NCBI GenBank assembly: GCA_001595945.1
Contig: LSSI01000015.1
Coordinates: forward strand, 1-59,889
Reading direction: 5' to 3'
Source of the DNA: Thermoplasmatales archaeon SM1-50
GTDB taxonomy: Archaea; Thermoplasmatota; E2; DHVEG-1
DNA length: 59,889 bases
Shown: piece after piece, positions 1 to 59,889 of the stretch
Position numbering within the stretch: position 1 is the stretch's first letter
Layout: every line of letters begins with the position of its first letter
Translations under genes and position numbers: made by a program
Notes under the pieces: generated by a model
What the model saw: the letters and a program-made list of their open reading frames with translations, nothing else
Databases searched by the model: none
What the model was told of the DNA's origin: nothing

Positions 1-70
1 TTATCATCCATTCCAATCTAAATTAGTATGTTGAAGAGTTATATGTCGTTTAACAATCGATATTCTCTTA

Positions 71-745
71 TCAGGTTTCTATCACTGGATGTACGGTGAT
101 CTCAATATATCCATAAGGCTCGTTAAAAGGTGAAAGAAAATCCTCAAAAATACCAGGAAAAATCAATGGTATGATTATTTGAGAAAGAAGCTGCACTGGG
201 GTTATACCGGGTTCACCGGTACACGCAAATCGAAGAATCGTGTCATTTCCATTTGTTTCTAAATACCTACCCCCAACAGTAATATTAAACGGTTCTGGAT
301 AATTGCTAGTACAAAAAACTTCTTTTACAACAGAAAAAATATCAGGCTCTCCTGGTTTAACGATCCAAAAACGGTTTACCCAAGTATAACGAAATTTGTT
401 TGGAAATAAATATGATGCATAATATGGGGCCCCAGGTTGGTTTAAATAATGTATGAAAAACAGCGTAAAATTCAAAAGAATAGAACCATTTTCTAATTCA
501 GTAAAATTATAAATAAAATGAGGATTATCGGGTGGAGGGGTATAGTTTACTTTCATCCCCTGATATTCACTATATTTGTATAATAAAGGTTGGTGTGTTA
601 GAGTTACTGTCCCTAAAGAATTCACATTATTGCGGTTCATCGAGAGAATCTTTACATTTTCTCGTAACCCTGCAGAAACAATCAATGGTGTAGTCGTCAA
701 TAAGAGAATTAAACAGCCTACTATAATTTTTTTTGCTAGTTTCAT
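71..745 (-). CDS. Secreted hypothetical protein
   Basis: 224-aa ORF with N-terminal MKLAKKIIVGCLILLLTTTPLIVSAG signal peptide and a GGAGG RBS upstream. No family recognised. Confidence 0.8.
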   Translation of the reverse strand: MKLAKKIIVGCLILLLTTTPLIVSAGLRENVKILSMNRNNVNSLGTVTLTHQPLLYKYSEYQGMKVNYTPPPDNPHFIYNFTELENGSILLNFTLFFIHYLNQPGAPYYASYLFPNKFRYTWVNRFWIVKPGEPDIFSVVKEVFCTSNYPEPFNITVGGRYLETNGNDTILRFACTGEPGITPVQLLSQIIIPLIFPGIFEDFLSPFNEPYGYIEITVHPVIET

Positions 746-964
746 AATATTCCTCCTTTTTATTCCTCCTTAATTTTAAGATTAAATAGAATGAATTACT
801 GGTTATTTATATATTTCTATTTTTTTAAAAGAAAGTTATTATTCTTTATGATTATAATATAAATTTCTAGATTTAAATTTCTAGAATCCTTTTACTAAAA
901 GACTTAAAGAATCATACCAACATATTAATAATCGAAAAATGAACTTGAAATAACTCTAAAAATG

Positions 965-1935
965 TTAGACAATTTTCCATACCATGATTGTTGTAGAATA
1001 GTGGTTTCCAGAAGAAACATATGCGACTGCTGTAATCCCTGTTCTACCGGATCCTCGCTCATCCCATCGCCAGCAATACGGTGGAGTTGTATCAGTCGAT
1101 TTATACGTATTATCGATATAAAAATCCATATGGGTAATCATTAAATTAGCAGTGATAACTTCGATATCGATTGTTCCAAAGATAATCGTATGATTCAATG
1201 TGTAAGCGATTTGTTTATTCGCTATATAAACACCTTTGTATGGTTTGACAAACTCTGTGCTATTCTGCACTTCCCTGTATATCACTTCGATATCATCATC
1301 AAAAATGATGTCATTTCCAGTGACCCAGCACGGAAGCCTCCATCCATTTCGATCAATGTCAATGCCTAATCTATAATATGCTATCCATGGGAGCTCCATG
1401 CAGTAAAGTTGATGTGCCGTAGGAAAAGGTAGGTTTGTGTTTGCTATTTTCAAACCAAACCAGGGGATATCAAAAAAAACCTGATATGCTAATCCAATTT
1501 GATTTTTCGCCCATTCTGCAGCGGTTTTTCTTTGTTTTTCGTTTGCGGTTTTCACCCGTAAAAAAGCAAGGTTTTTTGTCCAATTGTAATAATAATGGGA
1601 ATAATCTTTTACACGAACAAATTTAGATGTAGCATCAACCAGTGAATTATTTCCGATATAGATAGCGGCATGTTCATTATATAATCCAGGTCTCTTCCAT
1701 GGGTTAGATTCCTCAGCTTTCATATCAAGTAACAGGAGGTCTCCTATCTGCACACACTCAGGGACTTTCTTCTCATCTCTCATACTTATATTATGAAACG
1801 TATTGAGAGAAGATGGAATATATTTTATTTCAGAGATACCACTGACATTTGGTAAAACACCGAATATTATAACCCATATGATAATTCCGATAACAAATTT
1901 GTTTCTTCTTATGATCTTTTTAATATAAATTTCAA
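965..1935 (-). CDS. Permuted papain-like NlpC/P60 (YiiX/YebB-like) amidase with C-terminal Ig-like domain; 5' end frameshifted
   Basis: His before Cys: GDLLL...EHAAIYIG...LYCMEL. The frame stays open upstream of 1783 (IIRRNKFVIGIIIWVIIFGVLPNVSG, a signal peptide). One extra A in the A5 run at 1917-1921 would join it to TTG at 1935. Confidence 0.75.
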
Positions 1936-2222
1936 CCTGTCCCCCGTAAATGATGTAAAATTATTATGCAGAATGTTGCTTTAAATGTATCGAAAAAATA
2001 AAAATAAACAAAAAACAATGAGAAGTATAATTTAGACAAGCTCCTAAAAATCACCAATCCACGTATGATCTACAGAGATTTGGACAAACAGAACCTCCCA
2101 AAGATTCATGATGAAATGTACCTTTACCCAAGAATATCAGAGATATAACCCCCAAAGAATTGAGACAAATAAAGAAAAACGATTCAATAGTCATATATTA
2201 CATTCCATATATGACTACTTAC

Positions 2223-2531
2223 CTAATGGATACCAGAGAACGGGTTAAAAATATTTTCATTACCCTTACGTGACCAGAGAGAGCTACCCTTGTTATGCAT
2301 CCGTTCAATAGTGTTCCTGATAGAACCCCCAATCTTTTCCATATCCTCGAGTATGGATGGCTCCTTATGAAAAAAACCACTATACGTTGCAACAGCTTCT
2401 CGGTATCTCTCAACACTTTCAAACACCGGGTCAAAACAACTGTTGCATAAGAGATATTGCTTCCCCATGATGGGATGACGGTAGCCTTCGAAAACGCCAA
2501 GCTTCTTTCCACATTGCACACATTCTTTCAT
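2223..2531 (-). CDS. Small CxxC...CxxC zinc-finger-like protein (paralog of 38147-38428)
   Basis: MKECVQCGKKLGVFEGYRHPIMGKQYLLCNSC. A GGTGA RBS precedes ATG 2531, so the start is moved from 2600. Confidence 0.75.
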   Translation of the reverse strand: MKECVQCGKKLGVFEGYRHPIMGKQYLLCNSCFDPVFESVERYREAVATYSGFFHKEPSILEDMEKIGGSIRNTIERMHNKGSSLWSRKGNENIFNPFSGIH

Positions 2532-2540
2532 TTTTTTTAT

Positions 2541-2638
2541 CACCAAGTATACAGAATAGCAACAGAAAAACATTAAATGGCTGAACAAAAAACTCGACAA
2601 ACGAGTAGAAAAATTGGAAAAAACATCAGTTTGTCGAG
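2541..2638 (-). promoter_or_regulatory. Leader/promoter with TCGACA-N32-TGTCGA inverted repeat (copy 1)
   Basis: About 60 nt are similar to 3362-3420. There is a 9-bp perfect inverted repeat, CTCGACAAA 2593-2601 / TTTGTCGAG 2630-2638. Confidence 0.6.
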
Positions 2639-2682
2639 ATTACGGAAAAACAGCTGGATTACGAAAAAAGGAATGACACATC

Positions 2683-2728
2683 AAAAAAAAAAAGAAAAGA
2701 GACAAGAGGGGGATTCTTGCCTCTCTTT
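2683..2728 (-). terminator. Hairpin plus U-tract terminator after 2799-3353
   Basis: Minus strand reads AAAGAGA-GG-CAAGA loop TCTTG-TCTCTTT, followed by a T11 run. Confidence 0.5.
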
Positions 2729-2798
2729 ATGGACGTGTAGGAGGCAAAGCTATTTATTCGTCTGACAACGTGTGGTAACCTCCCTTTGCAGCGCATTG

Positions 2799-3353
2799 TT
2801 ATGTCGGGAGTATTGTTGAGGTATCAATGCAGAAGGTGAGAAGATACCATGTAATCCCGATGGAAATTGCAAAGAGCCTTGCCATAAACCGTGTTATAAA
2901 GAACATCTGTGGTCCCCAGAGTTTACTTACCCAGAACGTGACAGCATTCTTAAGCTCGTTATAATCGATTTCAATTTTATACCCTGAGTCTTTTACTCCC
3001 AGAATCAGTCCTTCGAGGATTAATATCGCTGCATCAGCAGTCCAGAGGAAATAGATGCCTTTCCCTTCGAGGGTGTTCTTGACATGATTTTTCATGTATT
3101 TTACTGTATGAAATACCGCTTCAACACATGTCTTACATGCTGCACCATCATTTGCTTCCTTATCACAATCACAGTAGAAATATTCTTCGTCGTCTGCTGC
3201 TGGTTGAAGATTATTACGAACGACGTTAGCAGACAATACTGGGTGAACCGCTACCCCGATAAAAAGGGTTACAGCTAGCATGCTTATAATCATCATCAAA
3301 CCGGTCTTCCGTGTGACGACACCTGCCTTTTTATTTCCAAATTTTCCTTCCAT
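2799..3353 (-). CDS. Membrane/secreted hypothetical protein with CxC-x9-CxxC cluster
   Basis: 184-aa ORF with an N-terminal hydrophobic helix, YCDCDKEANDGAACKTC and a GGTG RBS. Confidence 0.75.
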   Translation of the reverse strand: MEGKFGNKKAGVVTRKTGLMMIISMLAVTLFIGVAVHPVLSANVVRNNLQPAADDEEYFYCDCDKEANDGAACKTCVEAVFHTVKYMKNHVKNTLEGKGIYFLWTADAAILILEGLILGVKDSGYKIEIDYNELKNAVTFWVSKLWGPQMFFITRFMARLFAISIGITWYLLTFCIDTSTILPT

Positions 3354-3361
3354 TTTATTAA

Positions 3362-3458
3362 CACCAATATACTGAATATCGACTAGTAAACATTAAATGA
3401 TTTACAAAAAAACTCGACAGAATGGTAATATAGTTCAAATAAAATATCCTATTGTCGA
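3362..3458. promoter_or_regulatory. Divergent promoter with TCGACA-N33-TGTCGA (copy 2)
   Basis: TCGACA at 3414-3419 and TGTCGA at 3453-3458, ending 6 nt before the Lrp ATG. The leader resembles 2541-2600. Confidence 0.6.
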
Positions 3459-3464
3459 ATTCGT

Positions 3465-4418
3465 ATGGAAAAACTAGATGTGAAAGATAGAAAAATATTA
3501 TACGAACTTGATACGAATAGCAGACAATCATTTCGAAATATTGGCAGACGAGTTGGGTTATCAAAAGATATAGTAGCTAGTAGAGTAAAACAATTAAAAG
3601 AACGGGGGATCATTCTACGGTTTTTCACCTATTACGATATACTCCAATTAGGATATAACTTTTTACGATTTTATTTCAAATTTCAATATGTCACACCCGA
3701 TATCAAAAAAGATATCATTAATCACTTTATGAACGATGATCACGTAAACAACCTGTTTTCAACAGAAGGAAGTTATGATTTAGGTGTTTTAATGATGGTG
3801 GAAAATATTTCAGATATTTATCCACTCTGGAGAAAAACTCTTGAAAAATATGGCGATTATTTTTCAGAACAAATTTTTTCAGCATATATGGGTGAATTAA
3901 TTTATGGGCACGCGTTTTTACTAAATGGAATAGAAAAACCTCAGAGAACACCTCTACGGAAAAACTGGGGGAAAGTAAAAATTGATGAGCTTGATTTCCA
4001 AATATTAAAATTATTAGTCGCTGATTCAAGAATACCGACTGTTGACATTGCAAACACACTTAATTCAAGTGTGACAACCATTACTTCACGGATTAAACGA
4101 TTAGAAAAATTACGAGTCATCCTTGGTTTTAGCGTTGAGCTTGATCTGGAAAAACTGGGGTATCAAGTATGGAAAGTAGATTTTTATTTAAGTGAGTATA
4201 CAAAATTAAACCACATTGTCAAATACATAGAACAAAATCCGCTTTTATACTCTGTTGACTATACTATTGGCTATGCTGATTTGGAATTAGAACTAAATGT
4301 AACGGATATAAGCCAACTACATGAAATTATTGAAGATCTTCATTCAAAATTCCCAAAAATAATAAGGAATTATACATTTTTTCGTGGCATAAAATTTTAT
4401 AAATGGTATACATTATAA
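3465..4418 (+). CDS. Tandem (double) Lrp/AsnC-family transcriptional regulator
   Basis: Two HTH starts (LDVKDRKILYELDTNSRQSFRNIGRRVGLS and IDELDFQILKLLVADSRIPTVDIANTLNSS), each followed by an AsnC-type ligand domain (GSYDL / GYADL). Confidence 0.9.
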   Translation: MEKLDVKDRKILYELDTNSRQSFRNIGRRVGLSKDIVASRVKQLKERGIILRFFTYYDILQLGYNFLRFYFKFQYVTPDIKKDIINHFMNDDHVNNLFSTEGSYDLGVLMMVENISDIYPLWRKTLEKYGDYFSEQIFSAYMGELIYGHAFLLNGIEKPQRTPLRKNWGKVKIDELDFQILKLLVADSRIPTVDIANTLNSSVTTITSRIKRLEKLRVILGFSVELDLEKLGYQVWKVDFYLSEYTKLNHIVKYIEQNPLLYSVDYTIGYADLELELNVTDISQLHEIIEDLHSKFPKIIRNYTFFRGIKFYKWYTL

Positions 4419-4556
4419 GCCGACAAATTCGAAGTACAAGGGGAGTTATGAATAAAGAATTCGCCTGTGATTTCCATCCACACAACCCTCGTTAAGAAAC
4501 CCAGAGCAAGTATACTTTAGAAGGAAAAAAAGAATAACTATGATAGGAGAGACAAT

Positions 4557-5287
4557 CTACCCTCCATCAACAAGCTTTACCTCCCAATGTGCATCTCCAC
4601 CCATGACAAGATCCTCTGTAATCCCATATTCGTATAATATCCCTACACCATCTGTAAATTTACAAGCAGCCAGAAACTCTACTTCTTGGACAAAGGATGG
4701 ACGACCCAAAACAACCCTAACATTATGCATATTATTAATACTTTCATAGTAAAGCTCAACACCAATAGCATCTGATCTATTATAAAAATATGAGTAATTT
4801 TCAATGACCACCCATTCTTTTACTGGTTGTATCATTTCAGGAAATGAATGCCAAAAAAAAAAACGCTTGATCTCGCCATTCTTGTTTTACTTCAAAATCT
4901 ACATCAGATGATAAATTCACTATTTTGTATTTACAATAAAAGGTAATGTTCACTTTACCAAATCCAAGGACTGGAAATACTTTGATTGTTTCAGCCTGTG
5001 TAGGAGATAAAACGTCAAATTCTCCATTTTTGGTTTTGGGGTAGAAGAACAAACCATTTTTCTGCAGTTATTTCCCAATAAATATTATCTGCCGCTCCCA
5101 TTCCCGTATTCGTTCACTGTATCATAATCCTAAATAAACCGCCTTGTATTTCTTCAAAATCAATGACTGGGACTAAGTCAATTTTTCTAACTGATGAAAT
5201 AGCGTTTCCATCATGTGCCACAGTCGCTGGTAGTATCGTTGCATTCAATAGCATACAGATAAAAATACCTACGATTTCCTTTTTCAT
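4557..5287 (-). pseudogene. Interrupted secreted protein (signal peptide + Ig-like module + extension)
   Basis: Starts MKKEIVGIFICMLLNATILPA at 5287. An in-frame TGA lies in GGLFRIMIQ*TNTG. Frameshifts at an A5 run (EK/GLFFYP) and a T11 run (4853-4863) join ORFs 4837-5052 and 4557-4835. Confidence 0.65.
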
Positions 5288-5631
5288 TTTCTTTTTCCCC
5301 CTTCTATAAATACTAATCTAGTTTAATCTAGTAAAATTCTAAGAAGTATTACTTATAAAAATCTTTTAGTTATTTATAACAACAACAATAACAAGAAATA
5401 TCAAATGACTAAGAGAACCGATGTATATGAAATTTTTTTTCCTAAAAACATGTTCTCAGTGACCTTAGGGAAAAACATTGACATTGTTTTACAGAGACGC
5501 AATATGAGAAATGTTTTATGAGAAAGCAATGGACAAATTTACTAAAAAAATTCTAAGGGCTTAAATCCCTACCCCTGTATATTTTATTACTCCAATCATA
5601 ATACATCTTAAATGTAGAGCACACTATGTAA

Positions 5632-6441
5632 CTAGGTGATCTCAATATCACGTTTTTCAAAATAAACTATTGCCCCTATCAAACAAATTACTGTAACACT
5701 AATGAATACAACAAGTCCAGCGCCATCAATCTCACCAAATTCAAGAACATTAAATGTATCAAAATAATGTAAAAAAGAAAAAAATCCTAAAACCTCATAA
5801 TCTGAAGCCATGAGGCTAATAGAATTAATAATAAACATACCAATAAGAATAGCTATCATAAATATACTTGATTTCATTTTGTCATCAATTATAGCTGAAA
5901 ATAATAAACCAATACTAATCACAGCTAGAAAATACGGAATTGAAATAAGATGCACGACTAGTAAATTTACATAGTTAAGACTTTCATTTAGTGCTACCGT
6001 TATCCCTATGATTACTACCATCATCGAAAAATTAATTATGATAATCATAGGGATCAGTCCCATAAATTTTTCGAGAACTATTTGCTTTCTAGACACAGGA
6101 TTCGACATAAGGATGTCTATTGTTTTTCCCTCAATTTCTTTTGCGATACAAGATGAAGCGATAAATCCAAACATGATAGCTAACAGTAAAAGCCAGAAAA
6201 TATTATACAATTCTAGTGTTAAAAAACCAACATAGGTATGCATTTGATCAGCATGGGGAAAAAAATTAAAACTCTCAATAAACTCTGAATCCATCATTTC
6301 AATAAGAGATTTTTCAAATGAGGGGAACATACCAGCGTACATTGCCGCCATTGCCATAAAAAGGAACGTCAAGATGATAGTTATTTTCCAATAATCCTTC
6401 ATGGTTTGAAGCGCTATTTTCAAACGGAATATATTATTCAT
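5632..6441 (-). CDS. ABC-2 type exporter permease
   Basis: Six hydrophobic segments and EIEGKTIDILMSNPVSRKQIVLEKF. It has an ATGA overlap with the ATPase gene. Confidence 0.9.
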   Translation of the reverse strand: MNNIFRLKIALQTMKDYWKITIILTFLFMAMAAMYAGMFPSFEKSLIEMMDSEFIESFNFFPHADQMHTYVGFLTLELYNIFWLLLLAIMFGFIASSCIAKEIEGKTIDILMSNPVSRKQIVLEKFMGLIPMIIIINFSMMVVIIGITVALNESLNYVNLLVVHLISIPYFLAVISIGLLFSAIIDDKMKSSIFMIAILIGMFIINSISLMASDYEVLGFFSFLHYFDTFNVLEFGEIDGAGLVVFISVTVICLIGAIVYFEKRDIEIT

Positions 6442-7454
6442 GCTTGCCCCTCATAATAGTGGATGAAAATATCTTCTAAACTAAATGCATGAATCTCAAG
6501 ATCTAGAATCGTATAATGAGATAGCTGCTTAACCCAATAATCGATATCACCACTTGTGACAAACTCAATCAAACCATCCCTTACTTTCATATTTTTAGGA
6601 CCAGTGAATTTCTCAGGTCTTTCTTTAATTTTCACTCGAAATAATTTTCCCATCTTCTCTTTCAGTGTTTCAACATCCTCAAGAGCAACCAGTTTACCAT
6701 TGCGAATTATACCTATTCGATCACAGATTTTATCAACCTCACTTAACACATGAGATGAAAAAAAAATGGTTTTTCCTTTTTTCTTTTGACCTCGTAAAAA
6801 ATCATAAAATTTTTGCTGTAATAATGGATCAAGACCTGACGTAGGTTCATCCATTATAACGATATCAGGGTCATCCATAAATGCTTGAATAATGCCAAGT
6901 TTTTGTTTCATACCTCTAGAATATCCTTTGATTTTTCTGTCCAAAGGAACATCGAATATTTGCAAAAGATCAGTAAGCAGTGGTAATTGTTTATTACGTA
7001 ATGAACCAAAATAATCAAGGAACTGTCTACCTGTTAAATGACCATAGAGGTTTAACTCACCAGGTATATAGCCTACATCACGCTTGATGTTAACAATATT
7101 GTGTGCTATGTTTTTCCCCAAGATATATGCTTCACCGTTCGTAGGATGTAAGTAACCAAGAAGTGTTCGAATTGTTGTAGTTTTACCAGCACCATTAGGT
7201 CCGAGAAAACCAAAGATCTCTCCTTTTCTTACTGAAAAGGTTAAATCTTCTATTCCTTTAATTTTTCCATAATACTTCGTTAAATTTTTTACAACGATAA
7301 CATCCTCTGTAGGTGCCGTGGATGATTCTTCAGGGAATTGAAAAAAACCATAGATTTTACATTTAGGACAAATGAGTTCAATTCGTTCTCCGGGGTTACC
7401 TTGAACGCTCATCTGATACTTGCATTGAGGGCAAGCGACGATAATATTTGTCAT
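6438..7454 (-). CDS. ABC exporter ATP-binding protein with N-terminal zinc ribbon
   Basis: Walker A GPNGAGKTT, signature YSRGMKQ, Walker B IVIMDEPT, SSH. N-terminal CPQC...CPKC. RBS GGAGA precedes ATG 7454. Confidence 0.95.
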   Translation of the reverse strand: MTNIIVACPQCKYQMSVQGNPGERIELICPKCKIYGFFQFPEESSTAPTEDVIVVKNLTKYYGKIKGIEDLTFSVRKGEIFGFLGPNGAGKTTTIRTLLGYLHPTNGEAYILGKNIAHNIVNIKRDVGYIPGELNLYGHLTGRQFLDYFGSLRNKQLPLLTDLLQIFDVPLDRKIKGYSRGMKQKLGIIQAFMDDPDIVIMDEPTSGLDPLLQQKFYDFLRGQKKKGKTIFFSSHVLSEVDKICDRIGIIRNGKLVALEDVETLKEKMGKLFRVKIKERPEKFTGPKNMKVRDGLIEFVTSGDIDYWVKQLSHYTILDLEIHAFSLEDIFIHYYEGQA

Positions 7455-8165
7455 ATCAATTGGTCTCCAATCATGCAACGTTTTTAAAATAAAATAATTA
7501 TACAAAATAAACCAATGTTCATATTGGTATATGTATCTTATTAAATCAAATAAATCTTTGGTATAAAGAAAGAAATGCTGCTGAAGAATTCTTGGAGAAC
7601 ACTAAAAATACGAATGATCAAAAAAAAAACTCTTTATGCGTAAACAAGACATTAAATAGATTTATCAGCTTTATACAAAGTTCATTCTCCTATTGAATTC
7701 CCCCATAAATTGCACCGTTGTCCATTGCAATACCTGATGATAGCAATCGCAAGACGAAGAATCAATTATTTATTAATTTGATAACGGAAGAAAAAGTAGC
7801 GTCAACAGTGGTAAATCATTATTTGTAAATCCATGGTATGCAGGTAAATTGTTGTTAAAATCCCTCCTCTTCACACAAAGATATAGTTACAGGAAATCAA
7901 AAAGAAGCATTAACACAGTTTACAAACATAGCCGTAATGATTTTTTTATGCGAAAGTAAAATGAGAAAAAAGAGAGAGGAGATTTTTTTAAATAAACATA
8001 CAATTTATATTGATAGTCATCGAATCGACAAATGGACATACACAGAAAGACCAAATTACTTCGCTTTCAATGAGCGAAAAGAATATCGTTACAAAGTCAA
8101 TATTCTTTAAAAAATCAGTGTATGTATTGAAAAAGTTAAAATAATGTTTAGTTTTAGGGGGAGAC

Positions 8166-8846
8166 ATGAATGAAAGAAAAACATACTATTCTTTTCATGA
8201 TATCCCATTTGCTAGCAAAAGTTCTTTTAATTCATCAATACAACAATCTGGTATTAAATTCAGCAAACAAGAAATAGTCCATATCCTGATAGCAATAACT
8301 GTCTTGACTATAGCATTTTCATTTGCCTTTGCACCATATCCCCCATTTAGTCATTTTGATGCTGTTATTACATATATCCCTATTTCATTCATTGCAATTG
8401 TAACAGCTTTTTTCTGTCATGAAATGGCTCACAAATACGTTGGCCAAAAATTTGGATATTGGTCTGAATTTCGAATGTATACCCAGGGACTTCTTATTGC
8501 CCTTTTCTTAGGGATTTTTGTAGGAATTGTGTTTGCTGCGCCTGGTGCTGTTCAAATTTTTGGAAGACCTAAGAAAGATGAAATGGGAAAAATTTCTACG
8601 GCTGGCCCTTCTACGAATCTTTTATTAGGGTTGATATTTTTCGTAATATGGACTCTATCAGATGGTATGATAAGTTCAATGTCTTTTTATGTATCATATA
8701 TCAATATATTTTTGGCACTCTTTAATCTTCTTCCATTCGGTCCTTTAGATGGATTAAAAATATTTATATGGAGAAAAGAAGTATGGGGATTACTCATAGG
8801 ACTTGATCTAATTATATTGCTTATGTTATTGGGATTATTTCCTTAA
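8166..8846 (+). CDS. Site-2 protease (peptidase M50 family)
   Basis: HEMAH, AGPxxN and FNLLPFGPLDG motifs in a multi-TM protein. Confidence 0.92.
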   Translation: MNERKTYYSFHDIPFASKSSFNSSIQQSGIKFSKQEIVHILIAITVLTIAFSFAFAPYPPFSHFDAVITYIPISFIAIVTAFFCHEMAHKYVGQKFGYWSEFRMYTQGLLIALFLGIFVGIVFAAPGAVQIFGRPKKDEMGKISTAGPSTNLLLGLIFFVIWTLSDGMISSMSFYVSYINIFLALFNLLPFGPLDGLKIFIWRKEVWGLLIGLDLIILLMLLGLFP

Positions 8847-9064
8847 GATTATCACAGCAACCCATCCATCGCTTAACAATATCACTTATTCGGTAACATC
8901 AAAGTTATTTTTTTTATAAAATCCTTTTTTGATTTAACGGTGTTTTTGTTTTTATTACCACTATTCACAGATTTTCTCATACAATCTAAACATTATGTCG
9001 TTTTCCTCTGAAAAAATAACAAGAAATAGGCGGTCAGGCATTAACAAGGTTTTACAAATGAGTT

Positions 9065-9493
9065 TTATAGCAAAGGGGTGTTATCCAATGGCCAATTCCA
9101 ACCCAACGCAGATGAAAACTGTTGCCAAAACGTTAACCAAAACTCTCCTATAAAAACCAACCAGCACGCTCGCAGGAACAATAATGGATATTCTACCTCC
9201 ACCCAGTTAAACGCATCCTCTGAAACCGAGAGTTCATAAAGAATCCACCCCCGAAATAAATAAAACTGAAGATAAAACCACACAATCATAAAAAGGAAAG
9301 GATGCCGTAGATTATCCCCATATTTACCAACATATTCGACAATATTGAAAAAGAAATCTTCTAATTGACAAACTATTCTGTTTCTTCCCCCTGTCCTCTG
9401 AACTATCTGATATCCTAGAACATTGGTTGATGACCCAAGAATAAGAAGGCACACCATACAAATACTTACCACAATCAAAGGATTTCTATTCAT
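9065..9493 (-). CDS. Hypothetical secreted/membrane protein
   Basis: 142 aa with a signal-peptide-like N-terminus, a GGAGG RBS and an aromatic amphipathic C-half. Confidence 0.75.
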   Translation of the reverse strand: MNRNPLIVVSICMVCLLILGSSTNVLGYQIVQRTGGRNRIVCQLEDFFFNIVEYVGKYGDNLRHPFLFMIVWFYLQFYLFRGWILYELSVSEDAFNWVEVEYPLLFLRACWLVFIGEFWLTFWQQFSSALGWNWPLDNTPLL

Positions 9494-9595
9494 GACCTCC
9501 TTCTATATCCAAATTTATAACAACATTCCCCTTTAAAAATATATTCTTCGAAACAACGAAGCATTGACATGGTTATAACATCGAATATTATCATA

Positions 9596-9880
9596 TTAAT
9601 TTCTTTTATGTTTGGCACTGTAGATAGAGTACCCCGCAATAATTAATAGTAAACCAATAACCATAACCAACAACGATCCAATTACACTGGCGGTATTTAT
9701 AGGGTATCCAAAACCAAATAACATGTTTATTAGTGCATACAATCCAATAACGAAAAATGGTATCCCCATGATAAAACAACCTAGTGATAAGTGTTCTCCG
9801 ATAATCTTTCCTCCTTGAACACCTGATTCACTTAAATATTCATCTGACATTATAACTGTTTTATCTTCGTTTGATGTCAT
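9596..9880 (-). CDS. Small two-TM membrane protein (decayed paralog at 52887-53190)
   Basis: QGGKIIGEHLSLGCFIMGIPFFVIGLY... GGAGG precedes ATG 9880. Confidence 0.75.
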   Translation of the reverse strand: MTSNEDKTVIMSDEYLSESGVQGGKIIGEHLSLGCFIMGIPFFVIGLYALINMLFGFGYPINTASVIGSLLVMVIGLLLIIAGYSIYSAKHKRN

Positions 9881-10088
9881 TTTATTTATAACCTTTCCCT
9901 CCACTATAAAATTTTATAACTATTTTATCTTTAAAAACATATCTAACGAAAAAAGTATGGAATACATTGAAACGGTTTCTAGAAACACCTATGACAATGG
10001 GTGGTTTTATGCGAATCAATATAAAAAAAGAAAATGAAGAATGAAATTTCTTTAAATTAGAATTTTGGTTTGATTTACTGTTTTAATG

Positions 10089-10424
10089 CTAGACAATCAG
10101 TTCGACATGAAGGAAAAGTAATTCTATTTTTTTAAACATATGTCCATATGCAGTATACATTTTAAATGTTACAAGCGTTCCAGGAGGATAACGATCAAAT
10201 GACCTAGGCTCCTTATAGATCACCCACAAGTTTACTGCCTCAATAATGAGATATTCACCTTGTGCAGTTAAATTTGTATATCTACCAAAGATGAATGCTT
10301 GTCTCAATTCAGACAAATTTGATGAAGTAACCATTAGTGTCCCATTGTCCAATGACTCGCCAATGGGAGGGACAGTAGCTAATAATAAGATACATGTAAA
10401 TATTCCTAGGATTTCGTGTTTCAT
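10089..10424 (-). CDS. Signal peptide + stand-alone 'AFIFGRY' module
   Basis: AFIFGRYTNLTAQGEYLIIEAVNL matches the C-terminus of 48420-50096 (AFIFGRYSNKTTVGEYISIEAVNL). Confidence 0.8.
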   Translation of the reverse strand: MKHEILGIFTCILLLATVPPIGESLDNGTLMVTSSNLSELRQAFIFGRYTNLTAQGEYLIIEAVNLWVIYKEPRSFDRYPPGTLVTFKMYTAYGHMFKKIELLFLHVELIV

Positions 10425-10510
10425 GGTTTTATTTCCCCTTGTTATAAACAGGTCAGGATTGATAACCTACAGAATTATATTTAAATGTTTGGAAACAATA
10501 AAAATAGACA

Positions 10511-10577
10511 AATGATGAGAATGTATTGACATACTTTACAAAGGTACTAGCTAGCGATGATGGTTTTTTTGGATAAA
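10511..10577 (+). repeat. Dispersed degenerate relic, copy A
   Basis: GATGATGGTTTTTTTGGAT at 10556-10574 is identical to the reverse complement of 15485-15503. Flanks are also similar. Confidence 0.5.
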
Positions 10578-10604
10578 GCTAAAAGAAAAAAGGAAAAAAA
10601 GAAT

Positions 10605-11048
10605 TTATTCTCCCGTGGATACTATTACTACTTTTGCGTTTCCTTTAAAATTAACAATGAGTTGGTCTTCAGTAGTAACTTCGTCTGTATAGATACCATA
10701 ATACCAAAATAGTCTTGTTCCCCACTGGCCAATGTCGCCGGGGTCTTGCCAGAGAATTTCACCATTTTTTTCCGCATATATCGTGACCGTTACCTCTGGT
10801 TCATTCCATTCTATGTATGCAGAGAAAATAAAGGCACGGTCGTCACCAAAAGGTCGTATACAGAATCGTTTAAAAAACAAATATTGAAATAAATTACCGG
10901 AGACGGGTACAACCGGTCCGGTTGCTTCTATATAACAATCTTTGATGACTTCTCGTTTAATTTCCAATGTGGCAGCTCCTGTTATCGAGGGGAGTAATAA
11001 AATTACTACTAGTATTCCAATTATTATTTCAATGAGTTTCTTTCCCAT
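10605..11048 (-). CDS. Secreted hypothetical protein
   Basis: 147 aa with signal peptide MGKKLIEIIIGILVVILLLPSITGA. Confidence 0.8.
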   Translation of the reverse strand: MGKKLIEIIIGILVVILLLPSITGAATLEIKREVIKDCYIEATGPVVPVSGNLFQYLFFKRFCIRPFGDDRAFIFSAYIEWNEPEVTVTIYAEKNGEILWQDPGDIGQWGTRLFWYYGIYTDEVTTEDQLIVNFKGNAKVVIVSTGE

Positions 11049-11322
11049 ACTTTTTTCACCATTTTATTAAAAAGGATGAGACTTAATTAAAGACTTTCTA
11101 TGTATTTTTCGTTTAAAAATAAAATTATGTTTAAGAATAATGGTTATTTGTTCAAATAGTTACATTTTATAATGATTTCATATCAGTATATTTATATTCT
11201 TATGATTCTATGATTCTTTTATAAAAAATAACTTGAAAGTTAAAGCATTGACGCAGTTTCAAAAACACAATATGATCAGAGATTTTTTAAAATCAAAATA
11301 AAAAAAAGATAGGTAGGGTTCT

Positions 11323-13266
11323 TTAATAACCCAGTAGTTGTCGTAGGAATGGGAATGCATTGGGAAACCGCTCGAATAACACTTTTAAGAACTGTAGTGT
11401 TGGGCGGTTAAAGGAATATGGCATGGTTACCGTAAGAGTACCCCAATCACTTTCATCACCATTACTGTCTTTTGCTTTTACTCTAATTATGTAATCTCCT
11501 TTTGTAGACCAAGTATGGGATTTGATTATTATACAACCTGAATTATAGGGGCCGATCCAATCACTGTCTGTCCCATCACCCCACTCAATGAAATAGCTTA
11601 CTTCGTCACCATTAGGGTCTATTGCCGTGAAATTATACTGAATGGCAACCTTTATTTTACCCTGCGCTGGACCTGTGATGGTTGGTGTATCAGGTGGCAG
11701 ATTCTCGACACTTATTCCTTTAAGAACAAGGGATGGTTCTCCAAAAAGATTGAATGTATACATGTCTAAATATTCAGCATAGTGATCCCAACCGTAAAAA
11801 AGATTACAGAAATATTTCGCATTATAGAGGGCTTCACCAACTGTCTTTGAATCATTGATCAGAAACCGATTGAATTCAAAAAGAATGGAATCAGAACCAC
11901 CAGGGTTGTTTGGCCAATCAAAGGTTCCATACGGTGAACGAGCTGATGCAATCACACCAATTGAAGCACCCATGGAAGGATCCGTAAGTAAATCTATACC
12001 AAGATTTCCAGTTGGCGATGCCTCTGGACATCCTACATAACAGGATTCTGCAGTGACAATAGACGGATAATCATCATCAAGATTTGAATTAATATTAATG
12101 AAATCAATAAAAGATATCTCTGATGCTTCTGGAACGTTATCACCATCATCCCATTCCCAAACCTTTCGAGCAGCTCTGTTTGTCCACCCATGACCTTGCC
12201 AATTCACCACAGAATATTGACCATTCAGCCAATCGCTAGTTAACGCTGTTTCACTTAAAGGTGGCCAAGGATAGACCGATGTTTCTAATCCTTGTTGTTC
12301 ACTATAATGGCTATTTGACCAGTTCGTCATAGTATCATTTTCAATATAGTAGGAAAGCGTTGCACCATCCATTGCAGGGTTTCCACTGTTGCCTTCGTTA
12401 GTAAAATAAAAAAACGACCCCGCATTCAACGCATTTGTTTTCCATTCAGTGCTATCTTGTTCAAATGAAGTAATTTTATCAAGAGTATATGTTATTCGGG
12501 TGGAGATACTTGTTGGAATTCTTCCTATGTAGACTTCTGGGAAAAAATCTGGTGAATCTTGTCCGTATTCTCCGTAATATCCATCACCATCAAGATCCCA
12601 GGAATCTGCATCACCACTCGATAAATCTGCGTAGTAATAATCGGTTGGCACTTCTCCACTTGTCCAATCGAAAATATCAAATCTATGATTCGTTGGGTCT
12701 GGGTAACAATACCTCATTGGTATAGTTGCATGATCTCCAATGAGTAATACATATTCTATTCCTAACTCTTGGTAAGATACTCTGAGGAAGTTTCTAATTT
12801 TTTCAGGTAAGTCCTGACCGTTTTGAGAGGCAATCTCAGTATCTGTTATATTAAAGATTTTAACAGTATGACCTAGAAGCGTTTTCCATCCAATGAATGC
12901 GGAGGAAGTAATTGCATTATACAAGCTCTCTACAGTAATGATAACGTAATTGTATGTCTCAATATTATTTTGCTTTTGATTTAATGTCCATTGTTTTTCT
13001 ATCTCTCTATTATCCGTAATATTTTTTGAATTTTGTCTGTAAGAGATTAAATGAATTTCTGGTTCTTCGTTCGTGTGTTCTCCATTCTTGTTTATCATTT
13101 GATAATCAGGCGAACATGGTTGAGAAATCGGTGCAATAAATATTTCCGAATCATTTGATAAATCTGGAAATTCAGTATCAAGTTTAAATTTTTTTTCAGT
13201 TGCCATACACTGTAATCCACTAATGAGAAATACGCCGACAATCAGAAATGGAATTATTTTTTTCAT
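11323..13266 (-). CDS. Gingipain-like cysteine peptidase (C25) + PKD + FPNAFP tail
   Basis: YVIIT, YVLLIGD, PTDYYYADL, VYIGRIP, catalytic WQGHG and AESC. PKD signature YFIEWGDG...HTWSTKGDY. C-terminus FERFPNAFPFLRQLLGY. Confidence 0.9.
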   Translation of the reverse strand: MKKIIPFLIVGVFLISGLQCMATEKKFKLDTEFPDLSNDSEIFIAPISQPCSPDYQMINKNGEHTNEEPEIHLISYRQNSKNITDNREIEKQWTLNQKQNNIETYNYVIITVESLYNAITSSAFIGWKTLLGHTVKIFNITDTEIASQNGQDLPEKIRNFLRVSYQELGIEYVLLIGDHATIPMRYCYPDPTNHRFDIFDWTSGEVPTDYYYADLSSGDADSWDLDGDGYYGEYGQDSPDFFPEVYIGRIPTSISTRITYTLDKITSFEQDSTEWKTNALNAGSFFYFTNEGNSGNPAMDGATLSYYIENDTMTNWSNSHYSEQQGLETSVYPWPPLSETALTSDWLNGQYSVVNWQGHGWTNRAARKVWEWDDGDNVPEASEISFIDFININSNLDDDYPSIVTAESCYVGCPEASPTGNLGIDLLTDPSMGASIGVIASARSPYGTFDWPNNPGGSDSILFEFNRFLINDSKTVGEALYNAKYFCNLFYGWDHYAEYLDMYTFNLFGEPSLVLKGISVENLPPDTPTITGPAQGKIKVAIQYNFTAIDPNGDEVSYFIEWGDGTDSDWIGPYNSGCIIIKSHTWSTKGDYIIRVKAKDSNGDESDWGTLTVTMPYSFNRPTLQFLKVLFERFPNAFPFLRQLLGY

Positions 13267-13338
13267 TTTTTTGCTCCATTAGCTCCATTATATAGTTTTC
13301 ATAACATTGTTCTCCCTTAAAAATATATCCTTAGATGA

Positions 13339-13449
13339 TTAAAGAATAATATCTTTTCATTCCGACTTTTAGACATGCAACTTCTTGAACAGTTCTTTGA
13401 GCAATTCCCCCATGCATTTTCAATCCTACGACACCTAATCAGATATTAA
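13339..13449 (+). pseudogene. Orphan FPNAFP-type C-terminal tail (or 24-aa micropeptide from ATG 13375)
   Basis: Translates LKNNIFSFRLLDMQLLEQFFEQFPHAFSILRHLIRY*, followed by a T-rich tract. No upstream gene body. Confidence 0.7.
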
Positions 13450-13579
13450 ATACCTTGTCTTTTTTTCTTTTTCAGTTTGATTTCATCTAAAAAATTAGTT
13501 CTATTATGTAATCGAAACTCGTATCGCTGTGTTGATGAAAATAAAAATTTTCTTGTCACTTTTCTTAAAAATATAAACC

Positions 13580-13651
13580 GATGATAAATTATAAATACCA
13601 TGATTGAATTTTAATTTATTGAACCCGTTTTTTAGAGGGAGGAAGAAAACC
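13580..13651 (+). promoter_or_regulatory. Promoter/leader cassette shared with 25162-25232
   Basis: 35-bp identity GATGATAAATTATAAATACCATGATTGAATTTTAA containing a TATA box, then a similar leader and GGGAGGAAGAAAA RBS. Confidence 0.75.
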
Positions 13652-15400
13652 TTGAAAAATGGAATAATGCAGAGGAATATTATCGTAGTAACAATAGTTC
13701 TGTTATTTGGGGTTAGTGTCACACCATCCATAACAGGTGCTTTTACCGAAGAGAAATCTAATCTTTACGTATCATATGGTGTTATTTTATATGTCGGTGG
13801 GAGTGGGCCAAACAACTATACTAAAATACAGGATGCAATCAATGACACCAATAATGGAGATAGTGTCTATGTGTATCAAGGAACCTACTATGAATATATT
13901 ATAATTAATAGGAGCATTAATCTTATTGGGGAAGATAAAAATATTACGATTATTGATAGCAACGCAAAACATGATACGATATATATTGGGTTCCCCGCGG
14001 ATAATGTGAATATAACAGGATTTACTATACAAAACAGCGGTAACTTCTCTTCAGGAGGAGCATATTGTGATGCTGGGATTGAAATCCATTCAGATTATAA
14101 TTCTATCCAAAATAATATAATATCAAACCATCCTCTTTATGGAATTCGACTCTGGGGTTCAAAGGGTAATAATATCTCTTATAATTCAATTTCATCATGT
14201 AATCGTTCAGGGATTAATTTTCTTGCTGGTCCAAGCAATACTATTTCTCATAACCTCATCTACGATAACGACGTTGGGATTTCTGCTCTTGGTAGTACGA
14301 ACGCCAAAGAAAACCTGCTTTCATATAACACTTTTTTTAGGAATCGGAAAGGACTGGCGATGTATGATTCAGGTAGCCGGATTTTTTGTAATAATTTCAT
14401 GGATAATATTGACTTCAATGCTATGTCTCATTTTAATTTCTGGCAAATGAAACCTTCAAGAAATATTTGGGAGAGTAATTATTGGGATGATTGGCAGGGA
14501 TTTGGTCCAAAATGGATTGGTGGATTTTTAGGATTTAATTTTGATTGGAGTCCTGTAAAAGAACCATATCCTTATCAAGATATACCTTCGTTACAATCAC
14601 AAATAACTGATAATGGAAATGTAACAAAATGGGCAGTATTAATTGCTTGTAGTGGCGGAGTAACCTATGAACGTCATGAGAGACGTGATCGTAATGATGT
14701 GAGAGTATTAAAACAAATATTAAATAAAAATGGTTGGGACGATGATCATATTCTCGTTTTAATGGAAGAGGAGGCAACAAAGGAAGCCATACTTGATGAT
14801 TCTTTTCAATGGTTACGGGATAATGGAGAAGATGAAGATGATCTCATTATTTTCTTTTTTTCTGGCCATGGATACTATCATACTGGAGATCAACCTCCAG
14901 TCGATGAACCTGATGGAAGAGATGAAATTCTACATCCTTGGGATCCCGATTTCGCTGGATGGAATCCGGATTTGTTTATAATAGATGATGTCCTAGCAGA
15001 GAAATTTGATATACTAAAATCACACAATCTAGTAATCATTATGCACACGTGTCATGCTGGAGGATGGATAGATGGTGAAAGTGATCTATCGAAGTCTGGT
15101 CGTGTGGTTTTAGTTGCCTGTGGTGTTGATGAAGCTTCATGTATGATGTTTTTCCCGATACATTGGTTGTTCCCCTATTATCTTACTCAAGGTTTAAAAG
15201 GCCGTGCAGATGATAACAATGATAAAGTTATTACAGCGGAGGAGTTACTAAGATATACGATTAAACCTGTTCAATTTCGGTCTAAGATTTATAATTGGAT
15301 ATTAACTGGCGTGGCGAATGTTCAAAACCCTGCGTTACATGATGGATGGCCAAATAACGAAAATAACACAGAAGAATTGAAATTAATAGATGTATCATAA
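13652..15400 (+). CDS. Secreted right-handed beta-helix (NosD/pectin-lyase-like) + caspase-like C14 peptidase
   Basis: LYVGGSGPNNYTKIQDAI and N-rich helix repeats, then KWAVLIA, FFFSGHG (His), HTCHAGG (Cys), DDNNDKVITAEE. TTG start after the RBS. Confidence 0.88.
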   Translation: MKNGIMQRNIIVVTIVLLFGVSVTPSITGAFTEEKSNLYVSYGVILYVGGSGPNNYTKIQDAINDTNNGDSVYVYQGTYYEYIIINRSINLIGEDKNITIIDSNAKHDTIYIGFPADNVNITGFTIQNSGNFSSGGAYCDAGIEIHSDYNSIQNNIISNHPLYGIRLWGSKGNNISYNSISSCNRSGINFLAGPSNTISHNLIYDNDVGISALGSTNAKENLLSYNTFFRNRKGLAMYDSGSRIFCNNFMDNIDFNAMSHFNFWQMKPSRNIWESNYWDDWQGFGPKWIGGFLGFNFDWSPVKEPYPYQDIPSLQSQITDNGNVTKWAVLIACSGGVTYERHERRDRNDVRVLKQILNKNGWDDDHILVLMEEEATKEAILDDSFQWLRDNGEDEDDLIIFFFSGHGYYHTGDQPPVDEPDGRDEILHPWDPDFAGWNPDLFIIDDVLAEKFDILKSHNLVIIMHTCHAGGWIDGESDLSKSGRVVLVACGVDEASCMMFFPIHWLFPYYLTQGLKGRADDNNDKVITAEELLRYTIKPVQFRSKIYNWILTGVANVQNPALHDGWPNNENNTEELKLIDVS

Positions 15401-15480
15401 ATTATAAAAAAGAATCATATTCATTGATACAATTCTCTAAATTCTATACTACTATAAAGACCATCTTTTTATTATTTTAT

Positions 15481-15590
15481 TTTCATCCAAAAAAACCATC
15501 ATCATCAGTGCCTCGGCAAATAGTGTCTATGCTTTCTCTAACTTCATAAAAATTATTTTCAATTACAGGAAAAAAAACTTCAGCATCAAA
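15481..15590 (-). repeat. Dispersed degenerate relic, copy B
   Basis: Minus strand reads DAEVFFPVIENNFYEVRESIDTICRGTDDDGFF. It shares the 19-mer with copy A. Confidence 0.5.
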
Positions 15591-15652
15591 TCACGAAATC
15601 ACGTAATCCTATAGTCATATAGGGATTCAGTGATAGCTCTCTTCATTTTTCT

Positions 15653-16201
15653 TTAACGTCTATGTTCTTGTGGAGGATTTTCATGCGGAGATATTAAATC
15701 CATTAAAAACTTACTTAAAATTGTCTTAATTCCATACATCCAAATTACTACCACTATAATAAAAATAATTGTTACATAATCCCATTTGTTAATCACCAAA
15801 CCAAGTGCAATCCCTGCAGCCGGGGCATGTTCTGTATTAGTAATAGCCATAATAAAAATAGCAAATCCAACAGCTAGAGAGCCAAATATTACTAATAATG
15901 TAGTATTATTAATACTGATCATTGTTTTAAAAAATAATGTTGAGATAATATAGAAGACAAATCCAACTGCTAACCCAACAAGATATCCACCAATAAGACG
16001 TCGTGAATCAGATGAATATTGTTTTGGCATTGTAAAAACAATAAATGTACTTGCTCCAAGAGCAGTAATTATTGCTGTTTCATTTAATACATCAAGGAAA
16101 AGAAGGGCTGCAAATATTGTAAGAGTAGCTAATACGCATTGAATTATATATTTTGTAGTATTTTTTCTAAATTTTCTATCTATAAATATAATGGTAGTCA
16201 T
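15653..16201 (-). CDS. HPP-family membrane protein
   Basis: LGASTFIVFTMPK...RRLIGGY and EHAPAAGIAL. RBS AGGAG precedes ATG 16201. Confidence 0.8.
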   Translation of the reverse strand: MTTIIFIDRKFRKNTTKYIIQCVLATLTIFAALLFLDVLNETAIITALGASTFIVFTMPKQYSSDSRRLIGGYLVGLAVGFVFYIISTLFFKTMISINNTTLLVIFGSLAVGFAIFIMAITNTEHAPAAGIALGLVINKWDYVTIIFIIVVVIWMYGIKTILSKFLMDLISPHENPPQEHRR

Positions 16202-16437
16202 TGAAATATCTCTCCTTTTTTTCAATGAGAAATTATTGTTGGAAATAAATAGTTACTGGGTGGACTAGGTAAAGGATTTGATCATATTATTTTTCTGACA
16301 TAACATTTTATTCCGGTATAAAAAATATGATATTATTTACTTTGAATCCCTCCTTTTGTCAATGGTATCGTCTGAATAAAATTCGTAGTTCAATGAAAAA
16401 GTCAAATTTATAACCTTAATTTCTAGATCCCTTGTGA

Positions 16438-17469
16438 TTATTTCATCTGATAGACTTTTCTGATAGGCCAAGAAATTTCAATTTTTTCTTTGTCAAATCG
16501 TTTTTTTAACGCTTTTATAAACTCATTACGTACGAGAAATCGTTTCATCGGGTCCTCTACTCGTAGTATTGCGGTAAAATTGATATTAGAATCCCCAAAA
16601 TCAGTATATCGAAAAACAGGAGTAAAACCTTTTACAGTGCCATCAACTGTCTGTTGAATTTTTTTTGCAACATCAAGGGTTACCTCTTGTACTTTTTCCA
16701 AATCAGATTCATATGCAACCCCACAAGGAACCCATACGGACATATCCTGTTTAGGTTTTGAAAAATTCGTAATCGTACTTTCAGCGAGTTTTCCATTTGG
16801 AATTATTAGCAGATTATCGGTTAATGTCCGAATCCTTGTTGACCTCCATCCAATATCTTCAACAATTCCCTTTGTGTTTTCGTCTATCTCGATATAATCC
16901 CCAACATCAATCGGTCGATCTGATAGTAAATGGACACCTGCAAAGAAATTCGCAAGAGTACTTTGCAAGGCAAGACCAATGGCAAGTGCGCCAAGACCAA
17001 TCCCTGCGATTATCGGGGTGATATCAACTTGAAAATATTCAAGAATAACTGCGATAGCAACAATAAAACAGATAATTGTCAATATTTTATTTAGCAAACC
17101 AGGAGTCCGTTCAAAACCTTTGCTGTATTTTAACCATCCTATCATAAATACTTTAAGAATTCGTGATATAAGCAACGCGAGTGCAAACACAAATATCATA
17201 AAAAAGAATCCATCTATCCAAAATTTATATCTATCCAGAGATGTCAGAAGTTCAATAGCAATATATAATCCTATGAAAAAAATGATTATAAAAATAGGTT
17301 TTGAAATTTGTTGAAAGATAAATTTTCCGTATGTTTTTTTTCTGCCAGCAATTTTATTTACAATGATTTTTAGAATTAGAAATGATAGAGTCACTGCGAT
17401 AATCGTAATAATTAATATTATTGAGAATCGTAAATATTCATTCGTTAAGATTGAATCAAATAATCCCAT
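16438..17469 (-). CDS. mscS: Small-conductance mechanosensitive channel (MscS family)
   Basis: GLGALAIGLALQSTLANFFAG, GDYIE, VEDIGWRSTRIRT, IIPNGKL, FGDSNINF. Confidence 0.95.
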   Translation of the reverse strand: MGLFDSILTNEYLRFSIILIITIIAVTLSFLILKIIVNKIAGRKKTYGKFIFQQISKPIFIIIFFIGLYIAIELLTSLDRYKFWIDGFFFMIFVFALALLISRILKVFMIGWLKYSKGFERTPGLLNKILTIICFIVAIAVILEYFQVDITPIIAGIGLGALAIGLALQSTLANFFAGVHLLSDRPIDVGDYIEIDENTKGIVEDIGWRSTRIRTLTDNLLIIPNGKLAESTITNFSKPKQDMSVWVPCGVAYESDLEKVQEVTLDVAKKIQQTVDGTVKGFTPVFRYTDFGDSNINFTAILRVEDPMKRFLVRNEFIKALKKRFDKEKIEISWPIRKVYQMK

Positions 17470-17757
17470 AAATTCAACTCCGATAATCACTCTACAGAAT
17501 TATATGAATGCAATAAAAAGCTTCTGTATTTGTTTTATTCTAGCTATTTCTTCATTGATTTTTGGTTGAGGTACACTTTCTTACAGATCTTTGTGGGGCT
17601 CGTGTTCTCTACCTCTCTGTAGATAAAGATAAGAGAGCATGAATGTGTTTAAATCTTTCTACTCTGAAAAACAATTAAACAGATCATACCAAATAATAGA
17701 GAGGAAGAAAAAAAATAAAAGAATGGATTTAATTTTTTCTTTCTCTTCTTTTTTTTA

Positions 17758-18459
17758 TTATGTGATGTTGAATGTGCTGTCAGGTATATCTGAGAAGGAA
17801 TAATTACTGAATACGAAGTCCATGGTCATGGTGATCTCTTTCATTGTCATATCGAAATATGCTTTTAATGGAACTCCTTTCTCATTCCAGATCCATATTT
17901 TTATTGTCATGAGATTCTCGCCGATTAACGGGAGATCGTATTCAATGATGGTTGTCTTTTTCCCATCGATGATTTCTGTTTCAAAGTCTGTGATAGTCTG
18001 GTTGTTTAGAAGGTCTTTGATCATTTTTGGATCTAGATATTGCAGTGATGTAACATAGGATGGGACTTCTGTTGTCAAGACGTATTTCCCCTGTGTGGGA
18101 TTATAGACGTAGGTTCCTTCTGGACGGACAATCACTACAAGTGTGTTTGTGATACCTGCCATCTGACCGGTAATCTCTTCTTTGAGATATGGCTTTTCTT
18201 GCCATATTTTCATAGTCATGGTTTGAGCTCCATACTGGGGCATTGTTATCGTCGCATAAATCTCATAATACATTGACCCGATTGCTTCAGCTTTTGACAG
18301 GATTGTTTGGAGTGATTCTGGTTCTGGTGATGTTGATGTGATAGTTGATTGATCAGCAGAGGTATTTGGTTGAAAACTTCCACTGACTCCTGCAATGATT
18401 ACTATCACTGCGACTATTATTCCTGCTATTCCAATCATTATATAGTGTTTTTTCATCAT
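17758..18459 (-). CDS. Membrane-anchored LolA-fold-like (DUF2092/DUF4412-like) protein
   Basis: N-terminal TM anchor, S/T/P linker, then KIWQEKPYLKEE, ETEIIDGKKTTIIEY, KIWIWNEKGVPLK and FSDIPDSTF pattern. Confidence 0.55.
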   Translation of the reverse strand: MMKKHYIMIGIAGIIVAVIVIIAGVSGSFQPNTSADQSTITSTSPEPESLQTILSKAEAIGSMYYEIYATITMPQYGAQTMTMKIWQEKPYLKEEITGQMAGITNTLVVIVRPEGTYVYNPTQGKYVLTTEVPSYVTSLQYLDPKMIKDLLNNQTITDFETEIIDGKKTTIIEYDLPLIGENLMTIKIWIWNEKGVPLKAYFDMTMKEITMTMDFVFSNYSFSDIPDSTFNIT

Positions 18460-18730
18460 TTTTTTCTCTCTCCTTTTAATCCAAATAATCCTTCCTTGCT
18501 AATCCTACATAAATATTATCTGTCAAAATGTCAAAACGGTGAAGTTTCCTTACGAAAAGAGAAAAGATTCTAACATATTTTATATATGTTTTCTTGAGTC
18601 TAGGGCTTGTTTTATCGTGGTCGATAGTTTTTTCAGGTACTCTCCTAGATTTTTATTGATCTTGATTGTTACTAAGGATATGTTTTTAAAGAAAAAAAAA
18701 CAAGTTTTTTTGTATTATTCTTTTGTTTAT

Positions 18731-19108
18731 TTATCTATTCAATATTTTCAAAGCTTCTTCCATAAGATGTTTTGAATCAATTATTTTAATACTTGGATTA
18801 TCCATTACTTCAGCTAATATTTTCTTCACTTCGCTTTTCACCTCTTGAAAAGCAAGTAGTAAGATGGGTATATTATGAATAATTCCAGGAGTCAATAAAT
18901 CTTTCAGTGAATCTGTAATTTTTAGAAGAGGAGATACCTTATGGAAATATCCCACGATAAGGTCAATTTCATCTGCCACTGAGATAAATGCTATATATTT
19001 TCCCCGGCCATCTACCTTATTACCTATTGGTAAAGCTCGATAGCCTTTACACACAAGTTTAGGTAAAAATTCAGGGTCTATTCCTTCTAAATATGCTATT
19101 GTCTTCAT
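18731..19108 (-). CDS. Conserved-looking cytoplasmic hypothetical protein
   Basis: 125-aa ORF with a GGGGGAG RBS and alpha/beta composition. Confidence 0.75.
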   Translation of the reverse strand: MKTIAYLEGIDPEFLPKLVCKGYRALPIGNKVDGRGKYIAFISVADEIDLIVGYFHKVSPLLKITDSLKDLLTPGIIHNIPILLLAFQEVKSEVKKILAEVMDNPSIKIIDSKHLMEEALKILNR

Positions 19109-19491
19109 GTTCTCCCCCTTAAATGTTTCAATTTTATAAATAACATTTTTTTATATTATAAAAAATAATGTGTGATTTTATTACATGTAATAAAATAATG
19201 CTACTTTCCCTACAGGATAAGGAAATGTCAAATATTTTCATGATGTATTATGCAGGTAATTCATCTATGACCTATCCATCATGGATATCTTATTTTGAAT
19301 TTGATAAAAAATTTATCATAGTCAAAGCATATTGTGTCCCTGTAAAACTGTGTCAATGCTTCCTTTTTTAAAAAAAGATTTGATTGTGTTTTTATAATTA
19401 ATGATTTTTTACAAAAAAAGATACTGAAGCGTAAATTGGGTAAGAGGTGTCAACGAAATGTTATATGCTAGGAAAACGACCCTTATGACAG

Positions 19492-19869
19492 TTGCATATG
19501 ACGTATTTGAAAGGATTATTACAACTCTTACTGATATGTCTTACAATTTCTGTTGTGTTTTTTCCCGTTACAGTGTTCATTCACGAAGGAACACATTATA
19601 TTATGTACACTTTGGAGGGCATAGAGGTCACTTCATTTCATGTACTGGATCAAGATTCCTTGGAGCAAGGGCGTGCTGGATTTATAACAACAACGATAGA
19701 ATCTAGATATGGTTCTCTATTTCAAGAGGTAATCGCCAATGTTGCTTCATGTTTCTTTTTAGCATTGATATTGATGTTCTTCCTTGCGAAGCCATTCAAG
19801 AGATTCACGGTTCATCAATTTGAATTAATGGGTGTAAAAAGGAACTTTAATCCTGTCATAAAACAATAA
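19492..19869 (+). CDS. Small membrane protein with HExxH (M50-like) motif
   Basis: VFIHEGTH directly after a TM helix, plus a second TM helix. Confidence 0.6.
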   Translation: MHMTYLKGLLQLLLICLTISVVFFPVTVFIHEGTHYIMYTLEGIEVTSFHVLDQDSLEQGRAGFITTTIESRYGSLFQEVIANVASCFFLALILMFFLAKPFKRFTVHQFELMGVKRNFNPVIKQ

Positions 19870-20029
19870 TTTGTAAGAATAACCATATCAATGTTTTCCT
19901 ACTCCCTTATCTTTTTTATATGAATCATCAGAGAGTAGAAATATCCTCTAATGCTCTGAAGATGCAGGTAAGAATCTTTGATTCTAAGGTACAGCAACCG
20001 TTGATTCGAGAAGGGAATAGCATTATTGT

Positions 20030-21790
20030 TTACCATTCAGAAATCTTCTCTTTTAAAATTTTTACTGCATCAATGAGGAAGTCTCTATTAAACTGTCCAA
20101 TTGGTGTTGGAGTATCAAAAATACGATTTGGTATATGATAGTCATCTATGTGAAAACCTTCACGGGTTTTAAATTTATATTTTTCATGATGTATCTCCTC
20201 CCCTATTTTACGAAGATCATTCTCTGTAAGGTCATATCCCACCGAATGCAAGGTGTTTCTCACGATCTTCGGAGTGTATACTCCCCGGGCAAAAAAACAA
20301 ATCGTAAGACTTGAGAGAATTTGACGCCAATATTCCTCTGTTAATAACTGCTCAACGAGTTCTGTGGGGGTAAGATGACGATTTACAAGGATTTTTTGAT
20401 CGATGCCATATCCTGCATTGTCAAGATGGCTATGGCGTGCACCAATAAACACTCCGATATGAGCTGCAGGTCCTGTGTGATAGCCAGGCATTTCATTTCC
20501 CATAAAACTTAGTGCAAATTCTTTTCCTCCGTATTGAGACGCGGCATAGTCTACCCCCTTGGCAAGAGCGTGGAAAAACTCATTTGTTTTGTTAACAATG
20601 GATTTTACAGCTTCTATATAATTTTTATAGTCTCCCCATCGAAGTTGAATTCCATTTGTTTCATTCTGCGTAATTATGCCTTTTTCAAAGGCTTCAGTTG
20701 CCCAGGCTAAAACCACTCCTGTGCTCATTGAGTCAAGCCCTCTTTTTTCCACTTCATCCATCAGTTTGAGGTAGCTTTCTGGTTCAGAAATCCCAAGTAT
20801 GGTCCCTAATGCGTACATAGGTTCGTAATCATAACAGATCATTGAGGTTTTGTAGAAGTATGGTTCATCTCCATAGGGTTCACGTAACGCAGCGATATGG
20901 ATACAACCAATTGGGCAGTGAGAGCAGGCAAGTCGTCTGCCCAAGTACTCTCGAGCCATTACCTCTCCTGAGATTTTTTGAGCATCTTCAAACCTTGTTA
21001 ATTGTAGATTTTTTATTGGAAGACCACCGATTTCATTTAACGGGAGAATATTCTCAGCCGTGCCGAGATCATGATATTTCTGCATTACTGGGGAATTCAC
21101 CGCTGATTGATACACATCATCATACAATTTTTGATATGAAGTCTTATCTTTGATATTCAATGAATGTTTACCTGAGATTACAAGTGCTTTAAGTCTTTTA
21201 CTTCCAAACACAGCGCCAAGCCCTAGTCGACCAAAATGTCGATAGGTTTCGGTTGTTACCGACGCATAGGTTACTTCTCGTTCACCCGCGCTGCCGATGC
21301 GCATAATCGTCCGTAGTCCGGAGCCTGGTTCGTTTTCACGGATGATTCGACCAACAGTAAAGACGCTTTCCATTCCCCAGATAGTGGACGCATCGCGAAA
21401 ATGTATTTTGTCATTATGGATTGCTAAATAGGTTGGGTTGCTACTTCTGCCTTTGATGACGATCGCACCATACCCTGCTAGACGAATGGCGATAGCACTT
21501 CGACCTCCGCAATGACTTTCCCCAAGGTTCCCTGTGTGAGGGGATTTGAACATGGCGATTGTTTTTGATGCTAGGGGAAACAACCCTGTCAATGGTCCTA
21601 TTGCAAGGATAATAGGATTTTCTGGTGAAAAGGGATCACATCCAGGGGGGCACTGTTCTTTGAGTAATTGAATTGCAACTCCTGTGCCACCAAGGTATTG
21701 TTCAAATACCTCTGGTCTTTCTTCTATCCAGAACTTGTTATTCGATAAATCAATATAAAGAATATTGGACGGGAGATACGAGGAATTCAT
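20030..21790 (-). CDS. aor: Tungsten-dependent aldehyde:ferredoxin oxidoreductase family protein
   Basis: GGTGVA, FKSPHTGNLGESHCGG, GLGAVFGSKRLKA, CSHCPIGC, GLDSMSTG. 586 aa. Confidence 0.93.
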   Translation of the reverse strand: MNSSYLPSNILYIDLSNNKFWIEERPEVFEQYLGGTGVAIQLLKEQCPPGCDPFSPENPIILAIGPLTGLFPLASKTIAMFKSPHTGNLGESHCGGRSAIAIRLAGYGAIVIKGRSSNPTYLAIHNDKIHFRDASTIWGMESVFTVGRIIRENEPGSGLRTIMRIGSAGEREVTYASVTTETYRHFGRLGLGAVFGSKRLKALVISGKHSLNIKDKTSYQKLYDDVYQSAVNSPVMQKYHDLGTAENILPLNEIGGLPIKNLQLTRFEDAQKISGEVMAREYLGRRLACSHCPIGCIHIAALREPYGDEPYFYKTSMICYDYEPMYALGTILGISEPESYLKLMDEVEKRGLDSMSTGVVLAWATEAFEKGIITQNETNGIQLRWGDYKNYIEAVKSIVNKTNEFFHALAKGVDYAASQYGGKEFALSFMGNEMPGYHTGPAAHIGVFIGARHSHLDNAGYGIDQKILVNRHLTPTELVEQLLTEEYWRQILSSLTICFFARGVYTPKIVRNTLHSVGYDLTENDLRKIGEEIHHEKYKFKTREGFHIDDYHIPNRIFDTPTPIGQFNRDFLIDAVKILKEKISEW

Positions 21791-22197
21791 TGTTTAACCT
21801 CCCTTGTCTTTTCAAGTTTTAAGACACCATGGGGACAGAATTTTACGCAATATCCACAATGAATACAAATCATTGGTTTGTCACGTTCATCATTCCAAAA
21901 AACCGCTCCAATTATACAAGCATCTTTACAGCGGCCACACCCAATACATTTAGCGATATCTAATTTTACTCCGCCGCCATCTCTTGGCGTCAGGGCATTG
22001 GTTGGACATATCTTTGCACATGGGGGGTTATCGCAGGCTCTGCAGACTATAACCATAAACCCTCGTTCCATCCCTCCAATGGATTTAACACCCAGACAGC
22101 TACTTGCTAACCCTCCCTCCTGTTGTCTCCGGGAACAGGCGAACATGCAACTCTGACAACCAATACATCTCTCTGTGTCTACCACAGCTAATCTCAT
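21787..22197 (-). CDS. 4Fe-4S dicluster (DmsB/HydN-like) electron-transfer subunit
   Basis: CIGCQSCMFAC, CRACDNPPCAKICP, CIGCGRCKDAC, CIHCGYCVKFCP. ATGA overlap with aor. Confidence 0.93.
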   Translation of the reverse strand: MRLAVVDTERCIGCQSCMFACSRRQQEGGLASSCLGVKSIGGMERGFMVIVCRACDNPPCAKICPTNALTPRDGGGVKLDIAKCIGCGRCKDACIIGAVFWNDERDKPMICIHCGYCVKFCPHGVLKLEKTREVKQ

Positions 22198-22570
22198 AGT
22201 GGACGCCATCAGTTTCATTAATCTTTTCAATGATTTAGTTTTTTTGGATACCGGGTACATAAAAACATATGCGTTGGATTATTATCTCATTCACGCTGAT
22301 ATTCCTAATAAAAATAAAAGAAATGCCTGTTCATTTGAACACAGAAGAAATAGAAAAAATACTTCTAAAATACTCTCCATTATTTTATTTGAAGTATATG
22401 TTTTTCTTACACAAATCCTATCTGTTTTTCTGGGTTAATGTCATACCTCATCACATTCAAAATATTCATCGGAACTTGTGTTTATAAAAATTATCAGTTA
22501 TTAAGAAACAAAAGAGGACACGAGATGTGAACCTTTTTTTGTGTTCTTCTGCATACATTTTCAATAATAA

Positions 22571-22610
22571 AATTGACTATCATTTTTCTCCTTATAATTG
22601 ACTATCAATT
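22571..22610. promoter_or_regulatory. Tandem palindromic operator-like sites upstream of the aor operon
   Basis: AATTGACTATCA at 22571 and 22596. The second copy forms AATTGA-CTA-TCAATT. Confidence 0.4.
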
Positions 22611-23243
22611 TTTTCTTCTGTAATCTACAGAGCTCCAATGAAACTCTTAACCCAAAGGGTGAAACACAGCAGGCAGCTGCATAAGGTCTTAAAGAATCAT
22701 TATTCAGTGGGAGATGAAATAATATATGCCATTACATCATAGTCTATTTTTATGAGAATAGCAACGATCTTCATCTTATAGTCATCGGAGAGTCATCGGA
22801 GCTGTTCAACAGAGTTGTACCCACTTTCCTTACTTAAAAGAGGATAATATTTTCGTTACCCTCAGTCGAGGTTTAATAACGATGGCGAAACTTTCGCTTA
22901 GTTGTAGAGTTAGTTGGTCAGATGAAAACAGTCTCATGATTAAAGCAGCTGGTGGACGTCTATGGTTTGAAATGGGAGTTGTTTCGCACTCAAACCTTGT
23001 GGCATCCTTCGATTTACACAAAAACCATGTCAATACTTAACTTCACACTTTTTTTGTCCATGATATTCTATAAAAAAAACAAATCTTGATAAATCGTTTT
23101 AGTGCTTTATTGTTACAAATATCATCTTATCTTTTTTTTATACAAATTCTTCGATTTATATTCATTAGATTTATTCCATATAATATACAAATGAAAAATA
23201 TTAAATACATGACATGCATTAGCATTATCATTGGAGGAATATT

Positions 23244-24167
23244 ATGAAGAAAATTATGGCACTTGTAATAGTAGGATTAGTATCCTTCTGTGGACTTCAG
23301 GCAGCTGCAATACCATTTAATTTCGATACAACCAATATTCAAACATGGCAGAACCTGCCCCAAGAATCTCTTTTCTATCCAGATGATCTAGACCAATCAC
23401 AGGAGTTAATGAACTGGTTTGGACCAATTGGACCTGGCCCGCTGTGGGGTTTTGCAAATTATATTCTTGCTCAATCGTTTACACCAACAAAAAATTTACT
23501 TACCAAAATTGAGCTCATGGTAGGGAGAAATTCAACAACGACCTATGATATTACTGTTGCTATACGGGATGATCTGAATGGATCAGATCTGTCCTCTAAG
23601 AGTCTACCCTCATCAGAAATTATCGTTGAGAACTTCAGCTGGGCGGAGTTTGACATCCCAGATCTCATGGTAACACCTGGAGATACCTACTATATCGTTG
23701 TATCCACCGTAAATGTTACTAATAATTGGTATGTTTGGGGTTTCTATACAAATGGTTCGATTTATCCAAATGGCACGGTTTATTATTCGATAGATGATGA
23801 GGCGACATGGGAGGAAGAGCCTGGTGGTGATACGACCTTTAGAACATATGGGACAGATGCAACATTACTTAATCTTTCTATTACAGGTGGTATCGGTGTA
23901 TCTGTGAGTGCAAAAAATGATGGCTTAATTAATGCTGATAATGTGAAAACAGAGATTTCTATTCAAGGCGGTATACTTGGTTTGATTAATATCTCAGCTG
24001 AGGATAATACTTCTTTATTATTACCTACAGAAAGCCTTGTTACAAAAACACAACCACTTGGATTAGGACCAATGACCATTGTCGCAACAACTCGAGCAGA
24101 TAATGCGGAAGAAGTAACAAAAAACCAAGACGCATTAATCCTGTTATTCTTTGTGATCATCCGATAA
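23244..24167 (+). CDS. Secreted protein with 'AQSF' (choice-of-anchor R-like) domain + C-terminal Ig-like module
   Basis: Signal peptide, YILAQSFTPTKNLLTKIEL and C-terminal GGIGVSVSAKNDG...LILLFFVIIR. Confidence 0.8.
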   Translation: MKKIMALVIVGLVSFCGLQAAAIPFNFDTTNIQTWQNLPQESLFYPDDLDQSQELMNWFGPIGPGPLWGFANYILAQSFTPTKNLLTKIELMVGRNSTTTYDITVAIRDDLNGSDLSSKSLPSSEIIVENFSWAEFDIPDLMVTPGDTYYIVVSTVNVTNNWYVWGFYTNGSIYPNGTVYYSIDDEATWEEEPGGDTTFRTYGTDATLLNLSITGGIGVSVSAKNDGLINADNVKTEISIQGGILGLINISAEDNTSLLLPTESLVTKTQPLGLGPMTIVATTRADNAEEVTKNQDALILLFFVIIR

Positions 24168-24498
24168 CCCCCCTTTCTTTCATTCATTTTTTTCGTTCGC
24201 ACAAAAAATAGTAGTATTTGTATCTCCGTAAAACCGTGTCATTGTTTTTCTCTATTTCACCTGCTCTAAGATTTTTATTTTTTCCTTTTGATGATATTGA
24301 ACACTTGTTATCCATTTTTAGATAAGGATATGTTTTAAAGAAGTGAATCATCTTTAGATACCAATAACTCTTAATCATTATTTCATTTTATGACAATAAA
24401 CGAAACGTAATATACGATTTACCTACCACCCAAATCAATATAAATAAATCAACAATGTAATAAATTAAAATTACATAGACTGGAAGGAGAGATAGAAA

Positions 24499-25020
24499 AT
24501 GGATTGGAAATCTCGATCAGCGTATGTTTTTATAAAAACAACAAAAGGAAAAGCAGAGCAAGTCTGGGAACAGTTTCATAACTGGGACAATGTCATCGGC
24601 TCATGGATTGTCACTGGAGACTGGGATGTAATTGTATGGTTTGACGCCCAAGACTGGGATACTGTTCATCAATGTGTCTCAACAATAAAAAGCTGGAACG
24701 AAGTCGATCAGACAAGCTCACACATGGTGTATTCTGGCCATAAAACCGATGCCTGGTGGTGGGAAAAACCTGCTGGTGCATGGATGTTAATTAGAGAGAA
24801 AAACCTTGATGTCACTCCAGAGAAAACAAAAAAATGGAATTGGATTACAAGCGGTGCGAGTATTCCCGGAGATTGGGATTATATCTCATGGATCCAAGGG
24901 GAAAACTGGGAAGACCTCTGGAATCATGTATTACAAGTAAAAAAAGAAGATTGGGAAACATCTACATATGTTCCGGTTAAATCTTGGTGGAATGAAAAAT
25001 GGAAATCGCAATGGTGGTAA
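24499..25020 (+). CDS. Trp-rich tandem Lrp/AsnC ligand-binding-domain protein without HTH
   Basis: AYVFIKT...VTGDWDVIVWF and a second copy PGDWDYISWI. 24 Trp in 173 aa by hand count. Confidence 0.75.
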   Translation: MDWKSRSAYVFIKTTKGKAEQVWEQFHNWDNVIGSWIVTGDWDVIVWFDAQDWDTVHQCVSTIKSWNEVDQTSSHMVYSGHKTDAWWWEKPAGAWMLIREKNLDVTPEKTKKWNWITSGASIPGDWDYISWIQGENWEDLWNHVLQVKKEDWETSTYVPVKSWWNEKWKSQWW

Positions 25021-25161
25021 ACACTACCTTTCTTTTTTATTTTTTTGATTAGCATATAACAATCTGTTCTAAGTCAGTATATTAAAAAGCTAAATCCAAT
25101 GAATCTACAGATATTATAATAATCGTTATATTTCTTGTAACTTTTGTTACTATTAAAATTT

Positions 25162-25232
25162 GATGATAAATTATAAATACCATGATTGAATTTTAACTCT
25201 TGAACATGTTTTTTAGAGGGGGAAAGAAAACC
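25162..25232 (+). promoter_or_regulatory. Promoter/leader cassette shared with 13580-13651
   Basis: 35-bp identity to 13580-13614 and a similar downstream leader/RBS. Confidence 0.75.
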
Positions 25233-27044
25233 ATGAAAAAGGAAATATTACAAAGAAGTATAGCTCTTGGAATAATCATCTTACTTATCGGAGGAGGTGT
25301 GATACCATCTCTAGGAGATACCATTACGGAAAAGAACAAAATAAAACCAAGAATTAATGAAAATAACAAGTATGTCAGTTGTACCAGGAATGAACTAGAC
25401 GATGGAAGAAACGGCTGGAATCACACATTTGGAGGTAACTCCTATGATGAGGGCTATTCAGTCCAGCAAACCAATGATAATGGCTACATCATCACAGGTG
25501 CTACTTTGTCATTTGGTGCAGGAAACTGGGATGTTTGGCTGATTAAAATAGATACTACTGGAAGTGAAGAATGGAACCGGACGTTCGGAGGAAGCAATTA
25601 TGATAGAGGATCATCGGTTCAGCAGACCAATGATGGTGGATACGTCATATTAGGAGCCACATATTCCTATGGCCAAGGAGATTTTGATGTTTGGTTAATT
25701 AAAACAGATTCAGTGGGAAACGAGGAATGGAACTTTACATTTGGTGGTAGTAGTAGTGATTGGGGCTGTTCAGTCCAACAGACAAAAGATTACGGCTATA
25801 TACTCACAGGATACACGGACTCATATGGTGCAGGAAATTCAGATGTTTGGTTAATAAAAACAGATTCTGCGGGAAATGAAATCTGGAACTCTACATTTGG
25901 AGGAATCCAGTATGATAGAGGTTTTTCAGTTCAACAAACGACTGACAGCGGCTATATACTCACGGGATACACAGTCTCATATGATGCAGATGGAACCGGT
26001 TGTGATATTTGGTTGATTAAAACAGATGTAAATGGAATTGAAGAATGGCATCAGACATTTGGAGGAACCGGCATTTCTAATAAGTTTGATATGGCTTATT
26101 CAGTCCAGCAGACTAATGACGGTGGTTATATTATCATAGGTGATACAGAGATATATTTTGTAGCTGAATCAGATATTTGGCTAATTAAAACTGATGCCAA
26201 TGGAAATGAGGAATGGAACCGTATTTTCGGAGGTGTTACTGCTGATAGAGGACGTTCAGTTCAGCAAACCAATGACATGGGATACATAATTACAGGATGG
26301 ACAACATACCATAGAGGAGCAGACCCCGATCTTTGGTTAATTAAAACAAACTCCAGTGGAAACGAGGAATGGCAATATACTTATCGATATGGAGAAAACA
26401 GTAGTGATTGGGGGTATTCGGTGCAGCAAACCAATGACGCCGGTTATATAATTGTCGGAGCGACTATGCCTGATGGCTGGAACAACACTGATTCCTCACA
26501 ATCATATCGGCAAGAAGGCACCGATGTTTGGTTAATCAAAACCGCAAGTGAAAATCATCCGCCCATCAAACCAATTATTAACGGTCCTGCTTTCGGACGA
26601 GTGGGGGTACGTTACAACTTCACTATAGTGACAACAGACCCAGATGGAAATGAATGTTATTATCTCCTTGATTGGGGTGATGAAACGCAGAGCAGTTGGC
26701 TTGGTCCCTATCAATCAGGAGTACCCATACAAATCTCACATACATGGAATGAACCAGGAACCTATCTAATAAAAGGAAAAACGAAGGATATAAATGGAGC
26801 AGAAAGTGATTGGTCATCTGAATTTTTAATTACAATCGTCCAACTGAAAACAGCATTCTTCCTTGGAACCTTTACGAACATCAGCCAAACAGATGATCTC
26901 ATGATAATGTATATGCGATTCTTTATTGTGTTTCCATCTGATTCGATTTTTCATCAAGGAGGAATGATAGTTATCTGGAAGGAGTATCTTGGGTATATTG
27001 GACAAGCCTTTTGCCTTGGACGGGGAAATGTTGTAGTTCTCTAA
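25233..27044 (+). CDS. Secreted 7-repeat beta-propeller-like protein + PKD + 'AFxxG' C-terminal module
   Basis: Seven W..TFGG..D.G.SVQQT.DGGYII.G...DVWLIKTD repeats, YLLDWGDE PKD and AFFLGTFTN tail. Confidence 0.88.
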   Translation: MKKEILQRSIALGIIILLIGGGVIPSLGDTITEKNKIKPRINENNKYVSCTRNELDDGRNGWNHTFGGNSYDEGYSVQQTNDNGYIITGATLSFGAGNWDVWLIKIDTTGSEEWNRTFGGSNYDRGSSVQQTNDGGYVILGATYSYGQGDFDVWLIKTDSVGNEEWNFTFGGSSSDWGCSVQQTKDYGYILTGYTDSYGAGNSDVWLIKTDSAGNEIWNSTFGGIQYDRGFSVQQTTDSGYILTGYTVSYDADGTGCDIWLIKTDVNGIEEWHQTFGGTGISNKFDMAYSVQQTNDGGYIIIGDTEIYFVAESDIWLIKTDANGNEEWNRIFGGVTADRGRSVQQTNDMGYIITGWTTYHRGADPDLWLIKTNSSGNEEWQYTYRYGENSSDWGYSVQQTNDAGYIIVGATMPDGWNNTDSSQSYRQEGTDVWLIKTASENHPPIKPIINGPAFGRVGVRYNFTIVTTDPDGNECYYLLDWGDETQSSWLGPYQSGVPIQISHTWNEPGTYLIKGKTKDINGAESDWSSEFLITIVQLKTAFFLGTFTNISQTDDLMIMYMRFFIVFPSDSIFHQGGMIVIWKEYLGYIGQAFCLGRGNVVVL

Positions 27045-27178
27045 GAATCCTGCGTCTTTTTTTATTTTTCATTTTGATCTTGGATAAAAAAAACCACTTG
27101 TGTTTCAGAAGTTGTAATAATACTTCTACTTCTCTAAGAGTATATTCTTAAAGAAAGGAATTAATAAAAACTGATATT

Positions 27179-28573
27179 TCAAATAACATTCCGGATACAT
27201 CCGGGATCAGACGCTAAATAATCTCCAGTATATCCATAGGCACGTGCACGGCATCCACCACAATAATATCGATACGTACATTGACCACAATTTCCCCGTA
27301 ATATATCCTTATTTCTCAAATTTTTCAGAACTATATTATTTCTCCAGAGATTTTCAAAATCATCTTCTTTAATGTTTCCAACTTTCAATGGAAAAAAAAC
27401 ACAAGGTTCAATATCTCCATTTGGACGGATGGCACAATATACTCTCCCGCACCCACATCCCCCGATAAACTCAGCGAGATTCACCAGTTTGCCGGTAAGG
27501 GAGGGATTTGCAAAATGAGTCGGAACAATTTTTTCATTTTCTCCAATTTCTGATTCTAACGCTACTCTTGCAAACTGCGGTGCCGTGGAAAGCACGTTTA
27601 TTTTTTTATCATCTTTTAACCGCCTCCATAAATCTTTGAGTACCTGCTCTCTTTCCATGGGGCTTAAATCATTTTCTACGATGAATATCCCCCGGCCGGT
27701 TGGGACAAAATTATACGCCATAAACCAATTCACCCCAAGATTTTTACAGAGATCAATAATCTTAAGAATCTCCATATAATTATATTTTGTAATCGTAGTT
27801 GCAATATTTACAAAAAATCCTTCTTCGATACAGATTTTAATACCTTGTATCGTCTTTTCAAATGCTCCATTAACCCCTCTAAAATCATTATGAGTCTCTG
27901 CTGATGCACCGTCAAGGCTGATTTGAACAAAACGAATACCTGCTTGTTTCATCTCCTGGGCTTTTTCTTTTGAAATCAAGGTCCCATTTGTTGCGATGGC
28001 GACATATATTCCTTTCTCAAGCGCATACTTAGCCAATTCAAAAATATCACTACGTACTAACGGCTCCCCACCAGAAAACGCGATTATAGGTACTGAGGCA
28101 TGATCAAGTTTATCGATAACAGTGAGAGCTTGCTCAGTTGTTAGCTCATCATCAAGAGATTTACCCGCATTCGCATAACAATGTCTGCATTTAAGATTAC
28201 ATTGATAGGTGATATCCCATACAACAAGGAAAGGCGCACCAGTAATAAATGGATGTTGTACACCAAACTGTGCTATACCAGTCAAAACATTTGCAAGACC
28301 CTTTCTCCAAGATGAATGACGGAATTGCTCTTTGAGCATCGTCGGTGTTATACCAAAAATATTTCCTCCTGTATTCAAAATCCTTTTCAATATTTTCTCA
28401 GCGAGTTTACATTTCATGCAAGCATCTTTCCGTAACCCGACATATAACTCTAAGGCCACTTCAACACAATTTTTACGACAAGTTTTACAAAAACCAAAAT
28501 GAGATAAAATAGTTCGAGTAAACGGATTACCTATCGTTAACCGCAAGAGTTGTATGGTTGTAACGAGCTCCAA
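27179..28573 (-). CDS. Radical SAM/SPASM-domain protein (NirJ/AhbC-D-like architecture) with N-terminal Cys-containing extension
   Basis: CNLKCRHC, SGGEPL, GCGCGR...PCVF, CGQC...CGGCRARA. Confidence 0.9.
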   Translation of the reverse strand: MELVTTIQLLRLTIGNPFTRTILSHFGFCKTCRKNCVEVALELYVGLRKDACMKCKLAEKILKRILNTGGNIFGITPTMLKEQFRHSSWRKGLANVLTGIAQFGVQHPFITGAPFLVVWDITYQCNLKCRHCYANAGKSLDDELTTEQALTVIDKLDHASVPIIAFSGGEPLVRSDIFELAKYALEKGIYVAIATNGTLISKEKAQEMKQAGIRFVQISLDGASAETHNDFRGVNGAFEKTIQGIKICIEEGFFVNIATTITKYNYMEILKIIDLCKNLGVNWFMAYNFVPTGRGIFIVENDLSPMEREQVLKDLWRRLKDDKKINVLSTAPQFARVALESEIGENEKIVPTHFANPSLTGKLVNLAEFIGGCGCGRVYCAIRPNGDIEPCVFFPLKVGNIKEDDFENLWRNNIVLKNLRNKDILRGNCGQCTYRYYCGGCRARAYGYTGDYLASDPGCIRNVI

Positions 28574-28757
28574 TTAATTCCTCCAAACCAATAACGCAAA
28601 AAATTGTTATGAATTGTTATAACCTACATTATGCTCTATTATTTTTGTCCCTTGATTTCGTGTTATCTTTATTCCTCATTTTGTATATTAAAGCATTTTC
28701 TTCTGTAATAAGATAACCTTGGAAAGAGCAGTAGTACCTTGGTTTTCACTCATTTTT

Positions 28758-29045
28758 CTAATGGACGTCAAGAAATTCCTTCCAAGGTGTAGCCAATACT
28801 GTTTCAGTGGATGAACGTCCATAAGCACGAATGATCATTGCAGCTTTTTCAACTTGTTTTGGATCATCTGCTTCAACGATATCAATGACATCGTAACGAC
28901 CCATAGTCGCATAGCTATTTTTCCATGTAACACCAGGACAATCGCTTTTTATTTTCTCAGCGACTTTGGCTGCTAACTGTTTAAACTCCTCAGGATTTGA
29001 AAATGCTTGAGGAGAAATTCGACAAAGAATAATATATGTTGCCAT
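28758..29045 (-). CDS. GYD-domain protein
   Basis: MATYIIL...YATMGRYDVIDIVEADD. 95 aa with a GAGGTGAGG RBS. Confidence 0.85.
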   Translation of the reverse strand: MATYIILCRISPQAFSNPEEFKQLAAKVAEKIKSDCPGVTWKNSYATMGRYDVIDIVEADDPKQVEKAAMIIRAYGRSSTETVLATPWKEFLDVH

Positions 29046-29308
29046 ACCTCACCTCATAATTAAAAAAAAACGAATAATGATTAATAAATTTTTTGTTGCA
29101 TTTTTTCTCTTTTTCAAATTGTCACGCATGTAAACTCAATTTTAAACGTTTAAATTCTCAACCAATTAGGATATTTTTTAAGGAACATAAGTCAATATGA
29201 TTTTTTAGATAAAGTCAATTGTATGGTTTTTTTACCATTGTTACCTTAATTAAAGGAAAAATATTAATATATGATATACATTAGCAATATATACGGGAGT
29301 ATGAAAGA

Positions 29309-29962
29309 ATGAATATACTAGTAAAGATTGGAAGTTTGTTTGTTATAGCACTTATAATATTAGTTACTTTTACCTCAGTTGTTGGATATCAGTCAGTACA
29401 GCCCAATGGAAAAAATCTATCTTCACCATTGTTTAATATCAGAACGCAACGTGCGATTGACAAAGTAAGCGAAAGGAGTATAACATCCGAATATCTTGGA
29501 AAAGGTAAAACTCTCTATCTTTTCACGTCATTGAAATCAGGATTTTCTTCACAGCTTGACAAAGCAATTAAATTTATAAACGATAATCCAGGAATCATTC
29601 AGAAACTCCTTGAGAGAATCTCAAAATCTCCGCAAATGATGCGTCTTTTCCAGCAGCATGGGTTAAGCATTACTCTGGTAAAACATACACTCGCTCAAAT
29701 TTCAGAGAATCCAGAGTTGCTAAAAAATCAATTGAATGAATTGAAGTATCCTGTTGATATTACTAATGATTCACAACCTCTTGGCTTGGATACTTCTAGC
29801 GTATTAGGTTGTTTTGTAACAGTCCTTATCCTTTTACCTCTTGCAATATTGATTGGTGTGCTTGTTGCTACAATTCTTGTCATAACCTGTTTCAACATTG
29901 GAAATTGTTTTGAAACCATTGTTCAAGCGATTTTAAATGGAATGCTACAAGGTTTAGATTAA
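29309..29962 (+). CDS. Secreted/membrane hypothetical protein with C-terminal hydrophobic helix
   Basis: Signal peptide ...TSVVGYQ, SSPLFNIRTQRAI and a C-terminal TM segment. Confidence 0.8.
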   Translation: MNILVKIGSLFVIALIILVTFTSVVGYQSVQPNGKNLSSPLFNIRTQRAIDKVSERSITSEYLGKGKTLYLFTSLKSGFSSQLDKAIKFINDNPGIIQKLLERISKSPQMMRLFQQHGLSITLVKHTLAQISENPELLKNQLNELKYPVDITNDSQPLGLDTSSVLGCFVTVLILLPLAILIGVLVATILVITCFNIGNCFETIVQAILNGMLQGLD

Positions 29963-30440
29963 CCATAAGAATAGAAATTTGATTTAATAGACGTTTCGTA
30001 TATTCTTTCTGTTTCTCCTTTTATTTCAAATTTTTTTGTGTTCAGAGTAATTGGGGACTCTCAAAATGAAAGGGCGGTATGATATGCAAAAGATAAAAGA
30101 AGCAGTGCGAAAAATGTTTTATTTTTACTTTAAATGTTTGGAAACGATAAAAATTCAGAAAGAAAAATGGGGGGAATAAAGGAAATGTTAGGTGAATTAT
30201 ATTTAAGGGAGGAAAGAAATGAAAAATAACTACATTTCCTATTTTTCCCCATATATACATAATAGTTAACAATCGTTAATAAACTTTTCTCCCAATTCAT
30301 TCCCAAATTTACCGAATTTGTTTAAAAAAACACATAACCTCAGTAATTGTAGGGGTGAAAAAACATTGGTAAGGTTTTAAAATTATTGAAATTAGTCTTT
30401 TGTATTCAATTAGATTGATAAAAAAGGAAAATATGAAATT

Positions 30441-32033
30441 TTAGTATTGTAAGAGATGCTGTAGTAGGGGGAATGCATGAGGGAATCTCTCAAGTAATCT
30501 CATCAAAAATTGAATGTATGGAATGTTGTATGAGCATGGCATTGTCACTGAAAATGTTGTCCAGTCACCTTCCGCACCTAGCCCATCTTTCGCTTTCGCT
30601 CTAATTACATAAGTTCCTTTTTCAAACCATGTATGCCCCACTACGACTTCTTCCCCAGAACTATATGAACCGATCCATCCGCTGTTTATGTCGTCTCCCC
30701 AATCTATCCAGTAATAGACATCGTCTCCCTCCAGGTCAATAGTATTAAATGTGAAATGGTATTCTATTCCTGGTTTTCCCTTGGAATCACCATTGATTGT
30801 TGGTTTATTAGGTGGAGTATTTGTTCCTTGTAATTTTATTAATAACACATCAACAGCAGCAAGGTTGTATTTACCAGTTTCACCTGTTATTATATATCCC
30901 CCATCATTTGTTTGGATTCCATACGACCCTGAGTCTGTTTCTCCATTATGATCAATAATGTAGCTCCATTCTTCATTTCCATTTTCATCAGTTTTAATCA
31001 TGTATAACTCAAGATCCTCATGAACCGGATCTGTATAATCACCGGTTATGAAATACCCATCATCTGCAGTTTGTACAATACTTTTTCCTTGATCCCAATT
31101 ACTTCCCCCAAATGTTGAATTCCATAGTTCATTTCCATTAGAATCAGTTTTTATCAACCAGACATCATCATTTCCCATACTAAATGAACTGGTTCCTCCT
31201 GTAATGATGTATCCACCATCCAAGGTTTGTTGAACATATTTACCAGTATCTAAATACATACCACCAAATGATTTATTCCATAATTCGTTTCCATTCGCAT
31301 CTGTTTTAATCAACCAGATATCTCCATTGCCACCAGAATCAAAAGAATGGGTCGATCCAGCAATAATATATCCCCCATCAGAAGTTTGTTGGACACAATC
31401 CCCGCCGTCAAGCCCATTTCCTCCAAAGGTTTGAATCCATTCGTCCACTCCAACTGCATTCAACTTGATAAGCCATACATCACTACTGCCAGCACCATAT
31501 GAACCTGTCCATCCTGTTAGAATATACCCTTCATCAGTTGTTTGTTGAACAGATAAACTATCATCATAATAATTAAAGAGACCAAGTGTGCGTGTCCAGG
31601 TAAAGGCACCACTGGAATCTGTTTTTAAAATATAGGCATCGAAATGATAGTTATAACCTGTAAATCCTGCAATAATATATCCTCCATCAGAAGATGGTTG
31701 TATATATTGACCGACATTTTCATAGGGTATGATTCCATACTGTTGCTGCCATTCTATATTCCCCATAGCATCAATTTTCAATAAATAGATATACCCCTGA
31801 CAAGGCGTGTAAACATACCTATCACAAGCTCCCGATAAGATGTATCCTCCATCAGAAGTTTGCTGCACGCACCGCCCCCAATCAACTAGCTCTCGCCCAT
31901 ATGTTTTTTCCCACTCAATAGGTGGTTGTAACGTGAAATTTCCAGGTTTTTGTGTATCAATACTTGATACAGGAATAACAGTAGCTGCAATTAAAATTGT
32001 ATATATCAATATTCCAAATATTTTCTTTTTCAA
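30441..32033 (-). CDS. Secreted 7-repeat beta-propeller-like protein + PKD + FPNAFP tail
   Basis: Seven QQTxDGGY repeats, YWIDWGDD PKD and LERFPHAFPLLQHLLQY. Probable TTG start at 32033. Confidence 0.88.
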   Translation of the reverse strand: MKKKIFGILIYTILIAATVIPVSSIDTQKPGNFTLQPPIEWEKTYGRELVDWGRCVQQTSDGGYILSGACDRYVYTPCQGYIYLLKIDAMGNIEWQQQYGIIPYENVGQYIQPSSDGGYIIAGFTGYNYHFDAYILKTDSSGAFTWTRTLGLFNYYDDSLSVQQTTDEGYILTGWTGSYGAGSSDVWLIKLNAVGVDEWIQTFGGNGLDGGDCVQQTSDGGYIIAGSTHSFDSGGNGDIWLIKTDANGNELWNKSFGGMYLDTGKYVQQTLDGGYIITGGTSSFSMGNDDVWLIKTDSNGNELWNSTFGGSNWDQGKSIVQTADDGYFITGDYTDPVHEDLELYMIKTDENGNEEWSYIIDHNGETDSGSYGIQTNDGGYIITGETGKYNLAAVDVLLIKLQGTNTPPNKPTINGDSKGKPGIEYHFTFNTIDLEGDDVYYWIDWGDDINSGWIGSYSSGEEVVVGHTWFEKGTYVIRAKAKDGLGAEGDWTTFSVTMPCSYNIPYIQFLMRLLERFPHAFPLLQHLLQY

Positions 32034-32215
32034 AGGATTTCCACCCATACTTGTCTATTTATTGATAACTATATTAGATTTTATCTTACATAATTGTACA
32101 AATTTTTAATTTAACTCTCAATAATTTATAAATGCACAATATTTATTTTTTCCAAACATTTAAATGAAATAAAATCATAATAATTTCTAATCTGATTTTC
32201 AGGAGGAGGAAGAAA

Positions 32216-33472
32216 ATGAGAAACATAATTGGGAGAGGAGTTATCTTTGGAATAGTATTTTTATTTATTGGAATTTGTATCCCACCAAATTTCAGTATTA
32301 CTCTAGAAGATATCGATCACTTACCTGTAATTATTGATGATGAGTTTGACAGTAAAATTGCAGAATTAATGAAAAAAGGCCATATGCCTTCTTTGGTCGC
32401 TTGTATTATTAAAGACAATACCACGGTATGGTCAAAAGCATACGGATACTTGGATTATTATAAAAGAATAAATGCTACAATAGACACTGTATATCCAATC
32501 GCTTCAGTCACTAAATCAGTAACAGCAACTGCAATTATGCAAATCATTGAAAACGAATCATATAATGTAGATCTTGATGATAATGTAAGTGAATATTTAC
32601 CTTTCGATTTAAAAAATCCGAGATATCCAAACGTGAATATCTCTTTTCGTATATTGCTTGCACATCAATCTAGCCTTGGTGACTCGACTATTAGATTCAT
32701 CTTACTTTTCACCCTATTAAAAATTCCATTCAATCTAATCACGTTTCAGCACTATCTTGTCAAGGGCGGAGTATTGTATCATCCAAAAGTGTGGAATGAT
32801 TATCGCCCTGGAGAAGGTGTGTGTTATACCACGCAAGGAATTGACATCCTAGGTTTATTAATTGAGCAAATCACGAATCAATCCTATTCAGATTATTGTC
32901 AAAATCATATATTCAAACCATTAAAAATGTTTAATACTAGTTTTTATTTTTCTGATATTACTAGAGCGCAACTTGTATGTCTATACATTTGGATGGCTGG
33001 ATTTTACCTTAAACAACCTTATATTCAAACGAGTAATCTTGCGGGAGGGGGGTTGAAAACTACTCTTTCCGATTTTTCGCATTTTTTAATTATGCATACG
33101 AGCGGGGGTATGTATGATGGGGTTAGAATTTTAAGTGAAGAATCTGTTGAAGAGATGCATCGTGCTCAATATCCAGGATATTATGATGGAGGTTTTCTTT
33201 ATGGACTTGGTTGGTATCAACGAACTATAGAGAATGAAACATATGGTGGACATGCTGGTAATTGGAGAGGCGCACGAGCTCAAATGAAAATGCGGTATTC
33301 CGATAAAGTTGGTATTCTTTTCTTCTGGAATCAGAATTCGTTTTTAAAGATGCATTTAAATCAAACTCGCCCTGAAGAGAGAGAAGCCGTAAAAAATATC
33401 GAGAAAGCTTTATTTGAAAAATCTGATGAATTCCAACTAACCTCTTGCATAGAGACGGATAATTTCCCTTAA
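32216..33472 (+). CDS. Secreted serine hydrolase, beta-lactamase class C / peptidase S12 family
   Basis: IASVTK (SxxK), LLAHQSSL, YTT at the YxN position, AGGL, YGLGW, GHAG. Confidence 0.9.
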   Translation: MRNIIGRGVIFGIVFLFIGICIPPNFSITLEDIDHLPVIIDDEFDSKIAELMKKGHMPSLVACIIKDNTTVWSKAYGYLDYYKRINATIDTVYPIASVTKSVTATAIMQIIENESYNVDLDDNVSEYLPFDLKNPRYPNVNISFRILLAHQSSLGDSTIRFILLFTLLKIPFNLITFQHYLVKGGVLYHPKVWNDYRPGEGVCYTTQGIDILGLLIEQITNQSYSDYCQNHIFKPLKMFNTSFYFSDITRAQLVCLYIWMAGFYLKQPYIQTSNLAGGGLKTTLSDFSHFLIMHTSGGMYDGVRILSEESVEEMHRAQYPGYYDGGFLYGLGWYQRTIENETYGGHAGNWRGARAQMKMRYSDKVGILFFWNQNSFLKMHLNQTRPEEREAVKNIEKALFEKSDEFQLTSCIETDNFP

Positions 33473-33630
33473 CGATTTTCATCTTCTATGATGATGTAGA
33501 CGATTAAGTAATAATTGAGAAAAAAATTTCAATCAAAGTGTGGAATATTTGTTTTATTATACTTTTATTTGATAATAGAAAATAAACAAAAAAAAAACCG
33601 TTTCGGGAAACCTAAGTAATGTCATCTAAG

Positions 33631-33789
33631 TCACATATAATTCTTATCAAGAATTTTCATCCCAAACACCTCTTTAGGTGGTGGTTCTGTCTTCCAATAC
33701 ATCGCAAATTCAATGACATGATTATAAATAGGATAGCTGAACTTATGACTTCTTGTAATATCAGCTAATTTCAACTGCGTTCTACTTCC
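33631..33789 (-). pseudogene. Start-less coding fragment
   Basis: 52-codon open stretch GSRTQLKLADITRSHKFSYPIYNHVIEFAMYWKTEPPPKEVFGMKILDKNYM* looks protein-like. The family was not recognised. Confidence 0.3.
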
Positions 33790-33935
33790 CTAAAGGTAAA
33801 AAGCAAAACTAGCTTTCCACTAACAAATATAAAATCCATATTACCTGATCATCATAAATTGACAATCAAACTAAGGCATACAAAAAGTTTATATTTTAGT
33901 AGTTGTATGTTAAATTATAAAATGGAGGAGAATGA

Positions 33936-35018
33936 ATGAAAAAATTAAAATACGCTAGAGTAGGAATCATTGTAATGACGCTTATATTGTCAATTGCAAG
34001 TTCCTTCGGTAGTTTGGTTGGAGATAGTAACAATGCTGAAATGTTTTGGGAACATCCTGTTTCACAAGGACCTATACTAGAGGTTACGACAGACAAAACT
34101 GTGTATAATGTAAGTGAGCCAGTAATTATATTTTTAACAAATATCGGGGACGAGACATTAAGTGCCGGTGGCCCAACCATTACTATATATAACGAGGACG
34201 AGGAAATTGTTTACCAAGAAGCTACATATTGTTGGTATGAACTTGATCCTGGGGAATATATAGAGTGGCCGCCTTGGACTCAAACAAATCAACAGGGACA
34301 GCAGGTTCCTGTTGGTAAGTATGTGGTTGAAGGGTTTCTCTCTGGTGGTGATGAAAACTATGTTGACACTGCGACATTCTATATCATAAATTATGAGCCA
34401 CCAGGTCCACCCTATGGTCCTAATGAAGGTACTGTAGGAGAAGAATATACCTTCTGCTTTGATCTACCGATGAATCCAGAATGTGAGCCCTATTATATCA
34501 TATGGGACTGGGGAGACGGTTCGTTAAGTGAGTGGAGTGGACCGTATACCGCAGGACTGACAGTCTGTGAAACTCATTCATGGGACGAACCAGGAAATTA
34601 TGAAATAAAGATTGGTTTAAAAGATGGTGTTGATAACGAGTACTGGTCAGACCCGTTGATAATAACAATCCATCCTGCTCCTGGTCCTAAATTAGAAATT
34701 GTGAAAATACGCGGTGGATTAGGCATCAGAACGTATATTAAAAATATTGGAAACGAAACCCCTAATAAGGTGTATTTTTGGCTTGAGCACGGTGGAGGTA
34801 TTTTTGTACGACTCCATAGACATGGCACCTCGCTTGATCCGATACGACCTGGAGAAACAGTAGTCTATTGGACTAAACTAGGAAGATTTGGTATATCATT
34901 TGGTTTTTTAACAGAACCATCTTGGTTTACAATAACTATTGAGGTAGAACAAGATCAAGTTTCCGATGTTGAATCATTCAATGCTTTGGTGTTTGGTCCG
35001 TTTGTATCCATCCAATAA
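33936..35018 (+). CDS. Secreted multi-Ig protein (BsuPI-like + PKD + C-terminal Ig-like module)
   Basis: LEVTTDKTVYNVSEPVIIFLTN, YIIWDWGDG, GGLGIRTYIKNIG...LVFGPFVSIQ. Confidence 0.82.
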   Translation: MKKLKYARVGIIVMTLILSIASSFGSLVGDSNNAEMFWEHPVSQGPILEVTTDKTVYNVSEPVIIFLTNIGDETLSAGGPTITIYNEDEEIVYQEATYCWYELDPGEYIEWPPWTQTNQQGQQVPVGKYVVEGFLSGGDENYVDTATFYIINYEPPGPPYGPNEGTVGEEYTFCFDLPMNPECEPYYIIWDWGDGSLSEWSGPYTAGLTVCETHSWDEPGNYEIKIGLKDGVDNEYWSDPLIITIHPAPGPKLEIVKIRGGLGIRTYIKNIGNETPNKVYFWLEHGGGIFVRLHRHGTSLDPIRPGETVVYWTKLGRFGISFGFLTEPSWFTITIEVEQDQVSDVESFNALVFGPFVSIQ

Positions 35019-35793
35019 AATCTAGAAAATAGGATTATTTCAAATAGATAATATTTCGTTAACAACGAAATAAGATTAGATTATTTTGTCTTAGGACCGC
35101 GTTGGGATCTGTAAAATCTCAATACCTGTCAAAGCTTATGTTAACGGCTATAAATTAGCCATATATGAGAGTTTAGGTTGGTCGTATTTCTCATTATCAG
35201 TGATAATAGTATACCCCTCAAAATATTCCATTTTTTTCTAACTTTAAACGAGTCTCCAGGTCTTTTGCCGTGAGAAAACACACTGTTAGGATAGATCGTT
35301 TAAGTTTGCATTTGGAGTTTTTTGCATCTATACTAGGATCCGCTTTTCATATTTCTTCTTCTGTTCTCTACTTGTTTTTACTCTGATTCTTCATTAATAC
35401 ACGTAGATCGCATTTTTATTAGAAATATTATGAGGAAAAATGGGAAACCTTCATCTACGAGAAAAAATCATGATATTATGATAAAAGCTACCATGATCCG
35501 CATTTTTTATTCTTTTTCCTATATCAATTTCGAAAAAAAGCCATTCTCATATTGAGCCTTTGAAAAATCATGTCAATGTTTTTCCAAATAGCACATACTC
35601 TTACACATAAAATAAAAGATCAAACGTCAAGTTCAAATCTCTTTTTTTTCTATACGGTAGTTCCATTAGAATAAAAACATTAAGGACGATTCTGACTCCT
35701 ATTTACTATAAAAAATTAATTGTTACGTTTAACTGATAAAAAGCATAGATTTATGAGCAATTAGTTAATTTTGGAATTGAAAATGGGAATAAA

Positions 35794-36303
35794 ATGACTA
35801 AGAAAAATTACTCTTGGAAAGAAATCATCCCATCAACTATAGTAACTCTGCTCTTTATATCGCAAATCATAATAGGCATATATTTACTATCAGAAATTTC
35901 ACAAAATAAATTTTTAGCGTATACCGGTGTCGGACTTTACATTTTTTCAGGATTGATTTTTGGCATGCTCCCCGTCTTTGAATTTCGTAAAAAAGGAAGT
36001 GTAAAAAAGGGAAAAAGTTATATCCATACAACAAAACTTGTTGATACCGGTATTTATGCCATAGTTCGTCATCCTCAATATATTACCTGGATGTGGTGGG
36101 CTATTGCTGGAATGTTTCTTTTTCAACATTGGATTGTCATTTGTTTGGGGATTCCTATTATTCCTCTTACCTATATTGATCTATTAAATGCAGATAAAAA
36201 TGGACTTCAAAAATTTGGGGAAGAGTATAAAAGATATATGGAAAAGGTCCCAAGAGCGAATTTTCTTCTTGGAATCATCCGATTACTTCAACATAGGATG
36301 TGA
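35794..36303 (+). CDS. Isoprenylcysteine carboxyl methyltransferase / PEMT-family membrane methyltransferase
   Basis: LVDTGIYAIVRHPQY and FGEEYKRYMEKVPR. Confidence 0.88.
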   Translation: MTKKNYSWKEIIPSTIVTLLFISQIIIGIYLLSEISQNKFLAYTGVGLYIFSGLIFGMLPVFEFRKKGSVKKGKSYIHTTKLVDTGIYAIVRHPQYITWMWWAIAGMFLFQHWIVICLGIPIIPLTYIDLLNADKNGLQKFGEEYKRYMEKVPRANFLLGIIRLLQHRM

Positions 36304-36309
36304 AATGAA

Positions 36310-36981
36310 ATGTCAAGTTTGTATGAATATAGAATTGAAAAAGATCACATCCGTGAGCATTTAAACAAATACACAAAGAAAGCATTTTCACTACTTCCAA
36401 AATATCAAACCCCTATTATCTTAGATATCGGATGCGGAACTGGAGTTGCAACAGTTGAATTAGCAAAACTCTCAAAGGGACACATTACCGGAATAGATAT
36501 TGACGAAACATCATTAAATATACTTCAACGAAAAATAAAGGAAAAAGGATTAGAAAATCAGATAAGTATTATCAAAGATTCAATCCTAACATTGGATTTT
36601 CCGGAAGAAAGCTTTGACATCATCTGGGCAGAAGGATCACTCTTTGTCCTTGGTTACGAAAATAGTCTAAAAAAATGGCGTCGTTTTTTAAAACCAAATG
36701 GATTTTTAGTAACTCACGATGAAAACAGAGACATCTCTAAAAAACTTGAGGTTATATCAAAATATGGGTTTACATATATAAGTCATTTTCTGATCTTAGA
36801 TCGTCTCTGGTGGATTGAATATTATATTCCTTTAGAACGCCTTATTCAAGAGTTTCAGTCGAAGTATCCGAACGACCCCGAGCTAAGAAATGAGCTACAA
36901 AGAGATCTGATAGAAATCGATAACTGTAAATCAAAGACTGTTGTGTGTAGTTCATTTTTTGCCGTACTTCAAAAAATCTAG
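36310..36981 (+). CDS. Class I SAM-dependent methyltransferase
   Basis: ILDIGCGTG, ITGIDI, FDIIWAEGS, LKPNG. Confidence 0.9.
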   Translation: MSSLYEYRIEKDHIREHLNKYTKKAFSLLPKYQTPIILDIGCGTGVATVELAKLSKGHITGIDIDETSLNILQRKIKEKGLENQISIIKDSILTLDFPEESFDIIWAEGSLFVLGYENSLKKWRRFLKPNGFLVTHDENRDISKKLEVISKYGFTYISHFLILDRLWWIEYYIPLERLIQEFQSKYPNDPELRNELQRDLIEIDNCKSKTVVCSSFFAVLQKI

Positions 36982-37021
36982 TGTTGTTCCAAAGATATTC
37001 TTAGATTTATGAAAAGATACC

Positions 37022-37542
37022 TTACGGTTTCGAATGGATTCGAATTACTAGAAACTATTTTGATACACGATTTTGATAGGAGAGATACTCGTTCCCAAGT
37101 ATTTTTATTAACTTTTTTATTCGTATGTTGCCATCTTATCATATACAATGAAAAATATGGTCCAAATTCCTAGCGAGAGAAGTGAAGTCATCAAGAAAAA
37201 GAAGCCTAAGCAAAACAAGAGTATTCCAAGATACATGGGATGTCTAACCCATGAGTATACACCAGAATCAATGAGTTTTTGATGTTCATTTGATCCGCAG
37301 AAAATTACCCTATGAGATTTTGCGATAAGATAAAAACTTACAGCAAAAAATAACATCGCTGGAAGAATAAGAAGAGGGAACGATATTATTTCAACTATAA
37401 TGGTTGAATAATTAAAAATAAAAAGACTTATGGAATCTATTCCCCAGACTAGGAAAAACAAGAAAATCAGTAGTTATTGTATCTTATCATATAGTGGATG
37501 TTCAGAACCTAAACCAAATCGTTTTTCTGAAATTTTACTCAC
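37022..37542 (-). pseudogene. Decayed ICMT/PEMT-family methyltransferase
   Basis: GTG 37542 SKISEKRFGLGSEHPLYDKIQ*LL...RHPMYLG...ATYE*K, then a frameshift, then LIKILGNEYLSYQNRVSK*F. Three nonsense codons and one frameshift. Confidence 0.8.
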
Positions 37543-38146
37543 AACCTTTACAATTTATAATCTTTTAAAACTTCTTAATTCTATTACTCATTCTTATCGA
37601 ACTCAGATCAACAGATGTTTATCAGTTTAACAGATTTATAAACCCAACATCGACATAACTTATCAATTTTCAAAAATCAGGGTTTAAATACTCTTTTTTT
37701 TCTCTCCAATTTGTGGCTATTAGTTCTGTTTTTAGAGAATTGGGGAATTGAACAAGCGTGGAAGGGATTTTGAATCTCTGAGAACAATGTTTCTCAAGAA
37801 CATATGTAGGTAATCTTAAATGTTCGGTAGTTATTCCAATAGGATACTAACATGAATTTACTAATAAATCGGAGCAGAGAGCATTTTTTTAATTATGTAT
37901 TATCTCTGTTCTAAAAACAATAAAATTATGTGGGGAGGGAGATAAGGTCCATATTCATTAATAAAAATATAATTTAAAATTAAAATCTATATTGTTTTAT
38001 TTTCTAATAATAAAATCACATTATTTAATGAATCTTAATAACTGCCACAGGACAAATTTTTTCACAACCCTTTAATTTATTACATTTTTTTCATCAGTCA
38101 CTTTTCAAATATTGTCCTGAATGTAAAGTATTAAATAAAGAAAACG

Positions 38147-38428
38147 TTAGTGATGTTTAGATTTTTTATCGATTACCTCTCTTTCTACATGTAGGAACGG
38201 AAAATTATCAAGATATGTTGGATCTGGTGACTCAGGGTTAAAGGTGTTCCAAAGGACAAATCTCCCCCAGCGTTCAACGCTTAGCTCTATTTTAAGAAAA
38301 CATTCCTTACATAACAAATACTTGGCTCCCAACGTTGGATGAGAATGTCCTTCTAATAAGTGAAGATCCTTTCCGCATTTCACACATTTTCCTTTTTTCG
38401 ATTCATCAAATAATTTCGTGTTACTCAT
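38147..38428 (-). CDS. Small zinc-finger-like protein (paralog of 2223-2531)
   Basis: CVKCGKDLHLLEGHSHPTLGAKYLLCKEC...SVERW. Confidence 0.75.
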   Translation of the reverse strand: MSNTKLFDESKKGKCVKCGKDLHLLEGHSHPTLGAKYLLCKECFLKIELSVERWGRFVLWNTFNPESPDPTYLDNFPFLHVEREVIDKKSKHH

Positions 38429-38838
38429 TTCCTTCTTCCGCCCTATCATCTTTGCCTCTAATAAATACAAATGAAAGCATGATATTTAAAATTTATCATT
38501 ATTTTTAATAGTAAAAAAAGTGATAATAAATAAAAAAATATTCTTATTTTTATGTTTTCCTGGATGTTTGTTCCAAAAAAATATCCCTGAAACAAAGCAT
38601 AACTATATGAACATTTATCAAATTTGTAAGAATCAATCCTTGGTACAATCCTTCAGAAAAGTAAAAACCACTAAACAATAAATATCGGAAAATTATATGC
38701 ACCCTAAAATCGATTGTTCCTATTCTTATACTTGACAGGTAATACCAAAAGAAACATACTTATTTTATATAATTTATGTTTTTCTACATTATACAAATCT
38801 TTATGAGGAAAGAAAATTATAAACATCTGAGAGAGAAG

Positions 38839-40338
38839 ATGGCAAAGATTGTTTTAACGGCTGATGAAACCTTACTTTCAGGATACAACGGACATGTCTT
38901 CCTAGGATTTGCCGCTTGCGCACCAAAACTCCTACCTGAGTGGTTGTACACAAAAATCTTTTGCCCTCCACTAGACAAAAAAAGCGTTCGAATGACATAT
39001 GCTCATTGTGGGCAACGAAAAATCGAAGCGGCGTTACTTGCCAATGGATGCCAAGAGCAGGATATCGCGATTGTACACCCAAATAAACTACAACAGGTGG
39101 TAGATAAACAGACAAAAGTAATAGGAGTGACTACCCACGATCCATTAGGACTTGGACCCGCATCCACCATGTTTAGCAGTCTGGTGAATAAAGAGACTTA
39201 TACGGCGTTATTTTTCAAAAAACTAATGACTCATCCAGTTCTCCAACAACATCAATTCAAGGTAATCGTCGGAGGAGCAGGCGCATGGCAGCTTACCGAT
39301 GACCGTATCATGGCGAAATATGGAATCGATTGTGTCGTTGTTGGTGAAGGAGAAATCACCGCAGTGGATCTTATCGATAAAGCAATGAATGGGGATACTC
39401 TACCATCATTTGTACAAGGGGAAGTGGTACCACTTGAGCAAATACCTTTGATTCGATATCCCACGATAAATGGGCTTATCGAAATCTGCAGAGGCTGTGG
39501 ACGGGGATGCCGGTTTTGTACTCCAACCATGATGAACTATCGATCTCAGCCGTTACAAAACATTTTGCAGGAAGCAAAGGTAAATGTCGACGCTGGCAAC
39601 GGCGTCTTATTTCATGCAGAGGACGTCCTACGGTATCATACAAAAAGATTTATTCCTAATGAGGAAAAGGTTCTTCGGCTTTTTACAGAGGTAAAGAAAC
39701 TTACTGATCGTATTAGCATCAGTCATTTCACCCATGCCTCAGTTGCATCAAATCCAAATCTGATAGCACAGATTTCAGAGGAGTTAAACATAGGTTCAAA
39801 AAACCATCCGTTCATGAGTGGACAAGCAGGTATTGAGACCGGTTCAGTTCAGCTTGTCATACGACATATGAAAGGGAAAGCAAAACCATTTACTCCTGAG
39901 GAATGGCCTGAGATGATACTGCACTCCCATCAGATTCTTCAAGACCATCTCTGGGTCCCTGTGGATACCATAATCATGGGTCTTCCAGGAGAGTCATCAA
40001 AGGATGTACAAAAATCTATTGAGTTGGTTCAGAACCTCTCAGAGTTCAGATCATTGATTATACCATTATTTTTTGTTCCAATCGGAGCGCTTACAGAGGC
40101 TCATCGATTCTTTCGGACAAAGCATATGTACGCTGAACACTGGCAGTTGCTATCAGCATGTATCCGACATAGCATCAAATGGGCGCGTACCATGGCAGAT
40201 GAGAATCTTACAGCAGTACAGATGAACTGGTGGAAGAAAGCGGCGATAAAACAGGTTTTGCGTATCATCGACCGACGATTACATCCCTATTTACAAATGA
40301 TGGATGAAGGGATAAACCCACAGACGCAGAACACATAA
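38839..40338 (+). CDS. B12-binding-domain radical SAM protein, resembling GDGT ring synthase (Grs)-clade enzymes
   Basis: KIVLTADETL..Y.G..FLGFAACAP..LPEW...IFCP, DPLGLGP, VIVGGAGAWQL, VVGEGE, IEICRGCGRGCRFC, GIETGS. Radical SAM is secure; the Grs resemblance is from recalled sequence. Confidence 0.8.
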   Translation: MAKIVLTADETLLSGYNGHVFLGFAACAPKLLPEWLYTKIFCPPLDKKSVRMTYAHCGQRKIEAALLANGCQEQDIAIVHPNKLQQVVDKQTKVIGVTTHDPLGLGPASTMFSSLVNKETYTALFFKKLMTHPVLQQHQFKVIVGGAGAWQLTDDRIMAKYGIDCVVVGEGEITAVDLIDKAMNGDTLPSFVQGEVVPLEQIPLIRYPTINGLIEICRGCGRGCRFCTPTMMNYRSQPLQNILQEAKVNVDAGNGVLFHAEDVLRYHTKRFIPNEEKVLRLFTEVKKLTDRISISHFTHASVASNPNLIAQISEELNIGSKNHPFMSGQAGIETGSVQLVIRHMKGKAKPFTPEEWPEMILHSHQILQDHLWVPVDTIIMGLPGESSKDVQKSIELVQNLSEFRSLIIPLFFVPIGALTEAHRFFRTKHMYAEHWQLLSACIRHSIKWARTMADENLTAVQMNWWKKAAIKQVLRIIDRRLHPYLQMMDEGINPQTQNT

Positions 40339-40417
40339 TATTATCAAAAATACGAAAAAACAAGGTAACTGTTCTATTATCTGCTATTTTTCTACCCATG
40401 TTAATAGAGACCATGCG

Positions 40418-41686
40418 TTATTTACATTTCATATCTAGAATTATATCAACTACAAATCCAATGACAATAACAAGCGAACCAAACAAAAGTACATCAACGG
40501 GGAGGCTTACAATCATCCATAACGATGTCACAATTCCAAGTAACGGAATAACCGGGAACCATCCGATATGAAACGGAACCATAAACCCAATGACAATAGG
40601 CTTTTTGTAACGGAAATAAATAACAGAGGCATTTATCATTATAAAAACCGAAAATATCGTAAAATTCGTCAAATTCGCAATCGTCTTCAGATCGCCAATG
40701 AACAAAAACAGCATTGCTACAACCACAATAGTAACGATAGCGACCCAGGGCGTACGGAACCGTCTACCTACCGCCATAAACATCTTGGGAATCGCCTCCT
40801 GCTGGGCAATACCATAGATTAACCGCGAGCCGGTTAGCAGCATCATAAGAGCAGTGTTAAAGGTCGAAAACAAGGCAATCAACGTAAGAATCAAAAAACT
40901 CTGTGCACCAAACACCCGCTCAGCTATCAACGCCAAAGGCGCCTTTGCAACTGACAGCTGCTGCCAGGGAATCACACTGACCGCAGAGATCCCAACAAAG
41001 ATGTAAATCAGTGTAGTAATGATCATGGAAAACAGAATCGCTTTTGGGATGTTTTTCTCCGGGTTTTTCGTTTCCTCTGCTAAACGAGTGATACCCTCAA
41101 AACCAAGGTACCCAAAGAAAATCAGTACTCCGGCCTCAACAATGCCTTGTACTCCTGCTGCCGCCTCAAGATAGTCCACCGAACCAAGAGTGGGTAGACC
41201 AACGAAGATAATAATCAGCAACCCAAGAATCTCAATAACGGTAAACACGATCGTGACTTTCGCGGTCTGCTGCACCCCAATAATTAAAATGACTTCAATG
41301 ACGACCAGCAGAATGACGGCGACCCAAAGAACAGGTGTATGAAACATCGCTGAAAAATACCGTGCAAATCCCAACGCAACCGTCGCACCCCCAATCACGC
41401 TTCCAGCAAGAAGTAACCAGGCAACAAGCCAGGCAGCTCTGCTGCCAAATGAGTTCTCAATATAGACATACTCAGCCCCTGCCTTAGGAAACCGAGAGGA
41501 AAGCTCAGCATAGCTAAACGCAGTAAGAGTCGCAACACCCGCAGCGATTAGAAATGACATCCAGATGCAATTGCCACTTAACCCCACCGCCTCACCGATA
41601 ATAACGTAAATACCAGCGCCAAGAATGATGCCAACGCTCATAAACGTCAATTGCCACAGAGATAACGAACGTTTCAACTCAATCAT
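40418..41686 (-). CDS. APC-superfamily amino acid permease
   Basis: LKRSLSLWQL, IILGAGIY, SYAELSSRFPKAGAEYVY, FEGITRLAEETKNPEKNIPKAI. Confidence 0.95.
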   Translation of the reverse strand: MIELKRSLSLWQLTFMSVGIILGAGIYVIIGEAVGLSGNCIWMSFLIAAGVATLTAFSYAELSSRFPKAGAEYVYIENSFGSRAAWLVAWLLLAGSVIGGATVALGFARYFSAMFHTPVLWVAVILLVVIEVILIIGVQQTAKVTIVFTVIEILGLLIIIFVGLPTLGSVDYLEAAAGVQGIVEAGVLIFFGYLGFEGITRLAEETKNPEKNIPKAILFSMIITTLIYIFVGISAVSVIPWQQLSVAKAPLALIAERVFGAQSFLILTLIALFSTFNTALMMLLTGSRLIYGIAQQEAIPKMFMAVGRRFRTPWVAIVTIVVVAMLFLFIGDLKTIANLTNFTIFSVFIMINASVIYFRYKKPIVIGFMVPFHIGWFPVIPLLGIVTSLWMIVSLPVDVLLFGSLVIVIGFVVDIILDMKCK

Positions 41687-41811
41687 ACGCTCAATCGAAG
41701 ATTAAAATTCTATTTAACTTTTTTTTCACCTGGTTAATCGTAATATTTGTATCTACCTGTATAAAAAAATAATGGAATCCTACACTATAAAAAAGTGATT
41801 GAAGAGATGGA

Positions 41812-41870
41812 TGAGCTGGGTAAAAAAAGCTTTCTATAAAGGGGTGGAAAGCAAATGGTACCCCAGCTCA
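41812..41870. ncRNA. Candidate structured RNA / attenuator (hairpin 1)
   Basis: Outer stem TGAGCTGGG/CCCAGCTCA (9 bp), inner stem GCTTTCTA/TGGAAAGC, TATAAAAA at 41786-41793. Confidence 0.4.
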
Positions 41871-42019
41871 GCATATACTGGATATACCATCGGATTTAAA
41901 AGACTTTTTATAAATATAACCCCAAAAATCAAGCAGACACATCACCACAATTTTATATTACGTCTAATGATACCGATTTATCTCTATACGTAAATAATCA
42001 AAATAAAAAAAAGAATTTA

Positions 42020-42452
42020 CTATCTTTTATTTTGTTTTTCACCAGGATTTGTTTGCTTCTGATCCCTTAGGATTTTACACATAATTTGATAGATTTCATC
42101 TCTATTCGGGGAATATTCAGGGTGACGATCGATGAACTGACTGACCAGGATTTTGACGTTTCTTCCTTTTTTATTTTCAGTAAACTTTGAAATCTTTCCT
42201 GAGAGCGACTTCAAAATATTGTTTTTTTGATAATTCATATGGATTTCACTAAGAACAATCAGTATCTCACTAACCGACAAGGAAAAAAGAATCGTTGTGA
42301 AAAAGATGATGTAATGTTCGTTTATCCGGACTGCATGTTCGATAAGGATGATATCAATAACGAGCACTAACACTGGCAGGAGCAGCGAGAGTTTTTCTAG
42401 AATGGGGAATGTTGTGATTTCACAGAGAAGCGACCTACATCGACTAAATCAT
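42020..42452 (-). CDS. Two-TM membrane hypothetical protein (5' end probably frameshifted)
   Basis: The frame is open upstream of 42373 (SRCRSLLCEITTFPILEKLSLLLP). Removing one T of the TTT at 42446-42448 joins it to ATG 42452. Confidence 0.65.
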
Positions 42453-42676
42453 GGTATATTCAGATATAGGACAAACAAACTTATGATTTAATAATTACGA
42501 TAAATAATGGTGACAAACAAAGGTATTATGCAAAAAAATCATACAAATGAAGCAAACTATCTCATGTTTTTTCTTTTTTTAAAAACAAACCTTCACAAAA
42601 CAAGTTAATAAAGCGATGAAATATCTTTTTTCTTTTACTACAAAAGTTTATTTATGAAGTAGTAATTCGTAAGAAT

Positions 42677-42744
42677 GGCTCCGGGGAGGTACAACTAGTT
42701 AAATAACACTAACCTGTTCGTTATTTCTTCCACTTCTCGGAGCC
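42677..42744 (+). ncRNA. Candidate small RNA (hairpin 2)
   Basis: 12-bp stem GGCTCCGGGGAG/CTTCTCGGAGCC with two G-U pairs on +. Inner stem AAATAAC/GTTATTT. BRE-TATA at 42641-42654 (-30..-23). Confidence 0.5.
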
Positions 42745-42811
42745 TACTATAAAAACAGAGACAAAACACTAGGCAAATCTATATAAACATGTTTTTTATT
42801 CAGGAAAATCA

Positions 42812-42866
42812 GCTCCGGAGATCAATGTTTTTTTATTTAATTTTCTTTCCTCCCTTGCTTCGGAGC
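42812..42866 (+). ncRNA. Candidate small RNA (hairpin 3)
   Basis: 9-bp stem GCTCCGGAG/CTTCGGAGC with one G-U pair on +. Pyrimidine-rich loop. TATATAAA at 42780-42787. Confidence 0.45.
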
Positions 42867-43237
42867 CTCACATTTCCTTCAGACACGCTGCTCGTCCTTA
42901 AACACACTCCTTATCCACAATAAAAAAGACAGGAATCTATTGATACGATTGGAAAATCATGTGATAATGATTTTATATTACAGAGATACCTATATTTTCA
43001 TTTGATTTCACATAAAAAAAATATTAAGTCATCGTGGCTTTGTAAACCATGTATACTATCCCTTGATTTTCAAGAGAATGTGTTTAGCAAACGGAAATCA
43101 ATGATTACCCCAAGGAAAATTCGGCCATCGTAATTTTTATAACCTTTGTTACAATCGTATATTAAGCATAAATTATAAATACCGGTAGGGTATTTTATAT
43201 TTTATAGGACCCTGTTTTCAGGGGAGGAAGATAGAAA

Positions 43238-44326
43238 ATGAAGAAGAAAATAATTAGTATAGTAGTTTGTACGCTAATGATAGGAACAACAAGCCTCGTC
43301 GTCGCTGACTGGGCGCCAGGTGATGGACATAAAATGCATTTCCCGCAACTTCCAGATCCAACCGGCTGGGATGTAAACTTCCACGATTATTTTCTTGGAG
43401 ATGATTGGCAATGTACCCAAACAGGACCAGTCACCGATATTCACTTCTGGATATCCTGGCGCCAAGATGTAATGGAAGACCTTCCATTTGTTCATGTCTT
43501 CATATATTCAAATAACCCGCAAGGACCTGGGTATTCACAACCAGACGTTCTATTATGGGAACAAATGTTTACCTTTGATCAATTCATCATTGCAGGTCCA
43601 TGGACAGGTGATCAAGGCTGGCTTGAACCATATGGTGAATACTTTTTACATGATCACATACACTATTATCAAATTAATATAAAAAACATTTCTAATCCAT
43701 TTATACAACAAAATGGAACTATCTACTGGTTGGTTATTCAGATGCCATTCCTCTACCCAATTGAAATGGGTTGGAAAACAACATTGGATCATTTCATGGA
43801 TGCAGCAGTATGGGGTGCCCCGGGGTCATGGTATCCCATCGAGGATCCATTATTAGGAACACAAATCGACTTTGCTTTTGTAATAACTAATTTTATACCA
43901 CCACCACCAGAACCTGATCTCAGTTGCAGGGGATCACTAACTTGGGATGAAGTACAACCTAGTTCTACTGTTACCGGGACATTCGAAGTTGGGAATGTAG
44001 GAGAAATCGGTTCACTACTTAATTGGACGGTGGACAGCTGGCCGCCTTGGGGGACCTGGTCGTTTACGCCAAAAAATGGTACGGCTCTTCCCAAAGGAAG
44101 CTGGGTGAACATAACAGCCACAGTGGTTGCACCTTCCGAGAAACCAAAAGAATTCAACGGGAAAATAAAAGTAATTAATACAGATGACACAACTGACTTC
44201 TGCGAAATAGATGTTACTCTTAAGACTCCAAAGTCCTTTGATATCCAGTTCCTACTTTTCTTCGGGAGACTCTTCAACCGATTTCCCAATGCGTTTCCGA
44301 TACTCCGATATCTAATGGGATACTAA
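43238..44326 (+). CDS. Secreted protein (DDWxC...DIHFW domain) + Ig-like domain + FPNAFP tail
   Basis: Signal peptide, GDDWQCTQTGPVTDIHFWISW, PPPPEPDLSC linker, LFNRFPNAFPILRYLMGY. Confidence 0.85.
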   Translation: MKKKIISIVVCTLMIGTTSLVVADWAPGDGHKMHFPQLPDPTGWDVNFHDYFLGDDWQCTQTGPVTDIHFWISWRQDVMEDLPFVHVFIYSNNPQGPGYSQPDVLLWEQMFTFDQFIIAGPWTGDQGWLEPYGEYFLHDHIHYYQINIKNISNPFIQQNGTIYWLVIQMPFLYPIEMGWKTTLDHFMDAAVWGAPGSWYPIEDPLLGTQIDFAFVITNFIPPPPEPDLSCRGSLTWDEVQPSSTVTGTFEVGNVGEIGSLLNWTVDSWPPWGTWSFTPKNGTALPKGSWVNITATVVAPSEKPKEFNGKIKVINTDDTTDFCEIDVTLKTPKSFDIQFLLFFGRLFNRFPNAFPILRYLMGY

Positions 44327-44454
44327 AAAAATCTCTCTCTTCTTTTTTTAATCATGTTACGATGGCCACAAAAAAAAAACCATAAGTGCCTCTAAAGAGT
44401 GATTTTTTAAAGAAAGAAATGATCTACATTCGTAAACCGTAGGAGAGAGATCTA

Positions 44455-44700
44455 ATGGTAACACTAAAAATAAAAGTCGGACATTACTATGCATATGCAT
44501 ACAAAGATAAACATACAATCGCATTTGCTGTACTATATGGTTTTGAACGAGGAAAAAACAAGGATGTCTATACACTACGCCTGTATACGAGCAACGGGGA
44601 TTTTGAATTTCCTATTAAAGAATCCACATTTGATCGATGGGTAAAAGAAGGACGTATTACAGAATTAACACCTGAGGAAGCACTAGACTATGCATTGTAA
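44455..44700 (+). CDS. Small hypothetical protein
   Basis: 81-aa ORF with an AGGAG RBS and plausible composition. Confidence 0.7.
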   Translation: MVTLKIKVGHYYAYAYKDKHTIAFAVLYGFERGKNKDVYTLRLYTSNGDFEFPIKESTFDRWVKEGRITELTPEEALDYAL

Positions 44701-44758
44701 ATAACTATTTTGCTTTTTAAAGAATGACATAGTATTTGATAGTGTAACGATCTACCAA

Positions 44759-44953
44759 TCATTTCATATCAGTATAGGTTACCGAATGTTGCTTCCCTGC
44801 CGTCCCCCAATTATTTAACTGAGTCTCATGAATAAGTATCGTTACTGCCTGAGCAGGGATCCCCCATTTCGTAAATACTTCGGTAATTTTCTCCATTAAT
44901 TCAGGTTTTTTTTCTTGTGGCATCGGCCATGTCTCAATAGTTACTATTGGCAT
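44759..44953 (-). CDS. 4-oxalocrotonate tautomerase family protein
   Basis: Catalytic Pro-1 (MPIVTIE), KKPELMEKITEV, VTILIHE...NWGTAG. Confidence 0.9.
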   Translation of the reverse strand: MPIVTIETWPMPQEKKPELMEKITEVFTKWGIPAQAVTILIHETQLNNWGTAGKQHSVTYTDMK

Positions 44954-45092
44954 TTATTTATCACCAAGCAAAACATGATTTCAAACATGTTTATATATTC
45001 ACCTTTTCCCATAACTCTATAGAGAACTTCTTTACATCGTAACAGAAAATTATATATAGTTACATAACATGTATTTAAAACTGGGGATAATA

Positions 45093-45755
45093 ATGAAGAA
45101 AAAAATAATTGGATATATGGTCATAACGCTTTTAATCACCGCAGCAACATTACCTGCATTAGCACATATCACACCAACAGAACCAACTACACCGAAAAAC
45201 AACAGTGTTATGTTTTCTCTATTGTTTCATTTGTTTGAACGCTTTCCAAACGCGTTTCCATACTTGAAATATTTTCTTATCATCAATGGGTTTTTAAACG
45301 CGTTTGTTAAAGAAGGAACAGGATCGCTAGTTCTCAAGTTGACAGACGCACCCCCTGAGCTTAATATTACAGAAGCATTGGTCACGATTTCTCAGGTGAC
45401 TGTTCACTATGCAGGAACAAACGACACCAATGGCTCATGGATCACTATCGTCAATGAGACACAAACCTTTGACCTGATCCAATTACAAAACGCAACAGAG
45501 GTTCTCGGAGGACAAACGTTAGCTGCGGGATGGTATACCCAGATCAGATTGTCCGTCGACAGTGCACTAGTAACCATCGATGGGACCCAATATAATCTGA
45601 AAATCCCTTCAAAGAAAGTAAAACTCATTACACCATTTTTGGTGCTGGATAATCAGACGCTAACTTTAATCTTAGACTTTGATGTGCAAAAATCAGTACA
45701 CAAAACAGGAAGCGGTACTTATATCATGAACCCAACCATCAAGGTCATCCAGTAA
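45093..45755 (+). CDS. DUF4382-domain secreted protein with N-terminal FPNAFP motif
   Basis: LKLTDAP...VTISQVTVH, FDLIQL, GWYTQIRL, LILDFDVQKS. FERFPNAFPYLKY follows the signal peptide. Confidence 0.85.
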   Translation: MKKKIIGYMVITLLITAATLPALAHITPTEPTTPKNNSVMFSLLFHLFERFPNAFPYLKYFLIINGFLNAFVKEGTGSLVLKLTDAPPELNITEALVTISQVTVHYAGTNDTNGSWITIVNETQTFDLIQLQNATEVLGGQTLAAGWYTQIRLSVDSALVTIDGTQYNLKIPSKKVKLITPFLVLDNQTLTLILDFDVQKSVHKTGSGTYIMNPTIKVIQ

Positions 45756-46021
45756 GGAAGCCCAACTGAATCTACAGCGGATGCAGGTAGAGACTACGAA
45801 GGAGAGATTAATGAAGCTATCCAGTTCTATCGAAACGCCTGGGGTGGTATTTTGAATCCTACAGATGGCACTAGAACTTCGGTTATGGAACAACAGCAAC
45901 AATCCAAAACCCGACACATGCATACACACAAAAAGGCACATATCAGGTCATTCTCACTGTGAAAGAAGTGACAAACCAGACTGCAACTGATGATACCAAG
46001 GCTGAAATTAGGGAGGATTAA
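45756..46021 (+). pseudogene. Decayed PKD domain formerly fused to the DUF4382 gene
   Basis: In frame after TAA: GSPTESTADAGRDYEGEINEAIQF. After a frameshift near 45856: YRWH*NFGYGTTATIQNPTHAYTQKGTYQVILTV. Confidence 0.8.
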
Positions 46022-46298
46022 CTTGTCATCCTCAAAAAAGCCTCCCTCTTTTTTTCCTTGTTTATTTGATATTCGCTGAAAGGAAAAACAACCATACATC
46101 TCCATCCAGACCAGTTCTTGAGTCTACTGATATATATTAATTATGTAAAAAAATTTTGTCTTTTAAAAATCCCTTTTATTTTTGAGACTCAAGATACAGA
46201 ACATACACGGCACCTTGTGTTTTACTTTTTCTGTGATATAAGTCTTTAGCGTAAAGTTTTAAAGTATTTTTTGGTTTGTTGAAATGAGGTTTAGAGAA

Positions 46299-46904
46299 AT
46301 GATTGTAAATGTAACTAATGCACACCAATACAATGAGGATGAAGTAAAAAGTGTGATCCAAAAAACCATACGACGAGGGGATGAGACAGGGGCGTTGTTT
46401 TTTGCGTTGGAACTAGCCCATGAGGATGAATCCTCGTTTTGGTGGTTACGGAATCGTTTGAAGCTCATTGCCTATGAAGACATTGGGCTTGCGAACCCTG
46501 ATGTAGTCCTACGGGTGTCAAAGGCTATCGATGACATGACAGTTCTATACGAGAGCAATACCCAAGATTGGGAGACGACCCTTGCGTACGTCATTTTATT
46601 ACTCTGCCGAAGCCAAAAATCCTGTCTAGCAGACCATTTCAAGGTGTATGTCAAGAGCTGTTGGGAGGATCAGTCAGGTAAATTTAACATAGAAATCCCA
46701 GATTATGCACTTGATTATACAACCTCCAAAGGAAACCAGTTAGGACGACTCAAATACAGCAAGAAAGGTGTTGATCATTACATCAAAGCCGGGGAAAAAC
46801 TGGTAAACGAAACAATCGACATCGAAGATATCTATAAGAAAAAAGCACATAAGGTATGGAGAGAAACCGTTTCCCCTGATACCGAGATGGAGACCATCCC
46901 ATAA
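46299..46904 (+). CDS. Stand-alone RarA/MgsA C-terminal-like domain protein (no ATPase domain)
   Basis: KSVIQKTIRRGDETGALFFALEL...LRNRLKLIAYEDIGLANP...IPDYALD. No Walker A motif. Confidence 0.75.
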   Translation: MIVNVTNAHQYNEDEVKSVIQKTIRRGDETGALFFALELAHEDESSFWWLRNRLKLIAYEDIGLANPDVVLRVSKAIDDMTVLYESNTQDWETTLAYVILLLCRSQKSCLADHFKVYVKSCWEDQSGKFNIEIPDYALDYTTSKGNQLGRLKYSKKGVDHYIKAGEKLVNETIDIEDIYKKKAHKVWRETVSPDTEMETIP

Positions 46905-47179
46905 CCAAAACCGTACCATCTCCTTAGACCAAAATATTAGGGCTAATTTAGCGAATATGATACTTATCAAAAATTTTCTATGAAATTGAATACTTGATAC
47001 CTATTTTACAAAAAACCGCCTACAGAAGCCTTTATCCTCTCCAGACACCCCCTAACAAAGAAAAAACCAAAGATACAAGCACAGTTAATATACATGGTGG
47101 AAAATCGCATGATTTTTCGTATGCGCAAAGCAAAGAGAAAACATTCAATAAGCCATATCTGTTCTCGATAAATATAGGT

Positions 47180-48073
47180 ATGAATAACACAACCCACTTT
47201 GCAGAAAAAGCAAATAATCTAGCAGGAATTACTTCCATTACATTAATTGGATTAGGACTTACCCAGATCACACTTGGTCTAACCCTCTCGAAAAGTGTGG
47301 CACTTACTGCAAATGGCATTGACTGTATCGGGGATGGATTTGTCAGTAGCGTTGTCTGGGTAGGTCTGTTATTTTTTAAAAAACCTGCGAATGAAAAATT
47401 TCATTATGGATACTATAAAATGGAAAACCTTGCATCAGCGCTTGCCGCAGTTGTCATGATAATTCTTGCACTCTACATCGTCTTTAGATCCTATAACCAA
47501 CTTGTTAACCCCCAGCCCATCAACACTCCACTCCTCGGCGCTGCAGTTGCTTTACTAGCAGCAATCATCGCAATTACTCTTGGGGTGTATAAGTATACGA
47601 AAGGAAAAAAATCAACAATGAGTTCTGTCAAGCTTGAGGCATTTAACACGATCAAAGATGGCACATCTTCAGGGCTAGCGGTTCTGGCGCTCGTATTAAC
47701 TTCCATGGGGTTTTTCATAGCTGATGCAATCGTAGGGTTTATAATTGCAGGGGTAATCGTTACCATTGGTTTTTCAGCGATAAAAGAATCAACCTATATG
47801 CTTATCGACGCATGTGACATGGAATGTGTCGATAGAAGCTTTATGATTAAAAAAATCGCAGAAGAAATTGAGAATGTTGAGTCTGCAAACCTGATTAGAT
47901 TACGAAAATCAGGACCGATTTATCAAGGTGAACTTGAAATACAAGTGTCATGTGATTTGACTATTAGAGAATTCAATCAGACAAAAAATAAGATAATAAA
48001 AAAAGTACGTTCTGTGTTCCCAGAAGTTGAACGCCTTACAATCACATTAGCGGAGAAAGACACACCGAAGTAA
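47180..48073 (+). CDS. Cation diffusion facilitator (FieF/MamM-like) transporter
   Basis: ANGIDCIGD, FHYGYYKMENL, KDGTSS, ADAIVG, LRKSGP C-terminal domain. Confidence 0.9.
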   Translation: MNNTTHFAEKANNLAGITSITLIGLGLTQITLGLTLSKSVALTANGIDCIGDGFVSSVVWVGLLFFKKPANEKFHYGYYKMENLASALAAVVMIILALYIVFRSYNQLVNPQPINTPLLGAAVALLAAIIAITLGVYKYTKGKKSTMSSVKLEAFNTIKDGTSSGLAVLALVLTSMGFFIADAIVGFIIAGVIVTIGFSAIKESTYMLIDACDMECVDRSFMIKKIAEEIENVESANLIRLRKSGPIYQGELEIQVSCDLTIREFNQTKNKIIKKVRSVFPEVERLTITLAEKDTPK

Positions 48074-48329
48074 TGCTTTTATCCTGGTAGTTAATCATAC
48101 GTAAAAAATGGAGAATGATGTTTTTGAAAGCTACTATGTATGTGAAATTTAGAGATTGCGGATTACTATAATTACAAACAGGCAGTTTAAACGAAATGGA
48201 GATACCGGATGGCAATAACTTTCCAAACTGCGGCGGTGAAGTAATTCTGTTAACCTCCATCCTATGCATACCCAGCACATATTCATTAAAAAATATCATC
48301 TGTTTTTTATTGATATCAGTAGATCATAG

Positions 48330-48385
48330 AACATTGACCTAGCTTACAAAGCCATCGATGATACTGGTTTGTTTCTTAGGAAAAT
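48330..48385 (+). repeat. Dispersed degenerate relic, copy C
   Basis: Reads NIDLAYKAIDDTGLFLRK, weakly similar to copies A and B (IDILYKGT..DDGFF). Confidence 0.3.
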
Positions 48386-48419
48386 TAACTGGAAAAAAAG
48401 AAGAAAGTGCAGAAATTTT

Positions 48420-50096
48420 TTAGATTATTACATCCGCAAATCCTACAATGAACCAAGATAAAAAAATCATTTTGACAGTCTCTTTTACGACGGTTACATA
48501 CTCCCCTATGAAATAATGACCCCATTGAAATGGACTGATAACTAAAAAACGAAGGTTGACTGCCTCAATGCTGATATACTCACCTACGGTTGTCTTATTT
48601 GAATATCTACCAAAAATAAATGCATTCTTAACTGTATGCACGTTGAAGAGAAAAGGGTCAGACCAATTACTCTCTTGACCAAGTTCATCTTTAAGTTTTC
48701 CTTGTATCTCATAGATGCCTTTCTCAGACCAAGCATGGGATGCACAGATCATACTTTCAGAGGAATAGGGACCAAGCCACCCGCTATTTGTACCATCCCC
48801 CCAATCCCATTTGCAATAGAGGCAGTCTCCGTTAAGGTTTGTTGAATTGATACAGAACGTATAGTGAACATCGATAATCCCCCAAGCGGGACCGTTGAGT
48901 ACTGGTTGCTTTGGGGGCAGTAGCCAACCATTAGGTTCCATGAACGGATATGTATCCTGATTACTGCCCCCAGGGATAGGATATGGTATGTCTCCAATCC
49001 CATCACCATCAGAATCTTCTCCTGTGTAATCAGACCAATAATTCCCTTCGTGAAGTAATGTGTTATACCAAGTGTTCGACAAGGTGTCAAATGAATTAAG
49101 AGTATTGTGCAGAAGATTGTTATGATAGATATTATTGTTAGTCGAATCCTTGAGTCGTACGCCGTACAGGTTGTCTGCAATGGTGTTCTCATAGATGGTG
49201 TTGTTCCACCCGTTCAGCCAGATACCACACTGGTTTTCTATCATGGTGTTAGTAGAGATAATACAAGAATGAGACCTGATGATTTGGATACCGACAGTCG
49301 TATTGAAGAGAGCTTGGTTTTGTACTGTGATATTCGTGCAATCTACAAGAAGTATCTGCCCTGCATTACCAGAAAGGATAATATCAGATTGGTTATAGAC
49401 ATAGATAAGTGGTTTGCCATTGACCGTATTATTCGTTACAATATTATAAGTAAGTGAATCATCGGTAATAAATAAACCACAGTAAAGAAAGTTATTATTC
49501 GAAATAATGTTATCCCATGCATCCGTTATGAATATCCCATAGACGTTGTTGGTAACGTAGTTATCCGAGATGATATTGTTATTTCCAAGCAGATAGATTG
49601 TGTCGCAATAAATACTGTTGCACGAGATGTTATTGTGATCACCAGAAATCCGTATATTATCATTGGGAAACTCAATAATGGTGTCAAAAAAGGTGTTATA
49701 GGATGAATCTATTCTAATCCCCTCACCTATACGCCCGGTGTTTTGAATAGTAAACTTACTCATATTCACCCAATCAGAAATAATAGAAATCGTAAACGCA
49801 ACATACCCGACGATATATGTTGTATATTTATCCTCACCAATTAGGGTGAGTGATTTATTGATGTTGAGATGCCCAACATACGTCCCATTGAACACAAACA
49901 CGGTATCCCCAGCACTTGCGTTGTCAATCGCTTGCTGAATCCCCGTGTAATTCCCTGGTCCAGAACCACCAACATACAACCAATTCCCTCGTGATACCAC
50001 CTGAGATGTTGTTTCTCCCATGTGTCCAGAAATGGGAACGCTACTCGCTCCAAGCATTAAAAGAATTAATCCGATAGTAACTACTTTTGGATTCAG
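48420..50096 (-). CDS. Secreted right-handed beta-helix (NosD-like) + PKD + 'AFIFGRY' C-terminal module
   Basis: LYVGGSGPGNYTGIQQAI, GNYWSDY.G.D..GDGIGD.PY, CKWDWGDG, AFIFGRY. The signal peptide extends to a CTG at 50096 behind a GGGGG RBS. Confidence 0.88.
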   Translation of the reverse strand: MNPKVVTIGLILLMLGASSVPISGHMGETTSQVVSRGNWLYVGGSGPGNYTGIQQAIDNASAGDTVFVFNGTYVGHLNINKSLTLIGEDKYTTYIVGYVAFTISIISDWVNMSKFTIQNTGRIGEGIRIDSSYNTFFDTIIEFPNDNIRISGDHNNISCNSIYCDTIYLLGNNNIISDNYVTNNVYGIFITDAWDNIISNNNFLYCGLFITDDSLTYNIVTNNTVNGKPLIYVYNQSDIILSGNAGQILLVDCTNITVQNQALFNTTVGIQIIRSHSCIISTNTMIENQCGIWLNGWNNTIYENTIADNLYGVRLKDSTNNNIYHNNLLHNTLNSFDTLSNTWYNTLLHEGNYWSDYTGEDSDGDGIGDIPYPIPGGSNQDTYPFMEPNGWLLPPKQPVLNGPAWGIIDVHYTFCINSTNLNGDCLYCKWDWGDGTNSGWLGPYSSESMICASHAWSEKGIYEIQGKLKDELGQESNWSDPFLFNVHTVKNAFIFGRYSNKTTVGEYISIEAVNLRFLVISPFQWGHYFIGEYVTVVKETVKMIFLSWFIVGFADVII

Positions 50097-50337
50097 GTAA
50101 TATCCCCCTATTTATTATGTTATTATCATACCCCTTATAAGGATACATCCTCTGAAACAAACAGCTATACCCTTTGTTGTGAACCGTTTTTTTATATAAA
50201 AAATCAAAAGAAAAAATGCATTAAACTCTATGTAATCAATAAAAAACCAGAGGTCCCCCAATCTAGATATTCTTTCATTTTGAAACAATCAGATAATTCA
50301 CACAGAGCTGAGAGATTTTTTCATCATCCCATAATTA

Positions 50338-50658
50338 CTAGGTTTTAAAGACTGGCCATAGAGACTCATCATCCCACGCAATTACGATGGCTTGATGTGC
50401 AACATCATAGATGAATCCCAGATACATCTCATTAGCGGAGAACATGTTGATGATATCCTCTTTAACAGACCAAAATTTATCCTTGTTACAGACGTTATTT
50501 CTACTCAGGACATCCATAAAGAAGAGCAATTCGTCACTAGACAACCCTTTTCATTTCTATTATATTACTGCACGTTTTTTTTCGATGCTTATCATCTGAT
50601 ATATGAACAAATAAAGGTCACGTTCAATACTTCCGCTATGGAGTATGTATATATGCAT
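50338..50658 (-). pseudogene. Small gene interrupted by clustered stops
   Basis: From ATG 50658 with an RBS: MHIYILHSGSIERDLYLFIYQMISIEKKRAVI**K*KGLSSDELLFFMDVL..., all in one frame. Confidence 0.45.
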
Positions 50659-50850
50659 ATGCACCTACCCACCTGTATTTATAAATGGTAACGAGAATGA
50701 TATCGTGGAGGCAGAATAAGGTATGGTAACCTATGTTAAAATAGCCGACAACGGGCAACTGTTACAGATTTGGGAGGAAAACATAATAGATATTAGGCAG
50801 TAATAAACGTTAAAAAAAAAAAAAGATAATAAAATTTGGTGGTGAGGAGA

Positions 50851-51111
50851 ATGGTTTTTGATATACAGATGATTCTAGATTATTTCATCCCTGATTCCTT
50901 AGGTGATTTTGGAGCAATGTTATTCTGGGTCCTCCTTATCTTACTTGTAAGTATGATTGTCGTTGATATACGTCTCTTTGTTCGTTATAATAAATCACCA
51001 AAAATAAAAGAAAAAATGACACAACAGAATCAAAACACAGAAGAACCATTACCAGATATTGTTGAAGTGAGAAACAAAGTCGATAAATTATTTAAAATAA
51101 ACAAAATGTAA
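50851..51111 (+). CDS. Small single-TM membrane protein
   Basis: GGTGAGGAG RBS and one hydrophobic helix. Confidence 0.7.
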   Translation: MVFDIQMILDYFIPDSLGDFGAMLFWVLLILLVSMIVVDIRLFVRYNKSPKIKEKMTQQNQNTEEPLPDIVEVRNKVDKLFKINKM

Positions 51112-51120
51112 ACAGTATTT

Positions 51121-51170
51121 TATTTCCAGTAAAAACCATCATTTGTTTTTTCTTAGAAATGTTAGCAATG
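51121..51170 (-). repeat. Dispersed degenerate relic, copy D
   Basis: Minus strand ATGATGGTTTTTACTGG, reading ..TNDGFYWK, similar to copies A and B. Confidence 0.3.
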
Positions 51171-51246
51171 AAAAAAATGATGCAGGGTATCAAAGCACAA
51201 ATGTCGACATCAACATCTAAAATAAAAAATGGAAAAAAGATAATTC

Positions 51247-51774
51247 TTATATCACGATGATGACTGGTTGAAATATGAATTCATAGACTCCTTTTTGCAT
51301 GACTGATTCATTGACATCGAAATCCAATGTCAAGGTCGTCGTTTCACTTGTAGTCAATTCGAATTGTTTAACCAGTTTAATCGACTCTGTGGGTAGTCTA
51401 CACATATATTCTGTTCCATTAACCGTAATCACACACGAATCGATGTTAAGCCGTATTTGTGTGTAAATACCGATATCAAGTTCTGCACGGCCAAGAAATT
51501 CCTTGACATCCATTATCTCGATAAGATCAAAGGTCTGAGATTCGTTGACAACAGTGAACCAGTACGCCGTTGTGTTATTTACACCCTCAACATTCTTATG
51601 AACCTGAACATGGGAGATTGTCACATTCGCATGAGTAATGTTTAAATCACCGAAAGCATCAGTAATTTGAAGAACCAATACGCCGGTCTCATTTTTCATA
51701 CAGCCGCTAAAAATTGTTACAATGACTACTGCTGCTATGATACCAACAAAGCAGATTTTCTTCATTTTTTTCAT
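51247..51774 (-). CDS. DUF4382-domain putative lipoprotein
   Basis: Lipobox-like IFSGC, LQITDA, FDLIEI, GIYTQIRL, LTLDFDVNES. Paralog of 45093-45755. Confidence 0.85.
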   Translation of the reverse strand: MKKMKKICFVGIIAAVVIVTIFSGCMKNETGVLVLQITDAFGDLNITHANVTISHVQVHKNVEGVNNTTAYWFTVVNESQTFDLIEIMDVKEFLGRAELDIGIYTQIRLNIDSCVITVNGTEYMCRLPTESIKLVKQFELTTSETTTLTLDFDVNESVMQKGVYEFIFQPVIIVI

Positions 51775-51923
51775 CTCCGACAGAACATTTCTAACAGTAT
51801 TCTTTATCGATTTTATTGCTTAAATATCTTGTTGGAAATTCATCGAATATGATGGCGTGGCATTAAAAAAAGATTTTTTGAATATCTTTGGTTCTTTGTA
51901 TCATTCCAATCTTGTGAAAATAT

Positions 51924-51958
51924 AAAAAAAATTCGAGACCCTAATGCCGATGGGTCTC
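51924..51958 (-). terminator. Hairpin plus U-tract terminator after 52051-52635
   Basis: GAGACCC/GGGTCTC 7-bp stem, then a T-run on the minus strand. Confidence 0.55.
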
Positions 51959-52050
51959 AAGAGCGAAGAGGAGAATATAAAATGGTTTTCCTTCTTATCT
52001 TAAGACAACTTCGTCTCTCATACTGATTGCGTCTAAGTAAATGGCAATCA

Positions 52051-52635
52051 TTACGGCTGATTGTGTTGGTGTCCGTATCGCCAGCGCCAGTGATGCTGCG
52101 CTGCCCAGATCGGCTGTCCAGGCTCACGGTAGACTTCACCGTTGATGGTAAAGACGCTCATCCAGTCTTGTGCTTGGTAGTGTCCTTCGACGGTAACTGT
52201 GGTGTTGACCAGACCAAAAAGTTCATCTATCACGAGTTCAAGTTCTCCATCCAAATCGTAATCTACTGCTGATAAGGCCGAAGTAATATACCAAGTTGGA
52301 CCGAAATGAAGTTCAACAGATTCGATATAGAAATTTGTTCCATCATAGGTCATCACACCAGTAAGTTCTGAAAGATTCGCGCCGCCTTGGCATATCCCAA
52401 GCATATCTCGTATCCGATACATCAGCCGTTGCATAATACCATCGCCATTTGGTATTGGTTGGTATTGGTTCTGGTTTTTGGTCTGCAGCATACGGCCATT
52501 CTCGTTGGACATTGATTGACACTGGTTTCTTTCACCGTGGTTTTGATAGTTTCCGGCTTGATTTCCCGCAGCTGCAACAACACCTGAGAAAAGGAGGAGG
52601 GCTGCGATTGCGATAATTACTATTTTCCCTTTCAT
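52051..52635 (-). CDS. Secreted hypothetical protein with Q/N-rich linker
   Basis: Signal peptide, NQAGNYQNHGERNQ...QNQNQYQ, LHFGPTWY...DYDLDG. Confidence 0.8.
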   Translation of the reverse strand: MKGKIVIIAIAALLLFSGVVAAAGNQAGNYQNHGERNQCQSMSNENGRMLQTKNQNQYQPIPNGDGIMQRLMYRIRDMLGICQGGANLSELTGVMTYDGTNFYIESVELHFGPTWYITSALSAVDYDLDGELELVIDELFGLVNTTVTVEGHYQAQDWMSVFTINGEVYREPGQPIWAAQHHWRWRYGHQHNQP

Positions 52636-52886
52636 GTTTTCACACCTTTATTTATTCTTACGCTGAGATATTTACTTATGTTATATATGATTTTACCAGA
52701 ATCACACCAGAATTTCACCCATATCTTGACATACCTTTCATATGTATCGGCACCGTAGATGCAATATCAAAGGATATGAAATAATAGGTGGAAAATTTGT
52801 TAATCAAACTAAAATAACAAAAATTATAAAGATTGTTTTTTAAGAATAAAGGAGGTACGAAAAGATATCAGGAGGAGACTGGTTAG

Positions 52887-53190
52887 AAGAAAGAAAAATT
52901 AGGGAAATATACGGTAGAGTTTGACCGAAATCTACCACAGATAGGTTTTTAAGGTGGGAAAGTCATCGCAGAACACCTAGCGTTAGGATGAATTTTTATT
53001 GGACTACCATTTTTTATCATTGGATTATATGGTCTTTTTACTATGTTATTTATATGGCTCTAGATTTCCTCAATATTCAGTAAAAATTATTGTAGTAGTC
53101 GTCTCTCTACTGATTTTGGCTATTGGTGTTGGGTTGTTATTGCTTATTGGTGGATTTTTTATCTATAGTACTAAACATGTTTATTTTTAA
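52887..53190 (+). pseudogene. Decayed paralog of 9596-9880
   Basis: IGF*GGKVIAEHLALG*IFIGLPFFIIGLYGLFTMLF, a frameshift, then ...GLLLLIGGFFIYSTKH. It aligns to VQGGKIIGEHLSLGCFIMGIPFFVIGLYALINMLF...GLLLIIAGYSIYSAKH. Confidence 0.8.
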
Positions 53191-53344
53191 AAGAGGTCAA
53201 AATTGATAACTTTGAACCGAACAAGGATAACTTATAAATATTGGACAATATACTAATAATCATCTAAATTTTTTTATTTTTGTATAAGAAAATAGAAAAA
53301 AATCTTATGTAGTATGATACCAGTATCCTTTATGAGGTAACACC

Positions 53345-53635
53345 ATGGGAAAAAAAATATTTGGTCTATTGGTAGTTGGGCTGGTGGTCGCACTGGTTAT
53401 CCCAGTTGGAAGCTGTGATTCGGATTTTGATTCGGAATTATCCGCAATCGGAGTGATTCGAATCGACACAGTGAACTCTGAAATAAAAGGATTCGTTCTT
53501 TTTGGGGATAATGACGGTGAGACTCTACAATTTACATTCATCGCCATAAAATTCGATAATGGAAGAATGCCTGAAGTGTTAGACAGCAAGATGCCGCTTC
53601 TTATACATCACATCAACTACAATCCCTTAAAGTAA
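53345..53635 (+). CDS. Small secreted hypothetical protein
   Basis: GAGGT RBS and signal peptide MGKKIFGLLVVGLVVALVIPVGSC. Confidence 0.75.
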   Translation: MGKKIFGLLVVGLVVALVIPVGSCDSDFDSELSAIGVIRIDTVNSEIKGFVLFGDNDGETLQFTFIAIKFDNGRMPEVLDSKMPLLIHHINYNPLK

Positions 53636-53820
53636 AACCACCATTACTCTTTTTTATTTTTTTTGTTTCTTTCATTCGTCCCAAATTAGGTCTTAGATTT
53701 AAAAAAAATCCTTTCAATATCTTCTTTCTCTTTTTTTCCATATTATCGTAACAATACATTTAAATGGAATGACATCATAATAATTCATAAGAAAGGTAAG
53801 TTGTTGGGGGTCATAAGAGT

Positions 53821-54246
53821 ATGAGAACAAAGTTATTAAAGATAGGCCTAGTGTGTGGAATACTTTTTGTATTGCTTGGAACCCCAGCTGTGGCAAGCCT
53901 TATTCAAATCGAACCAAAGCCTGCGAACACTATCTCTATTAGTGGGACCATCTATGGTCTTCCACTCGATGGCACAGGACCAGTCCCCGTCGAAGGCGCC
54001 CAGGTGTCACTCATAGGTGGAAAACTTATTGGTGGTGTCACGTTTGCCTTTGAGAAAAGCGCACCTACCAATGAAGAGGGGTACTACTCATTTTCTGACA
54101 TCCCCATTGGAGTTTTTTTCATCTTAGCCCGTAAACCAGGGGATTACCTCGGAAGCTTCCGATTTGTACGATTGACACCATCCCAGCCGATAAAACAAAA
54201 CCAGGACATCAGCATGATTCGACTCGGTGGAGGTAACACTACCTAA
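53821..54246 (+). CDS. Secreted carboxypeptidase-regulatory-like (transthyretin-like) domain protein
   Basis: ISGTIYG...PVEGAQVSL...TNEEGYYSFSDIPIG...ARKPG. Confidence 0.8.
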   Translation: MRTKLLKIGLVCGILFVLLGTPAVASLIQIEPKPANTISISGTIYGLPLDGTGPVPVEGAQVSLIGGKLIGGVTFAFEKSAPTNEEGYYSFSDIPIGVFFILARKPGDYLGSFRFVRLTPSQPIKQNQDISMIRLGGGNTT

Positions 54247-54468
54247 TACCTGTTTAAAAGAGCACTACACTATCTGATTCTGACTGACAAAAAAGAAAGA
54301 CATTCAATCTTTAAAAACTACCCAAAACATAAGATCCTATCATTCACACAAAAAAAAACTTTACGCCTAAAAAACCTACTCAATGTTATTGTTTTTAGAT
54401 TATTCATCGTTTCCAAACATTTATAACAGATAACAATATAATAATAGTGTCTAACCTATTTTCAAACA

Positions 54469-55275
54469 GTGGAGAACCACATTATGCATAAGTGTTTGTT
54501 GACTAAAGGAATACCCCTAGGGGTACTATTAATGCTTATCACAACGAGTGGTGTCCCACAAATCATAGGAACAAACGTCCAATGCGCTGATGAGAAAAAT
54601 ATCGTTATGGGTGATTCTAACAGAACCACTCTCGATGCAAAATACGATTCACCAAATCACCATATTATAGCAGCGAACTTCAATTACTTTATACCACCTT
54701 ATAATTCAAGTGGTGGTGGGAAAGACCATGGAGGATCAGGGTTAGGATCGCACCATGACGCAGAATGGGATGCAAACCATCGTTTTGGTGAGTTATTTAC
54801 AAAGGCAGAATCATGCGCAGAAGGTCTAGACACCATGGCATACGCACAGTCACAGGCCTGGATCACTGGACCAGCAGAAGGCACGTTGAAAACAGAAAAA
54901 TCAGGTAACCAAATCATGGTGATGTTCTTTCTATTAAACGGGGCTGCTTCTACCACAACAGAAGGAACATTCACAGAAGCAGAATCCCAGATGAATCTTA
55001 GTGGATCTCTGATTGATCTTGACACCAATGAAACAGTGGGGTCATTGACAAGAACCTTATACCGAGGACTCTCTGAACATAAACGATGGTTGCTTAAATT
55101 ATGTATTCTTATATTTCCAGTGACTCTTTCAACAAATCATTCGTATTATTTCAAAGCACAACTTTCTATACAACATAATGCAAACTCCGACAAACTCTTT
55201 GGATCCGCTGATGCCCATTCAAGCCTAAACGCCATCCTTTTCTTCGTCTTACTGATCGAATCACAAACTGCATAA
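54469..55275 (+). CDS. Secreted hypothetical protein
   Basis: 268 aa with a signal peptide and beta-rich S/T/G composition. Confidence 0.75.
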   Translation: MENHIMHKCLLTKGIPLGVLLMLITTSGVPQIIGTNVQCADEKNIVMGDSNRTTLDAKYDSPNHHIIAANFNYFIPPYNSSGGGKDHGGSGLGSHHDAEWDANHRFGELFTKAESCAEGLDTMAYAQSQAWITGPAEGTLKTEKSGNQIMVMFFLLNGAASTTTEGTFTEAESQMNLSGSLIDLDTNETVGSLTRTLYRGLSEHKRWLLKLCILIFPVTLSTNHSYYFKAQLSIQHNANSDKLFGSADAHSSLNAILFFVLLIESQTA

Positions 55276-55578
55276 ACTATCTCAGAAAAACAGTAAATGC
55301 TAAAAAAAAAATGTGTATCAGTAACCGTTGTTTTAATTTTTATTTTTTCCAAATATTTAAATGAACAAAAGTGATAACAACTCTTAAAAAAATTTATGGG
55401 AAACTGAAAGACACATCTGAAGAAATTAGGGAAAAGAAAAAAACAATATAATAAGAAAATCGAAGAATAAAAATAAGATTTATAGCTTCCACTCCCAACT
55501 TTCTTAATTTCAAAAAAAATAGAAAATAAAACAAAGGATGAAACGTAAATAATTGAAAGAAATTAGAGGAAAAGAATA

Positions 55579-58500
55579 ATGACAAGAAAATATTTTTCTA
55601 AGAAACTTGTAAGTTTTTTATTAACCACTTTTGTTCTTACATTAACATTTCAAGCACTTTTTGGGATACACAATTGTAGTGGTAGCGAAAATAACACTGA
55701 AAAAGCTAAAACAACACAACCTCCTACCAATGATACATCCTTTGGTATCATAGTTCCATTAATCTACGGAGATGCTCTCCCATATACAAGCATACAACAA
55801 AGTATAGCAAATATGATTAATGATTTGTTACGAATAGACATTCCTGTTTTTTGGGCATCATTGAATTTTTCAGCGGTAACTAGGACACTTTCAAATAACA
55901 CAACCAAAACAAGGTTTTTTGAACGAGGGGCATATATTATTCCTTTTACAGAGAACCAGTCGATAAACGCACTAATAATATCTATTGCTACCGATTATGA
56001 ACTAAGCAGCGAAATCGAAACATTCCGTCCAGTAAAGATGTATTATGTCATGCAGCCTTTATCATTATCGGTTTATCCATTGCAATATGCAACATGTGCA
56101 ATGCGGGCTGGATTAAACTGTGGATATGCTTTAATCTATCTTTATTCGGATATTTTATACTCCTCAGGTTTCCTAGATATCTACTATCTTTCTGATGATG
56201 AACTACCCAACAGATTAAACACCAGAGCCTTTAATGTTGTGATCTGGCCAGGAGGCATACCCCCAGATTTGATCAGTGTTGTAAAAGCTGCAAATCTAAA
56301 AATTTGTAAAGCCATCAGAACATTCGTCAATGATGGGGGAGGATACGTAGGAACCTGTTACGGAGCGACGTCATCAACATCTGGTCTACTCGTACCATTC
56401 AATTTCATTCAAAATTTTAAAAGAAACCTCCCCACCATAGGAACACTCTCGTTAACCTCCTGTAGTGCCCTATTAATGGATTGTGCAGCGACAATTTCAA
56501 TTCAGATAGAAAATCATGATCATACTATCTCGTTCGGATTGGAAAAAATCCAAGAATCGTTTCATATCGGAGGTCCTGTATTTTTAGGAACTCGCCTCAG
56601 CCAAAATACACAAGTAGTGGGTGTTCTGAAAGATTTGAATGTCGCTTGGTGGATGAATAGCAGAATCGAAAAAAAATCACCGGAAGAAATAGATAAATAC
56701 CTCTCGATACGACTAGGCAAACCAATCTGGATTTCATCATATTTCGGAAAAGGAAAAGTCGTTGATTTTGGCTATCATCCAGAAATCCATTTTCCGAATA
56801 GACAGGACAGAGTCATTGATAATGCGTTTTTTTACATCACCTCAGAGGACAACACCACTATACATCTTTCCAATTCAATGTTTATAACCGAGATTATTGC
56901 CCGTTCGATGAGTACATGCAACATCACACTTCCAACCCATGAGAAAAATTTCAACAAAATATGGAACATTACGACTTCTGTGAATAATACGGGAAAAAAG
57001 ATCGATGAGACTATAAAAAACATAACAATGCAGGTATTTACAATCAGAGAAAAATGGAAGAACCACGAAGAAGTCCCCTTAGGTCTGCATGATTACGCTA
57101 ACTATCAACACACGTTACAAGTCTTTATAAAATCTTTAACCACCCTTGAAAGAGTACATAATCTTTCAAAGAACAATACAAACCTCTCCGAAATGGTATC
57201 TCTATGGAGAAACAAAACAACCTTCTCTCTCTCAATTCTCGCAAGTTCTTTTATAAGCTTATATGAAAATAGCACGATGATTTTTAGTAAATTAAAGAAT
57301 TACGTTGGCACCCCAGCGGAAAGATCACAATTACTCACCATGATGAACAATCTTGAGATACGCTATCGGAATGCTGATAACCTCCTTAACCAGCTTTGGT
57401 CATCAACCATTGCCCTCTACAGAAAAATCTGGTACATCTATGAAAGCAAACAACCAATATGTCTTATTACCAATGACAAAACATCTGAATTGCCATCCCA
57501 AGAAAAACATGGACAGATCTCTCCTATCAATACCCAGACAAGCACCCATGTTCTCTATGTCGATGATGATGCATTCATCGGTGGAAACGGAAGTATAAAT
57601 TATCCCTATCAACGCATACAGGATGCGATTGATGCCTCCACTAATGGTGATTGCATATATGTTTATGATGGAGTGTACTATGAAAACCTCTTCATTGGAA
57701 AAAGTATACGGCTCATCGGTGAAGACAAAACCAGCACAATCATCGATGGACAGAAACGACCATACCATCATATATGGATAACAAAACCAAATGTTGAAAT
57801 AACCAGGTTTACAATCCAGAACTCCTCAGATAAGGAATGCGGGCTTTGTCTATATTCTTCCAATAACACCATCAGAGACAATATTTTTAAAAATAATGGC
57901 ATCGGATTAGGATTATACCCACTGGCATCAAACAATATAATCTCAGAAAATCTCTTCTCACACAATGTTCTTTTTGGCACCGGTATTGATACAGTTACCC
58001 AAAGAAACAATCACATAGAAAATAACAATTTCCACGACAACACAATCGGGCTTTATATTGTAAATACCAAGAGCATTATTAGGAATAATAGTTTTATTAA
58101 CGATGGGTTCTATCTTGCTCCATCAACAGAACCTTTGATCATCGATCTAAGCGATAATACCGTGAACGGTAAGCCTCTAATTTGTTATAAAAATATTAAT
58201 AATTTTACCATCACCGATGCAGGAGCCATCATCATATCCAACTGCAGCTATGGAATAATCGACAATATTACTCTCTTACATACAGATACAAGTATTGCCA
58301 TTCTCACCTCCTCTAATATAACAATATCAGATTGTGAGATTGCCTATGGGGTTGTCGGGGTTTCTGCCTGGTCATCAAAGGACATTACAATAGCCCATAA
58401 TCATATCTATAACAAAAGCTGGCTAGCTTTGTGGTTGTCTAAATCGGAAAAAAACCACATTCATCATAATATTTTTACCTGGAACGATGGTGCCATATCC

Positions 58501-58797
58501 TTAGATACCTCAACAGATAATACAATCAAAAATAACGCTATTACCGATACCACGGTAGGGATATTTTGCTGGTCGTCAAGCATAGCCAATCAAATGTATG
58601 AAAATAATTTTATACATAACCATAAAAACGCGTTTGATAACGGTCGAAATCAATGGGATGCAAATTATTGGGATGACTGGAGAGGGCTGCAGTGCAAGCT
58701 ATTGAAAAATCTACCGTATCATGTCAAAGGTCGATTTCTTCATAATTTTGACCGACATCCCGCACAAGAACCATATATAATTTCTAGTATATCCTAA
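55579..58797 (+). CDS. Large secreted protein: class I GATase-like (BPL_N-like) domain + helical linker + beta-helix
   Basis: VVIWPGG, GGGYVGTCYGA, FGYHPE, then LYVDDD..GNGS..YPYQRIQDAID and many N-rich beta-helix repeats. Confidence 0.85.
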   Translation: MTRKYFSKKLVSFLLTTFVLTLTFQALFGIHNCSGSENNTEKAKTTQPPTNDTSFGIIVPLIYGDALPYTSIQQSIANMINDLLRIDIPVFWASLNFSAVTRTLSNNTTKTRFFERGAYIIPFTENQSINALIISIATDYELSSEIETFRPVKMYYVMQPLSLSVYPLQYATCAMRAGLNCGYALIYLYSDILYSSGFLDIYYLSDDELPNRLNTRAFNVVIWPGGIPPDLISVVKAANLKICKAIRTFVNDGGGYVGTCYGATSSTSGLLVPFNFIQNFKRNLPTIGTLSLTSCSALLMDCAATISIQIENHDHTISFGLEKIQESFHIGGPVFLGTRLSQNTQVVGVLKDLNVAWWMNSRIEKKSPEEIDKYLSIRLGKPIWISSYFGKGKVVDFGYHPEIHFPNRQDRVIDNAFFYITSEDNTTIHLSNSMFITEIIARSMSTCNITLPTHEKNFNKIWNITTSVNNTGKKIDETIKNITMQVFTIREKWKNHEEVPLGLHDYANYQHTLQVFIKSLTTLERVHNLSKNNTNLSEMVSLWRNKTTFSLSILASSFISLYENSTMIFSKLKNYVGTPAERSQLLTMMNNLEIRYRNADNLLNQLWSSTIALYRKIWYIYESKQPICLITNDKTSELPSQEKHGQISPINTQTSTHVLYVDDDAFIGGNGSINYPYQRIQDAIDASTNGDCIYVYDGVYYENLFIGKSIRLIGEDKTSTIIDGQKRPYHHIWITKPNVEITRFTIQNSSDKECGLCLYSSNNTIRDNIFKNNGIGLGLYPLASNNIISENLFSHNVLFGTGIDTVTQRNNHIENNNFHDNTIGLYIVNTKSIIRNNSFINDGFYLAPSTEPLIIDLSDNTVNGKPLICYKNINNFTITDAGAIIISNCSYGIIDNITLLHTDTSIAILTSSNITISDCEIAYGVVGVSAWSSKDITIAHNHIYNKSWLALWLSKSEKNHIHHNIFTWNDGAISLDTSTDNTIKNNAITDTTVGIFCWSSSIANQMYENNFIHNHKNAFDNGRNQWDANYWDDWRGLQCKLLKNLPYHVKGRFLHNFDRHPAQEPYIISSIS

Positions 58798-59035
58798 CAA
58801 AAATAGAAAATTAAAACAGAAATAACCTATCAGATTAAAAATAATGGATAATAATACATCCCATCATAAAAAACCATAATTCCTAAAAAAAGATCCCTCC
58901 CCTCTATAATTGGACTTATACGCGTTGGTTTTTTAAAGAAAAAAAACATTTCTCATTCATCTGTCGTAAAAATATAATTTTCAAAAACTTTTTAAAGCTA
59001 AATGTTGTTAATATAAAAATAGGAGGTTTTATCAA

Positions 59036-59317
59036 ATGAAAACAACCCTGATTATAGGTAGTTTTCTGGCAGTATTCCTGATGATAATGCCAACAATAGG
59101 CATAGTAGAATCAAAACAAGTACAAATAATCCAAACAATACCCTCTCTTTTAAAATCCCAAGATACCGTTATACAAGTAACCCAAGAGAACTTCAAACAG
59201 GACCCGCAACCGCAACCGTTTTTATTGTTAAAATTGATGATTTGGTTCCTAAAATTCATCGCATCCTTACCAGTAAAGGTGTTGTACATTTACCTATTGC
59301 TGCTCATTTTATTTTAG
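59036..59317 (+). CDS. Small secreted/membrane hypothetical protein
   Basis: AGGAGG RBS and N- and C-terminal hydrophobic helices. Confidence 0.75.
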   Translation: MKTTLIIGSFLAVFLMIMPTIGIVESKQVQIIQTIPSLLKSQDTVIQVTQENFKQDPQPQPFLLLKLMIWFLKFIASLPVKVLYIYLLLLILF

Positions 59318-59529
59318 GTATTTATAAATGCCAGTTATAATTCATCATAGAAACAATAAATCCTATTGACGCTTCTGTATGAGAAATACCACCTCACGAT
59401 ATCTTTAATCCATCGTCTTTTTTTCTTTGTTATCGTCATAGAAGTAACCATTGGGTCAAAAAAGAAAAAGAGAGTAGTGTCCATCCACGGTACCCTGCTT
59501 TGGGGATGAGACAAACCATCAGCTACTTA

Positions 59530-59889
59530 TTATTTGATAGAGACAAAGAACAGGACGACTGTTGCATTTTGTTGCTTTGAAACAGCGTAATCTGGTATTG
59601 ACACATGGACTGTTACCACAGTTTTTCCAAACCCGACAATAGGGGAAGAAGTGATAATTCTATTCGTATTAGGCTGCAAATTTAAAATAGAACCAGTCGT
59701 TTCTTTGCCCAGAAGTACCAATCCACCTGTCAAGGTGATACTCCAATTGATTTTGTTTGCATCAATACCACCAACATTAGTCACCTTTGATTTTATCTTC
59801 AAGAACCCCCCAGTAGGTTTCTCAATCTCAAAGATTACCCCAAGGATAACAATCTGATGCGCCTCTGACCAGTCACTCTCCTCACCTTG
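59530..59889 (-). CDS. 3' end of a secreted PKD protein with C-terminal Ig-like module (runs off window)
   Basis: The frame is open to the window edge: QGEESDWSEAHQIVILGVIFEIEKPTGGFLKIKSKVTNVG...ATVVLFFVSIK. Confidence 0.85.
   Translation of the reverse strand, partial: QGEESDWSEAHQIVILGVIFEIEKPTGGFLKIKSKVTNVGGIDANKINWSITLTGGLVLLGKETTGSILNLQPNTNRIITSSPIVGFGKTVVTVHVSIPDYAVSKQQNATVVLFFVSIK

What the first reader, a model, noticed from the sequence alone, without database searches (positions are those of the whole stretch)
11323..45755. Recurrent 'FERFPNAFPxLRxLL' amphipathic tail: candidate undescribed archaeal sorting/anchoring signal
Seen: three unrelated secreted proteins end with this motif after an Ig/PKD domain: C25 peptidase (LFERFPNAFPFLRQLLGY), propeller 30441 (LLERFPHAFPLLQHLLQY) and 43238 (LFNRFPNAFPILRYLMGY). 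A fourth copy sits N-terminally in 45093 and a fifth is orphaned at 13339. Knowledge: known archaeal C-terminal signals (PGF-CTERM, PEF-CTERM) have motif + TM helix + basic tail and use archaeosortases. This motif instead looks like a kinked amphipathic helix-Pro-helix with no TM segment or basic tail. Inference: a lineage-specific membrane-docking or processing signal that tethers exoenzymes. I do not recall a named family for it.
Basis: partly seen in the sequence, partly recalled or inferred. Interest (0 to 1): 0.75.

Follow-up and report, generated by a model that had tools for sequence, protein, structure and literature searches.

The report
Unnamed surface-anchor tail on archaeal secreted proteins
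A very conserved 33-residue helix-turn-helix tail (core ...LFERFPNAFPILRxLLGY) ends hundreds of unrelated secreted proteins of uncultured sediment archaea (Thermoprofundales/MBG-D-like Thermoplasmatota); it matches no named family and most likely holds exported enzymes at the cell surface without crossing the membrane.

Summary
Three unrelated signal-peptide proteins in the window end in ...[LF][FL]ERFP[NH]AFPxL[RQ]xL[LM]xY-stop. A fourth carries the motif just after its signal peptide, and a degenerate 24-codon orphan lies at 13375-13449.

A 33-position profile of the tail finds 811 protein clusters in 1.84 billion representatives. In the best 150 it is almost always at the exact C-terminus. 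Every taxonomically named carrier is a Thermoplasmatota MAG or SAG, including published Thermoprofundales (MBG-D) genomes, with several copies per genome. Passenger domains are diverse extracellular types, and 86-91% of carriers have signal-peptide-like N-termini. Conservation acts on the peptide, not the DNA.

The tail is not a transmembrane helix and has no basic end. AlphaFold2 predicts two amphipathic helices joined by a PNAFP turn. Pfam, NCBIfam, PDB and the paper library have no match.

The key mechanistic clue comes from DUF4382 proteins. In at least 63 of 120 homologue clusters the motif sits where 50 paralogous clusters have a lipoprotein lipobox cysteine. This points to a non-spanning anchoring or docking module, not a cleaved sortase-type signal.

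No partner protein was identified, and membrane binding and retention in the mature protein are untested. I rate it a new variant of a known kind, of moderately high interest.

The parts
11326..11424 (-). 33-aa C-terminal tail of the C25 peptidase+PKD protein (gene 11323-13266): MPYSFNRPTLQFLKVLFERFPNAFPFLRQLLGY
   Evidence: The Pfam PKD match ends at residue 613-614 of 647, leaving the tail unassigned. AlphaFold2 predicts helix-turn-helix.
11323..13266 (-). Carrier 1: signal peptide - Peptidase_C25 - PKD - tail (647 aa)
30444..30542 (-). 33-aa C-terminal tail of the beta-propeller+PKD protein: MPCSYNIPYIQFLMRLLERFPHAFPLLQHLLQY
30441..32048 (-). Carrier 2: signal peptide - SBBP-like propeller - PKD - tail (535 aa)
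44225..44323 (+). 33-aa C-terminal tail of the DUF7901 protein: TPKSFDIQFLLFFGRLFNRFPNAFPILRYLMGY
43238..44326 (+). Carrier 3: signal peptide - DUF7901 - Ig-like domain - tail (362 aa)
45207..45284 (+). N-proximal copy of the motif (VMFSLLFHLFERFPNAFPYLKYFLII) between the signal peptide/linker and the DUF4382 domain
   Evidence: It is conserved in at least 63 of 120 homologue clusters. AlphaFold2 predicts helix 39-50, turn, helix 56-64, pLDDT 82-85.
45093..45755 (+). Carrier 4: signal peptide - linker - motif - DUF4382 (220 aa from the start at 45093)
13375..13449 (+). Orphan 24-codon ORF MQLLEQFFEQFPHAFSILRHLIRY*. It has substitutions at three near-invariant positions (R1Q, P7S, G14R) and stop codons just upstream, so it is most likely a decayed relic.
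   Evidence: position frequencies
51247..51774 (-). Comparator: DUF4382 paralogue with a lipobox signal peptide (..IFSGC) and no motif, 46% identical to 45093-45755. In the alignment the Cys falls where the motif segment ends.
25200..27044 (+). Comparator: paralogue (45% identity) of the propeller+PKD carrier. It ends in an unrelated 65-aa extension instead of the tail.

Best explanation
The tail is a self-contained module of about 33 residues. It has a short conserved linker ((T)MPxS[YF]NxP or MP[KV]N[KQ]..), then amphipathic helix 1 ([FL][LWF][EQ][WRK]L[FL]ERF), a rigid turn (P-[NH]-A-F-P), and amphipathic helix 2 ([IL]LRxL[LM]G[YL]-COOH).

Carriers are exported by the Sec route through an ordinary N-terminal signal peptide. 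After export, the hairpin keeps the passenger (peptidases, beta-helix, propeller and Ig-domain proteins) at the cell surface. It would do this by lying in, or dipping into, the outer face of the membrane without spanning it. A conserved but unidentified surface partner may assist.

Shown here: the module exists, is terminal, is under strong peptide-level selection, is restricted to secreted proteins of Thermoprofundales-like Thermoplasmatota, is not a TM helix, and replaces a lipobox anchor in one protein family.

Inferred: that its role is anchoring or docking, and that the hairpin does not span the membrane.
For: (1) Scale and position. The profile finds 811 clusters at E<=1e-3 and 82 at E<=1e-10 among 1.84e9 representatives. 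In the best 150 the match ends at the C-terminus almost without exception. In 79 genome loci, RFPxAF is followed by exactly 9 residues and a stop in most of 90 hits.

(2) Secreted, modular passengers. Among 86 long carriers, 69 have PKD, 13 NosD/beta-helix and 7 fn3, with propellers, LamG and FG-GAP also present. In the genome loci, 69/76 stop-bounded ORFs have signal-peptide-like N-termini. Signal-peptide-like starts are enriched against neighbouring ORFs, p=3e-15.

(3) Not a TM helix. No 19-residue window reaches a Kyte-Doolittle mean of 1.6; the maximum is 1.36 and the mean of the per-tail maxima is 0.56.

(4) Both helices are cleanly amphipathic. Positions -6, -2, -1, +2 and +8, +9, +12, +13 are 98-100% aliphatic or Phe and fall within a 140-160 degree arc. 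Glu sits at the centre of the polar face. Arg, Trp and Tyr sit at its edges. The helix-1 hydrophobic moment is 0.56, against 0.34+-0.16 when shuffled.

(5) AlphaFold2 gives helix-turn-helix in both contexts.

(6) The PKD domain folds without the tail. PDB 4xed is a PKD domain from an MBG-D single-cell genome, 55% identical to the window's. Its construct stops at ...VTMP, exactly where the tail starts.

(7) Natural swap. Of the 120 listed DUF4382 homologue clusters, at least 63 have signal peptide-linker-motif directly before '(K/E)EGTG'. Another 50 have a lipobox (..LSGC) directly before '(V/I)QEGTG'. Both versions occur in this window. A TM reading of the N-proximal copy would put the domain on the opposite side of the membrane from its lipoprotein paralogue.

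(8) Bacterial-type DUF7901 homologues carry an FlgD_ig / Por_Secre_tail-like C-terminal domain where the archaeal ones carry the tail.
Against: - No experiment or simulation of membrane binding was possible.
- The near-invariance of E0, R1, F2, P3, A5, F6, P7, L9, R10 and G14 is stronger than generic lipid-binding helices usually show. That hints at a specific protein partner or enzyme, which I could not find. No conserved non-carrier gene lies within +-4 kb in 79 loci.
- The exact spacing to the free C-terminus could mean that the terminus itself is recognised.
- Tail pLDDT is only 68-79 in the C-terminal context.
- The signal peptide of the N-proximal variant might stay uncleaved, which would weaken the topology argument.
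- The hairpin could instead mediate oligomerisation.
Confidence: 0.55

Rival explanations
1. It is a true sorting signal. A dedicated, still unknown enzyme recognises ERFPNAFP..LR..G[YL]-COOH, cleaves the tail and attaches the passenger covalently to a lipid or envelope polymer. This would be analogous to archaeosortase/PGF-CTERM or PorU/T9SS.
For: - Sequence conservation is very high, the distance to the C-terminus is fixed and there are many copies per genome. This is the signature of known sorting signals.
- C25 peptidases, the family that includes the T9SS sortase PorU, lie within 4 kb of tail genes in 7 of 79 loci. One carrier in the window is itself a C25 peptidase, with a weak PorU2-model match at E=2.5e-4.
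- DUF7901 homologues elsewhere use a T9SS-type CTD.
Against: - There is no TM helix or basic end to hold a substrate for a membrane transpeptidase.
- The motif is conserved N-proximally in at least 63 DUF4382 clusters. Cleavage there would detach the passenger from nothing useful.
- No conserved neighbouring enzyme was found.
- C25 peptidases are abundant, highly expressed extracellular peptidases in Thermoprofundales anyway (PMC6461988), so adjacency may be chance.
- Canonical and strongly divergent tails coexist in one genome.
Confidence: 0.15
2. It is a docking or oligomerisation peptide. The hairpin binds a specific surface receptor (an S-layer or membrane protein), or pairs with other hairpins, and so assembles exoenzymes into surface complexes in a cohesin-dockerin-like way.
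For: - Residue-specific conservation is strong.
- The motif works at either end of a protein.
- Two amphipathic helices could form a four-helix bundle on dimerising.
- A family of about 200-aa membrane proteins ('VVGYQSV...SPLFxxRTQRA' plus a C-terminal TM) lies next to tail genes in 4 loci, twice directly downstream on the same strand.
Against: - The candidate receptor is adjacent in only 4 of 80 loci, and the association could not be tested further.
- The lipobox swap points to the membrane itself as the target.
- Divergent tails that have lost ERFPNAFP persist in orthologues.
Confidence: 0.2
3. It is not a functional peptide signal at all. It is a DNA-level repeat (mobile element end, terminator, recombination site) that happens to be translated, or simply the last structural element of the PKD domain.
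For: - An orphan copy lies in an intergenic region.
- The tail usually follows one particular PKD subtype.
Against: - Differences between copies fall at synonymous sites: 5.05 at third positions against 0 at second positions per pair.
- The stop codon position is fixed.
- The tail also follows non-PKD domains: the DUF7901 Ig-like domain, a propeller directly in P0027, and it precedes DUF4382.
- The PKD crystal structure 4xed is complete without it.
Confidence: 0.02

Closest known systems
Archaeosortase substrates (PGF-CTERM / PEF-CTERM / VPXXXP-CTERM; Haft et al. 2012, reviewed in PMC6098224)
   Same: Both are C-terminal, lineage-restricted and multi-copy per genome. Both sit on Sec-exported surface proteins with diverse passengers, often after Ig-like or PKD domains. 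The presumed purpose, retention at the archaeal surface, is the same.
   Different: Those signals are tripartite: signature motif, then a TM helix, then a basic cluster. They are cleaved by a polytopic transpeptidase. This tail has no TM-grade stretch, no basic end and no PGF/PEF motif. It matches none of the NCBIfam models, and it also functions N-proximally.
C-terminal amphipathic-helix anchors of exported enzymes, e.g. E. coli PBP5/PBP6 (from my own knowledge); in-plane amphipathic anchor of pestivirus Erns (PMC4536213)
   Same: These are the best analogy for how it works. A Sec-exported, otherwise soluble enzyme is held on the outer face of the membrane by a terminal amphipathic helix, or helix-bend-helix, that does not span the bilayer.
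   Different: There is no sequence relationship. Those anchors are single-protein features with loosely conserved sequence. This one is a shuffled, near-invariant module shared by hundreds of protein families in one archaeal lineage.
Archaeal/bacterial lipobox lipoproteins (PMC6098224; PMC12462473)
   Same: In DUF4382 proteins the motif occupies the same position as the lipobox Cys of the paralogues. The presumed outcome, a domain held tight against the membrane, is the same.
   Different: No cysteine and no lipid modification are implied. The module is usually C-terminal.
Type IX secretion C-terminal domain (Por_Secre_tail, PF18962) with the PorU sortase (C25 family)
   Same: It is a C-terminal module on the same kinds of passengers (C25 peptidases, PKD, DUF7901). 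DUF7901 homologues carry a CTD-like domain in the equivalent position.
   Different: The T9SS CTD is a beta-sandwich of about 75-100 residues and needs an outer membrane. This tail is 33 residues, helical and archaeal, and gives no HMM match.

Membership tests
PGF-CTERM / other archaeosortase sorting signals | Signature motif (PGF, PEF, VPXXXP...) at the start of the tail | tested here: not met
   The logo of 206 tails shows ERFP[NH]AFP and no PGF/PEF signature.
PGF-CTERM / other archaeosortase sorting signals | Hydrophobic transmembrane helix after the motif | tested here: not met
   The maximum 19-residue Kyte-Doolittle mean is 1.36 and none reaches 1.6 in 206 tails. AlphaFold2 gives two short helices of 13 and 7 residues.
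PGF-CTERM / other archaeosortase sorting signals | Cluster of basic residues at the extreme C-terminus | tested here: not met
   The tails end ..L[LM]G[YL]-COOH. The mean net charge of the last 25 residues is +1.1, from R1 and R10 inside the helices.
PGF-CTERM / other archaeosortase sorting signals | Match to the curated HMMs (NCBIfam/TIGRFAM) | tested here: not met
   No NCBIfam or Pfam hit to the tails even at E<=10. Full-length proteins match only passenger domains.
PGF-CTERM / other archaeosortase sorting signals | Cognate archaeosortase encoded in the same genome | not testable with these tools
   Whole genomes could not be fetched. None is encoded in the 60-kb window.
T9SS C-terminal sorting domain (Por_Secre_tail) | Beta-sandwich CTD of about 75-100 residues matching PF18962/TIGR04183 | tested here: not met
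   The tail is 33 residues and predicted helical, with no HMM match.
Lipobox lipoproteins | [LVI][ASTVI][GAS]C at the end of the signal peptide | tested here: not met
   The motif-bearing DUF4382 proteins lack the lipobox. Their paralogues have it.
PKD domain (PF00801/PF18911): is the tail part of it? | Tail residues covered by the domain model or structure | tested here: not met
   The Pfam PKD match ends 33 residues before the C-terminus. The PDB 4xed construct ends at ..VTMP.
Amphipathic in-plane / monotopic membrane anchors (functional class, not a sequence family) | Amphipathic helix or helices without a spanning segment on an exported protein | tested here: met
   Helical-wheel segregation, hydrophobic moment, AlphaFold2 helices and signal peptides.
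Amphipathic in-plane / monotopic membrane anchors (functional class, not a sequence family) | Demonstrated binding to membranes or lipids | not testable with these tools
   This needs liposome flotation or cell fractionation. The only indirect support is the lipobox swap.

The most novel reading that the evidence does not exclude
The tail is the address label of a wholly new archaeal surface-sorting system. A dedicated receptor or enzyme, unrelated to sortases, exo-/archaeosortases, rhombosortases or T9SS, reads the near-invariant ERFPNAFPxLR hairpin at either end of a protein and installs dozens of exoenzymes per cell on the envelope of Thermoprofundales, among the most abundant archaea in marine sediments.
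Probability: 0.25. Interest if true: 0.8.

Novelty: new variant of a known kind. Interest (0 to 1): 0.62.

Why it matters
Thermoprofundales (MBG-D) are cosmopolitan, uncultured sediment archaea. They are thought to degrade detrital protein with extracellular peptidases, and C25 peptidases are among their most expressed genes (PMC6461988).

Whether these enzymes are released or stay on the cell decides who benefits from the hydrolysis products. A recognisable tail would let one predict the cell-attached exoproteome directly from metagenomes.

It would also add a non-tripartite, apparently non-spanning type to the known archaeal surface-anchoring mechanisms. The review read here lists signal-anchor/TM, lipobox and archaeosortase routes and never mentions amphipathic anchors.

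In practice, the 33-residue profile can be turned into a family model that annotates more than 800 currently unnamed protein C-termini. The conserved tryptic peptide FP[NH]AFP[IL]LR offers a direct metaproteomic read-out.

Tried and rejected
- Pfam and NCBIfam scans of full proteins and of isolated tails at E<=10 gave only passenger domains.
- A PDB sequence search with the tail profile gave only chance-level hits, E>=0.09.
- Foldseek of the PKD+tail model matched only PKD/Ig folds.
- A literature search for 'RFPNAFP' found 0 papers, and 'Thermoplasmatota + C-terminal + archaeosortase' also found 0.
- tRNA and Rfam scans of the window found nothing relevant.
- Search for a partner gene: all-against-all clustering of 623 ORFs from 79 loci plus the window found no conserved non-carrier family next to tail genes. 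It found only other secreted proteins, tail-less C25 peptidases (7 loci), transposases (5 loci) and a small membrane-protein family (4 loci).
- The first tail-profile search in the word-indexed database returned only short fragments. It was replaced by the exhaustive representative search.
- The TM-helix reading was rejected on hydropathy.
- The DNA-repeat reading was rejected on codon-position statistics.
- The 'part of PKD' reading was rejected by 4xed and by carriers without PKD.
- A T1SS-like C-terminal secretion signal was rejected because carriers have N-terminal signal peptides.
- The hypothesis that tail 'dialects' are genome-specific, which would imply a co-evolving partner, was rejected. 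SG8-52-2 and SG8-52-3 each carry both canonical and divergent tails.


Full report

Yes. A six-frame scan finds the core [RK]FPx[A..]F four times in long ORFs. Direct translation gives the three C-terminal tails:
- C25 peptidase+PKD, 11323-13266(-): MPYSFNRPTLQFLKVLFERFPNAFPFLRQLLGY*
- Propeller+PKD, 30441-32048(-): MPCSYNIPYIQFLMRLLERFPHAFPLLQHLLQY*
- DUF7901, 43238-44326(+): TPKSFDIQFLLFFGRLFNRFPNAFPILRYLMGY*

There is also an N-proximal copy in the DUF4382 protein 45093-45755(+) at 45207-45284.

The core pattern occurs 5 times in the window and never in 200 shuffles. The four passengers are unrelated by Pfam (Peptidase_C25+PKD; PKD with an SBBP-like propeller; DUF7901; DUF4382). In each case the Pfam matches stop before the tail. 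All four proteins start with a K-rich, hydrophobic signal-peptide-like segment.

**2. Peptide or DNA element?**

It is a peptide. The five DNA copies differ mainly at third codon positions. Among 65 copies of ERFP[NH]AFP[ILV]LR from the window and related genomes, pairs differ on average by 5.05 bases at third positions, 0.0 at second positions and 1.56 at first positions. All synonymous Pro, Arg, Glu, Phe and Ala codons are in use. The orphan carries substitutions at three near-invariant positions (R1Q, P7S, G14R; frequencies) and has stops just upstream. It looks like a decaying relic.

**3. How widespread is it, and where?**

- A word-indexed search with the tail alignment returned 25 short fragments. 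All carry ...VTMP-x(8-14)-L[FL]ERFPNAFPILRxLLG[YL]; two of them are named, both Thermoplasmatota/Thermoplasmata MAG proteins.
- An exhaustive hmmsearch of a 33-position profile (alignment A4) against 1.84 billion representative proteins found 811 clusters at E<=1e-3 and 82 at E<=1e-10. In the best 150 the match ends at the last residue of the protein almost without exception.
- A pattern scan of one genome per GTDB species (185,579 species) found 218 pattern hits, 172 of them confirmed. The best 80 all lie in Thermoplasmatota/Thermoplasmatales MAGs. They come from 28 genomes, with up to 11 listed loci per genome.
- Within those loci, RFPxAF is followed by exactly nine residues and a stop in most of 90 occurrences.
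- Named carriers include Thermoplasmatales archaeon SCGC AB-540-F20, SG8-52-2/-3/-4 and MAG 3300003432D. Of these, SCGC AB-540-F20, SG8-52-3, SG8-52-4 and 3300003432D are listed among the Thermoprofundales (MBG-D) genomes in PMC6461988.
- The window itself matches contigs of JGI metagenome 3300027901 and ENA ERZ27275860.
- Source databases name these proteins only by their passenger domain, for example 'PKD domain protein' or 'NosD domain-containing protein'.

**4. What carries it?**

Of 86 carriers of at least 300 aa:
- 69 have PKD domains
- 13 have NosD/beta-helix
- 7 have fn3
- others have propellers, Laminin_G_3, FG-GAP, pectinesterase and similar domains

These are typical extracellular architectures. 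In the genome loci, 69 of 76 stop-bounded carrier ORFs have a signal-peptide-like start. Several of the remaining ORFs show hydrophobic, signal-peptide-like segments near their 5' end that may follow non-ATG starts; others are fragments or contain masked sequence. Counting only first-Met starts, 69/80 carriers have such an N-terminus against 96/260 neighbouring ORFs, Fisher p=3e-15.

The tail usually follows one PKD subtype, but not always. It follows a different Ig-like domain in DUF7901 proteins and a propeller directly in P0027, and it precedes DUF4382.

The PKD domain does not need the tail. PDB 4xed is the PKD of an M14-like peptidase of the MBG-D single-cell genome AB-540-F20. It is 55% identical to the window's PKD and superposes on the model at 0.6 A. 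Its construct ends at ...LEVTMP, exactly where the tail begins.

**5. Anatomy**

From 206 distinct tails, the parts are:
- a linker, (T)MPxS[YF]NxP or MP[KV]N[KQ].. The two linker forms correlate with a terminal Y or L respectively.
- helix 1, [FL][LWF][EQ][WRK]L[FL]ERF
- a turn, P[NH]AFP
- helix 2, [IL]LRxL[LM]G[YL]-COOH

F2, P3, F6, P7, R1, L9, R10 and A5 are each 95-100% conserved.

No 19-residue window reaches the usual TM threshold. The Kyte-Doolittle maximum is 1.36 and the mean of the per-tail maxima is 0.56. There is no basic cluster at the end.

On a helical wheel both helices are sharply amphipathic. Positions that are 98-100% aliphatic or Phe fill a 140-160 degree arc. Glu lies in the middle of the polar face. 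Arg, Trp and Tyr lie at the polar/apolar boundaries. The helix-1 hydrophobic moment is 0.56, against 0.34+-0.16 for shuffles.

AlphaFold2 with a 45-sequence alignment predicts the PKD domain at pLDDT about 97, followed by helix 113-125, the PNAFP turn and helix 131-137 at pLDDT 68-79. For the DUF4382 protein it predicts the signal-peptide helix, a disordered linker, helix 39-50, the turn, helix 56-64 (pLDDT 82-85) and then the beta-sandwich. I could not inspect coordinates, so I cannot say whether the hairpin packs on the neighbouring domain.

**6. The most informative result: a natural anchor swap**

I classified the 120 best homologue clusters of the DUF4382 protein.
- At least 63 have signal peptide - variable linker - PKNxP..FN[LF]..[LF]FERFPNAFP[IL]LKY.L[IV]..G[FL]..FV - (K/E)EGTG....
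- 50 have a lipoprotein-type signal peptide ending ..L(S/T)GC, directly followed by (V/I)QEGTG....

Both versions occur in this window: 45093-45755 with the motif, and 51247-51774 with ..IFSGC. They are 46% identical. BLASTP aligns the end of the motif segment (..GFLNAFVKEGTG) with the lipobox (..IFSGCMKNETG).

So in a conserved protein family the motif occupies the position of a covalent lipid anchor, immediately before the same extracytoplasmic domain. This argues for an anchoring role.

It also argues against a membrane-spanning topology. A TM helix after a cleaved signal peptide would put the domain on the cytoplasmic side, opposite to its lipoprotein paralogue.

It further argues against a sortase-type cleave-and-attach signal, which only makes sense at a C-terminus.

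A weaker parallel comes from DUF7901 homologues of bacterial type. These end in an FlgD_ig domain (35.6 bits, above cut-off) that overlaps a sub-threshold Por_Secre_tail match (22 bits) where the archaeal proteins have the tail.

**7. What argues for something more specific than lipid binding?**

The residue-level invariance of the core and the fixed distance to the free C-terminus are stronger than expected for a generic amphipathic anchor. They resemble true sorting signals.

Against a strictly partner-read code, DUF7901 orthologues show a continuum of divergent tails:
- FLRFLENHPHLFPILRHLLGL
- LLQRFFSQFPVLHWILNPK
- ILERIFQRFRILQFLFY

These keep the linker, the amphipathic pattern and usually the second Pro, but lose ERFPNAFP. 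Canonical and divergent tails coexist in the same genomes, SG8-52-2 and SG8-52-3.

I found no conserved non-carrier gene within +-4 kb of tail genes. The recurring neighbours were:
- tail-less C25 peptidases, in 7 loci
- transposases, in 5 loci
- a membrane-protein family of about 200 aa, in 4 loci and twice directly downstream on the same strand

These are leads only. The window also encodes an M50 peptidase, an ICMT-methyltransferase pair and radical-SAM proteins. Nothing links them to the tail.

**8. Comparison with known systems**

The review of archaeal surface biogenesis (PMC6098224) describes signal-peptide/TM anchoring, lipobox lipoproteins and archaeosortase-dependent anchoring of tripartite signals (motif, hydrophobic domain, charged end; ArtA-ArtE). 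The word 'amphipathic' does not occur in it.

The tail fails every tested defining feature of the archaeosortase signals: motif, TM helix, basic end and HMM match. It also fails those of the T9SS CTD and of lipobox proteins (see the membership table).

In mechanism it is closest to the C-terminal amphipathic anchors of exported enzymes such as E. coli PBP5/6 (my own knowledge) and to in-plane viral anchors such as pestivirus Erns (PMC4536213). There is no sequence relationship to either. The difference is that this is a shuffled, near-invariant module shared by hundreds of protein families.

**9. Verdict**

The feature is real, large, lineage-restricted and absent from every library I could search.

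My estimates for the readings are:
- 0.55: a non-spanning amphipathic helix-turn-helix module that keeps Sec-exported proteins at the cell surface
- 0.20: docking to a specific partner, or oligomerisation
- 0.15: a cleaved sorting signal
- 0.02: an artefact

I rate it a new variant of a known kind (terminal surface-anchoring/sorting signals), interest 0.62. The decisive tests are phylogenetic profiling on whole genomes, detection of tail peptides in metaproteomes, and liposome or fractionation assays.

Noticed in passing
window 29309-29962 (+); L014:4148-4753; L059:4210-4821; L020:2-505: A family of about 200-aa proteins with a signal peptide, 'VVGYQSV', 'SPLFxxRTQRA', a helical ectodomain and a C-terminal TM segment. 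It lies beside tail-bearing genes in 4 of 80 loci and directly downstream on the same strand in two genomes. It has no meaningful Pfam match. It is a possible receptor candidate, but the evidence is thin.
   Followed up: partly
window 9065-9493 (-): A small secreted or membrane protein that also has '..LGYQIV' right after its signal peptide. The GYQ(S/I)V motif after the signal peptide may be a second lineage-specific signal.
   Followed up: no
P0295-P0364 (homologues of window 43238-44326): DUF7901 orthologues carry a graded series of divergent C-terminal tails that keep the amphipathic helix-Pro-helix pattern but lose ERFPNAFP. Another subgroup ends ..ACGxVSMEKxIxLFIxLFKVIP.
   Followed up: partly
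P0397, P0404: DUF7901 homologues of 568-570 aa end in an FlgD_ig / Por_Secre_tail-like (T9SS-type) C-terminal domain. The same passenger therefore uses a different terminal sorting module elsewhere.
   Followed up: partly
PDB 4xed vs window 11425-11700 (-) region (PKD of the C25 protein): A solved PKD domain from the MBG-D single-cell genome SCGC AB-540-F20 is 55% identical to the window's. Its construct was cut exactly at ..VTMP, leaving the tail off.
   Followed up: yes
P0027 (693 aa): A propeller protein with a tail (…LFQRFPNAFPILRQLVKY) reads through into fn3+PKD plus a second tail. This is an apparent fusion of two tail-bearing genes.
   Followed up: partly
window 25200-27044 (+): A paralogue (45% identity over 512 aa) of the propeller+PKD carrier. 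After its PKD domain it has an unrelated, partly hydrophobic 65-aa C-terminal extension instead of the tail.
   Followed up: partly
window 11323-13449: The C25 gene is bracketed by inverted tail-coding sequences: its own tail at 11326-11424(-) and the orphan at 13375-13449(+). This may be a trace of an old rearrangement between tail sequences. The two copies are not close in DNA sequence.
   Followed up: no
L004, L009, L012, L019, L029, L053, L057: C25 peptidase genes without PKD or tail (several ending ..LLGDPSL.IGGY*) lie within 4 kb of tail-bearing genes in 7 loci.
   Followed up: partly
L024, L033, L038, L040, L047: The same transposase-like ORF family (about 514-523 aa, some copies split or masked) lies next to tail-bearing genes in 5 loci.
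   Followed up: no
window 13604-15400 (+): A secreted protein that combines a NosD/beta-helix region with a caspase-like Peptidase_C14 domain. The orphan tail lies in its upstream region.
   Followed up: no
window 35794-36981 (+); 27179-28573 (-); 8166-8846 (+): An ICMT-family methyltransferase next to a class I methyltransferase, a radical SAM/SPASM protein, and a small M50 (site-2-protease-like) peptidase. None recurs near tail genes in other loci.
   Followed up: partly

What the first reader, a model, noticed from the sequence alone, without database searches (positions are those of the whole stretch)
42641..42872. Tandem pair of promoter-preceded hairpin sRNA candidates sharing a GCTCCGG...CGGAGC closing stem
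Seen: in an otherwise very AT-rich gap, two 55-68-nt elements have the same GC-rich terminal stem but different interiors. Each begins about 23-25 nt after its own BRE/TATA. All three non-Watson-Crick stem pairs are G-U on + but would be A-C on -. They lack tRNA arms, C/D boxes and a K-turn, although ACA follows the second at 42870-42872. With 41812-41870, this makes three rod-like RNAs within 1.1 kb. Inference: an undescribed small-RNA family, with a conserved stem as protein-binding handle and a variable loop as targeting region.
Basis: partly seen in the sequence, partly recalled or inferred. Interest (0 to 1): 0.7.

Follow-up and report, generated by a model that had tools for sequence, protein, structure and literature searches.

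The report
Archaeal small RNA with CCUCCC loop
One of the two hairpins is a conserved, promoter-driven small-RNA gene of sediment Thermoplasmatota archaea whose open loop carries an invariant CCUCCC motif complementary to ribosome-binding sites, so it probably represses translation; the other hairpin is found only in this species and its kinship is unproven.

Summary
The sequence features are real. There are two hairpins, E1 (42677-42744) and E2 (42812-42866). Both close with GGCTCCG/CGGAGCC-type stems, each lies about 21-24 nt after a TATA-like box, and all wobble pairs are G-U on the + strand.

Only E2 has relatives. Seven distinct versions occur in Thermoplasmata and Thermoplasmatota MAGs and in sediment or freshwater metagenomes. 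They share a BRE/TATA at a fixed distance, the 9-bp stem, a variable U-rich 5' loop half and an invariant, unpaired UUUCCUCCCUUG.

A second window copy, E4 (30250-30170, minus strand), has the same loop motif inside a completely different 19-bp stem.

The motif is the antisense of a consensus translation start region: Shine-Dalgarno, A-rich spacer and often AUG. My best reading is a multicopy trans-acting anti-ribosome-binding-site sRNA, like M. mazei sRNA41, Listeria LhrC or S. aureus RsaE.

E1 does not score as a family member (12 bits, E 0.75) and has no homologues outside near-identical strains. E3 (41812-41870) is an unrelated stable hairpin.

There is no compensatory covariation, no Rfam match and no usable RNA-seq evidence. 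This is a plausible new sRNA family of a known kind, of moderate interest.

The parts
42774..42787 (+). BRE/TATA-like promoter of E2 (GCAAATCTATATAAA)
   Evidence: It is conserved as CAAATCTWTATRAA at a fixed 59-60 nt from the loop motif in all homologues. That includes L006 and L007, which were found with a pattern that did not contain the promoter. With the TATA box at -31 to -24, the start falls at about 42811. That rule is general knowledge of archaeal promoters, and the start site itself is inferred.
42811..42868 (+). E2 small-RNA gene: 5' arm 42812-42820, open loop 42821-42857, 3' arm 42858-42866
   Evidence: The fold is. Seven distinct homologues are listed. The stem is 96.8% paired across them, with GC/GU exchanges at two pairs and no double-sided changes. 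The covariance model scores it 84.6 bits.
42842..42857 (+). Invariant CU-rich loop motif TTTCTTTCCTCCCTTG, the anti-Shine-Dalgarno seed candidate
   Evidence: The core TTCCTCCCTTG was part of both search patterns, so its invariance is partly ascertained. It is also kept in variants found by similarity only. The mean probability of being unpaired is 0.91-0.98 in six of seven variants. The exact 15-mer occurs only twice in the window.
42641..42656 (+). BRE/TATA-like sequence before E1 (CAAAAGTTTATTTATG)
   Evidence: Read from the sequence. It shares the 11-mer AAAAGTTTATT with the sequence before E4, but that is not significant in this AT-rich DNA. A strain variant at 42645 changes it.
42677..42744 (+). 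E1 hairpin with a 12-bp stem, found only in this species so far; possible diverged paralogue of E2
   Evidence: Fold z is -3.9. Local alignment to E2 scores 33 against 20.4 +/- 3.8 for shuffles, and 2 of 500 shuffles reach it. The covariance model gives only 12.1 bits, E 0.75. It is unchanged in strains about 2-3% divergent. No other homologues were found.
30170..30250 (-). E4, a second hairpin with the same loop motif (30205-30219) but a different 19-bp stem, followed by T5 runs
   Evidence: The covariance model hits it at 18.6 bits, E 0.018, and 16.2 bits, E 0.075. The sequence is and the fold. Alignment to E2 scores 55 against 28 +/- 4.9, and 0 of 500 shuffles reach it. Diverged copies in other metagenome contigs keep CCUCC.
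30274..30288 (-). BRE/TATA-like sequence before E4 (AAAAGTTTATTAACG)
   Evidence: Read. It lies about 24 nt upstream of the first stem base.
41812..41870 (.). E3, a stable hairpin that is unrelated in sequence; strand and function unresolved
   Evidence: Fold z is -5.7 on the plus strand and -5.2 on the minus strand. There is no Rfam hit, no other copies at 85% or more in four metagenomes, and no strain variants inside it.
43213..43252 (+). Translation start region of the DUF7901 gene (CAGGGGAGGAAGATAGAAAATG...), the best predicted pairing partner in the window
   Evidence: The predicted duplex is -27.8 kcal/mol with the E2 loop and -26.9 with the E4 loop. Each is the best of 44 start regions. 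Only 0.3% of random 50-mers reach -22. This is a prediction only.

Best explanation
E2 is a stand-alone small-RNA gene. An archaeal BRE/TATA promoter starts transcription at about 42811, at the first base of a 9-bp GC-rich stem. That stem holds open a loop of about 37 nt.

The 5' half of the loop is U-rich and variable. It may be a binding site for Sm-like proteins. The 3' half is the invariant UUUCCUCCCUUG.

This motif is the antisense of a Shine-Dalgarno sequence plus its A-rich spacer. In most family members a CAU sits 6-8 nt upstream of it, which extends the antisense to the AUG.

The RNA would pair in trans with the translation start regions of Shine-Dalgarno-led mRNAs and block 30S binding. 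The window holds at least two such genes, E2 and E4, which have different stems but the same seed, so this is a multicopy 'sibling' family.

E1 has the same closing stem and a degenerate CU-rich 3' loop segment. It is most simply a diverged local duplicate of E2 whose function is unproven. E3 is not part of the system.

**Shown:** the anatomy, the conservation, the unpaired state of the motif in silico, and the complementarity. **Inferred:** transcription, the RNA ends, pairing in vivo, the regulatory outcome and the status of E1.
For: - **Independent conservation of parts.** A scan for motif plus 3' arm found L006 and L007, and both have the same promoter and 5' arm. A scan for promoter plus motif found 9 true loci, and all have both stem arms.
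- **Fixed geometry.** The spacing from promoter to motif is 59-60 nt in every homologue.
- **Own transcription unit.** The unit lies between divergent or convergent genes and has different neighbours in different lineages.
- **Strand.** The stem is 96.8% paired on the plus strand, and the L011 and L012 changes swap G-C and G-U. On the minus strand every sequence would carry an A-C mismatch.
- **Motif accessibility.** The motif is unpaired with P 0.91-0.98 in six of seven variants.
- **Same motif, different stem.** E4 carries it in a different helix. Other metagenome variants keep CCUCC with other flanks.
- **Shine-Dalgarno use.** About half of the window's genes have GGAGG-type sites. The E2 loop pairs better with start regions (mean -12.3 kcal/mol) than with random 50-mers (-7.3), with a best hit of -27.8.
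- **Antisense of a consensus start region.** A genome-wide scan for the motif was swamped by bacterial RBS+ATG sites read on the opposite strand.
- **Polymorphism.** None of 42 polymorphic sites in the 1.5-kb gap fall in E1, E2 or E3, against 5.1 expected (P about 0.004).
- **Precedents.** Anti-RBS loops occur in M. mazei sRNA41 and sRNA154 (PMC5867862). UCCC or CU-rich motifs occur in LhrC, which has five copies (PMC4132741), in RsaE (PMC2790875) and in 6C (PMC6486639).
Against: - **No transcript evidence.** No RNA run holds the window's locus. The one metatranscriptome contig on the L006 homologue spans the promoter as well, so it may be DNA or read-through. Three sediment metatranscriptomes gave nothing.
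- **No covariation.** There is no double-sided compensatory change in the stem, and L014 breaks two pairs and does not fold into the hairpin.
- **Ascertainment.** The invariance of the promoter core and of the motif is partly forced by my search patterns.
- **Internal T runs.** The loops contain T5-T8 runs, which can terminate archaeal RNA polymerase. The downstream T run is short: T3 in the window and T4-T5 elsewhere.
- **Non-specific pairing.** Any CCUCC pairs with any Shine-Dalgarno sequence. The top predicted target is the same for E2 and E4, and it is simply the most purine-rich start region.
- **Limited spread.** E1 and E4 have no orthologues in more distant relatives.
Confidence: 0.5

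Rival explanations
1. E2 and E4 are transcribed hairpin RNAs that work by binding a protein rather than by pairing with mRNAs. The partner could be an Sm-like protein or a pyrimidine-tract binder, recognising the U-rich and CU-rich loop. The RNA would then act as a decoy, a scaffold or a housekeeping RNP component.
For: The loop is long, unstructured and U/C-rich in every member. The conserved block is 12 nt or more, which is longer than an anti-SD seed needs, and it includes UUG next to the stem. The stem sequence itself is conserved without covariation, as expected for a protein contact.
Against: E4 keeps the motif but not the stem. The motif is an exact antisense of a consensus start region, including CAU in most copies. 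No candidate partner protein gene is linked to the element.
Confidence: 0.15
2. The functional strand is the minus strand. There the motif reads AAGGGAGGAAAGAAA(ATG), a ribosome-binding site with a start codon for a tiny peptide, or a Shine-Dalgarno-mimic RNA.
For: Five of seven E2 variants, and E4, have ATG 5-8 nt after GGAGG on the opposite strand. The same string marks real bacterial gene starts.
Against: The open frames are 3, 3, 3, 6, 9 and 16 codons with no conserved sequence. ATG is absent in the window's E2 (ATT) and in L014 (ACT). On the minus strand the stem has an A-C mismatch in every sequence. The conserved TATA/BRE sits at the correct distance only for the plus strand.
Confidence: 0.1
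3. The hairpins are not functional RNAs. They are remnants of a short mobile or duplicated palindromic DNA element (MITE-like), or protein-binding inverted repeats in a fast-evolving AT-rich gap.
For: The same inverted-repeat ends occur twice within 190 nt. E2-like sequences lie in different gene neighbourhoods. These genomes do carry a high-copy intergenic repeat nearby. The gap itself is not syntenic in relatives.
Against: There are no target-site duplications around E1, E2 or any homologue. The conserved unit includes about 45 nt of promoter upstream of the 'terminal repeat' at fixed spacing. Only one copy occurs per 7-15 kb locus. There was no match in viral contigs. The interior is more conserved than the ends across paralogues.
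Confidence: 0.05
4. E2 is an archaeal H/ACA-type pseudouridylation guide. This is the ACA clue that the first reader noted.
For: It is a single hairpin followed by CUCACA in the window and CCUACA in L006.
Against: ACA is present in only four of seven variants: L007 has CUCUCA, L012 has UUAUAU and L014 has UUUCAC. There is no upper stem, no K-turn or K-loop and no two-sided pocket, because the interior is an open loop. No H/ACA family in Rfam scores.
Confidence: 0.02

Closest known systems
Methanosarcina mazei sRNA41, and loop 2 of sRNA154 (archaeal trans-acting sRNAs that mask ribosome-binding sites; reviewed in PMC5867862)
   Same: Both are archaeal, intergenic and driven by their own promoter. 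Each carries an anti-RBS sequence in an unpaired loop, and the proposed action is translational repression by covering the Shine-Dalgarno region.
   Different: There is no sequence or structural similarity and the phylum is different. E2 is much shorter (about 58 nt, one hairpin). It has no expression or target data. It occurs as several copies with different stems.
Listeria LhrC1-5 and the UCCC-motif sRNAs of low-GC bacteria (RsaE/RoxS, RNAIII hairpins, SprD, FsrA; PMC4132741, PMC2790875), and the 6C sRNA of Actinobacteria (PMC6486639)
   Same: All have an unpaired C-rich or CU-rich motif in a hairpin loop that pairs with Shine-Dalgarno sequences, in an AT-rich genome. LhrC is also multicopy, with a separate promoter for each copy, which resembles the several copies in this window.
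   Different: Those sRNAs are bacterial, end in Rho-independent terminators and usually carry two or three motif copies per RNA. Here there is one longer motif (UUUCCUCCCUUG) per hairpin, an archaeal promoter and no terminator hairpin. This is functional analogy only, not homology.
Archaeal H/ACA and C/D box guide sRNAs
   Same: They are small archaeal RNAs with terminal stems, and ACA follows E2 in the window.
   Different: There are no C/D boxes, K-turn, pseudouridylation pocket or conserved ACA.
MITEs and other short palindromic repeat elements
   Same: They have short inverted-repeat ends, occur more than once, and sit in a variable intergenic gap.
   Different: There are no target-site duplications. 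The upstream promoter is co-conserved at fixed spacing. Copy number is low, and the interior is conserved rather than the ends.

Membership tests
Any Rfam 15 family | Covariance-model score at or above the family's gathering threshold | tested here: not met
   There were 0 hits at gathering score in the whole window. At E<=10 on 41600-43300 the best overlapping hit was uup RNA at 19.4 bits against a threshold of 36.8, E 0.96.
tRNA / tmRNA | Cloverleaf detectable by ARAGORN | tested here: not met
   No gene was found in the window.
Archaeal H/ACA guide sRNA | ACA box conserved directly 3' of the lower stem | tested here: not met
   ACA is present in four of seven variants only.
Archaeal H/ACA guide sRNA | Upper stem with K-turn or K-loop, and a two-sided pseudouridylation pocket | tested here: not met
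   The interior is a 37-40 nt open loop in the MFE and ensemble structures of the variants.
C/D box sRNA | Box C (RUGAUGA) and box D (CUGA) near the termini | tested here: not met
   Neither box is present in E1 or E2. The weak snoRNA hits lie elsewhere or on the other strand, at E 3-7.5.
MITE | Terminal inverted repeats flanked by target-site duplications, with many copies in unrelated sites | tested here: not met
   No direct duplications flank E1, E2 or the homologues. The conserved block extends about 45 nt upstream of the repeat. There is one copy per locus.
Anti-Shine-Dalgarno (C-rich loop) trans-acting sRNAs, as a functional class | Unpaired C-rich motif complementary to the organism's Shine-Dalgarno sequence | tested here: met
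   CCUCCC is unpaired with P 0.91-0.98 in six of seven variants and 1.0 in E4. GGAGG-type sites precede about half of the window's genes, and the loop pairs preferentially with start regions.
Anti-Shine-Dalgarno (C-rich loop) trans-acting sRNAs, as a functional class | Expressed as a discrete small transcript | tested here: inconclusive
   No RNA run holds the window's locus. One low-depth metatranscriptome contig on the L006 homologue includes the promoter. Nothing was found in three sediment metatranscriptomes.
Anti-Shine-Dalgarno (C-rich loop) trans-acting sRNAs, as a functional class | Binds target start regions and blocks initiation | not testable with these tools
   Only duplex predictions are available.
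E2 family as defined here (model R2) | E1 scores significantly against the covariance model | tested here: not met
   E1 scores 12.1 bits, E 0.75. Pairwise similarity to E2 is modest, with 2 of 500 shuffles reaching it.
E2 family as defined here (model R2) | E4 scores significantly or shares the loop motif | tested here: inconclusive
   The model gives 18.6 bits, E 0.018 (R1), and 16.2 bits, E 0.075 (R2), because the stems differ. The exact 15-mer is shared, and alignment gives 0 of 500 shuffles.
Structured RNA in general | Compensatory (double-sided) base-pair changes in the helix | tested here: not met
   There are 0 pairs with changes on both sides, two pairs with GC/GU exchange and two broken cells in L014. 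Only seven distinct sequences were available.

The most novel reading that the evidence does not exclude
Thermoplasmatota of the sediment clades may carry a multicopy family of 'anti-start-region' sRNAs. These would be antisense to Shine-Dalgarno, spacer and AUG, and would act as a global brake on Shine-Dalgarno-led mRNAs as opposed to leaderless ones, perhaps those of secreted proteins. E1 holds a GGGGAGG Shine-Dalgarno mimic inside a hairpin with the same arms as E2. It could be a built-in decoy or sponge, or a strand-swap partner, that titrates E2.
Probability: 0.1. Interest if true: 0.65.

Novelty: new member of a known kind. Interest (0 to 1): 0.4.

Why it matters
Very few archaeal regulatory RNAs have a known mechanism, and as far as my Rfam and paper searches went, none is described for the uncultured sediment Thermoplasmatota that are abundant in marine and freshwater sediments.

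This is a short gene with a conserved promoter and an invariant, exposed anti-Shine-Dalgarno seed. That gives a concrete hypothesis to test: an RNA of about 58 nt, with a defined seed and a defined first candidate target. It also gives a covariance model that can be used to annotate these MAGs.

It also shows that low-GC archaea may have arrived at the same 'C-rich loop' solution as low-GC bacteria. All of this remains a prediction from sequence alone.

Tried and rejected
- **Rfam and ARAGORN.** Neither found anything.
- **Synteny through the DUF7901 gene and the permease.** Relatives at 50-81% amino-acid identity have other neighbours, and an AsnC regulator sits upstream of the permease. No orthologous gap was available to test E1 or E3.
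- **Genome scan for E1's stem arms.** All 46 hits were chance matches in high-GC bacteria.
- **Genome scan for the loop motif alone.** That was informative about what the motif is, but it yielded no new members.
- **Viral contigs.** No match.
- **Synteny for E4.** It is not conserved next to the orthologues of the 217-aa gene at 55-65% identity.
- **RNA runs.** No usable transcript evidence.
- **First covariance model (R1).** I built it with the helix one column out of register. The sliding control showed this, and I corrected it as R2.
- **Apparent absence of E1 in one strain.** A read-laying run suggested this, but a longer stretch on the same run contradicted it, so I discarded it.
- **Coding readings.** The 44-codon plus-strand frame over E2 starts upstream of the predicted transcript start, and a diverged copy carries non-triplet indels. 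The minus-strand mini-ORFs are not conserved.
- **Outer helix AGGAAA/UUUCCU around E2.** It lies upstream of the predicted start, so I rejected it.
- **CM hit at 19743-19797 (E 0.017).** It lies inside a hydrophobic ORF with no promoter, so I treat it as chance.

Full report
**Setting.** The window is AT-rich (about 35% GC). Its proteins are closest to MAGs labelled Thermoplasmata or Thermoplasmatota, among them the isolates named M9B2D and M8B2D. The same DNA is held by marine-sediment metagenomes.

The finding lies in a 1.55-kb gap between two genes. One is an amino-acid permease (40418-41686, minus strand). The other is a secreted DUF7901 protein (43238-44326, plus strand). The only other ORF in the gap is a small one without family matches (42020-42373, minus).

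**The observation.**
- E1 is GGCUCCGGGGAG...CUUCUCGGAGCC (42677-42744), a 12-bp stem with two G-U pairs.
- E2 is GCUCCGGAG...CUUCGGAGC (42812-42866), a 9-bp stem with one G-U pair.
- TATA-like boxes end 21 and 24 nt upstream of the stems, and ACA is at 42870-42872.
- E1 folds clearly better than shuffles (z -3.9). E2 does so modestly (z -2.4). E3 at 41812-41870 does so strongly (z -5.7).
- Three of the four exact GGCTCCGR sites in the 60-kb window lie in this 190-nt stretch.
- There is no tRNA and no Rfam family.

E2 is not a rod. It is a short stem closing a 37-nt open loop.

**E2 has relatives; E1 and E3 do not.** Contigs from other metagenome runs showed two things. Strains 2-3% divergent carry all three elements unchanged. 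In addition, several unrelated contigs match only the 3' half of E2.

An exact scan of species-representative genomes for the 3' loop plus 3' arm found two MAGs, L006 (Thermoplasmata) and L007 (Thermoplasmatota). Both also have the 5' arm and the promoter (CAAATCTWTATRAA) at the same distance, although neither was in the pattern.

A metagenome scan with a stem-free pattern (promoter, gap, loop motif) returned 11 loci. Nine of them carry both stem arms, and two are chance matches. Together these give seven distinct sequences.

Across these sequences:
- the 5' half of the loop is U-rich and variable, with indels;
- the 3' half, UUUCCUCCCUUG, is invariant;
- the trailer is pyrimidine-rich;
- the spacing from promoter to motif is 59-60 nt.

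Part of this invariance is imposed by my patterns. The independently ascertained parts are the stems in one scan, and the promoter plus 5' arm in the other, and these are conserved too.

The unit sits between divergent or convergent genes, and its neighbours differ between lineages. It is therefore its own transcription unit and not a leader of a particular gene.

For E1, a scan for its arms gave only chance hits in high-GC bacteria, and no diverged copies appear in the metagenomes examined. E3 likewise has no other copies.

**Structure and strand.** With the correct register the 9-bp helix is 96.8% paired. Two adjacent pairs exchange G-C and G-U in L011 and L012. L014 breaks two pairs and does not fold. 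There is no double-sided compensatory change, so covariation does not prove the helix.

The plus strand is favoured for two reasons:
- On the minus strand every sequence would have an A-C mismatch.
- The conserved TATA box places the start at the first stem base only for the plus strand. This rests on general knowledge of archaeal promoters, with the TATA box centred near -26/-27.

**The loop motif defines the family.** The covariance model built from the E2 set found a second site in the window, at 30205-30237 on the minus strand. It lies in the loop of another hairpin that also follows a promoter-like sequence. This is E4 (30250-30170), with a 19-bp stem GGGGAAAAAUAGGAAAUGU/ACAUUUCCUUUAUUCCCC and T5 runs after it.

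E4 shares with E2 the exact 15-mer UUUCUUUCCUCCCUU, and these are the only two exact copies in the window. It also shares the U-rich stretch before the motif and the ACAUUUCC tail. Alignment scores 55 against 28 +/- 4.9 for shuffles, and none of 500 shuffles reach it. The stem, however, is entirely different.

Diverged copies of both E2 and E4 in other contigs again keep a CU-rich CCUCC core with other flanks.

E1 scores only 12.1 bits (E 0.75) with the corrected model. Beyond the arms it resembles E2 only modestly, with 2 of 500 shuffles reaching the alignment score. Its CU-rich 3' segment (UUUCUUCCACUUCUC) lacks CCUCCC and is partly paired with a GGGGAGG in its own 5' arm. I regard it as a possible diverged duplicate, not a demonstrated member.

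**What the motif is.** Its reverse complement, AAGGGAGGAAAGAAA(AUGA), is a textbook ribosome-binding site with a start codon.

In the family itself the opposite-strand frames are 3-16 codons, unconserved, and lack ATG in two members. It is therefore not a gene start.

About half of the window's genes have GGAGG-type sites. The motif is predicted to be unpaired, with P 0.91-0.98 in six of seven variants. The E2 loop pairs better with the 44 start regions (mean -12.3 kcal/mol) than with random 50-mers (-7.3). The best partner for both E2 and E4 is the adjacent DUF7901 gene (-27.8 and -26.9 kcal/mol), and only 0.3% of random sequences reach -22. That start region is simply the most purine-rich one in the window, so I do not claim specificity.

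**Mechanism proposed.** These are short trans-acting sRNAs, present in several copies. A GC clamp presents an anti-Shine-Dalgarno, anti-start-region seed, and the seed blocks initiation on Shine-Dalgarno-led mRNAs. The U-rich half of the loop is a plausible Sm-like protein site, which is inference only.

Close functional precedents are:
- M. mazei sRNA41 and sRNA154 loop 2 (PMC5867862);
- the CU-rich or UCCC-motif sRNAs LhrC1-5, RsaE and others (PMC4132741, PMC2790875);
- the 6C sRNA (PMC6486639).

**Weak points.**
- There is no expression evidence. No RNA run holds the window's locus. One low-depth metatranscriptome contig over the L006 copy includes the promoter, so it may be DNA. Three sediment metatranscriptomes gave nothing.
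- The loops contain T5-T8 runs that could terminate archaeal transcription early.
- There is no covariation.
- The sampling is narrow and pattern-biased.
- E1, E3 and E4 could not be traced in more distant relatives.

A mild population signal exists. None of the 42 variable sites in the gap fall within the 186 nt of E1, E2 and E3, against 5.1 expected (P about 0.004).

**Verdict.** It is wrong about which part is conserved, and it is unproven for E1 and E3. This is a new member of a known kind (C-rich-loop anti-RBS sRNAs) in an unstudied archaeal lineage, of moderate interest.

Noticed in passing
window 7907, 9038, 9561, 9964, 11245 (+); 19348, 23025, 24234 (-); L006 4265, 4443, 4614: There is a dispersed intergenic motif GCATTGACAYGG followed by TTT(T)AC and often ACACAAT. 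It gives 14 hits at up to 2 mismatches against 4.3 expected, and 0 of 100 shuffles reach that number. Most clear copies lie between genes. It also flanks the E2 homologue in L006. In one run, 17 contigs with different flanks pile onto it, so it is a high-copy repeat or regulatory site in these archaea.
   Followed up: partly
window 30441-32048 (-), 11323-13266, 25200-27044, 33936-35018, 48420-50057; L006, L007, L013, L017: A large paralogous family of secreted PKD-domain proteins sharing a C-terminal region lies next to E4 in the window, and next to E2 homologues in four other loci. This could be a functional link, or it could simply reflect how numerous these genes are.
   Followed up: partly
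window 41687-43237 versus L065-L071: In relatives at 75-81% permease identity, an AsnC-family regulator sits directly upstream of the permease. In the window that position is taken by the 1.5-kb AT-rich gap holding E3, a 72/117-codon orphan ORF, E1 and E2. The gap is therefore a lineage-specific, rearranged region.
   Followed up: partly
window 41687-41730 (minus-strand gene start at 41686): The permease has no Shine-Dalgarno sequence and has a TTAAATAG box ending 23 nt before its ATG, so it is probably leaderless. About half of the window's genes lack GGAGG. This organism appears to mix leaderless and Shine-Dalgarno-led initiation.
   Followed up: no
L014 347-407: One family member (GCTCCGGAA...CTTCGGAAC) carries two changes that break the stem on the plus strand but would be G-U on the minus strand, and it does not fold into the hairpin. 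It may be a decaying copy, an assembly error, or a hint that the helix is dispensable.
   Followed up: no
window 19743-19797 (+): The corrected covariance model gives 18.7 bits (E 0.017) here, for a GCUUC/GAAGC hairpin with UUCUUCCUUG in the loop. It lies inside a hydrophobic 125-codon ORF and has no promoter, so I treat it as chance.
   Followed up: partly
window 42630-42790, runs X6-X9: One read-laying run returned no coverage for run X8 over E1. A longer stretch on the same run showed a 909-nt contig covering it. A negative result from short stretches with this tool should not be read as absence.
   Followed up: yes
window 42677-42689 versus 42846-42857 and 43215-43226: E1's 5' arm contains CCGGGGAGG, nearly the same string as the DUF7901 ribosome-binding site (CAGGGGAGG), and it is complementary to the E2 and E4 seed. 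E1's arms could also swap partners with E2's arms.
   Followed up: no
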